A stretch of DNA of 16,012 bases from a virus (taxonomy: Monodnaviria > Loebvirae > Hofneiviricota > Faserviricetes > Tubulavirales > Inoviridae). Location: IMG/VR virus record IMGVR_UViG_2684623189_000001. One strand, written 5' to 3'. Shown piece after piece: positions 1-16,012 of the stretch. The notes under the pieces are model-generated. The model was given only the letters and a program-made list of their open reading frames with translations. It searched no databases and was not told where the DNA came from. Position 1 is the first letter of the stretch, and every line of letters begins with the position of its first letter. The position numbers and the translations under genes were made by a program.

Positions 1-1
1 T

Positions 2-145
2 GACTTTGCCAGAATGATTCCGGCAGCACTGGATAACGTGAAGACTTCATTACCGACAGATTTTCCGGAGAACGTGGTGACGGCAGTTGAAACCAATGTG
101 TTGAGGTTGCACGGTCGGTTAAGCCGAGAATACGGTATTAAGTAA
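2..145 (+). CDS. 3' end of a flanking (probably host) gene, partial; product unknown
   Basis: Frame open from the window edge for 47 codons (…LRLHGRLSREYGIK) to TAA at 143-145. It lies outside the repeated unit. Short, so the open frame is only weakly significant. Confidence 0.3.
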   Translation, partial: DFARMIPAALDNVKTSLPTDFPENVVTAVETNVLRLHGRLSREYGIK

Positions 146-223
146 GATATGGGGTTTTGGTCGTTGTTAATGAGCAGAACAATCATGAACCGCCAACGAC
201 TGGATTCTCCCTTGGTTTATGTT

Positions 224-256
224 GGTGCGCATAATGTACGACTCGTTATGTTGAAA
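224..256 (+). other. dif-like XerC/XerD recombination site at the chromosome-prophage junction (attL-type)
   Basis: GGTGCGCATAA (224-234) matches the XerC-binding arm of the enterobacterial dif site as I recall it, followed by TGTA. After an 11-nt spacer (TGTACGACTCG) comes TTATGTTGAAA (246-256), which resembles the XerD arm TTATGTTAAAT. It sits exactly at the repeat boundary. Confidence 0.6.
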
Positions 257-257
257 A

Positions 258-289
258 GGCCGCTGCGAAAATCGTATCCCGCAGCGGCC
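258..289. terminator. GC-rich hairpin, probable bidirectional rho-independent terminator
   Basis: Perfect 10-bp inverted repeat GGCCGCTGCG / CGCAGCGGCC with a 12-nt loop. On the minus strand it is followed by TTTTCAACAT, downstream of the 159-aa gene; on the plus strand by TCTTT. Confidence 0.55.
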
Positions 290-320
290 TCTTTAGCATA
301 ACGTCATTGTGCGAACCAAT

Positions 321-800
321 TTATATAGAAATGAAAAACTCCTCTTCATTCCTTTTTTTATAATTATCATCCCATATAAGTTTTATTCGGTATTTAGTTT
401 TACTTCCAAAGCTTAGTCCCGCTAAAATTTCAATCCCATGTTGCGGGTGTAATACTTCATATGGAAATTTATCTTCTACATCATGCATGAAAAGATATTC
501 ATTGCCATCGTTATCAGGGAAATGAATTTCTATATTTTTAGCCTCAACTTTCCCTCTATTAAATATCTTGAGTCTATAGTTGTTTTTGGCTATTTTTACG
601 AGGCGGGCACCAAGCTCAGCCTTCATCTCATTAATTGCTGACTTTGTTTCTTTTTCTAGAAGCAACTTACGTAACCTGTCTTGCTCATCCTTTATAACCT
701 TTTGTTCTCTATCACTTTTTCTCGACTTCACTTCTGATGATATGATAGTGTAAATCGATACTACAAGCGCAGCTAAAGCGATGGCATCACTCGTTGTCAT
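321..800 (-). CDS. Hypothetical single-pass membrane protein (N-terminal TM helix, charged helical linker, C-terminal ~90-aa domain); cargo gene
   Basis: 159-aa ORF. N-terminal hydrophobic helix AIALAALVVSIYTIISS, then a K/E/R-rich stretch. Start ATG overlaps the stop of the upstream 91-aa ORF (TAATG); AGGA ribosome-binding site. Markedly AT-rich. No recognisable family. Confidence 0.65.
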   Translation of the reverse strand: MTTSDAIALAALVVSIYTIISSEVKSRKSDREQKVIKDEQDRLRKLLLEKETKSAINEMKAELGARLVKIAKNNYRLKIFNRGKVEAKNIEIHFPDNDGNEYLFMHDVEDKFPYEVLHPQHGIEILAGLSFGSKTKYRIKLIWDDNYKKRNEEEFFISI

Positions 801-1075
801 TATTTAATCCTTATATTTTTACTTCCTTTAAATGCCTTTTTGAGCATATCATTAAACTGTTTTTGAATATCTTTTGTTAACTCTTCTTTTATCTCATCCA
901 CATGGGCGTCAATACTCACCCCGTTTTCTTGGATTAAATCATCATTAGTGAATTCTTTCCCGCAGCCTACACATCTGACGACTTCAGACTCTTCCTCGTG
1001 TTCCATCTCTGTATTTCCGCACACAGGACATAGCAGGGTGATATTTCTATTGTATTTCTCAGGATTTAGTTTCAT
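800..1075 (-). CDS. Hypothetical zinc-ribbon protein (CxxC…CxxC); cargo gene
   Basis: 91-aa ORF with CPVCG …(16 aa)… CVGCG, a C4 zinc-ribbon signature, then an acidic/basic helical tail. AGGAA ribosome-binding site 7 nt upstream. Translationally coupled to the 159-aa ORF. AT-rich. Confidence 0.65.
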   Translation of the reverse strand: MKLNPEKYNRNITLLCPVCGNTEMEHEEESEVVRCVGCGKEFTNDDLIQENGVSIDAHVDEIKEELTKDIQKQFNDMLKKAFKGSKNIRIK

Positions 1076-1103
1076 ATATTTCCTCTCTTCTACGTTTTAT
1101 TGA

Positions 1104-1526
1104 TTACCAGTAATATGAATTTCTTCTGTGCCACCAATAAAGCAGCCCGTATCCGATGATAAGAATTCCGAAAAACATCAACGACATTCCCCAGCCAGTT
1201 CCATACCACGAAACCATATCATCGAAAACCAATCCACCCGTTTCACGTACTCCGGCAGCTTCCTTAAGGATTGGTTTGAATACCGGAATCAGAAGGGCAA
1301 TCGCCAGTGGAGCACCCCAGCGAACAAGACCTGTTTCCATTTTGATCCCGAAAAAGATCCCCGCCCCGACAACAAGCAGCCAGACTATCAGGCCAGGCGC
1401 AGTTTCCAGTGCTGTTTGCCATTCAACATCGAAAGTTTTCATTAGCCAGGCAACAACTGCCAGGCAGAAAGCAAATACGCCGACGACAACCAGTTCAACG
1501 CCGCTTGTTTCGTTGTTTCTACTCAT
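1104..1526 (-). CDS. Hypothetical small integral membrane protein, about 4 TM helices
   Basis: 140-aa ORF with four hydrophobic segments (about aa 10-29, 45-61, 69-83, 113-133) and a W/Y/R-rich C-terminus. AAGGA ribosome-binding site. The opposite-strand ORFs here are low-complexity and implausible. Confidence 0.65.
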   Translation of the reverse strand: MSRNNETSGVELVVVGVFAFCLAVVAWLMKTFDVEWQTALETAPGLIVWLLVVGAGIFFGIKMETGLVRWGAPLAIALLIPVFKPILKEAAGVRETGGLVFDDMVSWYGTGWGMSLMFFGILIIGYGLLYWWHRRNSYYW

Positions 1527-1570
1527 CCTTTTGATCCTTTTTCACTGTTCAAAATTCGCACAATAAAGAA

Positions 1571-1595
1571 CGTGCAGTGTTGGTAATACTGCACG
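1571..1595. terminator. Hairpin between the repressor gene and the cargo genes; putative terminator or attenuator
   Basis: CGTGCAGT / ACTGCACG, 8-bp perfect stem with a 9-nt loop. T-rich on both sides (TTTGTCTCATT on plus, TTCTTTATTG on minus). A second small hairpin GTCTCA-ttcc-TGAGAC lies at 1599-1614. Confidence 0.45.
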
Positions 1596-1625
1596 TTTGT
1601 CTCATTCCTGAGACTGTTAATCCTT

Positions 1626-2072
1626 TTACTCTTCTCCAGACACCGCTTTTTTCATAAACATTTTAGTACTGTAAGTGTATGAACTTAAGGCAGAAACCTG
1701 CCTTGCGAGTGCCAGAATATCTTGTTTTTCCAGTGTCCTGATGTTCCACACGATGAAATTATGTGCGTTAGTGGTTTCTTCATCAGTATATCCATCCGCA
1801 GAAGTGATTAGCTTCCGCTCGGTAGCTTCTTCTTTAACATCAAGAGCATAGCCATAAGCTAAGGTGTTTAAGTCTGCACCCGTAATTTTAGCTATCTGAA
1901 TGATGTCACTGAATTTAGGTTCAGTTTTGCCGGACGCTATCCTGACCAGCGTACTCACGCTAATGCCAGTCTTCTCGGCCAGTTCTTCATAAGTCGAGTG
2001 TTCCAGAATTACCTTTTTGATACGTTCTGCTCTCTGTTTGTCCGCCATAACTTCATGCTCATTGTTGCCCAT
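1626..2072 (-). CDS. XRE/Cro-C1-type helix-turn-helix transcriptional repressor (inovirus lysogeny repressor, RstR-like position)
   Basis: 148 aa. HTH signature YEELAEKTGISVSTLVRIASGKTEP. Divergently transcribed from the Rep gene, the arrangement seen in lysogenic inoviruses. Confidence 0.75.
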   Translation of the reverse strand: MGNNEHEVMADKQRAERIKKVILEHSTYEELAEKTGISVSTLVRIASGKTEPKFSDIIQIAKITGADLNTLAYGYALDVKEEATERKLITSADGYTDEETTNAHNFIVWNIRTLEKQDILALARQVSALSSYTYSTKMFMKKAVSGEE

Positions 2073-2243
2073 CTACTTGGCTCCATCTTAACAGTGGTTT
2101 TTCAATAGTTAGATTTGATGCTCATTTCTGACAATTTAAACATTGCAAATGTATTGACTGTCAGAACTGAGCATATTACATTGTGACCATTCAATCTGCT
2201 CACAAATGACTATTGACACATATTTTGATGGGTGTGACTACTT
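2073..2243. promoter_or_regulatory. Divergent promoter/operator region between repressor and Rep
   Basis: 171-bp AT-rich intergenic region. -35-like hexamers TTGACT (2154-2159) and TTGACA (2213-2218). Inverted repeats TTCTGACA (2126-2133) / TGTCAGAA (2159-2166) and ACATT-GCA-AATGT; recurring TGAC motifs. Confidence 0.5.
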
Positions 2244-3296
2244 ATGATCGACTGGTTTACCGGAATCCTGCCTTGCACACACCGACCGTTACCGGCTGGT
2301 AGTGTCGTCAGCGTCGATGCTGACGGTGCAGTGGAGTGGGAAACAGTAAAACGGTTGACCGTTCGCGGTTCGCATGAGTCCACAATGAAAGTAAGGTCTG
2401 TTGGATCTGATGGTGAAGGTCGGGCAACACATCTCTACATTGACGGTAATCCATCAAAGTTTTTGCAAGGTCACTCTGTTATCGGTTCCGACGATTTGCA
2501 AGGGTTGGTGTTAACAGCTTACGCCAGAATATTGGCATTACTGCATATTCCTCATGATCTACCATCCTATCGGCAGGTCATGGAAGGGCAATTTAAGATC
2601 TCGCGCATCGATATCAATTACATGTATTCATTGTCAACATTAGAAAATGTCCGCGCATGGTTATATGCCGCAGAATTTAAAGCTAAAACTCGCCACGGTC
2701 GCGCCTGTGGTAAAGGTGGCACTGTTTACTTAGGGAAAAACTCCCGTCGTTGGAGCCTGAAATTTTATTCAAAATATGATGAGCATACATCTGGCAAAAA
2801 AGGGCACCAGATGGCAGACGAATTCGTTAAAGCTGGTTTACTGGACTGGTCAAAAGATAAATTACGCATTGAATTAACATTAAGAACAACTGAATTAATT
2901 GATTTGAATCTTACGCTTGGTAATAGCTGGAATATTGAGACGCCCAATAAATTATTCTCTGACTATGTAGGGAGAATAGAAATGAATCAAAATACTATAT
3001 TAACTGATGAAAAAATAATTAATCTCCCAAGAAAAATACAGTCTACATATTTATTGTGGAAGCAGGGCGCGAACATGAAAGAGATGTTACCGAAACCTAC
3101 ATTCTACCGACACCGTAAAGAATTACTTTCTTTCGGAATAGATATTAACTTTTATTGTGAGTCACCGGATTCTAATAACGTTGTTCCGTTGGTTCGTACT
3201 CTTGAAGCCAAACCAGCCAAAATTCCATCATGGGTTTATGAGAAAGGTTTAATTTTCGATTATAACCGTATTTCACATGCCAGTAACTGGCATTAA
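2244..3296 (+). CDS. Rolling-circle replication initiation protein (Rep_trans / pII-like)
   Basis: 350 aa. Motif GTVYLGKNSRRWSLKFYSKYDE fits the Rep_trans-type pattern with catalytic Tyr. First gene of the plus-strand module, as in inoviruses. Confidence 0.75.
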   Translation: MIDWFTGILPCTHRPLPAGSVVSVDADGAVEWETVKRLTVRGSHESTMKVRSVGSDGEGRATHLYIDGNPSKFLQGHSVIGSDDLQGLVLTAYARILALLHIPHDLPSYRQVMEGQFKISRIDINYMYSLSTLENVRAWLYAAEFKAKTRHGRACGKGGTVYLGKNSRRWSLKFYSKYDEHTSGKKGHQMADEFVKAGLLDWSKDKLRIELTLRTTELIDLNLTLGNSWNIETPNKLFSDYVGRIEMNQNTILTDEKIINLPRKIQSTYLLWKQGANMKEMLPKPTFYRHRKELLSFGIDINFYCESPDSNNVVPLVRTLEAKPAKIPSWVYEKGLIFDYNRISHASNWH

Positions 3297-3307
3297 AGGA
3301 GAGTGAT

Positions 3308-3625
3308 ATGTCTAATTATGGTCTTTTTGTAAAAGGTAAAATGCTTGGTGCTCGCCAGCGTAATAAGGTCAATGGTCAGGGATACTATAATGAAATTGGT
3401 GTTGGCTTAGAGATTCCTGATGGTTTTGGCGGCACTAAGCAAGACCAGATTATTATTCGTGTATCTCAGGCTCTTGTTAATGCCGGTGTAATGAATCAGG
3501 CAAATAATTTTATCGGTAAGTTAGTCCAGATACCTGTATATGTTCGCGTCTGGTCAATGGAGGGGAGGGAAGGAGTAACTTATAACATTTCATCAGATGG
3601 CGGCATTACTGAAATAAAAGGCTGA
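3308..3625 (+). CDS. Putative ssDNA-binding protein (pV/RstB-like by position)
   Basis: 105 aa. Strong AAGGAG ribosome-binding site. Immediately downstream of Rep; Gly-rich, beta-type composition. Function is inferred from synteny only. Confidence 0.5.
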   Translation: MSNYGLFVKGKMLGARQRNKVNGQGYYNEIGVGLEIPDGFGGTKQDQIIIRVSQALVNAGVMNQANNFIGKLVQIPVYVRVWSMEGREGVTYNISSDGGITEIKG

Positions 3626-3627
3626 TT

Positions 3628-3879
3628 ATGGATGCATCAGGTTTCGATATTCAGTTTGATAATCATATTCCTGAAAATGGTTACCGTATTGAAGGTTATT
3701 TATGTAATGCGAACAATGCAAAAGAATGTCAGGCAATAATGGTACGTTCTGAACCATTTCATCAAATTGATTATTCTGCAATGGGAAATTACTGGACATT
3801 AGGTTTTGGCTCTGTCCTGCTGCTCTGGCTTTTTTCTGTAGGTGTGGGACAGGTAATAAAGATGGTTCGTACTGCTTGA
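3628..3879 (+). CDS. Hypothetical small protein with C-terminal TM helix (possible minor virion or assembly protein)
   Basis: 83 aa. C-terminal hydrophobic helix WTLGFGSVLLLWLFSVGVG followed by a basic tail. Tightly packed between the ssb-like and coat genes. Confidence 0.4.
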   Translation: MDASGFDIQFDNHIPENGYRIEGYLCNANNAKECQAIMVRSEPFHQIDYSAMGNYWTLGFGSVLLLWLFSVGVGQVIKMVRTA

Positions 3880-3913
3880 ATGCGAACCTTTAAAATGTAA
3901 TGGAGATAGAGTT

Positions 3914-4147
3914 ATGTTTAAAAAAATCGTTAGTTTTCTGGCTGTACCTGCATTAATGGCTGTTTCTGGCGCGACTTTCGCTGCAGAAGGAGCGGCATCA
4001 AGTGGTGTTGATTTATCGCCGCTGACGAACAGCATTGATTTCAGTACAGTTCTGGTTGCGATTATGGCCGTTGCTGCTTCACTGGTAACACTTTATGCCG
4101 GTGTCGCTGGCGTTCGCTGGGTATTGCGTACCGTTAAATCCGCATAA
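3914..4147 (+). CDS. Major coat protein (pVIII-like)
   Basis: 77 aa. Signal peptide MFKKIVSFLAVPALMAVSGATFA with AxA cleavage motif. Mature part has an acidic N-terminus, a hydrophobic core and a basic C-terminus (RWVLRTVKSA). GGAG ribosome-binding site. Confidence 0.85.
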   Translation: MFKKIVSFLAVPALMAVSGATFAAEGAASSGVDLSPLTNSIDFSTVLVAIMAVAASLVTLYAGVAGVRWVLRTVKSA

Positions 4148-4211
4148 ATTCATTATTCATGGGCGATGCAATATCGCCCGTTTTACTTGAGGTTATTATG
4201 GAGATTGAATT

Positions 4212-5924
4212 ATGGAAATTGGGTTCCCTTTTATGGGGGATCGTCTCAGCTTATGTCGTTATTCTTGGGCTAAGAGGCTGACGGTTTATTCCTTTATTTT
4301 TTCCTTTCTCTGGGTTTCCTTTCCCCGATATTCATATTCATTTGTACCAGCAATTGCAGCAGTGGCTGCGCGGGCTGTTATTCCTAAAGTCGTTGGCCGG
4401 GTGCTTGTTCGTCGCTTTGCTGCCAATGATGCGATTTATACGGCATCACAGCTTACAGCAACCCGTGTTTTTGTTGGCCGCGCTGCGGCTAATGCTGCCG
4501 AATACTTGCCTGCTGCCTCATCATACAAAATGAGCGGTGTTGCAACGTGGGCGGGTATTGCTGCTGCTGTATCATCTTTTGTTCCGTCTTCTTTGAGTTC
4601 ATCTGACGGCTCGGTAATGGTAATGACTAACGGTAAAAAGATTTCCGATAATTTATATGAAGTAACGTACAGTGGTCAAAGTGGTGAAAGTAAGACGATA
4701 ACCGTTAATTTTGAACCACAGGAATTAAGTCCGGTAATCCTTCATGTTAGTCGTAATAATGTGGATGCGGGTTCTCCAGTTGTAGGTGTTGAAACAGGAT
4801 ATTCCACGCCAGATAATGCACTTTATTATTATCAGGATTCGAAAGAGCTAATTTATTACTATGGTGATAATCCAACTGAAATTGCCAGAAATTATCTTAA
4901 TGACTATAACTCGCGTACTTATACTGAAACACTAACGAATTTTGAACGCACTGTGACGAATAAAGTTGTCAACAGTAATGGAGATGTATCCTTTACTGAA
5001 CAGAATTATAAGTTTACTTATCCTTCCTCATTTTATGAAATACCTGAGATTACACACTTGTATAGCAACCCGGCCGCATCTTCATTTCCCGCAGGTATTC
5101 CCATGTATGAAAATGTAGCAGGGCTTCCCATGTATTACAGCGTTGCTTATTTAACAGCAGGAAAGCAATATCAGTATCACAACACGCCTTGTAAAACGAC
5201 TAATCAGTCAAATGGTGGATATTCGACGATTTGTGCCGTTCCTGAAAAAGAGGATTACACCGCAAAAGATATTGATGAAAAGAGTGAGCTTACTATCTGG
5301 ACCAATACCAAATATAAAGCCATGACGGAAGTACTGGAGGCTGGAAATATTGAGTCCATGATTGATTATCTGGAGTATCTTGATAGTGTTAGTGTATCGC
5401 CAGCACTTCTTGCCGACATGATTAACGAGCTGTGGTCTGAAGCTGCCGTTAATGCCGATTATAACGGCTTACCGTTTAAAGAGGTTTCACCGGCTGAAGT
5501 AACTTCTGCGATGTCGGAACTTAGGCTATCTCCAACGTTATTAGATATGCTTTCACCTGTATCTGACAGTGCAGGGGCTGACGTCAATATTGATATTACC
5601 ATTAATAACAACTCAGGATCTGACACTGGAAATAATGGCAATATAGATTTGGGAGAAGATCCCGGTGTAAAAGAGCCTGAGCTTGAAGAAACGCCAACGG
5701 CAAGAGATATTTTAACGCCAATTATTAACTTGTTGCCTTTTACAAACGAATTTAACATCGGCTCTCGTTCAGCATCCTGCCCCGTTGTTGAATTCAGCGT
5801 GTTTAATCACCAGTACAGAATTGACTCCCATTGTCCGTTAATTGAGCAGAACAGAAGCGCCGTAGAAACCATATTTCTGATTATATGGGGATTTGTTGCG
5901 CTCCGTATTATTCTGAGTGCCTAA
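4212..5924 (+). CDS. Minor coat / adsorption protein (pIII-like); exact start uncertain
   Basis: 570 aa. Follows the major coat gene. Gly/Ser/Asn-rich linker (NNNSGSDTGNNGNIDLGEDPG) and C-terminal membrane anchor (IFLIIWGFVALRIILSA). N-terminus is atypical; alternative start at Met8 (4233). Confidence 0.65.
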   Translation: MEIGFPFMGDRLSLCRYSWAKRLTVYSFIFSFLWVSFPRYSYSFVPAIAAVAARAVIPKVVGRVLVRRFAANDAIYTASQLTATRVFVGRAAANAAEYLPAASSYKMSGVATWAGIAAAVSSFVPSSLSSSDGSVMVMTNGKKISDNLYEVTYSGQSGESKTITVNFEPQELSPVILHVSRNNVDAGSPVVGVETGYSTPDNALYYYQDSKELIYYYGDNPTEIARNYLNDYNSRTYTETLTNFERTVTNKVVNSNGDVSFTEQNYKFTYPSSFYEIPEITHLYSNPAASSFPAGIPMYENVAGLPMYYSVAYLTAGKQYQYHNTPCKTTNQSNGGYSTICAVPEKEDYTAKDIDEKSELTIWTNTKYKAMTEVLEAGNIESMIDYLEYLDSVSVSPALLADMINELWSEAAVNADYNGLPFKEVSPAEVTSAMSELRLSPTLLDMLSPVSDSAGADVNIDITINNNSGSDTGNNGNIDLGEDPGVKEPELEETPTARDILTPIINLLPFTNEFNIGSRSASCPVVEFSVFNHQYRIDSHCPLIEQNRSAVETIFLIIWGFVALRIILSA

Positions 5925-5936
5925 AGGAGTGCAACT

Positions 5937-6224
5937 ATGTTTGGGATTCTGATTAGTGCATTAAATACTTTGTTAGGTTTTGTATTCCGGTCATTGATTA
6001 TTAAATTCGTCGTATTCTTTGCGCTGTATTTTGTAGTCCAGGGCTTCGTTGAAATCCTTGTTGAGTTACTGCCAGATTCAAGCAATCTCTCATCGCTGTT
6101 TGCCAATTTATCAGACGGATTCTGGTACTTCATTAACCTGAGTAAATTACCACAGGGGATTAGTATGATTATCTCCGCAATGGCTACTCGTTTTATTATT
6201 CGACGTATTCCTGTTATAGGGTGA
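5937..6224 (+). CDS. Minor coat protein (pVI-like)
   Basis: 95 aa, strongly hydrophobic. AAGGAG ribosome-binding site. Lies between the pIII-like and Zot/pI genes, as pVI does in inoviruses. Confidence 0.6.
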   Translation: MFGILISALNTLLGFVFRSLIIKFVVFFALYFVVQGFVEILVELLPDSSNLSSLFANLSDGFWYFINLSKLPQGISMIISAMATRFIIRRIPVIG

Positions 6225-6227
6225 GTT

Positions 6228-7253
6228 ATGGCTATTTCTGCATATATTGGCATACCCGGCTCAGGAAAAAGTTATGAAGCCGTTTGCAATGTCATTATTC
6301 CGGCATTTACCAGCGGCCGGAGAGTTGTGACGAACATTTATGGTTTACAAAAAGATAAAATCACCGAACGTTATCCTGATGCAACGGGAGAAATTATTGT
6401 TGTGGATAATGATGATGTGCTTAAAGCAGATTTCTTTCCTTTTAAAGGTGGGGAAGGGAGCTTTTGCCAGTTTGGTGATTTAATTGTTATTGATGAAGCA
6501 TGGCGAATCTTCGGTAGCGATAAGGATATGACGGCTGAGAAGAAATCATTTATTGCTGAACATCGTCATTTTACGCACCCTGAAACGGGTATTAGCTGTG
6601 ATTTGGTTATTGTAAATCAGTCACTTTCTAATATTGCTCGCTTTCTGAAAGACAAAATAGAAACAACTTACCGGATGCGCAAGCTGAAAGCGTTGGGCCT
6701 GAATAATCATTACTGCATTGACGTATATTCAGGCCACAAAATCTATAAAAGCAACCTCGTCACCAGTTATCGCAATAAATATAACCCTGATATTTTTGAA
6801 CTTTACAAAAGTTATGAAGGAAATAACGGTAATGAAAAGCAGACAGATAAACGCCAGAGCATCTGGAATTCTGGCAAAGTCAGGTTCTTTCTTGTGCTTT
6901 TTCCATTGATGTTTATCGGGTCAGGCTGGCTGATTTACTCATTTTTCAGCACGTTTGGCCGAAGCGATCCCTCGCCAGATTTGACTACAACAGATGTACG
7001 TGATGCGGCCATGTTTCGTTCTTCCGCTGCTACTCCAGCACCAGATACTCCCTCAGAACCAGCTGAACCGCCACTTTCAACCGAGTGGCGTATATCAGGG
7101 AGAATGACCAGTGAAGGCAGGGCGTTTGTGATTCTTGTTAATGGTGCCGGTGTTTTGCGTGCCGTTCCTGCATCCAGTTTTAATTACAAAGGGATGTTGA
7201 TGAGCGGAATTATTGATGGTGAGCGTGTGACGCTTTATACGGGGAAAAAATAA
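6228..7253 (+). CDS. Zot / pI-family morphogenesis (assembly) ATPase
   Basis: 341 aa. Walker A GIPGSGKSY, Walker B LIVIDEAW, single TM segment (VRFFLVLFPLMFIGSGWLIYSFF) followed by a periplasmic C-terminal region. Confidence 0.85.
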   Translation: MAISAYIGIPGSGKSYEAVCNVIIPAFTSGRRVVTNIYGLQKDKITERYPDATGEIIVVDNDDVLKADFFPFKGGEGSFCQFGDLIVIDEAWRIFGSDKDMTAEKKSFIAEHRHFTHPETGISCDLVIVNQSLSNIARFLKDKIETTYRMRKLKALGLNNHYCIDVYSGHKIYKSNLVTSYRNKYNPDIFELYKSYEGNNGNEKQTDKRQSIWNSGKVRFFLVLFPLMFIGSGWLIYSFFSTFGRSDPSPDLTTTDVRDAAMFRSSAATPAPDTPSEPAEPPLSTEWRISGRMTSEGRAFVILVNGAGVLRAVPASSFNYKGMLMSGIIDGERVTLYTGKK

Positions 7254-8497
7254 TGAAAAAGATTTTACTCGCATTAACGCTACTATTTTCTTCATGTGCT
7301 TTCGCAGGGTCAGAGCTTGAATTAAATAAAGTCAAGCTACCGGAGGCTATTTCTCTTATTTACAGTGAGGTGCTTAAAGTCCCGTATATGCTAGATCCAC
7401 AGCTTGTTAATGATGAACGAATGATTACATTCAGGTTAACACCTGATATTGATGAACGGGAATTTGTAACCCGTTATCTTGGCAATATGAACATTCGAAT
7501 ATGGACGAAAAAGGGTGTTGATTTTATCGCGCCCTATACGCCGAAAGAGCCGGTTAAGCCACGTTATACATGGACTTATACGCCTCAGTACCGTTCTGTT
7601 GCCTACCTGTCTGATATTCTTGGCGGCTACGTTTCAGGCTCCTTCAATAACAGTGGAGCCGTGATTTCTGACGATTCGCTAAAAGGTTCATCAGGGGCAA
7701 GCAACTACATCAATCGAACCGGTGATATTCTGGTTTATTATGGTACGAAAGAGGATATCGCCATCCTGAAAACACTGGTCACTTCGCTGGATACGATGAG
7801 TGATGAAGTGGTTGTTTCTGGTTATGTTTTTGAGGTTCAGACCTCGCAGTCTGACGGCTCCGGCATTCTTTTAGCGGCTAAAATTCTGTCTGATAAATTC
7901 AATATTTCAGTTGGTGCTGCCGGACTGGATAATTTTATCAATATTCGAACCGGCTCCATTGATGCCATTTTCAATCTGCTGAAAACCGACAGTCGTTTTA
8001 CTGTTGTCAGTGCGCCACGACTGCGGGTAAAAAATAATGCCTCAGCGTCTTTTTCAGTCGGCTCTGATGTGCCAGTACTGGGCAGTGTTACGGTGAATAA
8101 CAATACGACAACGCAATCCGTTGAATATCGTTCCAGCGGTGTTTTGTTTAACGTGACGCCATCAATCAAAAGTCGGACAATGGATCTCAAGATTCAGCAG
8201 CAGCTTTCCAACTTTGTGACCACTGAAACCGGCGTCAATAACTCGCCAACCCTTATCAAGCGTGATGTAACAACCGAAGTCAGCCTTGCAGATGGTGATA
8301 TTATTTTACTTGGTGGCCTTGCTGAACAGAAAGACAGTAAGGCCAGTTCCGGCTGGAGCTTCTTCGGTTCCCGTACCAGTGAAAGCAACAAGACTGATAT
8401 TATGGTGATGCTTCAGGTCAGAAAGGTTGACCGGAGCAGGGCGACGCCCCGCAGCGCCGCGAGGAGCGGTGAACTGTTCCGGGACAACCTGAACTGA
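7253..8497 (+). CDS. pIV-type secretin (phage export channel)
   Basis: 414 aa. Signal peptide MKKILLALTLLFSSCAFA. C-terminal secretin-like region (VVSAPRLRV…VPVLGSV…DGDIILLGGLAE). Start overlaps the Zot/pI stop (TAATG). Confidence 0.8.
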   Translation: MKKILLALTLLFSSCAFAGSELELNKVKLPEAISLIYSEVLKVPYMLDPQLVNDERMITFRLTPDIDEREFVTRYLGNMNIRIWTKKGVDFIAPYTPKEPVKPRYTWTYTPQYRSVAYLSDILGGYVSGSFNNSGAVISDDSLKGSSGASNYINRTGDILVYYGTKEDIAILKTLVTSLDTMSDEVVVSGYVFEVQTSQSDGSGILLAAKILSDKFNISVGAAGLDNFINIRTGSIDAIFNLLKTDSRFTVVSAPRLRVKNNASASFSVGSDVPVLGSVTVNNNTTTQSVEYRSSGVLFNVTPSIKSRTMDLKIQQQLSNFVTTETGVNNSPTLIKRDVTTEVSLADGDIILLGGLAEQKDSKASSGWSFFGSRTSESNKTDIMVMLQVRKVDRSRATPRSAARSGELFRDNLN

Positions 8498-8585
8498 TTG
8501 TATGGATTTTTATTATGGCGTTAACTTTTATGGGGTATGAACAGTACGACATCTTCTAGGTATTCAGTTACTTAGAGGATTTATT

Positions 8586-8834
8586 ATGTCTGTAAAAAAT
8601 AAGGCGCGTGACCGACTTCCCGGTGGCCGCCTTAAGTCTTATCGTCGTGTAGGTTCACATTTTGCCAGTTGTGCCAGATGGTTTGATAAATCGCCGTCCT
8701 GGTATCGCAATATGATGATGACCAGGCCTGAGCGTCGTGAAGTCAGAAGGCTTCTCAATCAGGTAATGCGTGGTCATGATGCTGACGGCATTGCTTTTCC
8801 GGTCAGTCATCGTCCGTTTGTTTATTGGTGGTGA
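8586..8834 (+). CDS. Hypothetical small basic protein
   Basis: 82 aa, Arg/Trp-rich. GAGG ribosome-binding site 8 nt upstream. In the accessory region between secretin and att site. No family recognised. Confidence 0.45.
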   Translation: MSVKNKARDRLPGGRLKSYRRVGSHFASCARWFDKSPSWYRNMMMTRPERREVRRLLNQVMRGHDADGIAFPVSHRPFVYWW

Positions 8835-9018
8835 ATTTCGTACGCACGAAATTTCACGCATAAACACCAGACAAAAAATCGTTAACTGTCTGTTTTGAAA
8901 GATAACGCCGGTCAGTGACAAAACTTGTTTTGTTGCTGTCCGGGGTTGGCCAAGCCGTACAGTTTCCATTTTCAGCGTTATGGCTGATTCGGCGCGGCAG
9001 CATTCATCGGGGCTTATC

Positions 9019-9228
9019 ATGGAAAAATTCATGACACATCAGGAGCTGAAAGTGATGCTTCTTAAAGATCCAGCATTCCGGGCTGCTTATGAAGCTGAGA
9101 GCCAGAACCCGCAATCCGGTTACCAGATTATCCGGCATCATGGTGATGGCACTGAAGAAGTGGTGTTTGATTCTCGTGTATCAGGTACAGATTTACCAAC
9201 TAACTGGATGAACAGGCCTGATTGGTGA
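9019..9228 (+). CDS. Hypothetical small protein (ORF track places the start at 8980; 9019 preferred)
   Basis: About 69 aa from the ATG at 9019, which has a GGGG ribosome-binding site. N-terminal motif ELKVMLLKDPAFRAAYEA. Last gene before the att site. Confidence 0.4.
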   Translation: MEKFMTHQELKVMLLKDPAFRAAYEAESQNPQSGYQIIRHHGDGTEEVVFDSRVSGTDLPTNWMNRPDW

Positions 9229-9368
9229 GGTCAGGCCGTTCACTTACTGCTGACAGACATTTGATTCTGATTCGTTTGGAGAAACGGATGATTTTGAATC
9301 ACTGTCGATAGTAGCCAGTTGACGGCCAGTGTCAACGATTCCCGCCAGATTCTGCCATCCTTACCATT

Positions 9369-9401
9369 GGTGCGCATAATGTACGACTCGTTATGTTGAA
9401 A
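9369..9401 (+). other. dif-like XerC/XerD site at the copy1/copy2 junction (attP-type)
   Basis: Identical to 224-256 but flanked on the left by prophage sequence rather than chromosomal flank. Confidence 0.6.
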
Positions 9402-9402
9402 A

Positions 9403-9434
9403 GGCCGCTGCGAAAATCGTATCCCGCAGCGGCC
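9403..9434. terminator. GC-rich hairpin terminator (copy 2)
   Basis: Identical to 258-289. In the array it also lies downstream of the plus-strand secretin and small-ORF genes of copy 1. Confidence 0.55.
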
Positions 9435-9465
9435 TCTTTAGCATAACGTCATTGTGCGAACCAAT

Positions 9466-9945
9466 TTATATAGAAATGAAAAACTCCTCTTCATTCCTTT
9501 TTTTATAATTATCATCCCATATAAGTTTTATTCGGTATTTAGTTTTACTTCCAAAGCTTAGTCCCGCTAAAATTTCAATCCCATGTTGCGGGTGTAATAC
9601 TTCATATGGAAATTTATCTTCTACATCATGCATGAAAAGATATTCATTGCCATCGTTATCAGGGAAATGAATTTCTATATTTTTAGCCTCAACTTTCCCT
9701 CTATTAAATATCTTGAGTCTATAGTTGTTTTTGGCTATTTTTACGAGGCGGGCACCAAGCTCAGCCTTCATCTCATTAATTGCTGACTTTGTTTCTTTTT
9801 CTAGAAGCAACTTACGTAACCTGTCTTGCTCATCCTTTATAACCTTTTGTTCTCTATCACTTTTTCTCGACTTCACTTCTGATGATATGATAGTGTAAAT
9901 CGATACTACAAGCGCAGCTAAAGCGATGGCATCACTCGTTGTCAT
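9466..9945 (-). CDS. Hypothetical single-pass membrane protein, cargo gene (copy 2)
   Basis: Identical translation to 321-800 at offset +9145. Confidence 0.65.
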   Translation of the reverse strand: MTTSDAIALAALVVSIYTIISSEVKSRKSDREQKVIKDEQDRLRKLLLEKETKSAINEMKAELGARLVKIAKNNYRLKIFNRGKVEAKNIEIHFPDNDGNEYLFMHDVEDKFPYEVLHPQHGIEILAGLSFGSKTKYRIKLIWDDNYKKRNEEEFFISI

Positions 9946-10220
9946 TATTTAATCCTTATATTTTTACTTCCTTTAAATGCCTTTTTGAGCATATCATTAA
10001 ACTGTTTTTGAATATCTTTTGTTAACTCTTCTTTTATCTCATCCACATGGGCGTCAATACTCACCCCGTTTTCTTGGATTAAATCATCATTAGTGAATTC
10101 TTTCCCGCAGCCTACACATCTGACGACTTCAGACTCTTCCTCGTGTTCCATCTCTGTATTTCCGCACACAGGACATAGCAGGGTGATATTTCTATTGTAT
10201 TTCTCAGGATTTAGTTTCAT
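9945..10220 (-). CDS. Hypothetical zinc-ribbon protein, cargo gene (copy 2)
   Basis: Identical translation to 800-1075. Confidence 0.65.
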   Translation of the reverse strand: MKLNPEKYNRNITLLCPVCGNTEMEHEEESEVVRCVGCGKEFTNDDLIQENGVSIDAHVDEIKEELTKDIQKQFNDMLKKAFKGSKNIRIK

Positions 10221-10248
10221 ATATTTCCTCTCTTCTACGTTTTATTGA

Positions 10249-10671
10249 TTACCAGTAATATGAATTTCTTCTGTGCCACCAATAAAGCAGCCCGTATCCG
10301 ATGATAAGAATTCCGAAAAACATCAACGACATTCCCCAGCCAGTTCCATACCACGAAACCATATCATCGAAAACCAATCCACCCGTTTCACGTACTCCGG
10401 CAGCTTCCTTAAGGATTGGTTTGAATACCGGAATCAGAAGGGCAATCGCCAGTGGAGCACCCCAGCGAACAAGACCTGTTTCCATTTTGATCCCGAAAAA
10501 GATCCCCGCCCCGACAACAAGCAGCCAGACTATCAGGCCAGGCGCAGTTTCCAGTGCTGTTTGCCATTCAACATCGAAAGTTTTCATTAGCCAGGCAACA
10601 ACTGCCAGGCAGAAAGCAAATACGCCGACGACAACCAGTTCAACGCCGCTTGTTTCGTTGTTTCTACTCAT
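10249..10671 (-). CDS. Hypothetical 4-TM membrane protein (copy 2)
   Basis: Identical translation to 1104-1526. Confidence 0.65.
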   Translation of the reverse strand: MSRNNETSGVELVVVGVFAFCLAVVAWLMKTFDVEWQTALETAPGLIVWLLVVGAGIFFGIKMETGLVRWGAPLAIALLIPVFKPILKEAAGVRETGGLVFDDMVSWYGTGWGMSLMFFGILIIGYGLLYWWHRRNSYYW

Positions 10672-10715
10672 CCTTTTGATCCTTTTTCACTGTTCAAAAT
10701 TCGCACAATAAAGAA

Positions 10716-10740
10716 CGTGCAGTGTTGGTAATACTGCACG
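10716..10740. terminator. Hairpin between repressor and cargo genes (copy 2)
   Basis: Identical to 1571-1595. Confidence 0.45.
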
Positions 10741-10770
10741 TTTGTCTCATTCCTGAGACTGTTAATCCTT

Positions 10771-11217
10771 TTACTCTTCTCCAGACACCGCTTTTTTCAT
10801 AAACATTTTAGTACTGTAAGTGTATGAACTTAAGGCAGAAACCTGCCTTGCGAGTGCCAGAATATCTTGTTTTTCCAGTGTCCTGATGTTCCACACGATG
10901 AAATTATGTGCGTTAGTGGTTTCTTCATCAGTATATCCATCCGCAGAAGTGATTAGCTTCCGCTCGGTAGCTTCTTCTTTAACATCAAGAGCATAGCCAT
11001 AAGCTAAGGTGTTTAAGTCTGCACCCGTAATTTTAGCTATCTGAATGATGTCACTGAATTTAGGTTCAGTTTTGCCGGACGCTATCCTGACCAGCGTACT
11101 CACGCTAATGCCAGTCTTCTCGGCCAGTTCTTCATAAGTCGAGTGTTCCAGAATTACCTTTTTGATACGTTCTGCTCTCTGTTTGTCCGCCATAACTTCA
11201 TGCTCATTGTTGCCCAT
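10771..11217 (-). CDS. XRE-type HTH repressor (copy 2)
   Basis: Identical translation to 1626-2072. Confidence 0.75.
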   Translation of the reverse strand: MGNNEHEVMADKQRAERIKKVILEHSTYEELAEKTGISVSTLVRIASGKTEPKFSDIIQIAKITGADLNTLAYGYALDVKEEATERKLITSADGYTDEETTNAHNFIVWNIRTLEKQDILALARQVSALSSYTYSTKMFMKKAVSGEE

Positions 11218-11388
11218 CTACTTGGCTCCATCTTAACAGTGGTTTTTCAATAGTTAGATTTGATGCTCATTTCTGACAATTTAAACATTGCAAATGTATT
11301 GACTGTCAGAACTGAGCATATTACATTGTGACCATTCAATCTGCTCACAAATGACTATTGACACATATTTTGATGGGTGTGACTACTT
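11218..11388. promoter_or_regulatory. Divergent promoter/operator region (copy 2)
   Basis: Identical to 2073-2243. Confidence 0.5.
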
Positions 11389-12441
11389 ATGATCGACTGG
11401 TTTACCGGAATCCTGCCTTGCACACACCGACCGTTACCGGCTGGTAGTGTCGTCAGCGTCGATGCTGACGGTGCAGTGGAGTGGGAAACAGTAAAACGGT
11501 TGACCGTTCGCGGTTCGCATGAGTCCACAATGAAAGTAAGGTCTGTTGGATCTGATGGTGAAGGTCGGGCAACACATCTCTACATTGACGGTAATCCATC
11601 AAAGTTTTTGCAAGGTCACTCTGTTATCGGTTCCGACGATTTGCAAGGGTTGGTGTTAACAGCTTACGCCAGAATATTGGCATTACTGCATATTCCTCAT
11701 GATCTACCATCCTATCGGCAGGTCATGGAAGGGCAATTTAAGATCTCGCGCATCGATATCAATTACATGTATTCATTGTCAACATTAGAAAATGTCCGCG
11801 CATGGTTATATGCCGCAGAATTTAAAGCTAAAACTCGCCACGGTCGCGCCTGTGGTAAAGGTGGCACTGTTTACTTAGGGAAAAACTCCCGTCGTTGGAG
11901 CCTGAAATTTTATTCAAAATATGATGAGCATACATCTGGCAAAAAAGGGCACCAGATGGCAGACGAATTCGTTAAAGCTGGTTTACTGGACTGGTCAAAA
12001 GATAAATTACGCATTGAATTAACATTAAGAACAACTGAATTAATTGATTTGAATCTTACGCTTGGTAATAGCTGGAATATTGAGACGCCCAATAAATTAT
12101 TCTCTGACTATGTAGGGAGAATAGAAATGAATCAAAATACTATATTAACTGATGAAAAAATAATTAATCTCCCAAGAAAAATACAGTCTACATATTTATT
12201 GTGGAAGCAGGGCGCGAACATGAAAGAGATGTTACCGAAACCTACATTCTACCGACACCGTAAAGAATTACTTTCTTTCGGAATAGATATTAACTTTTAT
12301 TGTGAGTCACCGGATTCTAATAACGTTGTTCCGTTGGTTCGTACTCTTGAAGCCAAACCAGCCAAAATTCCATCATGGGTTTATGAGAAAGGTTTAATTT
12401 TCGATTATAACCGTATTTCACATGCCAGTAACTGGCATTAA
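11389..12441 (+). CDS. Rolling-circle replication initiation protein (copy 2)
   Basis: Identical translation to 2244-3296. Confidence 0.75.
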   Translation: MIDWFTGILPCTHRPLPAGSVVSVDADGAVEWETVKRLTVRGSHESTMKVRSVGSDGEGRATHLYIDGNPSKFLQGHSVIGSDDLQGLVLTAYARILALLHIPHDLPSYRQVMEGQFKISRIDINYMYSLSTLENVRAWLYAAEFKAKTRHGRACGKGGTVYLGKNSRRWSLKFYSKYDEHTSGKKGHQMADEFVKAGLLDWSKDKLRIELTLRTTELIDLNLTLGNSWNIETPNKLFSDYVGRIEMNQNTILTDEKIINLPRKIQSTYLLWKQGANMKEMLPKPTFYRHRKELLSFGIDINFYCESPDSNNVVPLVRTLEAKPAKIPSWVYEKGLIFDYNRISHASNWH

Positions 12442-12452
12442 AGGAGAGTGAT

Positions 12453-12770
12453 ATGTCTAATTATGGTCTTTTTGTAAAAGGTAAAATGCTTGGTGCTCGC
12501 CAGCGTAATAAGGTCAATGGTCAGGGATACTATAATGAAATTGGTGTTGGCTTAGAGATTCCTGATGGTTTTGGCGGCACTAAGCAAGACCAGATTATTA
12601 TTCGTGTATCTCAGGCTCTTGTTAATGCCGGTGTAATGAATCAGGCAAATAATTTTATCGGTAAGTTAGTCCAGATACCTGTATATGTTCGCGTCTGGTC
12701 AATGGAGGGGAGGGAAGGAGTAACTTATAACATTTCATCAGATGGCGGCATTACTGAAATAAAAGGCTGA
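12453..12770 (+). CDS. Putative ssDNA-binding protein (copy 2)
   Basis: Identical translation to 3308-3625. Confidence 0.5.
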   Translation: MSNYGLFVKGKMLGARQRNKVNGQGYYNEIGVGLEIPDGFGGTKQDQIIIRVSQALVNAGVMNQANNFIGKLVQIPVYVRVWSMEGREGVTYNISSDGGITEIKG

Positions 12771-12772
12771 TT

Positions 12773-13024
12773 ATGGATGCATCAGGTTTCGATATTCAGT
12801 TTGATAATCATATTCCTGAAAATGGTTACCGTATTGAAGGTTATTTATGTAATGCGAACAATGCAAAAGAATGTCAGGCAATAATGGTACGTTCTGAACC
12901 ATTTCATCAAATTGATTATTCTGCAATGGGAAATTACTGGACATTAGGTTTTGGCTCTGTCCTGCTGCTCTGGCTTTTTTCTGTAGGTGTGGGACAGGTA
13001 ATAAAGATGGTTCGTACTGCTTGA
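12773..13024 (+). CDS. Hypothetical small membrane protein (copy 2)
   Basis: Identical translation to 3628-3879. Confidence 0.4.
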   Translation: MDASGFDIQFDNHIPENGYRIEGYLCNANNAKECQAIMVRSEPFHQIDYSAMGNYWTLGFGSVLLLWLFSVGVGQVIKMVRTA

Positions 13025-13058
13025 ATGCGAACCTTTAAAATGTAATGGAGATAGAGTT

Positions 13059-13292
13059 ATGTTTAAAAAAATCGTTAGTTTTCTGGCTGTACCTGCATTA
13101 ATGGCTGTTTCTGGCGCGACTTTCGCTGCAGAAGGAGCGGCATCAAGTGGTGTTGATTTATCGCCGCTGACGAACAGCATTGATTTCAGTACAGTTCTGG
13201 TTGCGATTATGGCCGTTGCTGCTTCACTGGTAACACTTTATGCCGGTGTCGCTGGCGTTCGCTGGGTATTGCGTACCGTTAAATCCGCATAA
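13059..13292 (+). CDS. Major coat protein (copy 2)
   Basis: Identical translation to 3914-4147. Confidence 0.85.
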   Translation: MFKKIVSFLAVPALMAVSGATFAAEGAASSGVDLSPLTNSIDFSTVLVAIMAVAASLVTLYAGVAGVRWVLRTVKSA

Positions 13293-13356
13293 ATTCATTA
13301 TTCATGGGCGATGCAATATCGCCCGTTTTACTTGAGGTTATTATGGAGATTGAATT

Positions 13357-15069
13357 ATGGAAATTGGGTTCCCTTTTATGGGGGATCGTCTCAGCTTATG
13401 TCGTTATTCTTGGGCTAAGAGGCTGACGGTTTATTCCTTTATTTTTTCCTTTCTCTGGGTTTCCTTTCCCCGATATTCATATTCATTTGTACCAGCAATT
13501 GCAGCAGTGGCTGCGCGGGCTGTTATTCCTAAAGTCGTTGGCCGGGTGCTTGTTCGTCGCTTTGCTGCCAATGATGCGATTTATACGGCATCACAGCTTA
13601 CAGCAACCCGTGTTTTTGTTGGCCGCGCTGCGGCTAATGCTGCCGAATACTTGCCTGCTGCCTCATCATACAAAATGAGCGGTGTTGCAACGTGGGCGGG
13701 TATTGCTGCTGCTGTATCATCTTTTGTTCCGTCTTCTTTGAGTTCATCTGACGGCTCGGTAATGGTAATGACTAACGGTAAAAAGATTTCCGATAATTTA
13801 TATGAAGTAACGTACAGTGGTCAAAGTGGTGAAAGTAAGACGATAACCGTTAATTTTGAACCACAGGAATTAAGTCCGGTAATCCTTCATGTTAGTCGTA
13901 ATAATGTGGATGCGGGTTCTCCAGTTGTAGGTGTTGAAACAGGATATTCCACGCCAGATAATGCACTTTATTATTATCAGGATTCGAAAGAGCTAATTTA
14001 TTACTATGGTGATAATCCAACTGAAATTGCCAGAAATTATCTTAATGACTATAACTCGCGTACTTATACTGAAACACTAACGAATTTTGAACGCACTGTG
14101 ACGAATAAAGTTGTCAACAGTAATGGAGATGTATCCTTTACTGAACAGAATTATAAGTTTACTTATCCTTCCTCATTTTATGAAATACCTGAGATTACAC
14201 ACTTGTATAGCAACCCGGCCGCATCTTCATTTCCCGCAGGTATTCCCATGTATGAAAATGTAGCAGGGCTTCCCATGTATTACAGCGTTGCTTATTTAAC
14301 AGCAGGAAAGCAATATCAGTATCACAACACGCCTTGTAAAACGACTAATCAGTCAAATGGTGGATATTCGACGATTTGTGCCGTTCCTGAAAAAGAGGAT
14401 TACACCGCAAAAGATATTGATGAAAAGAGTGAGCTTACTATCTGGACCAATACCAAATATAAAGCCATGACGGAAGTACTGGAGGCTGGAAATATTGAGT
14501 CCATGATTGATTATCTGGAGTATCTTGATAGTGTTAGTGTATCGCCAGCACTTCTTGCCGACATGATTAACGAGCTGTGGTCTGAAGCTGCCGTTAATGC
14601 CGATTATAACGGCTTACCGTTTAAAGAGGTTTCACCGGCTGAAGTAACTTCTGCGATGTCGGAACTTAGGCTATCTCCAACGTTATTAGATATGCTTTCA
14701 CCTGTATCTGACAGTGCAGGGGCTGACGTCAATATTGATATTACCATTAATAACAACTCAGGATCTGACACTGGAAATAATGGCAATATAGATTTGGGAG
14801 AAGATCCCGGTGTAAAAGAGCCTGAGCTTGAAGAAACGCCAACGGCAAGAGATATTTTAACGCCAATTATTAACTTGTTGCCTTTTACAAACGAATTTAA
14901 CATCGGCTCTCGTTCAGCATCCTGCCCCGTTGTTGAATTCAGCGTGTTTAATCACCAGTACAGAATTGACTCCCATTGTCCGTTAATTGAGCAGAACAGA
15001 AGCGCCGTAGAAACCATATTTCTGATTATATGGGGATTTGTTGCGCTCCGTATTATTCTGAGTGCCTAA
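13357..15069 (+). CDS. pIII-like adsorption protein (copy 2)
   Basis: Identical translation to 4212-5924. Confidence 0.65.
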   Translation: MEIGFPFMGDRLSLCRYSWAKRLTVYSFIFSFLWVSFPRYSYSFVPAIAAVAARAVIPKVVGRVLVRRFAANDAIYTASQLTATRVFVGRAAANAAEYLPAASSYKMSGVATWAGIAAAVSSFVPSSLSSSDGSVMVMTNGKKISDNLYEVTYSGQSGESKTITVNFEPQELSPVILHVSRNNVDAGSPVVGVETGYSTPDNALYYYQDSKELIYYYGDNPTEIARNYLNDYNSRTYTETLTNFERTVTNKVVNSNGDVSFTEQNYKFTYPSSFYEIPEITHLYSNPAASSFPAGIPMYENVAGLPMYYSVAYLTAGKQYQYHNTPCKTTNQSNGGYSTICAVPEKEDYTAKDIDEKSELTIWTNTKYKAMTEVLEAGNIESMIDYLEYLDSVSVSPALLADMINELWSEAAVNADYNGLPFKEVSPAEVTSAMSELRLSPTLLDMLSPVSDSAGADVNIDITINNNSGSDTGNNGNIDLGEDPGVKEPELEETPTARDILTPIINLLPFTNEFNIGSRSASCPVVEFSVFNHQYRIDSHCPLIEQNRSAVETIFLIIWGFVALRIILSA

Positions 15070-15081
15070 AGGAGTGCAACT

Positions 15082-15369
15082 ATGTTTGGGATTCTGATTA
15101 GTGCATTAAATACTTTGTTAGGTTTTGTATTCCGGTCATTGATTATTAAATTCGTCGTATTCTTTGCGCTGTATTTTGTAGTCCAGGGCTTCGTTGAAAT
15201 CCTTGTTGAGTTACTGCCAGATTCAAGCAATCTCTCATCGCTGTTTGCCAATTTATCAGACGGATTCTGGTACTTCATTAACCTGAGTAAATTACCACAG
15301 GGGATTAGTATGATTATCTCCGCAATGGCTACTCGTTTTATTATTCGACGTATTCCTGTTATAGGGTGA
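15082..15369 (+). CDS. pVI-like minor coat protein (copy 2)
   Basis: Identical translation to 5937-6224. Confidence 0.6.
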   Translation: MFGILISALNTLLGFVFRSLIIKFVVFFALYFVVQGFVEILVELLPDSSNLSSLFANLSDGFWYFINLSKLPQGISMIISAMATRFIIRRIPVIG

Positions 15370-15372
15370 GTT

Positions 15373-16012
15373 ATGGCTATTTCTGCATATATTGGCATAC
15401 CCGGCTCAGGAAAAAGTTATGAAGCCGTTTGCAATGTCATTATTCCGGCATTTACCAGCGGCCGGAGAGTTGTGACGAACATTTATGGTTTACAAAAAGA
15501 TAAAATCACCGAACGTTATCCTGATGCAACGGGAGAAATTATTGTTGTGGATAATGATGATGTGCTTAAAGCAGATTTCTTTCCTTTTAAAGGTGGGGAA
15601 GGGAGCTTTTGCCAGTTTGGTGATTTAATTGTTATTGATGAAGCATGGCGAATCTTCGGTAGCGATAAGGATATGACGGCTGAGAAGAAATCATTTATTG
15701 CTGAACATCGTCATTTTACGCACCCTGAAACGGGTATTAGCTGTGATTTGGTTATTGTAAATCAGTCACTTTCTAATATTGCTCGCTTTCTGAAAGACAA
15801 AATAGAAACAACTTACCGGATGCGCAAGCTGAAAGCGTTGGGCCTGAATAATCATTACTGCATTGACGTATATTCAGGCCACAAAATCTATAAAAGCAAC
15901 CTCGTCACCAGTTATCGCAATAAATATAACCCTGATATTTTTGAACTTTACAAAAGTTATGAAGGAAATAACGGTAATGAAAAGCAGACAGATAAACGCC
16001 AGAGCATCTGGA
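15373..16012 (+). CDS. Zot/pI-family assembly ATPase, 5' portion (copy 2, truncated by window end)
   Basis: Starts at 6228+9145 with the same sequence, including the Walker A motif. No stop before the window ends. Confidence 0.8.
   Translation, partial: MAISAYIGIPGSGKSYEAVCNVIIPAFTSGRRVVTNIYGLQKDKITERYPDATGEIIVVDNDDVLKADFFPFKGGEGSFCQFGDLIVIDEAWRIFGSDKDMTAEKKSFIAEHRHFTHPETGISCDLVIVNQSLSNIARFLKDKIETTYRMRKLKALGLNNHYCIDVYSGHKIYKSNLVTSYRNKYNPDIFELYKSYEGNNGNEKQTDKRQSIW

Follow-up and report, generated by a model that had tools for sequence, protein, structure and literature searches.

Gene content of the locus

The stretch of DNA analysed here (16,012 nucleotides, hereafter the window) opens with chromosomal DNA, in the order hipA 3' end and then the XerC half of dif. 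It continues with one full unit of a filamentous phage (222-9366) and 73% of a second (9367-16012). The features of the locus are summarized in Table 1. The genes for pII, pV, the coat protein, the pIII-like and pVI-like proteins and Zot/pI follow each other in the core order of the Inoviridae, and a secretin gene is present in addition. Pfam matches above the cut-off were obtained for Phage_CRI, G2P_X_C, Putative_G5P, DUF2523, Zot, and Secretin, while Phage_Coat_B remained below it. The domains of pII, G5P, the Inovirus coat B family, DUF2523, Zot, and Secretin thus agree with the original prediction, which had called the element a filamentous prophage. The pII protein shares 100% amino acid identity with a protein of Y. 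pestis NCTC5923. The reading frame of the pIII-like protein is open from 4212, and its start was placed according to the annotation of RefSeq relatives; PuvA, its counterpart in CUS-1, is the receptor-binding protein of the virion (PMC4266046). The positional equivalent of rstR in YpfΦ is YPO2273, and in both YpfΦ and CUS-1 two uncharacterised ORFs adjoin attR (PMC4266046). For the 91-aa cargo ORF, all zinc-ribbon matches in Pfam and PADLOC were sub-threshold. No integrase, recombinase, or transposase domain was detected by Pfam or phrog in the unit's ORFs of at least 65 aa.

Table 1. Features of the hipA-dif locus and of the phage unit (positions in the window)
Feature	Position	Strand	Remarks
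hipA 3' end (toxin of hipBA), chromosomal left flank	1-145	+	Annotated as hipA in the 99.7%-identical FDAARGOS_1303 region
attL hybrid site (site 1)	224-256	+	Read from sequence; layout as CTXφ attP1
Site 1, XerC arm	224-234	+	GGTGCGCATAA, shared with dif
Site 1, central region	235-245	+	TGTACGACTCG, 11 nt
Site 1, XerD-like arm	246-256	+	TTATGTTGAAA
GC-rich stem-loop	258-289	+	GGCCGCTGCG, 12 nt, CGCAGCGGCC; between the two dif-like sites
Inverted dif-like site 2	291-317	-	GGTTCGCACAA TGACG TTATGCTAAAG; from inverted repeats I1 and I2 and fold; predicted to pair with site 1 in single-stranded DNA
Cargo ORF, 159 aa	321-800	-	phrog_6723; varies among isolates, other genes there in UTI89 CUS-1 and YpfΦ
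Cargo ORF, 91 aa, zinc-ribbon protein	800-1075	-	ECs_2282 family putative zinc-binding protein annotation
Predicted membrane protein, 140 aa	1104-1526	-	phrog_4174; in CUS-1 of UTI89, absent from YpfΦ
Candidate pII (+)-strand origin	1568-1608	+	Hairpin ACGTGCAGT-GTTGGTAAT-ACTGCACGT, then second small hairpin GTCTCAttccTGAGAC
HTH_3/CI-type repressor (RstR analogue)	1626-2072	-	Pfam HTH_3 1.6e-9
pII rolling-circle replication initiator	2244-3296	+	Phage_CRI 1e-73, G2P_X_C 4e-34
pV ssDNA-binding protein	3308-3625	+	Putative_G5P 1e-52
Small membrane protein, 83 aa, pVII/pIX position	3628-3879	+	phrog_3679; relatives annotated 'membrane protein'; role suggested by position
pVIII major coat protein	3914-4147	+	Phage_Coat_B sub-threshold; phrog_2186 virion structural protein 4e-29
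pIII-like attachment protein (puvA of CUS-1)	4362-5924	+	Position, size, phrog_3942
pVI-like minor coat protein	5937-6224	+	DUF2523
pI/Zot assembly ATPase	6228-7253	+	Zot 2e-26
pIV secretin	7253-8497	+	Secretin 1e-24
Two small right-end ORFs	8586-9228	+	82 aa (8586-8834) and 65 aa (9031-9228); conserved in CUS-1 and YpfΦ
Second prophage copy, partial	9367-16012	+	Base-identical to 222-6867; window end cuts pI/Zot; second candidate origin at 10713-10753
Copy-copy junction (reconstituted attP: site 1, stem-loop, inverted site 2)	9369-9462	+	Identical to 224-317

The repeat and its insertion at dif

Comparing the window with itself at an offset of 9,145 (6,867 comparable positions) gave 166 mismatches, every one of them inside 1-221. 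Positions 222-6867 and 9367-16012 are identical (0 mismatches over 6,646 nt; period 9,145 bp), in line with the earlier claim of an exact head-to-tail repeat running from 222 at +9145 without divergence. The next-best period reaches 0.32 identity and none other than 9,145 exceeds background, which rules out chance. The repeat indeed starts anew at 9366/9367, where the copy-copy junction had been placed, but this is probably not the recombinational boundary. TT and the XerC arm form a 13-nt stretch (222-234) that occurs in both the chromosomal dif and the phage attP. Judged from these shared bases, the boundaries most likely fall at 234/235 and 9379/9380, not at 221/222 and 9366/9367.

The left flank matches Nissle 1917 and ATCC 11775 at 100% identity. 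The finished relative FDAARGOS_1303 carries three identical copies, and its array terminates in a perfect dif (GGTGCGCATAATGTATATTATGTTAAAT). The window itself stops before the right end of its array; in finished relatives, a perfect 28-bp dif closes the array. The reconstructed empty site was found at 100% identity in phage-free strains. Together with the hipA flank, these results support integration at dif as originally proposed. Insertion is precise: one intact dif is left, and attL and the junctions are hybrid sites with an 11-nt central region. In every locus examined, the coding (+) strand of the prophage is colinear with the dif top strand, as integration of the + strand predicts.

Relatives and prevalence

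CUS-1 (CUSφ) is reportedly a filamentous prophage of E. coli O18:K1:H7, described by Gonzalez et al. in 2002, and YpfΦ of Yersinia pestis is said to have been studied by Derbise et al. in 2007 and Chouikha et al. in 2010. The window phage belongs to their lineage, with ~99% nucleotide identity in the core and variable ORFs beside attL, as has been described for these two phages (PMC4266046). Window positions 1103-9366 match CUS-1 in UTI89 at 99.5% identity over 8,264 nt. Both phages occupy the same hipA-dif insertion site, their attP hairpins are 99% identical over 98 nt, and the repressor, pV, pVIII, DUF2523 protein, secretin, and two right-end ORFs have identical accessions. Divergence from UTI89 CUS-1 is confined to 320-1102, where a 1.2-kb segment with one 369-aa ORF replaces the 159-aa and 91-aa ORFs; moreover, the UTI89 record holds CUS-1 as a single copy, in contrast to the tandem copies in the window. 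YpfΦ of Y. pestis NCTC5923 matches 1546-9366 at 99.7% identity over 7,822 nt and likewise sits at dif as tandem copies joined by an identical junction sequence. It differs in its Yersinia host, its unit length (8,742 bp versus 9,145 bp), and the entire cargo between attP and origin (322-1545), to which divergence is again confined. The phage family, the attP architecture and the origin had not been named in the original prediction and are added here.

More distant relatives are the UPΦ phages, dif-integrated tandem prophages of Enterobacterales (PMC7307601). The UPΦ phages and the Lineavirus members I2-2 and IKe have pII and pV related to those of the window phage, and the origin-like 41-mer is shared. 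In one UPΦ/I2-2-like locus (L008), pII is 86% identical and the cargo module between attP and origin shares 95% nucleotide identity, whereas comparison at this level shows no relationship for pVIII, pIII, pVI, pI, pIV, or the repressor. The cargo between attP and origin of the window phage looks like a cassette shared with this otherwise unrelated I2-2-like dif phage.

The phage is present in 104 of the 5,426 complete E. coli genomes, at a median of 2 copies and at most 5. Independent finished genomes contain this array too, with its copies joined by the same junction sequence. About half of the finished genomes among the matches listed hold a single copy, some of them possibly older, collapsed assemblies; arrays are thus not obligatory for maintenance. 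A free circular record of 9,565 bp with the same attP joint (NZ_CP128883.1) comes from strain TUM14759, which has a three-copy array, but this circle may be an assembler by-product, and the chromosomal array of this strain is riddled with frameshift errors.

attP, candidate origin, and proposed mechanism

The attP(+) is of the CTXφ type, with two inverted dif-like sites around a GC-rich stem. In DNA folding, the + strand of this region forms a forked hairpin of -31.2 kcal/mol (z = -7.7), and none of 200 shuffled sequences was equally stable. The XerC-arm and XerD-arm duplexes form in this fold and the central region bulges out. The (-) strand folds nearly as well (-29.1 kcal/mol), so the + strand is not distinguished by its folding energy alone. 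On the XerC side, central bases 1-4 match between attP (TGTAcgactcg) and dif (TGTAta); the target on a Klebsiella plasmid (TGTACG) matches attP over six bases.

The 41 nt of the candidate origin are 90% identical to the intergenic region of phage I2-2 (E = 6e-10), whose pII is 58% identical to that of the window. The element is held at the same position in all relatives, and in loci L007 and L008 its second hairpin is altered on both sides to GTACCAttcgTGGTAC. The matching stretch of the I2-2 intergenic region carries no annotation, and it is this resemblance that suggests 1568-1608 as the pII origin. Each copy has one such element, left of the repressor as in ig-1 of CTXφ.

CTXφ of Vibrio cholerae is reportedly covered by the work of Val et al. 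in 2005 and Davis and Waldor in 2000. Like the window phage, it has two inverted dif-like sites that give attP(+) in single-stranded DNA, occurs in tandem arrays, and is laid out as attP, origin, leftward repressor, and rightward rep and structural genes. It also regenerates one functional dif, corresponding to the intact dif at the array end in finished relatives of the window phage. The comparison with CTXφ covers architecture and proposed function. The spacer between the sites is ~90 nt in CTXφ but ~34 nt, with one short stem-loop, in the window phage, and the central regions are 12 and 7 nt versus 11 and 5 nt. In contrast to CTXφ, the window phage encodes a secretin itself, and its cargo lies between attP and origin instead of being ctxAB at the right end. 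The attP1 of CTXφ has been given as 11 + 12 + 11 nt (PMC3089051 Table II).

We propose that the phage, lacking an integrase, uses its packaged (+) strand, in which 224-256 and 291-317 would fold into the forked hairpin and imitate duplex dif, except that the central region would be unpaired. The XerC/XerD recombinases of the host would swap one strand pair after GGTGCGCATAA, and replication would then resolve the intermediate. The hipA side would be left with a non-functional hybrid site, and the opposite side with an intact dif. This dif could accept the next copy, so that repeated integration would yield head-to-tail copies with attP at each junction; recombination with the replicative form would be an alternative route to the same product. 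In the duplex DNA of the prophage, the hairpin would be masked and Xer excision thereby blocked. Progeny (+) strands would instead arise when the pII protein nicks the candidate origin of one copy and displaces the strand across the junction as far as the next (10713-10753); with these two origins, the window would hold one complete origin-to-origin unit. Catalysis by XerC alone, irreversibility, and array-dependent rolling-circle production are inferred from work on CTXφ and YpfΦ. For YpfΦ, a CTX-like, XerC-dependent integration of single-stranded DNA has been proposed (PMC4266046), and YpfΦ and CUS-1Φ are considered CTX-type phages that integrate irreversibly and rely on rolling-circle replication for their production (PMC4246890; PMC3089051).

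How the array arose

Taken together, we consider it highly probable (roughly 85%) that the window contains at least two tandem copies of a CUS-1/YpfΦ-family inovirus, inserted at the E. coli dif beside hipA by a CTXφ-type mechanism. Homologous recombination instead of successive Xer integrations, either by unequal sister-chromatid exchange or by RecA-mediated insertion of an RF circle into a resident copy, appears less likely, though not negligible, as the process that built or maintains the array. In that case, the copies would be identical because they were amplified recently. Since the copy-copy junction equals attP, the sequence does not tell the two routes apart. Finished genomes range from 1 to 5 copies. 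In YpfΦ, copy numbers fluctuate within populations, and superinfecting phage reportedly inserts between the copies already present and not at the regenerated dif (PMC4266046); this insertion suggests that arrays are built by homologous recombination as well. On the other hand, the perfect dif regenerated at the array end stays a competent target, multiple successive integrations are documented for CTXφ, and EndoIII increases its tandem copy number. The two routes are compatible and not mutually exclusive.

A VGJφ-type element, with a single double-stranded attP, reversible integration, and Xer excision, would leave the array without a special role in production. Such elements are a common class among dif-integrating inoviruses, and in site 1 the XerC arm matches dif perfectly and the XerD arm well. 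But the central regions of site 1 (11 nt) and site 2 (5 nt) differ from the 6 nt of dif and are therefore incompatible with a duplex Xer reaction, the two inverted sites are able to pair with each other, and reviews assign YpfΦ and CUS-1Φ to the CTX class. The single ~29-bp duplex attP with a dif-compatible central region that defines VGJφ was not found at the window attP, making this reading very improbable. About as improbable is an assembly or circular-permutation artefact, in which one integrated copy, maybe with a free replicative form, was concatenated. Perfect identity between copies and a free circular form in at least one assembly would fit this reading. Against it, chromosomal hipA is attached to the first copy, and exactly this copy-copy junction recurs elsewhere: at least nine independent complete genomes share it together with the cargo, many more have it with different cargo, and it is also present in Y. 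pestis and on a Klebsiella plasmid. Moreover, finished genomes have two copies in the median, and short-read assemblers collapse rather than expand such repeats.

The array is genuine but ordinary, since arrays are the usual state of CUS-1/YpfΦ phages and their role in phage production has already been described. That tandem arrays are well known, as the original prediction stated, is borne out by the copy numbers in the 104 E. coli genomes and by YpfΦ, which forms 2-4 tandem copies (PMC4266046). Its further point, that rolling-circle production requires an array, fits CTXφ-type elements, to which the attP assigns this phage. The functional step would follow by homology: CTXφ is produced by rolling-circle replication from adjacent copies, and the same may apply here. 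This interpretation is supported but not novel, because YpfΦ and CUS-1 already stand in the literature as CTX-type, tandem, rolling-circle phages.

Possible exchange of cargo through tandem arrays

What the three lineages all have in common is limited to attP (222-321) and the origin segment (1546-1627). At somewhat less than even odds, we tentatively suggest that the segment from attP to origin (~235-1600) is a cassette exchanged between unrelated dif-integrating inovirus lineages via tandem arrays. If rolling-circle replication started in an upstream CUS-1-type copy and ended at the origin of another kind of prophage downstream, the packaged product would be a hybrid with the downstream cargo. 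If this is true, the window phage would itself be such a hybrid, in which the core comes from CUS-1/YpfΦ and the cargo is one that otherwise occurs on an I2-2-like (UPΦ-type) prophage. The fragments of this attP-plus-cargo boundary on ~400 conjugative plasmids would then be relics of the cassette traffic.

Tandem prophage copies at dif

Direct comparison of the window against itself at every offset revealed that positions 222-6867 are identical to 9367-16012, with 0 mismatches over 6,646 nt and a period of 9,145 bp. All of the 166 mismatches at this offset are located inside 1-221, and at all other offsets identity within the window is at random level. The list of ORFs duplicates in step with the sequence repeat, and the window contains one whole unit and 73% of a second one, head to tail. 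This self-alignment, proposed as a check of the original prediction, gave a single period above random and confirms the array of identical 9,145-bp copies starting at 222. The interpretation attached to this observation is also supported, with some residual uncertainty as to the functional steps and as to whether two or more copies are truly present in the source strain.

The left flank (1-145) represents the 3' end of E. coli hipA. The sequence at 224 is GGTGCGCATAA, the XerC arm of E. coli dif, followed by TGTACGACTCG TTATGTTGAAA in place of TGTATA TTATGTTAAAT of dif. The same sequence recurs at the copy-copy junction (9369), there following phage DNA (...CCTTACCATT). In the finished genome of strain FDAARGOS_1303, three tandem copies of a 99.7% identical phage are located between hipA and the next chromosomal gene, and the last copy ends with ...CCTTACCATT GGTGCGCATAATGTATATTATGTTAAAT, a perfect dif. 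We then built a synthetic empty site by joining the window's left flank, up to and including the XerC arm, to the remainder of dif and the right flank. This site is present with 100% identity and coverage in phage-free strains, among them Nissle 1917 and ATCC 11775, which indicates that insertion at dif is base-precise; it is covered to at least 80% in 877 genomes. The hipA flank, the XerC arm and the empty site agree with the predicted dif-integrating inovirus. The coordinates given for the array were right, but since 13 nt (222-234) are common to dif and attP, the exchange point is most likely 234/235 rather than 221/222.

Gene content of the unit

The genes of the unit, as assigned by Pfam, are an inovirus gene set, in agreement with a filamentous prophage, and no recombinase was found among them. 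For the pIII-like ORF, the ATG at 4212 gives a protein of 570 aa; RefSeq relatives place the start at 4362. The cargo ORFs have no Pfam match above cut-off, and a PADLOC analysis of cargo and small ORFs returned weak zinc-ribbon-type matches only, far below significance for any defence system. A megablast search with the unit found nothing in the INPHARED phage collection, which evidently does not include CUS-1 and YpfΦ; at the protein level, phage I2-2 (58%) and a distant Dulem virus were the sole matches.

Features of the prophage unit (first copy)
Feature	Position	Strand or direction	Basis
Site 1, attL hybrid dif-like site	224-256	+	sequence
Site 2, inverted dif-like site	291-317	-	sequence
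Cargo ORF, 159 aa	321-800		
Cargo ORF, 91-aa zinc-ribbon protein	800-1075		
140-aa predicted membrane protein	1104-1526		
Candidate pII (+) origin	1568-1608		similarity to I2-2
Small hairpin	1593-1608		compensatory changes
HTH_3/CI-type repressor	1626-2072	leftward	Pfam
pII (Phage_CRI + G2P_X_C)	2244-3296	rightward	Pfam
pV	3308-3625	rightward	Pfam
Major coat protein	3914-4147	rightward	Pfam
pIII-position ORF, 520 aa	between pVIII and DUF2523		position
DUF2523 pVI-like protein		rightward	Pfam
Zot/pI	6228-7253	rightward	Pfam
Secretin	7253-8497	rightward	Pfam

Architecture of attP

The inverted dif-like site 2 lies 34 nt downstream of site 1 and reads GGTTCGCACAA TGACG TTATGCTAAAG on the minus strand; the two sites are separated by a GC stem-loop (GGCCGCTGCG - 12 nt - CGCAGCGGCC). 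Folding of the + strand gives a long hairpin with paired XerC arms, paired XerD arms and a bulged central region (-31.2 kcal/mol, z = -7.7; 0 of 200 shuffles were as stable). Folding energy does not distinguish the strands, the - strand being nearly equal (-29.1 kcal/mol), and the + strand was chosen because of the prophage orientation relative to dif and the CTXφ precedent. The coding strand of the phage was colinear with the top strand of dif at every locus examined, as integration of the + strand would predict.

In CTXφ, attP1 (11 + 12 + 11 nt) and the inverted attP2 (11 + 7 + 11 nt) form a forked hairpin in the (+) ssDNA (PMC3089051). The attP described here has the same architecture as CTXφ attP(+). 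Integration of the VGJφ type, which uses a duplex attP, was rejected on account of the lengths of the central regions and the presence of two inverted sites.

A candidate origin of replication

Between the gene of the 140-aa membrane protein and the repressor lies a 41-nt stretch that matches a portion of the I2-2 intergenic region at 90% identity (E = 6e-10); pII of I2-2 is 58% identical to pII of the unit. Within the stretch, a perfect 9-bp stem encloses a loop of 9 nt, and all relatives compared (Yersinia, Klebsiella, Brenneria, and the UPΦ-like locus) have kept the element in the equivalent place. The Ff nick-site motif (CTTTAATAGTGG and its sub-motifs) was not found in the window. We infer from similarity and position that this stretch is the pII (+) origin, and pII is predicted to nick in or beside its loop GTTGGTAAT. 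The candidate origin is located just past the repressor on the attP side, which matches ig-1 of CTXφ. At the small hairpin beside it, both sides change together (GTCTCA/TGAGAC to GTACCA/TGGTAC), with GTCTCAttccTGAGAC replaced by GTACCAttcgTGGTAC at the homologous positions in two relatives (L007 and the UPΦ-like L008). These compensatory changes argue for a conserved structure, which could be a pII-binding element or the terminator of the repressor gene. Given this candidate origin, the window would hold a complete origin-to-origin interval (1568 to 10753), and according to the CTXφ model such an interval would yield one circular (+) strand with a reconstituted attP.

Identity with CUS-1 and YpfΦ

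The prophage of UTI89 (O18:K1:H7, CUS-1 lineage) is 99.5% identical to 1103-9366 of the window and differs only at 320-1102, which is replaced. A search for pII in species-representative genomes gave 100% protein identity in Y. pestis NCTC5923. The phage of this strain, YpfΦ, is 99.7% identical to 1546-9366 and is also tandemly arranged, repeating every 8,742 bp with an unchanged junction sequence. This phage of 8.7 kb was described as 99% identical to CUS-1 over 7.1 kb, with variable attL-adjacent ORFs and 2-4 tandem copies at dif, and its inverted XerC/XerD sites were proposed to act as in CTXφ (PMC4266046). CUS-1Φ and YpfΦ have been classed as CTX-type phages with an ssDNA attP(+) and irreversible integration, in which phage production from the prophage depends on rolling-circle replication (PMC3089051; PMC4246890). 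These traits of the lineage are published, and public complete genomes contain the same array. Tandem arrays at dif, a CTX-like attP and the rationale of rolling-circle production are therefore already known, just as tandem arrays had been called well known at the outset; the phenomenon was described between 2000 and 2014. Our result is mainly of use for annotation, in which this locus should be entered as a dif-inserted array of CUS-1/YpfΦ-family filamentous prophages (CTXφ-type, Xer-dependent) together with its attP, its junctions and the probable origin.

Arrays in other genomes

Of the 5,426 complete E. coli genomes, 104 contain the secretin gene, which was located at 183 places in total (median 2 per genome, maximum 5). 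The identical 500-nt junction is present in nine genomes, and in many more the match extends across the attP hairpin before giving way to other cargo; these are tandem junctions of cargo variants. The K. pneumoniae IncFIB/IncHI1B plasmid NZ_CP132684.1 (L013, 2.7-21.8 kb) carries a tandem doublet of the phage core with a different three-ORF cargo. This doublet ends at a plasmid dif-like site, GGTGCGCATAA TGTACG TTATGTTAAAT, whose central region is the same as the initial six bases of the central region in phage attP, so the phage also targets plasmid dif-like sites and builds arrays there.

E. coli TUM14759 has a 3-copy chromosomal array and a separate circle of 9,565 bp (NZ_CP128883.1), the joint of which is the copy-copy junction, suggestive of a replicative form. 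Filed as an 'untypable plasmid', the circle holds the whole genome of a member of this phage family, whose cargo again differs. The annotation of the chromosomal array (L014) contains many frameshifts, which point to polishing errors within the repeated sequence. As a natural test of an array-derived replicative form this strain does not serve, since the frameshifts hide which copies made the circle.

A decayed or rearranged array at dif was observed in Klebsiella spallanzanii (L005). It consists of a partial copy (pII to mid-pIII), a shorter partial copy, and a right end alone that borders a perfect dif; a stretch of N is located near the origin. Arrays can thus erode in place.

Possible cargo exchange and its implications

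Compared to the closest complete genome, FDAARGOS_1303, each copy has 25 SNPs, all of them in 366-1515 (~2% divergence), and 0 SNPs in the other ~7.9 kb. The cargo therefore differs in history from the core. The gene content of the attL-proximal slot (320-1102 or 322-1545) varies by isolate: a 159-aa ORF paired with a 91-aa zinc-ribbon ORF in the window, a 369-aa ORF in UTI89, and DUF6953, SIR2-family and PD-(D/E)XK-nuclease genes in other isolates. SIR2-family and PD-(D/E)XK-nuclease domains are typical of anti-phage defence.

The UPΦ-like locus L008, labelled as a 'Candidatus Nanosynbacter' MAG, has an E. coli hipA-dif flank and matches 222-1627 at 95% identity. Its repressor and structural genes differ from those of the window; they are I2-2-like and correspond to the UPΦ type (PMC7307601). 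L008 and an 'Aerococcus' MAG contig (L006) contain enterobacterial inovirus prophage DNA, and their labels almost certainly reflect binning contamination. The window, YpfΦ and L008 have only attP (222-321) and the origin segment (1546-1627) in common, a pattern expected if the Davis-Waldor hybrid-genome mechanism acted on heterologous arrays.

A ~72-bp copy (~93% identity) of the attP stem-loop and site 2, corresponding to 9392-9463 (equivalent to 247-318), occurs on ~400 enterobacterial plasmids, most of them conjugative (438 records in total, of which Escherichia accounts for 348). In the one example read (L012, 2990-3071), the fragment directly adjoins the 3' end of a leftward STM4504/CBY_0614-family gene, and no site 1 is present on its other side. 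The fragment may be a fossil of an attP-proximal inovirus cargo module, or else a terminator or Xer-like element put to new use.

In ExPEC and Y. pestis, modest effects on fitness and virulence have been linked to this phage family (PMC4266046). The state of the array is predicted to decide whether virions can form, which gives copy number its biological relevance. The proposal that the variable cargo has its edges at attP and the origin is the only, mildly new angle; if true, it would carry the hybrid-genome mechanism of CTXφ over to the shuffling of cargo among enterobacterial inoviruses.

Follow-up and report, generated by a model that had tools for sequence, protein, structure and literature searches.

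A probable attL site of a tandem CUS-1/YpfΦ-type prophage pair at the Escherichia coli dif locus beside hipA

Like the element described here, the phage CTXφ of Vibrio cholerae, for which Val et al. 2005 is said to be the reference as a CTX-type IMEX, has no integrase and carries two inverted dif-like sites. For the phages CUS-1 and YpfΦ, the primary references are reportedly Gonzalez 2002 and Derbise 2007. CTXφ integrates as ssDNA in a reaction that is catalyzed by XerC only and completed by replication, and loss of the fold in duplex DNA makes integration irreversible (PMC4246890, PMC3089051, PMC3442271). Its two sites have central regions of 12 bp (attP1) and 5–7 bp (attP2) (PMC4246890, PMC3089051), and the XerD-like arm of attP1 is TTATGTTGAGG (PMC3089051). 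YpfΦ has paired inverted XerC/XerD sites in its encapsidated genome that may act like the CTXφ site, and it inserts at dif in 2–4 tandem copies, restoring an intact dif at its 3' end; the Xer-based integration mechanism is nonetheless called 'proposed' for this lineage, and the host of its member CUS-1 is E. coli O18:K1:H7 (PMC4266046). Reviews list both YpfΦ and CUS-1Φ among the CTX-type Xer-exploiting elements (PMC4246890, PMC3089051), and in the literature that we found both Xer dependence and ssDNA integration are shown for CTXφ and only proposed for the CUS-1/YpfΦ lineage.

Other elements reach dif by different means. The VGJφ-type and the TLCφ/GGI-type IMEXs also use host XerCD and dif with no integrase of their own, and they have a single duplex attP of 28–29 bp with a 6–7-bp centre and integrate reversibly (PMC4246890). 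The UPΦ phages of the Enterobacterales are dif-integrating tandem inoviruses found in E. coli and related bacteria, with genes II and V related to those of YpfΦ. Their other genes are of Lineavirus type (IKe/I2-2), and overall they share <30% amino-acid identity with YpfΦ (PMC7307601).

The stretch of DNA analysed here (the window, 16,012 nt) contains one inovirus prophage unit of 9145 bp and part of a second, and positions 224–256 are very probably the attL of a tandem CUS-1/YpfΦ-type prophage pair at the chromosomal dif beside hipA. The parallels to CTXφ are extensive: in both there is a forked hairpin in plus-strand ssDNA (predicted here) with dif homology only beside the XerC arm, a functional dif is regenerated on one side, tandem arrays are formed, and the repressor is divergently transcribed. 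The dimensions differ, the long centre being 11 nt here versus 12 nt in CTXφ and the short centre 5 nt versus 5–7 nt, and the hairpin is ~94 nt with 34 nt between the sites, compared with ~150 nt and ~90 nt in CTXφ. The host and the dif sequence are also different and, unlike CTXφ, the window phage is without cholera toxin and has its own pIV secretin.

Host locus, tandem array and lineage

The left end of the window is host DNA (Table 1). An empty site reconstructed from the hipA flank, dif and the right flank matches phage-free genomes, ATCC 11775 among them, at 100% identity, has at least 80% of its length covered in 781 genomes, and carries the canonical 28-bp dif; in MG1655, dif lies ~76 nt downstream of hipA in the same orientation as here and with the same flank. 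The integration locus is thus the native E. coli hipA-dif locus. The two 20-kb flanks of the MG1655 dif have GC skews of -0.007 and -0.039, the sign being the same at that scale, and placement of the locus at the terminus rests on the canonical hipA-dif identity together with established knowledge of dif. The E. coli flank upstream of dif was considered as a possible relic of the phage right end and rejected, the similarity being non-significant (score 2, p = 0.81); the Y. pestis flank has significant similarity to the phage right end (score 14 vs a null maximum of 11).

Table 1. Coordinates of host, attachment-site and prophage features in the window
Feature	Coordinates	Strand	Basis or remark
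Host hipA, 3' end	1..145	+	RefSeq hipA in near-identical locus L001 ends at the equivalent of 145
Host intergenic flank between hipA and dif, 78 nt	146..223		Continuous with dif in phage-free genomes
XerC-binding arm GGTGCGCATAA	224..234	+	11/11 identical to E. coli dif
attP1-like 11-nt central region TGTACGACTCG	235..245	+	Read directly from the sequence
XerD-like arm TTATGTTGAAA	246..256	+	9/11 to dif
Apical stem-loop, perfect 11-bp G+C-rich stem and 12-nt loop	257..290		Fold predictions; missed in the sequence-only reading
Inverted attP2-like site GGTTCGCACAA-TGACG-TTATGCTAAAG, 5-nt central region	291..317	-	Missed in the sequence-only reading
Variable cargo by attL: 159-aa ORF and 91-aa zinc-ribbon ORF (ECs_2282 family)	321..1075	-	
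140-aa conserved hypothetical ORF	1104..1526	-	phrog_4174
HTH_3 repressor, RstR-like position and orientation	1626..2072	-	Pfam HTH_3 1.6e-09; phrog_3557 transcriptional regulator
Replication initiator pII, rolling-circle nickase	2244..3296	+	Pfam Phage_CRI 1.2e-73, G2P_X_C 3.6e-34
ssDNA-binding protein G5P	3308..3625	+	Pfam Putative_G5P 1.2e-52
Major coat protein	3914..4147	+	phrog_2186 virion structural protein 4e-29; weak Pfam Phage_Coat_B
pIII-like adsorption protein	4212..5924	+	phrog_3942 4.5e-253; role inferred from gene-order position
pVI-like minor coat protein	5937..6224	+	Pfam DUF2523 1e-20
Assembly ATPase pI / Zot	6228..7253	+	Pfam Zot 2.2e-26
pIV secretin	7253..8497	+	Pfam Secretin 1.3e-24
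Two small ORFs adjoining attR	8586..9228	+	phrog_6642; positions match YPO2280a and YPO2281 (PMC4266046)
Second attP hairpin region at the copy-copy junction, phage right end to its left	9369..9462	+	Repeat identity
Second prophage copy, cut by the window end at unit position 6867	9463..16012	+	0 differences from copy 1

The prophage units repeat with a period of 9145 bp, corresponding to one unit, and the two copies have no differences over the 6644 nt of available overlap. When the left boundary is compared with the copy-copy junction, identity starts 2 nt before the XerC arm, and the sequence to the left of 222 is therefore host and that to the left of 9367 is phage. A sequence-only reading of this DNA had placed 224–256 at a prophage boundary and reported that the site recurs at 9369–9401 with prophage sequence on its left. 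Both points are borne out, in that hipA and the dif-proximal intergenic region form the left flank with the unit beginning there, and the exact string is found at the second position.

E. coli FDAARGOS_1299 (L001) carries this two-copy array too, with 25 differing positions per copy relative to the window, and its right end reads ...CCTTACCATT GGTGCGCATAA TGTATA TTATGTTAAAT, a perfect 28-bp dif following the phage right end. In UTI89 the prophage is present once, its attL being the same as here and its attR a perfect dif. The window's own array continues past the end of the window and, judging from these near-identical genomes, its right end would have the same structure. A complete dif (≤3 mismatches) is found nowhere within the 16,012 nt, because the window stops inside copy 2. 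The sequence-only reading had weighed the case of an intact dif elsewhere with this locus far from the terminus; an intact dif is indeed present, but it lies directly at the right end of the array, as the integration model predicts. Strain TUM14759 contains a circular 9565-bp "plasmid" (L003) in which the attP hairpin is flanked by phage sequence on both sides; this circle is the episomal replicative form, and episomal and chromosomal phage copies coexist in the strain.

From the repressor to the right end (1546–9368), together with the hairpin, the unit shares 99.7% identity with the Y. pestis NCTC5923 prophage, and from 1103 to 9368 it is 99.5% identical to that of UTI89; over the ~7.1-kb core of regulation, replication and assembly genes, identity is at the ~99% nucleotide level that delimits the lineage. 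Like YpfΦ/CUS-1, the window phage is inserted at dif in tandem copies with an intact dif regenerated at the 3' end, and the YpfΦ/CUS-1 attP hairpin is the same except for one loop base. These identities place the element, with its different attL-side cargo, in the CUS-1/YpfΦ lineage described earlier by others, with YpfΦ and not with UPΦ. No match to the whole unit was returned when the GenBank phage collection was searched by megablast, and identity was therefore established through E. coli genomes and the Y. pestis contig; the lineage is evidently not deposited as a phage record in that collection. The core is present in 119 of 5426 complete E. coli genomes, the number of places in each having a median of 2 and a maximum of 5. 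Integration of an integrase-less CUS-1/YpfΦ phage at dif is thus a correct finding, but one that was already known.

The inovirus hallmark genes are all present (a pII-type initiator, G5P, a small coat protein and Zot/pI), and the repressor is transcribed divergently from the replication and morphogenesis genes. In the literature on the lineage, YPO2273 is described as an RstR homologue and puvA of CUS-1 is described (PMC4266046). The pIII-like ORF has a shorter RefSeq start at the equivalent of window position 4362. In Pfam scans, none of the substantial ORFs of the unit contains a recombinase domain, in agreement with the earlier observation that neither a tyrosine nor a serine recombinase is encoded there. 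A phage integrase immediately outside the window was also a concern, and the RefSeq annotation of L001 has no recombinase in the unit, in ~20 kb of left flank or in ~2 kb of right flank. The proposal that an inovirus has hijacked host XerCD at dif agrees well with the hipA-dif locus, with the inovirus genes lacking a recombinase, and with the dif regenerated in near-identical genomes.

Paired inverted sites and the predicted ssDNA fold

The 33-nt string GGTGCGCATAA-TGTACGACTCG-TTATGTTGAAA is read directly at 224–256 and again at 9369–9401. TGTACGACTCG begins with TGTA, as does the dif central region (TGTATA) on its XerC side, so that the XerC arm and TGTA form 15 contiguous dif bases, identical to the first 15 of E. 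coli dif (GGTGCGCATAATGTATATTATGTTAAAT); the match to dif claimed from the sequence for the arm plus TGTA is therefore exact. Beyond TGTA the central region diverges (TGTACGACTCG vs TGTATA), leaving dif homology in the XerC-adjacent bases only. The exact XerC arm occurs in the window at just two positions, 224–234 and 9369–9379, of which the attL copy is host-derived and the 9369–9379 copy phage-derived. The resemblance of TTATGTTGAAA to the XerD arm is also real, although the arm by itself is not above chance, with 18 matches at ≤2 mismatches in the window compared to 12.9 expected. What is distinctive is the composite site and its inverted pairing: the composite site, defined as a XerC arm with ≤1 mismatch, 4–12 nt, and a XerD arm with ≤2 mismatches, occurs twice in the window and in none of 500 shuffles.

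The phage attachment region is 94 nt long (224–317) and consists of site 1, the stem-loop, and the inverted site 2. Folded as ssDNA, the plus strand of 215–325 has a predicted minimum free energy of -30.5 kcal/mol (z = -7.6), with none of 200 shuffles folding equally well, and the plus strand of the 94-nt core is predicted to fold at -27.5 kcal/mol (z = -8.1). The predicted structure is a forked hairpin in which the XerC arms are paired and the XerD arms are paired, with an asymmetric bubble of 11 and 5 nt of central region between them, a layout that, in the folding model, is that of the CTXφ-type attP(+). The minus strand is predicted to fold nearly as well (z = -6.6), and the fold alone therefore cannot identify the substrate strand; by the usual inovirus rule, the orientation of the morphogenesis genes suggests that the packaged strand is the window plus strand. 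As duplexes, both sites fall outside the 6–8 bp spacing needed by XerCD, with an 11-nt centre at 224–256 and a 5-nt centre at 317–291 on the minus strand, and the prediction is that a functional attachment site forms only when the plus-strand ssDNA folds. The atypical spacer seen in the sequence-only reading is therefore a real 11-nt centre, but it is a hallmark of one half of a CTX-type region and not of a lone dif variant: the 33-nt string makes up the attP1-like half of an attachment region of CTXφ type with two sites, rather than a stand-alone long-spacer dif.

The sites are maintained across divergent phages. In phages with cores 66–80% identical (L006, L007, L012, L018, L021, L022 and L025), the 94–97-nt hairpin region is 93–99% identical. 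Among 14 distinct hairpin variants, 8 of the 12 loop columns vary compared to one of the 22 stem columns; the XerD arm has no variable column among its 11, the long central region has one of 11 (position 4 only), and the left XerC arm has four, which are the host-derived ones. The arms and stem are almost invariant, with only one-sided, pairing-compatible changes and no compensatory base changes, and four divergent natural variants folded beside the window core are predicted to keep the same fold. Because the partner site and stem are nearly invariant across phages with cores of such low identity, this conservation argues for selection on the entire hairpin. A consensus scan made no call of the apical stem-loop as an intrinsic terminator; its 12-nt loop exceeds the limit of the scan.

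These features bear on two other ways in which host Xer recombination could be used. The replicative form could recombine with dif as in VGJφ, through site 1 (224–256) in duplex form by XerC strand-pair exchange, the inverted site being irrelevant. Such a reaction would make sense of the match of the XerC arm and the first 4 central bases to dif, as in VGJ-type attP sites (PMC4246890), and a circular duplex form does exist in cells (the 9565-bp episome). We nonetheless regard it as very unlikely, since the spacer is 11 bp and imposing a 6-bp spacing makes the 'XerD arm' ACTCGTTATGT, which is unlike any XerD arm; moreover, the known sites of this type are single and 29 bp long with a 7-bp centre (PMC4246890), whereas those here are paired and inverted with 11- and 5-bp spacers, and the inverted partner and stem are conserved as described above. 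Even less credible, and given almost no weight here, is a TLCφ/GGI-type reaction in which a degenerate XerD arm is used for XerD-first strand exchange, helped by a Xer activation factor that the phage encodes. At 6-bp spacing, site 1 does have a degenerate XerD side, superficially like that of the TLCφ attP (PMC5357621), but homology to the dif centre is on the XerC side only and XerD-first exchange needs it on the XerD side (PMC4246890); in addition, no ORF matched the Xer-activation-factor family in Pfam scans, and conservation of the hairpin partner also speaks against it. We therefore favour a CTX-type hairpin as the attachment site.

Crossover point and proposed route of integration

To compare junctions, hairpin regions were gathered from IMG/VR contigs and GTDB species representatives (loci given L numbers). 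The XerC arm at the left junction differs among them: it is AGTGCGCATAA in L006, L010 and L016, AGTACGCATAA in L015, GATGCGCATAA in L017, GGAGCGCATAA in Kosakonia (L020), and GGTGCACATAA in Y. pestis (L026). The collected loci always have GGTGCGCATAA as the XerC arm where two copies meet and at attR. L006 has both ends on one contig, with the attL arm being AGTGCGCATAA and attR consisting of GGTGCGCATAA followed by TGTATATTATGTTAAAT. A phage-specific fourth central base (TGTG) is retained in L017 (at attL) and in L003. Variation of the attL arms with host, together with retention of TGTG, places the crossover between arm position 6 and central position 4, and on these comparisons the interval spans the XerC cleavage point, which is between the arm and the central region (PMC4246890). 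Where attL and attR were both examined (L001, L004, L006, L007, L009 and L011), integration leaves a hybrid site on the left and a regenerated dif on the right.

We propose the following route. In the packaged plus strand, the two sites would pair to give a XerC-arm duplex, an 11/5-nt bubble and a XerD-arm duplex, and host XerC and XerD would bind the folded hairpin. XerC would then exchange one strand with dif, the shared TGTA beside the XerC arm stabilising the exchange, and the resulting pseudo-Holliday junction would be turned into a prophage by replication. The left product would join a host XerC arm to the phage 11-nt centre, giving a non-functional site, and the right product would join the phage XerC arm to host TGTATA-TTATGTTAAAT, giving a functional dif, into which a second phage genome could integrate to form the copy-copy junction at 9369. 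New phage DNA would arise from pII-driven rolling-circle replication across the tandem array, and, as duplex DNA no longer has the fold, excision by Xer is not expected. The earlier suggestion that atypical spacing makes integration effectively irreversible would thus hold in part, in that the non-canonical 11-bp and 5-bp spacers contribute, but by analogy with CTXφ (PMC4246890) loss of the fold in the duplex prophage would act together with them.

The predictions that a CTX-type route makes at the level of sequence all hold here: the paired sites are inverted and, as duplexes, have a spacing that cannot be used, homology to dif is confined to the XerC side, a dead hybrid lies on the left and a regenerated dif on the right, and in addition the left arms are host-specific and the copy-copy junction is identical to attP. 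Beside what is directly observed, namely the sequences, the junction structure, the predicted fold as computed, the gene content and the identity with YpfΦ and the UTI89 prophage, we infer, by analogy with CTXφ, the ssDNA substrate, XerC-only catalysis, resolution by replication, and irreversibility.

How copy 2 arose is a separate question, which leaves the nature of the site at 224–256 untouched. Xer could act in the first integration only, with the tandem copy and the 9369 junction formed by homologous recombination (for example of an episomal form with a prophage) or by replication of resident DNA. The two copies are identical over 6644 nt, episomal and chromosomal copies are found together in strain TUM14759, and superinfecting YpfΦ is reported to favour insertion between copies already in place, with homologous recombination as a possible means (PMC4266046), all of which would suit such an origin. 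On the other hand, a second phage integrating by Xer into the regenerated dif would leave precisely this junction sequence. Both routes yield the same product, and sequence alone therefore cannot separate them; on balance we consider an origin of copy 2 independent of Xer rather unlikely, though a good deal more credible than the duplex-site reactions discussed above, and we retain a second Xer integration at the regenerated dif as the preferred reading.

Cargo exchange at the hairpin edge and significance

The region adjacent to attL has already been described as variable in the YpfΦ/CUS-1 lineage (PMC4266046). In the window, the cargo at 322–1102 differs from the pair YPO2271/2272 of Y. pestis and from the single 369-aa ORF of UTI89, and the attL-side cargo is also replaced by other genes in the episome L003; the 140-aa ORF next to it is common to UTI89 and absent in Y. 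pestis. This cargo variant occurs in at least 20 complete E. coli genomes. Relative to L001, the cargo block is 2% diverged and the rest of the unit is identical, and the 12 nucleotide differences in the cargo cause only 2 amino-acid changes. Neither PADLOC nor Pfam gave a convincing function for the cargo ORFs, the weak zinc-ribbon matches being below cut-off.

In the phages collected, unrelated cargo always starts immediately after the last base of the hairpin. The hairpin is 93–99% identical in contigs from Lelliottia, Phytobacter, Erwinia, Kosakonia and IMG/VR with cores of 66–80% identity, and a heterologous tandem array at dif is seen in L017. We tentatively suggest that the 94-nt attP hairpin may behave as a portable module that is swapped together with its cargo between lineages, the hairpin edge being a hotspot of cargo exchange, a reading to which we give slightly less than even chances. 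Hybrid phages could be generated by rolling-circle replication across the junctions of heterologous dif arrays and, if true, this extends the idea of hybrid genomes already published for CTXφ.

The comparative data leave the accepted picture unchanged, and at the level of sequence they support both the XerC crossover point as proposed and selection acting over the full hairpin, through the host-specific attL arms, the invariance of the arms and stem compared with the variable loop, and the episomal form with its intact attP. The main value is for annotation, where this locus is best labelled a tandem prophage of CUS-1/YpfΦ type that sits at dif and carries a CTX-type attP hairpin, and not a new dif variant. 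Links between the CUS-1/YpfΦ lineage and fitness or virulence have been drawn for ExPEC and for third-pandemic Y. pestis (PMC4266046), and recognising the lineage and its variable cargo in E. coli genomes is therefore of epidemiological use.

Variable cargo beside the attP hairpin

The cargo block begins directly after the final base of the inverted site (GAACCAA|), at the left end of each prophage copy, and its content varies between related elements. Where the window phage carries separate 159-aa and 91-aa ORFs, the single-copy prophage of UTI89 has one ORF of 369 aa; homology with the Y. pestis prophage starts only at window position 1546, and the circular episome of E. coli TUM14759 has another, different block at this position. 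Searches of Pfam, PHROGs and PADLOC gave no function for the cargo ORFs.

Coordinates of features in the window
Feature	Window coordinates	Description
attP hairpin	224-317; second copy 9369-9462	94 nt
Apical stem-loop of hairpin	257-290	G+C-rich stem, 12-nt loop
Cargo ORFs	322-1545; repeated 9467-10690	159-aa ORF and 91-aa zinc-ribbon ORF (ECs_2282 family), then 140-aa ORF
Differences from FDAARGOS_1299	366-1515	25 per copy, in three minus-strand ORFs
pIII-position protein	4212-5924	570 aa as mechanical ORF
Phage right-end segment	9329-9368	40 nt

Comparison of the window with the near-identical two-copy array in E. coli FDAARGOS_1299 identifies 25 differences per copy, all of them inside the three minus-strand cargo ORFs, and the sequences are otherwise identical. 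Because the differences are confined to these ORFs and yield only 3 amino-acid changes, the pattern suggests that the three are real genes under purifying selection, and also that this block has an ancestry separate from that of the remaining unit, acquired through recombination or hybrid-phage formation. The FDAARGOS_1299 array also bears on the annotation of the pIII-position protein, for which the RefSeq start in the identical sequence lies 150 nt further in, giving a product of 520 aa.

On both strands, T-rich sequence follows the apical stem of the hairpin. The stem also sits just past the downstream end of the leftward cargo operon, and for these reasons it might also serve as a transcription terminator. 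A consensus terminator scan did not call it, owing to the 12-nt loop.

A possible flanking relic, a truncated hairpin and a probably mis-binned contig

Immediately left of the prophage array in Y. pestis, a 40-nt stretch (L026 coordinates 3022–3061) resembles the right end of the window phage (9329-9368), with an alignment score of 14 as compared to a maximum of 11 among 3000 random host 40-mers. Judged from this similarity, a related element may once have occupied dif and left the Y. pestis flank behind as a relic; the similarity of the corresponding E. coli flank to the phage right end is not significant. In a Kosakonia oryziphila contig (L020, reverse-strand position 521) there is a truncated hairpin that diverges within the loop, lacks the inverted partner site and adjoins a GGAGCGCATAA XerC-binding arm; this copy has presumably decayed or been interrupted, leaving a remnant. 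A contig labelled as a Candidatus Nanosynbacter MAG (L024) contains the dif-proximal E. coli left flank (~25 nt identical) fused to the left end of the window prophage with the same cargo start, and is unlike the window's hipA-side flank farther upstream. The most likely explanation is that DNA of an enterobacterium was mis-binned into this MAG.

Possible hairpin exchange, an episome and a heterologous array

Some inoviruses share only 66-80% identity with the window phage in their core genes, yet their attP hairpins are 93-99% identical to its own (contigs L006, L007, L012, L018, L021, L022 and L025, with Lelliottia, Phytobacter and Erwinia contigs among them). Given this disparity in sequence conservation, the hairpin has the look of a module that is shared or exchanged between phages. 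The TUM14759 episome (NZ_CP128883.1, whole record), a 9565 bp circle labelled 'untypable plasmid' with an intact attP, is the episomal replicative form of the CUS-1/YpfΦ-type phage lineage, further copies of which (H49) are present in the chromosome of the same strain. Finally, contig L017 contains a tandem of two unlike elements, each with its own hairpin, located 4946 nt apart (reverse-strand coordinates 666 and 5612). The core of one is CUS-1/YpfΦ-like (99.2%). The second element is short and diverged, and its similarity is only 66-75%, in segments of pI and pIV. Heterologous arrays such as this one could give rise to hybrid phages.

What the first reader, a model, noticed from the sequence alone, without database searches (positions are those of the whole stretch)
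321..1075. AT-rich, translationally coupled zinc-ribbon plus membrane-protein pair on the lysogeny side of the prophage
Two minus-strand genes sit between the att site and the repressor, where inoviruses usually carry lysogenic-conversion cargo. One encodes a 91-aa CxxC-x16-CxxC zinc-ribbon protein, the other a 159-aa protein with an N-terminal TM helix, a charged helical linker and a C-terminal globular domain. Their stop and start overlap (TAATG), so they are probably made together and may form a complex. By eye the pair is about one-third GC, clearly lower than the adjacent 140-aa gene and the structural module, suggesting separate acquisition. They are co-oriented with the repressor and bracketed by hairpin terminators, so they could be expressed from the quiescent prophage. 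I recognise no family for either protein. Plausible roles are superinfection exclusion or anti-phage defence, a membrane-acting toxin/immunity pair, or a host-modulating factor; all of this is inference.
Basis: partly seen in the sequence, partly recalled or inferred. Interest (0 to 1): 0.78.

Follow-up and report, generated by a model that had tools for sequence, protein, structure and literature searches.

The report
Swappable two-gene cargo in filamentous prophage
The two genes are real and always travel together as a small mobile unit of unknown function, most likely a phage-exclusion or other conflict module, sitting in an exchangeable cargo slot of a filamentous virus integrated in E. 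coli; the same unit also rides on a jumping gene that targets the same chromosomal site.

Summary
Two overlapping (TAATG) minus-strand genes at 321-1075 encode a 91-aa CxxC…CxxC zinc-ribbon protein (Z) and a 159-aa membrane-anchored protein (B). GC is 34.8% against 41.9% for the phage unit.

- **Source:** the window is E. coli SF-173, a 9145-bp CUS-1/YpfΦ-type inovirus prophage in tandem at dif.
- **Cargo slot:** the pair is an exchangeable cassette with sharp boundaries at ~321 and ~1100. Related prophages carry a REase-like pair, an AbiJ-like gene or other genes there instead.
- **Families:** Z belongs to the NCBIfam ECs_2282 family. B's homologues are annotated DUF8453. Neither is characterised.
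- **Other carriers:** the pair is also a passenger of dif-targeting IS1202-family transporter ISs on plasmids. It survives in dif-side prophage remnants.
- **Corrections:** the "downstream terminator" is the apex of a folded attP. The pair has no promoter space of its own.

Function remains untested. Context favours a defence or exclusion module. A natural Z-less allele argues against a simple toxin–antitoxin pair.

The parts
1..145 (+). 3' end of host hipA (chromosomal flank left of dif)
   Evidence: hipA ends at L001 11896, which equals window 145; the ORF at 14-145 is in frame.
224..256 (+). dif-like Xer site 1 (attL): GGTGCGCATAA-TGTACGACTCG-TTATGTTGAAA. The tandem repeat starts at 222.
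   Evidence: It pairs with site 2 in the ssDNA fold.
258..289 (.). GC-rich hairpin (GGCCGCTGCG...CGCAGCGGCC). It is the apex of the folded attP and a possible transcription stop for the cargo operon.
   Evidence: DNA fold -30.5 kcal/mol, z -7.0. RNA fold -39.4 kcal/mol followed by UUUUC.
291..317 (-). Inverted dif-like Xer site 2: GGTTCGCACAA-TGACG-TTATGCTAAAG. It is the left boundary element of the cargo slot.
   Evidence: 18/22 to the Xer consensus. The same 75 nt (247-321) sits inside IS1202-family transporter ISs at 90-96% identity.
321..800 (-). Gene B: 159-aa bitopic inner-membrane protein. N-out TM at residues 6-24, a long charged helix, and a cytoplasmic Ig-like beta-sandwich. phrog_6723; homologues annotated DUF8453.
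800..1075 (-). [not shown]
   Evidence: (65.5 bits against a cut-off of 37).
1076..1103 (-). 28-nt spacer holding only a ribosome-binding site (GAGAGGAAATATATG). The right cassette boundary lies at 1098-1104.
1104..1526 (-). 140-aa hydrophobic backbone gene (phrog_4174), upstream member of the same transcription unit. It is conserved across most cargo alleles.
1527..1625 (-). Leader between the repressor and the 140-aa gene, with a hairpin at 1570-1596. It is retained and fused directly to Z in the Lonsdalea remnant, so it is the inferred expression signal for the cargo.
1626..2072 (-). HTH_3 / RstR-like phage repressor, co-oriented with the cargo.
9369..9462 (.). Second copy of the att structure (sites 1 and 2 plus hairpin) at the junction of the tandem prophages.
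   Evidence: offset 9145, identical from 222/9367.
9466..10220 (-). Second, identical copy of the B (9466-9945) and Z (9945-10220) pair.

Best explanation
The pair is a self-contained, horizontally mobile two-gene cargo module, Z followed by B. It occupies the exchangeable attL-proximal cargo slot of a CUS-1/YpfΦ-type filamentous prophage integrated in tandem at the E. coli dif site.

Shown:
- The cassette consists of the two ORFs plus a ribosome-binding site. It lies between the conserved 140-aa gene and the phage's folded attP.
- Related prophages carry unrelated cargo at this position.
- Z and B are adjacent in all but one lineage found, co-diverge, and are under purifying selection.
- The same module is a passenger of dif-targeting IS1202-family transporter ISs. 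It also survives in dif-side prophage remnants.

Inferred:
- The pair is transcribed in the lysogen from the leader upstream of the 140-aa gene.
- B is tethered to the inner membrane by an N-out/C-in anchor.

For: - **Source and tandem prophage:**
- **Sharp cassette boundaries and at least seven cargo alleles on a 95-98% identical backbone:**
- **Alternative cargo with defence-associated domains:** PF18742 REase DpnII-MboI (7e-59) with PADLOC helical-REase and PDC-S35; AbiJ_NTD4 plus DUF7014 with PDC-S32.
- **Z–B linkage:** adjacent on the same strand in 59 of 59 fetched loci, 42 of them distinct pairs in about 30 contexts, down to 32% identity across Alpha-, Beta- and Gammaproteobacteria. The Z and B distance matrices correlate at r=0.84, with 0 of 2000 Mantel permutations reaching that value. 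ω is 0.04-0.23.
- **Family size:** B has 1263 clusters, almost all 145-160 aa. The Z profile found 1157 proteins, and the 120 best listed are nearly all ~90 aa.
- **Structure and topology:**
- **Neighbours:** the Old nuclease, Type I HsdR and PDC-S06 genes are the next large ORF beside the pair. PD-T4-5, CBASS cyclase with a 2TM effector, PD-Lambda-3, integrases, an Rhs toxin, and ParDE/TacAT lie within a few genes.
- **Retention in remnants:** an intact pair is fused to the 140-aa gene's leader in a dif-side remnant that has lost all phage functions.
- **Published precedent:** filamentous prophages carry a variable accessory locus enriched in defence genes (PMC11630473). The YpfΦ and CUS-1 attL ORFs differ and are of unknown function (PMC4266046).
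Against: - No experiment and no homology to any characterised defence, toxin or exclusion protein. PADLOC gives nothing for B and only weak zinc-ribbon-level hits for Z.
- Physical interaction between Z and B is inferred, not modelled.
- Neighbourhoods are mixed and include housekeeping genes.
- No σ70-like promoter was detected on the minus strand, so expression in the lysogen is unproven.
- One lineage keeps B and gene C without Z, so the two genes are not strictly inseparable.
Confidence: 0.45

Rival explanations
1. Addiction (toxin–antitoxin) module. B would be a membrane-acting toxin and Z its labile protein antitoxin. The pair would stabilise the prophage, IS or plasmid that carries it, with any defence effect being secondary.
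For: Two small, overlapping genes with the smaller DNA/protein-binding-type gene first. The pair sits beside ParDE and TacAT modules on plasmids. It is retained intact in prophage remnants that lost everything else. Z has weak similarity to the MqsA-type zinc-ribbon antitoxin N-terminus (TIGR03830, E=0.0013, below cut-off). B residues 1-63 have a weak holin-like match (phrog_1350, E=0.0059).
Against: About 24 E. coli chromosomes carry B intact with Z precisely deleted, and that B is under purifying selection (ω=0.10). B has no similarity to known toxins. Z has no HTH or other operator-binding domain.
Confidence: 0.15
2. Element-serving function tied to filamentous-phage or Xer/dif biology. Examples would be excluding other filamentous phages, or modulating FtsK/XerCD at the septum to favour integration or retention of dif-integrating elements.
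For: In Enterobacterales the pair is found almost only next to Xer sites: the inovirus attP, a dif-targeting transporter IS, and dif-side remnants. A second, distantly related inovirus (Zot 45% identical) carries it at the equivalent place. B places a cytoplasmic domain at the membrane, where FtsK acts (established knowledge).
Against: The same slot holds unrelated cargo such as nuclease-like and AbiJ-like genes, so it is a general cargo bay. More than 25 loci in Pseudomonas, Variovorax, Stenotrophomonas, Caulobacter and others have the pair with no Xer-like site within 1.5 kb at the threshold used (at least 17 of 22 matches to the E. coli dif consensus). Most related prophages lack the pair.
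Confidence: 0.12
3. Counter-defence cargo. Z–B would protect the incoming phage, IS or plasmid from host immunity, for example by alleviating restriction.
For: Z's ribbon weakly resembles Lar restriction-alleviation proteins (PF14354, 19.8 bits, below the 28.6 cut-off). It is carried by mobile elements that must establish in new hosts.
Against: The Lar match is at the generic zinc-ribbon level and below threshold. A membrane-anchored partner is not typical of known anti-restriction proteins (my own knowledge). The pair is retained in chromosomal remnants with no mobile element left to protect.
Confidence: 0.08
4. Host-modulating or virulence factor (lysogenic conversion).
For: The position is analogous to ctxAB-type cargo in dif-integrating inoviruses. 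SF-173 is a blood isolate. CUS-1 and YpfΦ have modest fitness effects in vivo (PMC4266046).
Against: The family is spread through soil, plant and marine Proteobacteria. Both proteins are cytoplasmic-facing with no secretion signal. Only 28 of 5426 complete E. coli genomes carry this allele, from human, pig, possum and river-water sources.
Confidence: 0.04

Closest known systems
attL-proximal accessory ORFs of YpfΦ (YPO2271/YPO2272) and CUS-1 (orf1/orf1a)
   Same: Same phage type, with the same position between dif/attL and the RstR-like repressor. These are two small ORFs of unknown function that differ between otherwise near-identical phages (PMC4266046).
   Different: The content is different. 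Here it is a zinc-ribbon plus DUF8453-type pair. I did not compare directly with the YPO2271/2272 sequences, and the window phage has no megablast match in the phage collection.
Accessory-gene hot spot of filamentous and tailless Vibrio prophages, enriched in defence and TA systems (PMC11630473)
   Same: A defined variable locus in small dif-integrating prophages, with conserved flanks and cargo often related to defence. Alleles here include REase-like and AbiJ-like genes.
   Different: A different phage lineage and host. The Z–B module itself is not among known systems.
Transporter insertion sequences of the IS1202 family (tISKpn21, tISKpn65; ISAba32 subgroup) that target XerCD sites
   Same: On E. 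coli, Klebsiella and Serratia plasmids the pair lies between a ~466-aa ISNCY/IS1202-family transposase and the element's right inverted repeat, flanked by degenerate dif-like sites. Published tISs carry unrelated passenger ORFs of unknown function and insert 5 bp from dif-like sites.
   Different: The window contains no transposase or IS ends. It shares only the cargo and the 75-nt dif-like-plus-hairpin boundary. I did not find any description of Z–B(–C) or AbiJ-like passengers in the papers read.
Sensor plus membrane-effector abortive-infection systems (e.g. CBASS Cap15-type TM plus beta-barrel effectors, RexAB)
   Same: A small cytoplasmic partner combined with a membrane-anchored protein whose soluble beta-rich domain faces the cytoplasm. 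Carried by prophages and mobile elements. This is an analogy from my own knowledge.
   Different: No sequence or specific fold relationship. B has one TM helix and a generic Ig-like sandwich. No nucleotide-signalling enzyme is present.
Type II toxin–antitoxin operons
   Same: A bicistronic, overlapping pair with the small gene first, mobile, and found next to other TA loci.
   Different: No known toxin or antitoxin fold. B persists without Z in nature.

Membership tests
NCBIfam NF047912 (ECs_2282 family putative zinc-binding protein), for Z | Score above the curated cut-off of the family HMM | tested here: met
   65.5 bits against a cut-off of 37, covering residues 12-65 and the whole 60-position model. 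PGAP uses this name in SF-173.
NCBIfam NF047912 (ECs_2282 family putative zinc-binding protein), for Z | Four conserved zinc-ligand cysteines (CxxC...CxxC) | tested here: met
   C16, C19, C35 and C38 are invariant in 22 diverse homologues. Actual zinc binding was not tested.
DUF8453, for B | Match to the Pfam DUF8453 model | not testable with these tools
   The model is absent from the local Pfam copy, which gives no significant hit. PGAP labels the 155-aa plasmid homologue DUF8453. That homologue matches my B-family profile at E≈1e-50. PGAP itself calls the SF-173 protein 'hypothetical'.
PHROG families phrog_6723 (B) and phrog_4852 (Z) | Significant HMM match | tested here: met
   B at 7e-95 over 159/159 positions. 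Z at 7e-18 but only over positions 1-82 of a 194-position profile. Both PHROGs are of unknown function.
CUS-1/YpfΦ-type dif-integrating inovirus (the carrier) | Inovirus core genes (replication protein II/X, ssDNA-binding protein, coat, pIII-like, Zot/pI-like, pIV secretin) plus an RstR-like repressor | tested here: met
   (PGAP names).
CUS-1/YpfΦ-type dif-integrating inovirus (the carrier) | Integration at chromosomal dif without an integrase, often in tandem | tested here: met
   Next to hipA with a dif-like junction. The 9145-bp unit is repeated exactly, and no integrase ORF is present.
CTXφ-type folded single-stranded attP | Two inverted dif-like sites that pair into a forked hairpin on one strand | tested here: met
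   ΔG -30.5 kcal/mol, z=-7.0. The XerC and XerD arms pair and the central region bulges. Site 2 scores 18/22 to the Xer consensus.
CTXφ-type folded single-stranded attP | XerCD-catalysed strand exchange on the folded substrate | not testable with these tools
   Needs in vitro or in vivo recombination assays.
Known or candidate anti-phage defence systems (PADLOC-DB v2.0.0) | All components match the models of one system | tested here: not met
   B has no hit. Z has only partial hits to PDC-S64 (4.8e-7, positions 195-253 of 339), HEC-08, PDC-M14A and the Cas12f zinc-ribbon regions.
Known or candidate anti-phage defence systems (PADLOC-DB v2.0.0) | Protection against phage on heterologous expression | not testable with these tools
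   Requires experiment.
Type II toxin–antitoxin system | Adjacent co-transcribed small genes | tested here: met
   1-nt overlap, conserved across the family.
Type II toxin–antitoxin system | Toxin cannot be maintained without its antitoxin | tested here: not met
   B is intact without Z in ~24 E. coli chromosomes (15 at ≥99% and 9 at 95-99% identity), with ω=0.10. Caveat: gene C is present in that allele and could substitute.
Type II toxin–antitoxin system | Recognisable toxin or antitoxin domain | tested here: not met
Holin | Small membrane protein encoded in a lysis cassette with an endolysin | tested here: not met
   Only a weak phrog_1350 match (E=0.0059). There is no endolysin in the phage. 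Inoviruses are released by secretion without lysis (established knowledge).
IS1202-family transporter IS (as carrier of this window's copy) | Transposase gene and terminal inverted repeats flanking the cargo | tested here: not met
   The window has no transposase ORF or IR. Only the 75-nt dif-like/hairpin segment is shared. The feature is met for the plasmid copies L003, L004 and L010.

The most novel reading that the evidence does not exclude
Z–B is a previously unrecognised immune (phage- or mobile-element-excluding) system built from a cytoplasmic zinc-ribbon sensor and a membrane-tethered Ig-like protein. In addition, the attP-proximal slot of CUS-1/YpfΦ-type inoviruses and the passenger bay of dif-targeting IS1202-family transporter ISs form one cassette-exchange network in Enterobacterales, bounded by a shared dif-like site plus hairpin. 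That would be an enterobacterial counterpart of the Acinetobacter dif modules, shuttling defence-type cargo between phages, plasmids and the chromosomal terminus.
Probability: 0.25. Interest if true: 0.8.

Novelty: new variant of a known kind. Interest (0 to 1): 0.6.

Why it matters
- **An open question about these phages.** CUS-1/YpfΦ-type phages are linked to invasive E. coli K1 and pandemic Y. pestis, and their att-proximal ORFs have stayed unexplained for two decades. This work shows the position is a cargo bay with many alleles, some carrying defence-associated domains. That offers a concrete reason why lysogens might keep these phages.

- **A well-defined candidate for testing.** Z–B is small (755 bp), widespread (B alone has more than 1200 protein clusters) and almost always paired. 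It has a natural Z-less variant and a natural minimal remnant to guide experiments.

- **A possible route for cargo exchange.** The same cargo and the same 75-nt dif-like boundary occur in an inovirus and in Xer-site-targeting transporter ISs. This points to cassette exchange among elements that converge on dif, which I did not find described in the papers I read.

Tried and rejected
- **Family scans.** Pfam, NCBIfam and PADLOC gave no functional family for B. Z matched only at the generic zinc-ribbon level (S27e, TFIIB, Lar, LysW, Cas12f), apart from ECs_2282.

- **Solved structures.** PDB sequence-profile searches found nothing for B and only generic ribbons for Z.

- **Phage collection.** No match for the phage DNA, for B or for Z.

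- **Domain fusions.** I looked for informative fusions of Z or B. None appeared: both families are uniformly small stand-alone proteins.

- **Literature.** No paper contains DUF8453, ECs_2282 or NF047912. A search for a characterised zinc-ribbon plus TM two-gene defence system turned up none.

- **Rfam.** Nothing real; the two sub-threshold hits are the hairpin.

- **Promoter scan.** No σ70-like site on the minus strand.

- **Corrected recollection.** I initially recalled that CUS-1 puvA was the att-side cargo. The review shows puvA is a virion (pIII-type) gene, so I dropped that idea.

- **Corrected IS interpretation.** I first thought the IS merely abutted the cargo. The absence of any internal right inverted repeat showed the cargo lies inside the IS.

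- **GC as evidence.** I rejected low GC as proof of foreign origin, because backbone segments are equally AT-rich.
Full report
**1. What the window is**

The window matches the E. coli SF-173 chromosome at 100% identity. Bases 1-145 are the 3' end of hipA. From base 222 a 9145-bp unit begins and repeats exactly, so 222-6867 equals 9367-16012.

The unit encodes the following:
- a replication protein of the II/X family
- an ssDNA-binding protein and small coat proteins
- a pIII-like protein
- a Zot/pI-like ATPase
- a pIV secretin
- a divergently oriented HTH (RstR-like) repressor

There is no integrase. The junction reads GGTGCGCATAATGTACGACTCGTTATGTTGAAA, a dif-like Xer site. This is a CUS-1/YpfΦ-type filamentous prophage, integrated in tandem at dif (compare the YpfΦ review PMC4266046). 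The phage record collection has no megablast match to it.

**2. Checking the observation**

The minus strand reads TAATG at the junction.

Z has cysteines at 16, 19, 35 and 38, so the spacing is x15, not x16.

The AlphaFold model of B (pLDDT 82.6) has one long helix at residues 3-59 and an eight-strand β-sandwich at 63-158. The hydrophobic segment is residues 6-24. Across 21 homologues the N-terminal flank is slightly acidic, and the 15 residues after the anchor hold 4.8 Lys+Arg on average. This predicts N-out/C-in topology, which puts the helix and β-sandwich in the cytoplasm alongside Z.

Z's model (pLDDT 81) shows a three-stranded zinc ribbon, a helix at 52-83 and a low-confidence tail.

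GC is 0.348 for the pair, 0.419 for the unit and 0.480 for the neighbouring 140-aa gene. Backbone stretches such as 2851-3150 (0.313) are just as AT-rich, so GC alone proves little.

**3. The pair is an exchangeable cassette**

Related E. coli prophages are 94-98% identical to the window up to ~320-322 and again from ~1098-1104, but differ in between. The alleles seen are:

| Strain | Cargo in the slot |
|---|---|
| N10 | 264-aa protein with a DpnII/MboI-type REase domain, plus DUF6953 |
| STIN_95 | 309-aa AbiJ_NTD4 + DUF7014 protein (STM4504/CBY_0614 family) |
| LSN03 | 110-aa protein of unknown function |
| E1 | 250-aa protein of unknown function |
| 82.0311 | two ORFs (120 and 129 aa) that also replace the 140-aa gene |

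The Z–B allele is present in 28 of 5426 complete E. coli genomes.

The cassette holds the two ORFs plus 28 nt carrying a ribosome-binding site. It has no room for a promoter of its own, and no σ70-like site was found on that strand.

The review of YpfΦ already notes that the two attL-side ORFs differ between YpfΦ and CUS-1 and have no known function. A Vibrio study describes an accessory hot spot in filamentous prophages that is enriched in defence genes (PMC11630473).

**4. The flanking hairpins**

Folded as single-stranded DNA, window 215-330 forms a long forked hairpin:
- Site 1 (224-256) pairs with an inverted second dif-like site (291-317; GGTTCGCACAA-TGACG-TTATGCTAAAG).
- The GC stem at 258-289 forms the apex.
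- ΔG is -30.5 kcal/mol with z=-7.0, and none of 200 shuffles folds as well.

This is the layout of a CTXφ-type folded attP. On the minus-strand RNA the same stem (-39.4 kcal/mol) is followed by UUUUC, so it could also stop transcription.

The other hairpin (1570-1596; z=-4.2) lies between the repressor and the 140-aa gene, not next to the pair.

**5. Z and B are a conserved, almost inseparable unit**

Z passes the NCBIfam ECs_2282 model at 65.5 bits against a cut-off of 37. B fits phrog_6723 end to end, and its plasmid homologues are annotated DUF8453 by PGAP. Neither family has a known function, and no paper in the library mentions them.

A profile search found 1263 B-family clusters, nearly all 145-160 aa. 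The Z profile found 1157 proteins, and the 120 best listed are nearly all ~90 aa. Neither family shows domain fusions.

In every one of 59 fetched loci that encode a B homologue, a Z gene lies immediately upstream on the same strand, overlapping or within ~15 nt. These loci comprise 42 distinct pairs in about 30 non-redundant contexts. They span Enterobacterales, Vibrio, Pseudomonas, Xanthomonadales, Comamonadaceae, Caulobacter, Sphingomonadales and Desulfobulbus, down to 32% identity.

Pairwise distances of Z and B correlate at r=0.84, with 0 of 2000 Mantel permutations reaching that value. dN/dS is 0.04-0.23 in all settings.

The most conserved features are:
- **In B:** small residues in the anchor (A8, A11, L12), an LLLEKE motif in the helix, and an LKIFNxG…A.N motif opening the sandwich.

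**6. Where else the module lives**

*Transporter insertion sequences.* On 93 plasmids, 85 of them conjugative, and in some chromosomes, the order is:
- a ~466-aa ISNCY/IS1202-family transposase
- ~165-195 nt of spacer
- cargo
- the same dif-like site 2 plus hairpin (90-96% identical to window 247-321)
- the element's right inverted repeat

This arrangement is shown. Each unit has only one right-end repeat, and it lies after the cargo, so the cargo is inside the IS.

The cargo in this bay also varies: Z–B–C or an AbiJ-like gene in E. coli ColV-type plasmids, Z–B–C or an ASCH-domain gene in Klebsiella, and Z–B in Serratia (89% protein identity to the window). Published work shows that this IS subgroup (ISAba32/ISKpn21) inserts 5 bp from XerCD sites. 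It also shows that tISKpn21, tISKpn65 and tISRel10 carry unrelated passenger ORFs of unknown function (bioRxiv 10.1101/2022.12.17.520857; PMC10132070).

*Prophage remnants at dif.* The apparently stand-alone chromosomal copies in Lonsdalea, Pragia and Pluralibacter lie 0.5-0.9 kb from the host's own dif (20-21 of 22 matches).

The Lonsdalea locus is a prophage remnant. It runs dif, then 180 nt of the phage right end, a repressor C-terminal fragment, the leader hairpin, Z–B, and the att hairpin. A deletion removed the entire 140-aa ORF and about 8 codons of Z. This fused the 140-aa gene's leader and ribosome-binding site to Z. That pins the expression signal to the 1527-1625 region or further upstream, and it shows the pair being kept when all phage functions are gone.

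*A second inovirus.* A distantly related inovirus (Zot 45% and pIV 43% identical) carries Z–B plus a 120-aa gene at the equivalent position.

*Other contexts.* In Citrobacter the pair sits beside a BrxR-type regulator and a truncated integrase at the mnmE hot spot.

In more distant hosts, an Old nuclease, a Type I HsdR and PDC-S06 ATPases are the next large ORF beside the pair. PD-T4-5, CBASS cyclase with a 2TM effector, PD-Lambda-3, integrases and an Rhs toxin lie within a few genes. Ordinary genes such as chemoreceptors and a peptidase also appear. The neighbourhood evidence is therefore suggestive, not conclusive.

**7. What it most likely does**

Shown:
- It is a real, selected, two-protein unit.
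- It moves as cargo among Xer-exploiting and other mobile elements.
- In this phage it sits in a bay that also holds genes with defence-associated domains.

Inferred:
- It is co-expressed with the 140-aa gene in the lysogen.
- Z binds B at the inner face of the membrane.

I consider a conflict function (exclusion or abortive infection) the most likely role, with Z as sensor or regulator and B as membrane effector or scaffold. I put this at about 0.4.

A plain toxin–antitoxin reading is weakened by the UTME-14-type allele. Z has been cleanly deleted there, leaving 59 nt of its upstream region and its last ~20 nt. B remains intact in about two dozen genomes and is under purifying selection. Gene C could compensate in that allele.

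A function specific to Xer or filamentous-phage biology is unlikely to be general. Most distant loci have no Xer-like site nearby at the threshold used (at least 17 of 22 matches to the E. coli dif consensus), and the bay accepts unrelated cargo.

**8. Novelty and verdict**

The carrier phage type, the existence of a variable att-side locus, and passenger-carrying IS1202-family elements are all published.

I did not find the following in the papers I searched and read:
- the identity of this cargo as a widespread, almost always paired Z–B module
- the catalogue of alleles in the E. coli CUS-1-type slot, some with defence-associated domains
- the shared 75-nt dif-like/hairpin boundary linking the phage slot to the passenger bay of dif-targeting transporter ISs

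The finding is real and worth experimental follow-up, but its function is unproven.

Noticed in passing
window 222-6867 and 9367-16012: The window holds 1.75 copies of a 9145-bp prophage in exact head-to-tail tandem, so every feature of the finding occurs twice (second pair at 9466-10220). SF-173 has two places for the cassette in its chromosome.
   Followed up: yes
window 215-330 (and 9360-9475): Two inverted dif-like sites flanking a GC stem fold as ssDNA into a forked hairpin (ΔG -30.5 kcal/mol, z -7.0). This resembles a CTXφ-type folded attP.
   Followed up: partly
L003 6400-11200, L066, L010, L007 11700-14480, L004 5900-9000 (plasmids of E. coli, Klebsiella, Serratia): An IS1202-family (ISKpn21/65-like) transporter IS carries variable passengers (Z-B-C, Z-B, AbiJ-like, ASCH). 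For the first three, it also carries the same 75-nt dif-like site plus hairpin found at window 247-321, just inside its right inverted repeat. The ASCH version keeps only CTTTTCAACAT at that junction, hinting that phage cassettes were captured by recombination at that microhomology.
   Followed up: partly
L063 1298-2294 (E. coli UTME-14 and ~24 other genomes): A slot allele with a B homologue (155 aa) and gene C (123 aa) but with Z cleanly deleted. Only 59 nt of Z's upstream region and its last ~20 nt remain. B and C are still under purifying selection (ω 0.10 and 0.15).
   Followed up: yes
L012 6180-7552 (Lonsdalea), L013 6072-7563 (Pragia), L029 2720-4481 (Pluralibacter): Mini prophage remnants next to the chromosomal dif site that retain essentially only Z-B and the att hairpin. 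In Lonsdalea a deletion fuses the 140-aa gene's leader to codon ~9 of Z, removing the otherwise invariant Tyr8.
   Followed up: yes
L003 8124-8495, L010 7517-7900, L063 1298-1669: A third gene C (123-127 aa, soluble, no family in Pfam or PADLOC) follows B in the plasmid and Klebsiella clades but is absent from the window's clade. A 120-aa ORF follows B in the distant inovirus L022.
   Followed up: partly
window 1104-1526: The 140-aa hydrophobic protein (phrog_4174; no Pfam, NCBIfam or PADLOC hit) is conserved in most slot alleles and heads the cargo transcription unit. Its role is unknown, and it is replaced together with the cargo in strain 82.0311.
   Followed up: partly
window 8586-8834 and 8980-9228: Two small attR-side ORFs of unknown function (phrog_6642 for the second). 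By position they correspond to the two attR-adjacent ORFs (YPO2280a, YPO2281) described for YpfΦ; homology was not checked. PGAP calls a shorter version of the second (198 nt).
   Followed up: no
L025 (Candidatus Nanosynbacter MAG), L051 (Methanoculleus MAG), L034 (Bacteroidetes MAG): Contigs carrying proteobacterial-type Z-B copies are binned into phylogenetically implausible MAGs. L025 is a 95-97% identical CUS-type phage. These are probably mis-binned or contaminant contigs.
   Followed up: no
L032-L040 (Variovorax, Xenophilus, Hydrogenophaga, Stutzerimonas, Rhizobiaceae): Near-identical Z-B copies with shared flanks, including a PDC-S06-type AAA ATPase two genes downstream, occur in several unrelated genera. 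This implies recent spread on a common mobile element that I did not identify.
   Followed up: partly
window 2851-3150 and 4651-5100: Backbone segments (the 3' part of the replication gene, the middle of the pIII-like gene) are as AT-rich (0.31-0.36 GC) as the cargo, so composition does not single out the cassette.
   Followed up: yes
window 4212-5924: The longest pIII-like ORF starts at 4212 (570 aa), but PGAP annotates a start about 150 nt downstream (1563 nt). The true start is unresolved.
   Followed up: no

Follow-up and report, generated by a model that had tools for sequence, protein, structure and literature searches.

A DNA window of 16,012 bp contains an exact self-repeat at an offset of 9145 bp that starts at around position 222, after approximately 221 bp of host flank. 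The arrangement is that of a tandem inovirus prophage with a 9145-bp unit at a dif-like site, and both prophage junctions carry the dif-like sequence GGTGCGCATAATGTACGACTCGTTATGTTGAA. The rightward phage operon opens with the gene for Rep (2244–3296, plus strand), a gene II/G2P-type initiator of 350 aa (Pfam Phage_CRI/G2P, E 1.2e-73; G2P_X_C, E 3.6e-34) that shares 58% identity with gene II of phage I2-2 and is the presumed target of regulation. The 9145-bp unit also codes for a G5P single-strand-binding protein, a Zot/pI-like assembly ATPase and a secretin, and the opposite strand carries the gene for a 148-aa HTH_3 protein (1626–2072), followed by three small ORFs. As the original prediction had stated, the XRE repressor and Rep genes diverge, with a gap of exactly 171 bp between them (2073–2243); this repressor/Rep intergenic control region appears to belong to an exchangeable immunity cassette, 1616–2243. 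An identical second copy lies in the second tandem unit, at 11218–11388.

The segment 1600–3300 is 100% identical to E. coli chromosomes carrying two or three tandem copies; it is matched in 136 of 5426 complete E. coli genomes, nearly full-length in 95 of them. When the complete 9145-bp unit was searched by megablast in a collection of 50,697 phage records, no match was returned; this phage family is absent from that collection at the nucleotide level. A tblastn search of the 50,697 records (E ≤ 0.01) for similarity to CTXphi RstR beyond the generic HTH retrieved Vibrio cyclitrophicus inoviruses and a few generic Cro/repressor matches, with no CTXphi, which the collection may lack. Owing to the tandem copies, the dif-like junctions and a repressor identical to that of Yersinia pestis, we assign the prophage by sequence to the CUS-1/YpfPhi group of dif-integrating filamentous prophages of E. 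coli. A paper on UPphi names genes II and V as common to UPphi and YpfPhi and does not discuss repressors.

The repressor

The repressor (148 aa, minus strand, 1626–2072) combines an N-terminal XRE helix-turn-helix with a C-terminal two-helix region and is equivalent to YPO2273 of YpfPhi. Residues 27–68 match Pfam HTH_3 with 38.1 bits (cut-off 23, E 1.6e-09), the protein as a whole matches phrog_3557, 'transcriptional regulator' (E 4e-74), and the Pfam search detected no Peptidase_S24 domain. It is 100% identical in Y. pestis NCTC5923 (YpfPhi), which has two copies 8742 bp apart. The AlphaFold model shows a five-helix N-terminal domain with the HTH helices at residues 12–73 (pLDDT 83–89) and C-terminal helices at residues 98–145 (pLDDT about 60); a PDB sequence search gave just weak generic HTH matches, the best with E 0.004. 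The two C-terminal helices, conserved as AHNFIVWN...LDKxDIL, probably mediate oligomerization. The regulatory role of YPO2273 was described as still to be demonstrated experimentally, the gap of YpfPhi was thought to take part in transcription initiation, and a resident YpfPhi was reported to give partial protection only, with no test of YPO2273 (PMC4266046).

Predicted operators and promoters in the 171-bp gap

The gap had been described as AT-rich, with two −35-like hexamers, an 8-bp inverted repeat around an inner dyad, and recurring TGAC-containing half-sites. Its GC content is indeed low, about 0.36–0.38, but the bias is modest, as flanking windows lie mostly at 0.37–0.53 (range 0.28–0.54). 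The 8-bp elements TTCTGACA (2126–2133) and TGTCAGAA (2159–2166) do form an inverted pair, although the true arms are longer: 27 nt each, at 2118–2144 and 2148–2174, 81% complementary and 3 nt apart. This large inverted repeat, 57 bp in total, is the longest in the 9145-bp phage unit and folds as a single strand at −14.8 kcal/mol (z = −4.4), which 1 of 200 shuffles equalled; given the shuffle comparison and its rank within the phage unit, the repeat is more than a chance occurrence. The inner dyad ACATT-GCA-AATGT was found at its centre (2140–2152), but with 7 of 13 columns invariant it is conserved at background level, and it is broken in the relatives L048 and L029; it is probably incidental.

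The half-site that is conserved is ATGCTCA inside an 18-bp unit, which replaces the TTCTGACA/TGAC repeats proposed earlier. The functional unit is more likely this 18-bp pseudo-palindrome, ATGCTCA-N4-TGAnnAT, than the TTCTGACA repeat or the inner dyad, and the ideal operator would be the full 18-bp dyad ATGCTCA-N4-TGAGCAT. The outer seven bases of each arm of the large repeat read ATGCTCA and recur at 2196 (as CTGCTCA) and at 2055. Three imperfect 18-bp copies lie in the gap with their centres exactly 39 bp apart. Predicted operator OA (ATGCTCA-TTTC-TGACAAT, 2118–2135, plus strand) has half-sites that are invariant across a nine-sequence alignment of class A variants. Predicted operator OA' (ATGCTCA-GTTC-TGACAGT, 2157–2174, minus strand) makes up the right-hand arm of the large repeat; its ATGCTCA half is perfect, its far half weak. 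Predicted operator OB (CTGCTCA-CAAA-TGACTAT, 2196–2213, plus strand) is nearest to Rep. In all three, the far half matches 4–5 of 7 positions. A possible fourth site (ATGCTCA-TTGT-TGCCCAT, 2055–2072, plus strand) overlaps repressor codons 1–6; we regard it as tentative and make no claim that it is functional, since it could merely reflect conserved N-terminal residues (..EH).

The motif is strongly clustered. With up to one mismatch, ATGCTCA-N4-TGA occurs four times per phage copy, each time within 2055–2209 and nowhere else in the phage copy, and the matches recur in the second unit at 11200–11354; the resulting 8 matches in the window compare with 1.44 expected, and none of 200 shuffles reached 8. 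Searching with the consensus from other phages at up to two mismatches recovers 2056, 2119 and 2197 in the window; OA', with three mismatches to the full consensus, is missed at this threshold. Among nine class A variants, up to about 18% different in the flanking genes, 49 of 56 positions in the predicted operators, the promoter and TTGACA are invariant, versus 54 of 103 gap positions outside these elements (p = 4.6e-06 by Fisher's test, which is a comparison that is not fully independent, as site boundaries were chosen after the related sequences had been seen). The N4 spacers of the predicted sites, with 6 of 12 positions invariant in the same variants, are at background level.

Both −35-like hexamers are present, TTGACT at 2154–2159 and TTGACA at 2213–2218, but TTGACT is the only one within a recognizable conserved promoter. 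This is the predicted Rep promoter P1 (2154–2182, plus strand), in which TTGACT is followed by a 17-nt spacer and the −10 TACATT (2177–2182), with 9 of 12 matches in the consensus scan and 10 of 12 hexamer positions invariant in class A; its start is placed near 2189. Relative to this predicted start, OA would cover −71 to −54, OA' the −35/spacer region (−32 to −15) and OB the stretch from +8 to +25 of the Rep leader. In 11 of 12 relatives scanned, a Rep-sense promoter with 9–10 of 12 matches lies between OA and OB; the equivalent of P1 occupies the same relative position in L048, L029, L030, L057, L058, L059, L060, L061, L049 and L051, and L053 is the one relative of the 12 in which none was found between the operators. 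Measured from these promoters, OA spans about −70 to −56 and OB +8 to +20, and OA' falls on the −35/spacer only in the lineage of the window. L048 has a degenerate OA' (TGACCAT) and distant relatives have none; the site is therefore specific to the window lineage, and for the same reason direct occlusion of P1 would not be a family-wide device.

Two further candidates for Rep-sense promoter elements were rejected. For TTGACA at 2213–2218 as the −35 of Rep, neither the window nor any relative offers a −10 at 16–18 nt downstream, and the called start codon of some relatives is just 7–16 nt away; TTAACA-16-TAGATT (2088–2115, plus strand) has a −10 that is not conserved in class A variants. Of the two divergent promoters expected, only that of Rep could be assigned, and the repressor promoter was not located confidently. 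Two candidates lie within 2085–2134 on the minus strand. TTGTCA (2129–2134) with an 18-nt spacer and AACTAT (2105–2110) scores 8 of 12 and overlaps OA, but L029 and L030 do not conserve its −10. The extended −10-like TGTTAAGAT (2085–2093), conserved in sequence, is located just 5' of the GGAG ribosome-binding site (2081–2084) and may perhaps be just part of the translation-initiation region. The relatives scanned offered no consistent repressor-sense candidate.

The operator motif and the recognition helix

To compare the gap with those of more distant phages, homologues of the repressor were collected and the surrounding DNA was read. The repressor gene diverges from a replication gene in every homologue locus read, with the same layout in 11 related loci. 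The helix GISVSTLVRI is shared by L053 (repressor 55% identical), L057 (Aeromonas), L058 (Photobacterium), L059 and L048; these relatives come from unrelated samples, and all carry ATGCTCA sites in the OA position and, L053 excepted, in the OB position as well. At the OA position, which in this set precedes the start codon of the repressor by about 45 bp, L053 and L059 have perfect palindromes (ATGCTCA-TTTG-TGAGCAT and ATGCTCA-TTAG-TGAGCAT), and L057 has ATGCTCA-TTTG-TGAGCAC, which misses perfect symmetry by one base. Next to Rep, the OB-equivalent ATGCTCA-N4-TG(A/G)C(T/C)AT is found in L048, L057, L058 and L059, and not in L053. In L057, the ATGCTCA sites adjoin an unrelated Rep_trans-type initiator.

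Arginine occupies the position of the helix's second serine in L049, L051, L061 and L062 (a Vibrio phage), and these relatives carry palindromes of the type (G/A)GACA-N4-TGTC(C/T/A) in place of ATGCTCA. In L049 and L051, with helix GINVRTLVRIATA and repressors 72–75% identical to that of the window, the palindromes are GGACA-N4-TGTCC and AGACA-N4-TGTCT; L060 carries TGCCACATGTGGCA. The repeated motif thus appears to follow the DNA-reading helix, as is expected for an operator and its repressor, and because this co-variation extends across distant phages we consider the two to be a likely operator–repressor pair. A counterexample is a 122-aa homologue encoded on a plasmid: its helix is identical, yet the 3 kb around it contain no such site. 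L005 from Erwinia psidii, the one moderately diverged repressor match in the genome collection, was set aside because only a decayed remnant, without an intact gap, is present at its dif site.

Short repeats are frequent in AT-rich DNA, and several repeats of 7–10 nt in the gap are of the kind that chance produces, so the repeats could in principle have arisen by chance, or be neutral, in a promoter region of this composition. This explanation is opposed by the shuffle tests and the clustering, and equally by the conservation of the sites and their recurrence in phages of other genera; we regard it as scarcely credible.

Exchange of the repressor gene together with the gap

The sequence upstream of Rep was compared in 39 viral contigs found through Rep, and falls into at least four unrelated classes. 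Four cassette classes adjoin Rep genes that are 80–99% identical at the DNA level, with break points at 1616/1628 and 2244. In class B (L016 and L019), the Rep DNA is 97–99% identical from exactly 2244 and the leftward match is confined to 1523–1615; the regulator is a 40% identical paralogue. In class C, the repressor gene is 76% identical, yet 2052–2224 cannot be aligned. Class D (L034 and L037) matches the window at 1104–1627 and again from 2245, and the XRE repressor is replaced by an unrelated 60-aa protein that belongs to no Pfam family. The position of the class break points beside near-identical Rep genes indicates that repressor gene and gap swap as a cassette, and on this comparison 1616–2243 appears to be a single exchangeable unit. 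The earlier proposal of an operator array through which the XRE repressor controls Rep finds good comparative support, both in the exchange of the cassette and in the way the predicted sites track the recognition helix.

The same comparison bears on the possibility that the large inverted repeat is the (+) origin of Rep, i.e. the site at which a G2P-type initiator binds and nicks. The (+) origin of Ff phages is intergenic and directly upstream of gene II. The repeat has this Ff-like placement, rolling-circle origins are often inverted repeats, and the plus strand at 2094–2112 (GTGGTTTTTCAATAGTTAG) bears what we take to be a loose resemblance to the Ff nick region. In classes B and C, however, Rep genes 97–99% identical at the DNA level stand beside a wholly different gap, so the gap is not cognate to Rep, and in L057 identical ATGCTCA sites accompany the unrelated Rep_trans-type initiator. 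The segment that is co-inherited with Rep is 1523–1615, not the gap (2073–2243). It includes a hairpin element at 1568–1609 (plus strand), the left edge of the cassette, which fits an origin better: it is about 88% identical to non-coding DNA of I2-2 (2667–2708) even though Rep is only 58% identical, it folds at −16.2 kcal/mol (z = −5.8), and it is retained in all immunity classes, at 86–94% in classes B and D, two classes that from 1616/1628 to 2243 have nothing else in common with the window. From this conservation, 1568–1609 is the probable Rep-cognate (+) origin and a better candidate than the repeat in the gap, for which an origin function seems very improbable.

Another reading takes the large inverted repeat as a single-strand hairpin, acting as a minus-strand origin, a packaging signal or an Xer attP arm, rather than as a double-stranded protein-binding array. 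The plus (virion) strand does fold into a long hairpin with the energy given above, and the potential to do so is retained in L009, L026, L029 and L030 (z −3.1 to −6.6). In L030, both arms are altered such that the stem becomes perfect, but this change happened just once, in a spacer position that varies freely. The stem includes the −35-like TTGAC, and a promoter-mimicking hairpin is known in Ff. Against this, the hairpin is lost in L048 (z = −1.5, equalled by 13 of 200 shuffles) where OA, P1 and OB are kept, distant relatives with the same helix lack the large inverted repeat and have separate 18-bp sites only, and conservation does not extend to the inner stem. The element is, moreover, exchanged with the repressor and not with replication or morphogenesis genes, and other inverted repeats, at 8841–8862, 8904–8947 and 244–303, occupy the classical position after gene IV and beside the dif-like site. 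An Rfam scan of 1400–2400 (E ≤ 1) returned as its sole match a meaningless microRNA, far below threshold. A single-strand role for the repeat is unlikely, and double-stranded operator sites remain the preferred reading.

The conserved block abutting OB

The second −35-like hexamer, TTGACA, is included in a conserved motif, CTATTGACA (2210–2218, plus strand), that abuts OB. Among relatives found through repressor homology, CTATTGACA(G/C/T)(G/A) stands directly next to OB in all specificity classes (TGCTCA, GACA and GCCAC types) and is present beside different Rep families, including the Rep_trans-type of L057. Its distance to OB is fixed, and its distance to the start codon ranges from 7 to 63 nt; no −10 lies 16–18 nt downstream in the window or in relatives. 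The conservation of CTATTGACA goes beyond what a simple occlusion model explains. It is conceivable, although rather doubtful, that CTATTGACA serves as a functional −35-like element of the leader at which the OB-bound repressor holds sigma-70 RNA polymerase, either as a trap or roadblock or as a cryptic promoter activated by the repressor. If such a trap or cryptic promoter existed, the switch would differ mechanistically from simple promoter occlusion.

Discussion

Considering the observed features of the gap, their non-random clustering and conservation, the exchange of cassettes and the co-variation of motif and helix, the 171-bp gap probably controls immunity in an integrative inovirus of the YpfPhi/CUS-1 type, in which the repressor, acting on 18-bp sites, would silence Rep. 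What follows on binding and its stoichiometry, on cooperativity and autoregulation, on where transcription starts and on how phage production is affected is inferred from these features. Dimers of the 148-aa XRE repressor would bind the 18-bp pseudo-palindromes ATGCTCA-N4-TGAnnAT. OA would be occupied upstream of P1, over or beside the repressor's own promoter, OA' would occlude the −35 and spacer of P1, and OB would block the path just past the P1 start. Occupancy, probably cooperative via the C-terminal helical domain, would exclude or block RNA polymerase at P1, thereby shutting down gene II (Rep) and the rightward replication and assembly operon, such that the tandem prophage would remain silent and block incoming phages of its own immunity type. 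Repressor synthesis is probably also subject to feedback through OA, which may in addition stabilize the complex.

Host factors might also act on the gap. In Y. pestis, RovA reportedly binds the putative promoter region of YPO2274, the Rep homologue. Secondary sources conflict on the direction of the effect: one has phage transcripts rising in a rovA mutant (PMC4266046), the other has RovA stimulating transcription of CUS-2 (PMC3180457). It follows from the reported RovA binding at the YPO2274 promoter region that the repressor is not the sole input, and together with the moderate AT-richness of the gap this could mean that nucleoid or global regulators of the host (RovA/SlyA, H-NS) are its main controllers and that the motifs have no repressor-specific role. 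Host regulators, however, leave the helix-specific motifs and the exchange of cassettes unexplained, and we consider their dominance improbable. Control by the host and by the repressor is compatible, and host factors are more likely an additional layer on top of the proposed repressor switch.

The closest parallel is found in CTXphi, and the region is most likely, by its sequence organization, an immunity region of the CTXphi rstR/ig-2 kind. Both CTXphi and the prophage of the window are integrative, dif/XerCD-dependent inoviruses that form tandem prophages. In CTXphi, ig-2 comprises 138 bp with three RstR sites (PMC4762005), and each RstR allele represses solely its own ig-2 promoter (PMC11509585); the gap described here is similarly compact, 171 bp with three predicted sites. 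In both phages, the gene for a small HTH repressor diverges from the replication gene, and repressor and gap form type-specific cassettes beside conserved replication genes (for CTXphi, PMC4762005 and PMC11509585). The two systems also differ in several respects. Rep is of the G2P/Phage_CRI type here, the predicted operators look like ordinary 18-bp dyads, and in cassette class D an unrelated 60-aa protein takes the place of the XRE repressor. The CTXphi promoter PrstA is co-repressed by LexA, whereas a search for the LexA box CTGT-N8-ACAG with up to one mismatch gave no match in 2073–2243.

The layout is also reminiscent of the lambdoid OR region (cI/PRM–PR/cro), with divergent promoters, a short gap and three dyad operators, here predicted; in both, the recognition helix sets the specificity and immunity regions swap as modules. 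In contrast to the lambdoid switch, the Rep side shows no evident second regulator of the Cro type, the S24 autocleavage domain is missing from the repressor, and the predicted sites are 39 bp apart rather than adjacent, with one of them downstream of the start. Repressor C of Pf4 (Pf4r) and FpsR of SW1 are phage-encoded repressors that confer superinfection immunity and bind upstream of the replication or early operon (PMC8402870, PMC4762005). Their protein families and layouts differ from those described here: the SW1 gap has 621 bp with long overlapping 5' UTRs, and Pf4 has an excisionase/integrase module, of which the prophage of the window has no counterpart. The non-integrating phage I2-2, which has in common with the prophage a related gene II and the hairpin element, carries a dyad just upstream of gene II (ATACGTGTATACACGTAT, 3053–3070); in contrast to the prophage, it has no repressor gene, and its gap upstream of gene II shows no similarity to 2073–2243. 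In the prophage, an inserted repressor gene separates the origin-like element from the gene II promoter.

CTXphi and the lambdoid phages have made this kind of switch familiar, so that little is gained conceptually. We found no mapping of operators or immunity types of the YpfPhi/CUS-1 group in the literature, and the analysis supplies a testable operator consensus, ATGCTCA-N4-TGAGCAT, together with a promoter assignment and the cassette boundaries 1616–2243. The expected operator preference is TGCTCA for helix GISVSTLVRIASG versus GGACA for helix GINVRTLVRIATA, and the series of helices and half-sites, serine with TGCTCA and arginine with GGACA, may be usable for orthogonal repressor/operator pairs. 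Prophages of the YpfPhi/CUS-1 type occupy the dif site of pandemic Y. pestis and of many extra-intestinal pathogenic E. coli, and the existence of at least four heteroimmune cassette types would allow one to predict which co-resident or incoming phages can coexist.

Organization of the tandem prophage and its junctions

A host flank of about 221 bp leads into an inovirus prophage in tandem array, whose repeating unit measures 9145 bp (222-9366), the second copy being identical to the first over all of its length inside the window, and in E. coli FDAARGOS_1303 three tandem copies are present. The dif-like sequence GGTGCGCATAATGTACGACTCGTTATGTTGAA occurs at both prophage junctions (window 1-245 and 9359-9390). 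An inverted repeat with 24-nt arms that are 88% complementary (244-303) adjoins the dif-like site, and two further strong inverted repeats (8841-8862 and 8904-8947) lie in the non-coding stretch past the secretin gene; these three elements are candidates for an attP arm or terminator, a packaging signal or a minus-strand origin.

From position 1546 rightwards, the window is matched at 99.7% by the Y. pestis copies (L003 and L004). No match to these copies was found across the stretch 322-1545, which carries three ORFs on the minus strand, of 159, 91 and 140 aa, the second of them putatively zinc-binding. This mismatch agrees with the published description of the attL-adjacent segment as different between YpfPhi and CUS-1. 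In Erwinia psidii (L005, 2800-3300), a decayed fragment of the repressor gene, 52% identical over residues 45-142 and containing no intact ORF, directly adjoins a dif site; it is a remnant of a lost or degraded YpfPhi/CUS-1-type prophage.

Exchange of immunity cassettes next to Rep

At least four heteroimmune cassette types adjoin the Rep genes of this phage group, the Rep DNA being 80-99% identical. Besides class A, to which the window belongs, class B comprises L016 and L019, class C L021, L049 and L051, and class D L031-L043. In class D, an unrelated 60-aa protein (phrog_2503), for which no Pfam family was found, takes the place of the XRE repressor, and the gap contains four direct repeats of TGAACTCA.

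A hairpin element just past the repressor stop codon (1568-1609; second copy at 10713-10754) marks where the immunity cassette is joined on its left side. Every immunity class keeps this element, which shares about 88% identity with a non-coding stretch of phage I2-2 (L001, 2667-2708) and is probably the (+) origin cognate to Rep. Where the prophage has its repressor gene, I2-2 has unannotated small minus-strand ORFs of 44-46 aa (L001, 2720-2918), and a perfect 18-bp palindrome, ATACGTGTATACACGTAT, lies 20 nt upstream of its gene II (L001, 3053-3070).

Operator-adjacent block and repressor specificity

The block CTATTGACA(G/C/T)(G/A) (window 2210-2219) immediately adjoins the predicted Rep-proximal operator, as it does in L048, L049, L051 and L057-L062; it stands beside this operator in every relative found via repressor homology. 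Its occurrence is independent of operator specificity and of the Rep family, its spacing to the start codon varies, and no -10 partner for it was found in the window or in these nine loci.

A 122-aa plasmid homologue in which the recognition helix is identical is very widespread, occurring on hundreds of contigs from E. coli and Salmonella. Its gene closely follows that of a resolvase (L055 and L056, contigs of about 41 kb with TrbL and resolvase genes), and no TGCTCA-N4-TGAGCA-like site was found within 3 kb of it in these two loci.

When the recognition helices and predicted operators of L049, L051, L053 and L057-L062 were compared (alignment A1), the helix GISVSTLVRI was seen to pair with TGCTCA-N4-TGAGCA, an arginine at the helix's second serine position with (G/A)GACA-N4-TGTC(C/T/A), and L060 with TGCCACATGTGGCA. 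Most of the difference between the half-sites resides in two bases at their centre (CT or GA). Judged from these pairings, the repressor helices and half-sites of the relatives appear to form a natural specificity series.

Follow-up and report, generated by a model that had tools for sequence, protein, structure and literature searches.

Two small plus-strand genes located between the secretin gene and the dif-type attachment site of a filamentous prophage probably serve the maintenance of the element that carries them, and the first of them (ORF1) appears to be expressed under the control of a short upstream leader. We place the probability of this composite statement, element-maintenance functions with leader-gated expression of ORF1, at roughly 60%; our confidence in any specific biochemical activity of ORF1 or ORF2 is much lower. 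The genes were studied in a stretch of viral DNA of 16,012 nt (IMGVR_UViG_2684623189_000001; hereafter the window), and the features that we defined are listed in Table 1. New here are the proof of the coding strand, a leader ending in D-I-F-stop together with its hairpin, the extension of the ORF1 family beyond inoviruses, and a cassette made of a hairpin block, ORF2 and attP.

Phages of this type are of interest because YpfΦ belongs to the few gene blocks that set pandemic Y. pestis apart from its ancestors, and because CUS-1 is a marker of invasive E. coli K1. The YpfΦ review regards the ORFs at the prophage termini as a key question for what the phage does. Our comparisons suggest that YPO2280a, the homologue of ORF1, is an apparently leader-gated member of a broad mobile-element family and is conserved above the assembly genes of the phage, and that YPO2281, the homologue of ORF2, is part of a portable attP-linked cassette. 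The results weigh against a simple toxin-gene model and favor element maintenance.

Table 1. Features of the region between the secretin gene and attP (positions counted from the first letter of the window).
Feature	Position	Strand	Description
Leader micro-ORF, MALTFMGYEQYDIF followed by a stop	8515-8559	+	14 codons plus stop, ending GYEQYDIF-stop; opens 17 nt past the secretin stop
RNA hairpin	8551-8580	+	Leader end ATCTTCTAGGTA (8551-8562) pairs with TACTTAGAGGAT (8569-8580); Shine-Dalgarno AGAGGA at 8574-8579
ORF1 (YPO2280a homologue; RefSeq WP_001399975)	8586-8834	+	ATG to TGA, 82 aa
Near-palindrome ATTTCGTACGCACGAAAT	8835-8852	.	18 nt, ATTTCGTAC/GCACGAAAT, directly past the ORF1 stop
Non-coding hairpin block	8902-8947	+	21-nt arms 8904-8924 and 8927-8947, 81% complementary; contains 8918-8933
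Second invariant non-coding block, ATTCGGCGCGGCAGC(AT)T	8987-9004	+	15 nt upstream of ORF2; exact matches across loci
ORF2 (YPO2281 homologue; phrog_6642; RefSeq WP_001298440, annotated from 9031)	9019-9228	+	69 aa, pI 5.2
Spacer between ORF2 and attP	9229-9368	+	140 nt, long imperfect hairpin 9234-9327; absent in Pectobacterium and Brenneria relatives
dif-like attP	9366-9465	+	XerC arm GGTGCGCATAA at 9369-9379; inverted arms 9366-9381/9450-9465 and 9389-9412/9425-9448

A Tandem Prophage Integrated at dif

The window consists of tandem copies of a filamentous prophage of the CUS-1/YpfΦ type, inserted at dif. Its ORF repeat period is 9145 bases and the two copies are identical from position 222 on; the first 221 bases diverge and end at GGTGCGCATAATGTA, which is the XerC side of E. 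coli dif and is found again at 9369. The interval that holds the two ORFs matches E. coli FDAARGOS_1303 at 100%. The tandem array of that genome has at least three copies within the stretch examined and is annotated with a replication protein II/X, a DNA-binding protein, DUF2523, Zot, a GspD-type secretin and two hypothetical proteins, with an intact dif at its end. By tblastn, ORF1 and ORF2 are, respectively, 100% and 97% identical to the YpfΦ copies of Y. pestis (NCTC5923, loci L002/L003). We identified the element as a CUS-1/YpfΦ filamentous prophage because of these identities and of the match to the FDAARGOS_1303 array, which bears out the earlier note in its assignment of the ORFs to an inovirus, between the secretin gene and an att site. 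At least 80% of the interval is carried by about 95 of 5426 complete E. coli genomes.

The order Zot-secretin-ORF1-ORF2-dif is common to the window and to the loci L001-L003 and L020-L028, and the ORFs are the last two plus-strand genes before attR/dif. By sequence, ORF1 and ORF2 correspond to YPO2280a and YPO2281 and are already catalogued as objects: the YpfΦ review places these two genes between the secretin gene and the att site and gives them no predictable function. The literature on YpfΦ and CUS-1 makes no mention of a leader, of a hairpin at the ribosome-binding site or of a wider family for either gene. Our element resembles YpfΦ and CUS-1 (E. coli O18:K1:H7) in carrying the same two genes at the same position between secretin and attR/dif and in forming tandem arrays at dif. 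It differs from YpfΦ in its leftward cargo, which consists of a 159-aa protein, an ECs_2282-family protein and a 140-aa protein instead of YPO2271/2272. A nucleotide search of the INPHARED phage collection with the interval returned no match, near or distant.

Both Plus-Strand ORFs Are Under Purifying Selection

The two ORFs proposed in the earlier note are present (Table 1) and homologues of both were found across Enterobacterales. We compared the ORF1 codons of 12 gapless 82-codon homologues (from Pantoea, Brenneria, Xenorhabdus and a MAG). In the plus frame dN/dS is 0.13, internal stops are absent, and the variable columns number 36, 29 and 65 at the first, second and third codon positions. 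Among eight ORF2 homologues the plus frame has a dN/dS of 0.16, zero internal stops and 20, 16 and 46 variable columns by codon position. The earlier note had left the coding strand in doubt because a 125-aa minus-strand ORF (8655-9032) overlaps both, and it proposed to score codon periodicity on both strands. This minus-strand ORF does exist, but its frame presents a dN/dS of 1.26 and 21 stops in the 12 homologues, and its intergenic section contains frame-breaking 1-nt indels in relatives. Because of the contrast in dN/dS, the stops and the indels, we conclude that the plus strand codes and that the minus-strand ORF is spurious. The minus-strand ORF is the longest in the interval and the plus-strand ORFs are without known domains; with the plus frames constrained and stop-free, the idea that the minus-strand ORF is the true gene, or that the region is non-coding, has nonetheless next to no chance of being correct. 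The substitution patterns indicate that both plus-strand ORFs are genuine protein genes under purifying selection and that the 125-aa ORF is an artefact.

ORF1 is basic and rich in Arg and Trp, as first noticed from its translation (pI 11.5, 18 K+R, 4 W; GRAVY -0.85). ORF2 (GRAVY -0.82) is composed of a core, residues 1-52, and a variable tail, and its N-terminal ELKxxLLKDPxFRAAYEA motif is present as described. The longest ORF in its frame opens at 8980. The start at 9019 that had been proposed is kept in all homologues and in phrog_6642, and the RefSeq/PGAP start at 9031 is therefore four codons short.

Homology and structure searches of both translations, another check that had been suggested, yielded homologues and no family or fold match for either. 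Scans of Pfam, NCBIfam, PHROGs and PADLOC with both ORFs and their aligned homologues returned only phrog_6642 (ORF2, unassigned function) and a marginal phrog_12343, and profile searches of the PDB with both ORFs returned nothing meaningful. The AF2 model of ORF1 is unusable (pLDDT 51). The model of ORF2 (pLDDT 70) predicts two helices, a beta-hairpin and a disordered tail, and no structural neighbours of it were found. The N-terminal motif of ORF2 led us to consider a type II antitoxin, but neither an antitoxin or HTH domain (Pfam, NCBIfam, PDB) nor a conserved partner gene was detected. No signal peptide or membrane segment is apparent in either protein when the sequences are read by eye, and no sigma-70 promoter was found on the plus strand ahead of ORF1 or ORF2.

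A Conserved Leader Overlaps a Hairpin That Holds the Shine-Dalgarno of ORF1

Upstream of ORF1 we identified a micro-ORF whose stop lies 26 nt before the ORF1 start. A leader ending in D-I-F-stop is found in 20 of 21 ORF1-family loci, with a length of 11-15 codons (24-25 when an upstream in-frame ATG is counted). It is also present in most of the further metagenome loci, for instance as MGAIESYYSKDIF, MKNEFEGYYSKDIF or MGIFYWGQDIF, each followed by a stop; two of these loci have no in-frame ATG. Exceptions are L040, which has CAG in place of the stop, and L051, L077 and L082, which lack an in-frame leader start. The sequence GAYATYTTCTAG, which forms the end of this micro-ORF, is conserved in the 75 bases upstream of ORF1 homologues, and this holds even for marine relatives with only about 40% identity at the protein level. 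Among the Enterobacterales, codon changes at G, Y, E, Q, D and I of the leader are exclusively synonymous and the stop varies between TAG, TAA and TGA, which suggests that the peptide and its termination are under selection, beyond the RNA alone.

The end of the leader is also one arm of a predicted RNA hairpin. This 5' arm consists of the last leader codons, the stop and about six further bases, and the hairpin has a minimum free energy of -15.4 kcal/mol (z = -3.6) and a stem of 12-16 bp. In 25 distinct sequences, 93.7% of the cells are paired, as compared with 42-52% with slid partners. Since the arms were taken from predicted folds, the alignment is biased toward structure; the slid control preserves relatedness. 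Double changes occur in 26 cells against a shuffled mean of 8.6, a value reached in 0 of 500 shuffles. Five pairs have changed on both sides, and one pair presents GC, CG, UA and AU. The earlier note credited ORF1 with a good ribosome-binding site: the AGAGGA is indeed good as a sequence, but it is paired within this hairpin. These patterns indicate that the Shine-Dalgarno of ORF1 is held in a conserved and covarying hairpin whose 5' arm is the end of the leader, and that remote relatives retain both leader and hairpin, the changes being compensatory. Part of the nucleotide conservation of the leader (AUCUUCUAG) is forced by pairing with the Shine-Dalgarno, so that the case for a function of the peptide itself depends on the synonymous changes in GYEQ and DI and on the kept stop. 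The D-I-F-stop leader with its covarying anti-Shine-Dalgarno hairpin is new and previously unnoticed, and it is absent from the earlier note.

Two features of leader-peptide control are thus found together: an upstream ORF conserved at the peptide level and a Shine-Dalgarno hairpin that overlaps the 3' end of the leader. Such a layout is classic for translation that depends on a leader. We propose that a ribosome translating the leader and reaching its stop would melt the 5' arm and free the Shine-Dalgarno located 15 nt downstream, such that ORF1 would be made only when a ribosome translates the leader through to the stop. One option is termination-reinitiation, which would couple ORF1 to the upstream morphogenesis operon and for which the 17-nt and 26-nt spacings would be relevant. 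Another option is programmed ribosome stalling at the conserved DIF-stop, by analogy with the erm/cat leaders and with stop-codon arrest peptides. The leader resembles ermC/cat attenuation and TnaC, PepNL and NanCL in being a short conserved upstream ORF with its 3' end in a Shine-Dalgarno-masking hairpin and with conserved C-terminal residues and stop. The likeness to PepNL and NanCL, which are 14-aa leaders arresting at their stop codons, extends to its length of 14 aa. It has no sequence similarity to any known arrest peptide, however, and arrest is here a candidate mechanism. It also differs from these systems in that the downstream gene encodes a small basic mobile-element protein rather than a resistance or metabolic function. 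The leader-hairpin pair constitutes a candidate new regulatory leader peptide for which natural compensatory variants are at hand.

The pairing of a leader ORF with a tightly sequestered Shine-Dalgarno is characteristic of hok/mok-type control. ORF1 could then be a toxic or addiction-type small protein, with the leader coupling acting as a mok-hok-like safety catch that stabilizes the episome or the transposon. Such a role would fit the instability of YpfΦ as an episome, which is easily lost (YpfΦ review), and the ORF1 relatives found beside toxin-antitoxin genes (RelB/ParE, HicB) in several loci. However, ORF1 is hydrophilic and basic, unlike the Hok-type membrane peptides, no antisense promoter overlaps the leader, and no cognate antitoxin is consistently adjacent, ORF1 and ORF2 themselves occurring independently. 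We consider this explanation improbable.

The ORF1 Family Extends Beyond Inoviruses

A profile search against 1.8 billion cluster representatives retrieved 153 relatives of ORF1 at E <= 1e-3. They share the C-terminal core PxWW..TRPxRR..G.D.D..FP..KPHxYYW. Judging from this profile, ORF1 belongs to a large, undescribed and new family of small basic proteins (about 150 cluster representatives) that extends outside inoviruses. A Pseudomonas locus (L019) was discarded as a false positive, as its match lies inside a 960-aa gene.

In inoviruses, the identity of ORF1 remains at 59-79% in comparisons where that of the secretin is only 26-49% and that of Zot 30-47%. The hosts of these ORF1-bearing phages are Xenorhabdus, Brenneria, Pantoea, Morganella, Yersinia and E. 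coli, which differ greatly in lifestyle. In 15 of 18 loci, ORF1 is followed on its own strand by a dif site, 130-1900 nt away. Remote members that bear the leader lie, in several marine gammaproteobacterial contigs, in divergent orientation beside the 5' end of Tn3-family transposase genes; other remote relatives sit at island borders. A longer subfamily without leader is found in contigs densely packed with small unannotated genes; one of these contigs (L047) looks phage-like. Remote relatives are mostly without a recognizable dif nearby and only one group of the longer subfamily has a dif-like site. A Xer-specific role of ORF1 is thus not indicated, since the distance to dif varies and the remote relatives are mostly away from dif. 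ORF1 and ORF2 are each found without the other, and the Xenorhabdus phages carry a short ORF2-like gene after ORF1.

Because of the breadth of the family and of its conservation above the structural genes, ORF1 would be expected to function in the biology of the element or against a conserved host machine, rather than in host-specific conversion. As a basic protein rich in Arg, Trp and Tyr, it would most likely bind nucleic acid or a conserved host machine, and it would serve the DNA transactions of the element itself (its recombination, replication or maintenance) and not the virulence of the host. The earlier note had pointed to accessory or conversion genes beside the att site. The position next to the secretin gene and att site holds, but conversion cargo does not sit well with the degree of ORF1 conservation or with the diversity of its hosts. 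In this alternative, ORF1 and/or ORF2 would be lysogenic-conversion morons that alter host fitness or virulence, in the slot where CTXΦ carries ctxAB (YpfΦ review). The same review reports modest in vivo fitness gains from YpfΦ and CUS-1, the responsible gene not being pinpointed, and the att-adjacent region is variable in related phages. These points are outweighed by several others: neither protein is hydrophobic overall or presents an apparent signal or membrane segment, in insect, plant and animal pathogens alike ORF1 is conserved above the morphogenesis proteins, and it has relatives in transposons and marine bacteria, and ORF2 stays with attP even in an element of 1.45 kb that has no phage genes. 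We regard conversion as unlikely and favor functions in element maintenance.

The Attachment Site and Xer Factors

The single-stranded DNA of the ORF2-attP region (9229-9465) has a fold with z = -5.6 relative to shuffles. In the plus strand, two inverted sets of dif-like half-sites pair with each other, as in the folded attP of CTXΦ. This model suggests that the plus-strand ssDNA of attP can fold into a forked dif-like duplex with a GC hairpin cap, CTXΦ-style. An Rfam search at E <= 1 gave only chance-level matches around the attP hairpin, and covariation in the 9234-9327 hairpin of the spacer and in a possible hairpin at the ORF2 start codon was unconvincing when the alignment was inspected by eye. 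No phage-encoded factor is known to be required at the folded attP of CTXΦ. For YpfΦ, the same CTXΦ-style folded attP was proposed in the YpfΦ review.

Vibrio IMEXs carry xafT (DUF3653) as their terminal gene, next to attP; its product activates XerD, and the authors of the XafT work noted that other superfamilies of Xer activation factors may exist. A DUF3653 protein of Xanthomonas phages has a different target and binds the packaging signal. Our ORFs recall the XafT/DUF3653 proteins of TLCΦ, of the Vibrio CTX-I inoviruses and of Xanthomonas phages (PSB15) as small proteins whose genes lie at the attP-proximal end of a filamentous phage that integrates at dif. DUF3653 (PF12375; LTG, WAGFxF and TPE motifs) was nevertheless absent at E <= 10 from 19 ORF1 and 12 ORF2 homologues and at E <= 0.1 from 49 members of the wider ORF1-family alignment (HMM searches), and profile comparison (hhalign) with the Cf1c DUF3653 protein gave a probability of about 0.1%. 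These searches rule out kinship of either ORF with XafT/PSB15. A further difference from the XafT systems is that the present attP resembles the folded-ssDNA type of CTXΦ, as opposed to the TLCΦ type.

It is conceivable that one of the two proteins is a functional analogue of XafT, non-homologous to DUF3653, that would activate or steer host XerCD at attP or dif and so affect integration, excision or the dynamics of tandem copies. Like the XafT-type genes of Vibrio IMEXs, the ORFs are terminal, with no further plus-strand gene before dif in most loci; ORF2 never leaves the neighborhood of attP, and the strong conservation of ORF1 would match that of a partner such as XerC or XerD. Besides the failure of hmmscan and profile comparison to detect DUF3653, two observations weigh against such an analogue: the folded-ssDNA attP architecture uses host Xer recombinases in CTXΦ, and the remote relatives of ORF1 lie mostly away from dif-like sites. 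We see this analogy as doubtful, and a broader role in maintaining the element as the better account of the two genes.

A Portable Hairpin-ORF2-attP Cassette

Homologues of ORF2 (55-100% identical) were found only at dif-linked positions in Enterobacterales, and most loci of sufficient length have a dif-like site downstream of ORF2. A copy that is 77% identical follows the secretin gene of IKe-like phages, 157 nt before dif; the coat protein, G3P and gene V of these phages are of the Ff type. The same copy is found in a 1.45-kb mini-element bounded by a dif-like hybrid site and by dif, in which the only other genes are two leftward cargo genes, with no phage genes.

Upstream of ORF2 lies a non-coding hairpin block (Table 1). 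The earlier note had described part of it, ACAAAACTTGTTTTGT (8918-8933), as a perfect palindrome. This description does not hold: the sequence is composed of two 7-nt arms around TT and forms the tip of the longer imperfect inverted repeat. Across eight lineages, 37 of 42 columns of the block (8902-8943) are invariant, compared with 96 of 156 in the core of ORF2. The block is not coding, because 1-nt indels in its loop break every reading frame. In the hairpin, 14 of 18 pairs never vary and a single double change is seen. Since the pairs hardly vary, the constraint appears to act on the sequence of the block, as expected for a cis site recognized by a protein. The DNA fold of 8835-9018 has z = -2.8 relative to shuffles, and a search of the block for a promoter match found none.

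YpfΦ-like phages, IKe-like phages, the mini-element and Pantoea all carry the block, and it is absent from the Xenorhabdus phages. In Brenneria alni it precedes a different gene and in Pantoea it directly precedes dif, and these arrangements indicate that it is independent of ORF2. We nevertheless find the block, ORF2 and attP together in unrelated carriers, and their distribution points to a new portable cassette that moves as one unit; ORF2 and the invariant block would form its attP-proximal module. The setting recalls the intergenic region that follows gene IV in Ff and IKe, with stable plus-strand hairpins just downstream of the secretin gene of an ssDNA phage. In Ff and IKe this region holds the packaging signal and the minus- and plus-strand origins, and the extreme conservation observed here likewise suggests a cis site. 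Unlike the Ff/IKe region, the region here is interrupted by two protein genes and has no sequence similarity to INPHARED phages. Our guess is that the block probably works in cis, as a DNA site within the attP-proximal cassette that host factors would recognize; a minus-strand origin is one example. A host-primed minus-strand origin would be the most economical guess, because the carriers differ in their assembly genes and in gene V. An origin travelling with the gene II/V module common to YpfΦ and UPΦ901 was also considered and is unsupported, as the gene V of the IKe-like carriers is unrelated.

A more far-reaching scenario combines the two halves of these results. The D-I-F-stop leader would represent a new class of arrest or sensor peptide that, with the Shine-Dalgarno hairpin, lets dif-inoviruses and Tn3-family transposons switch on a small basic effector of the ORF1 family according to the translational state of the cell, and this effector would intervene when the element recombines or replicates, for example at Xer- or transposase-linked steps. 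The hairpin block, ORF2 and attP would at the same time constitute a portable integration-and-origin cassette that turns unrelated inoviruses and gene-poor mini-elements into dif-integrating satellites. Taken jointly, these two proposals are speculative and we give them a low likelihood.

Finally, the earlier note reported a hairpin, AATTTCG-tacgca-CGAAATT, just after the ORF1 stop. It is present (8834-8853) and corresponds in fact to the 18-nt near-palindrome of Table 1. A role as a repeated operator was ruled out, since the palindrome occurs once per copy of the phage genome. A perfect copy, or one with a single mismatch, is found upstream of the ORF2 homologues of loci L029, L032-L034 and L039, all of which are without ORF1.

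ORF2 tail and a possibly older ORF1-ORF2 pairing

The C-terminal tail of ORF2 (the 69-aa YPO2281 homologue) varies among lineages, and a large cluster of 197 member sequences carries a deletion-derived ending (...NRPERMILNHCR); the tail beyond residue 52 therefore looks dispensable. In Xenorhabdus prophages, a 52-aa ORF (MKKIMTFREKLELKKREENPEFIKVYGE...) lies 3' of ORF1, the basic YPO2280a homologue. This ORF is similar to the N-terminal helices of ORF2 yet falls under tblastn detection, and the ORF1-ORF2 pairing may therefore be older than our searches show.

Variable cargo and related elements

The leftward cargo of the prophage is unlike YPO2271/2272 of YpfΦ. It encodes three proteins, after which comes a 148-aa HTH repressor. 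A DUF6953 protein takes the place of this cargo in other strains of E. coli. The secretin-attP region has a further shuffled cargo gene, a small basic ORF (MKRKLRRRNQRWLS...) distinct from ORF1 and ORF2. It was found 3' of the invariant non-coding hairpin block in Brenneria alni, and in Xenorhabdus khoisanae it separates the secretin gene from ORF1.

At locus L033, we identified an element of 1.45 kb with a dif-like hybrid site at one end and dif at the other. Apart from two minus-strand genes and an ORF2 homologue, it carries nothing but the 18-nt palindrome and the invariant hairpin block. This element could be a deletion remnant, or else a mini-IMEX or satellite.

In marine gammaproteobacterial contigs, we observed remote ORF1-like genes that share the DIF-stop leader (a micro-ORF ending D-I-F-stop); they are divergent from a Tn3-family transposase gene and adjoin its 5' end. 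Two loci, L043 and L044, present a dif-like 28-mer (3 mismatches) at a distance of 1.1 kb and a RelB/ParE pair downstream. At L067, the leader and an ORF1-like gene lie directly 3' of a HicB-family antitoxin gene on the same strand; HicA was not recognised at this locus.

A 72-bp stretch of the attP region, consisting of a GC-rich terminator-like hairpin and the second dif-like arm, was found again at ~470 places on E. coli plasmids with ~93% identity. On plasmid NZ_CP062893, it is joined to an STM4504-family gene at that gene's 3' end, adjacent to IS remnants. Finally, among the three prophage copies examined in the reference strain E. coli FDAARGOS_1303, the DUF2523 (pVI-like) gene is frameshifted in the middle copy and intact in both flanking copies.

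Locations of the features discussed
Feature	Location	Orientation	Remarks
ORF2 tail	window 9216-9290
52-aa ORF, Xenorhabdus	L010:6382-6540; L012:6382-6540
Leftward cargo	window 321-2072; 9466-11217	minus
159-aa protein	leftward cargo	minus	phrog_6723; weak holin-like N-terminus
91-aa protein	leftward cargo	minus	ECs_2282-family; zinc-binding
140-aa protein	leftward cargo	minus
Small basic ORF, B. alni	L006:6480-6560
Small basic ORF, X. khoisanae	L010:5460-5777
1.45-kb element	L033:3904-5383
ORF1-like and Tn3-family transposase genes	L042:171-3776; L043:2747-3982; L076:432-1411; L083:8548-11479	divergent
Leader, ORF1-like and HicB-family genes	L067:3090-3958
72-bp stretch, also on plasmids	window 9392-9465
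Frameshifted DUF2523 gene	L001:9539-9825
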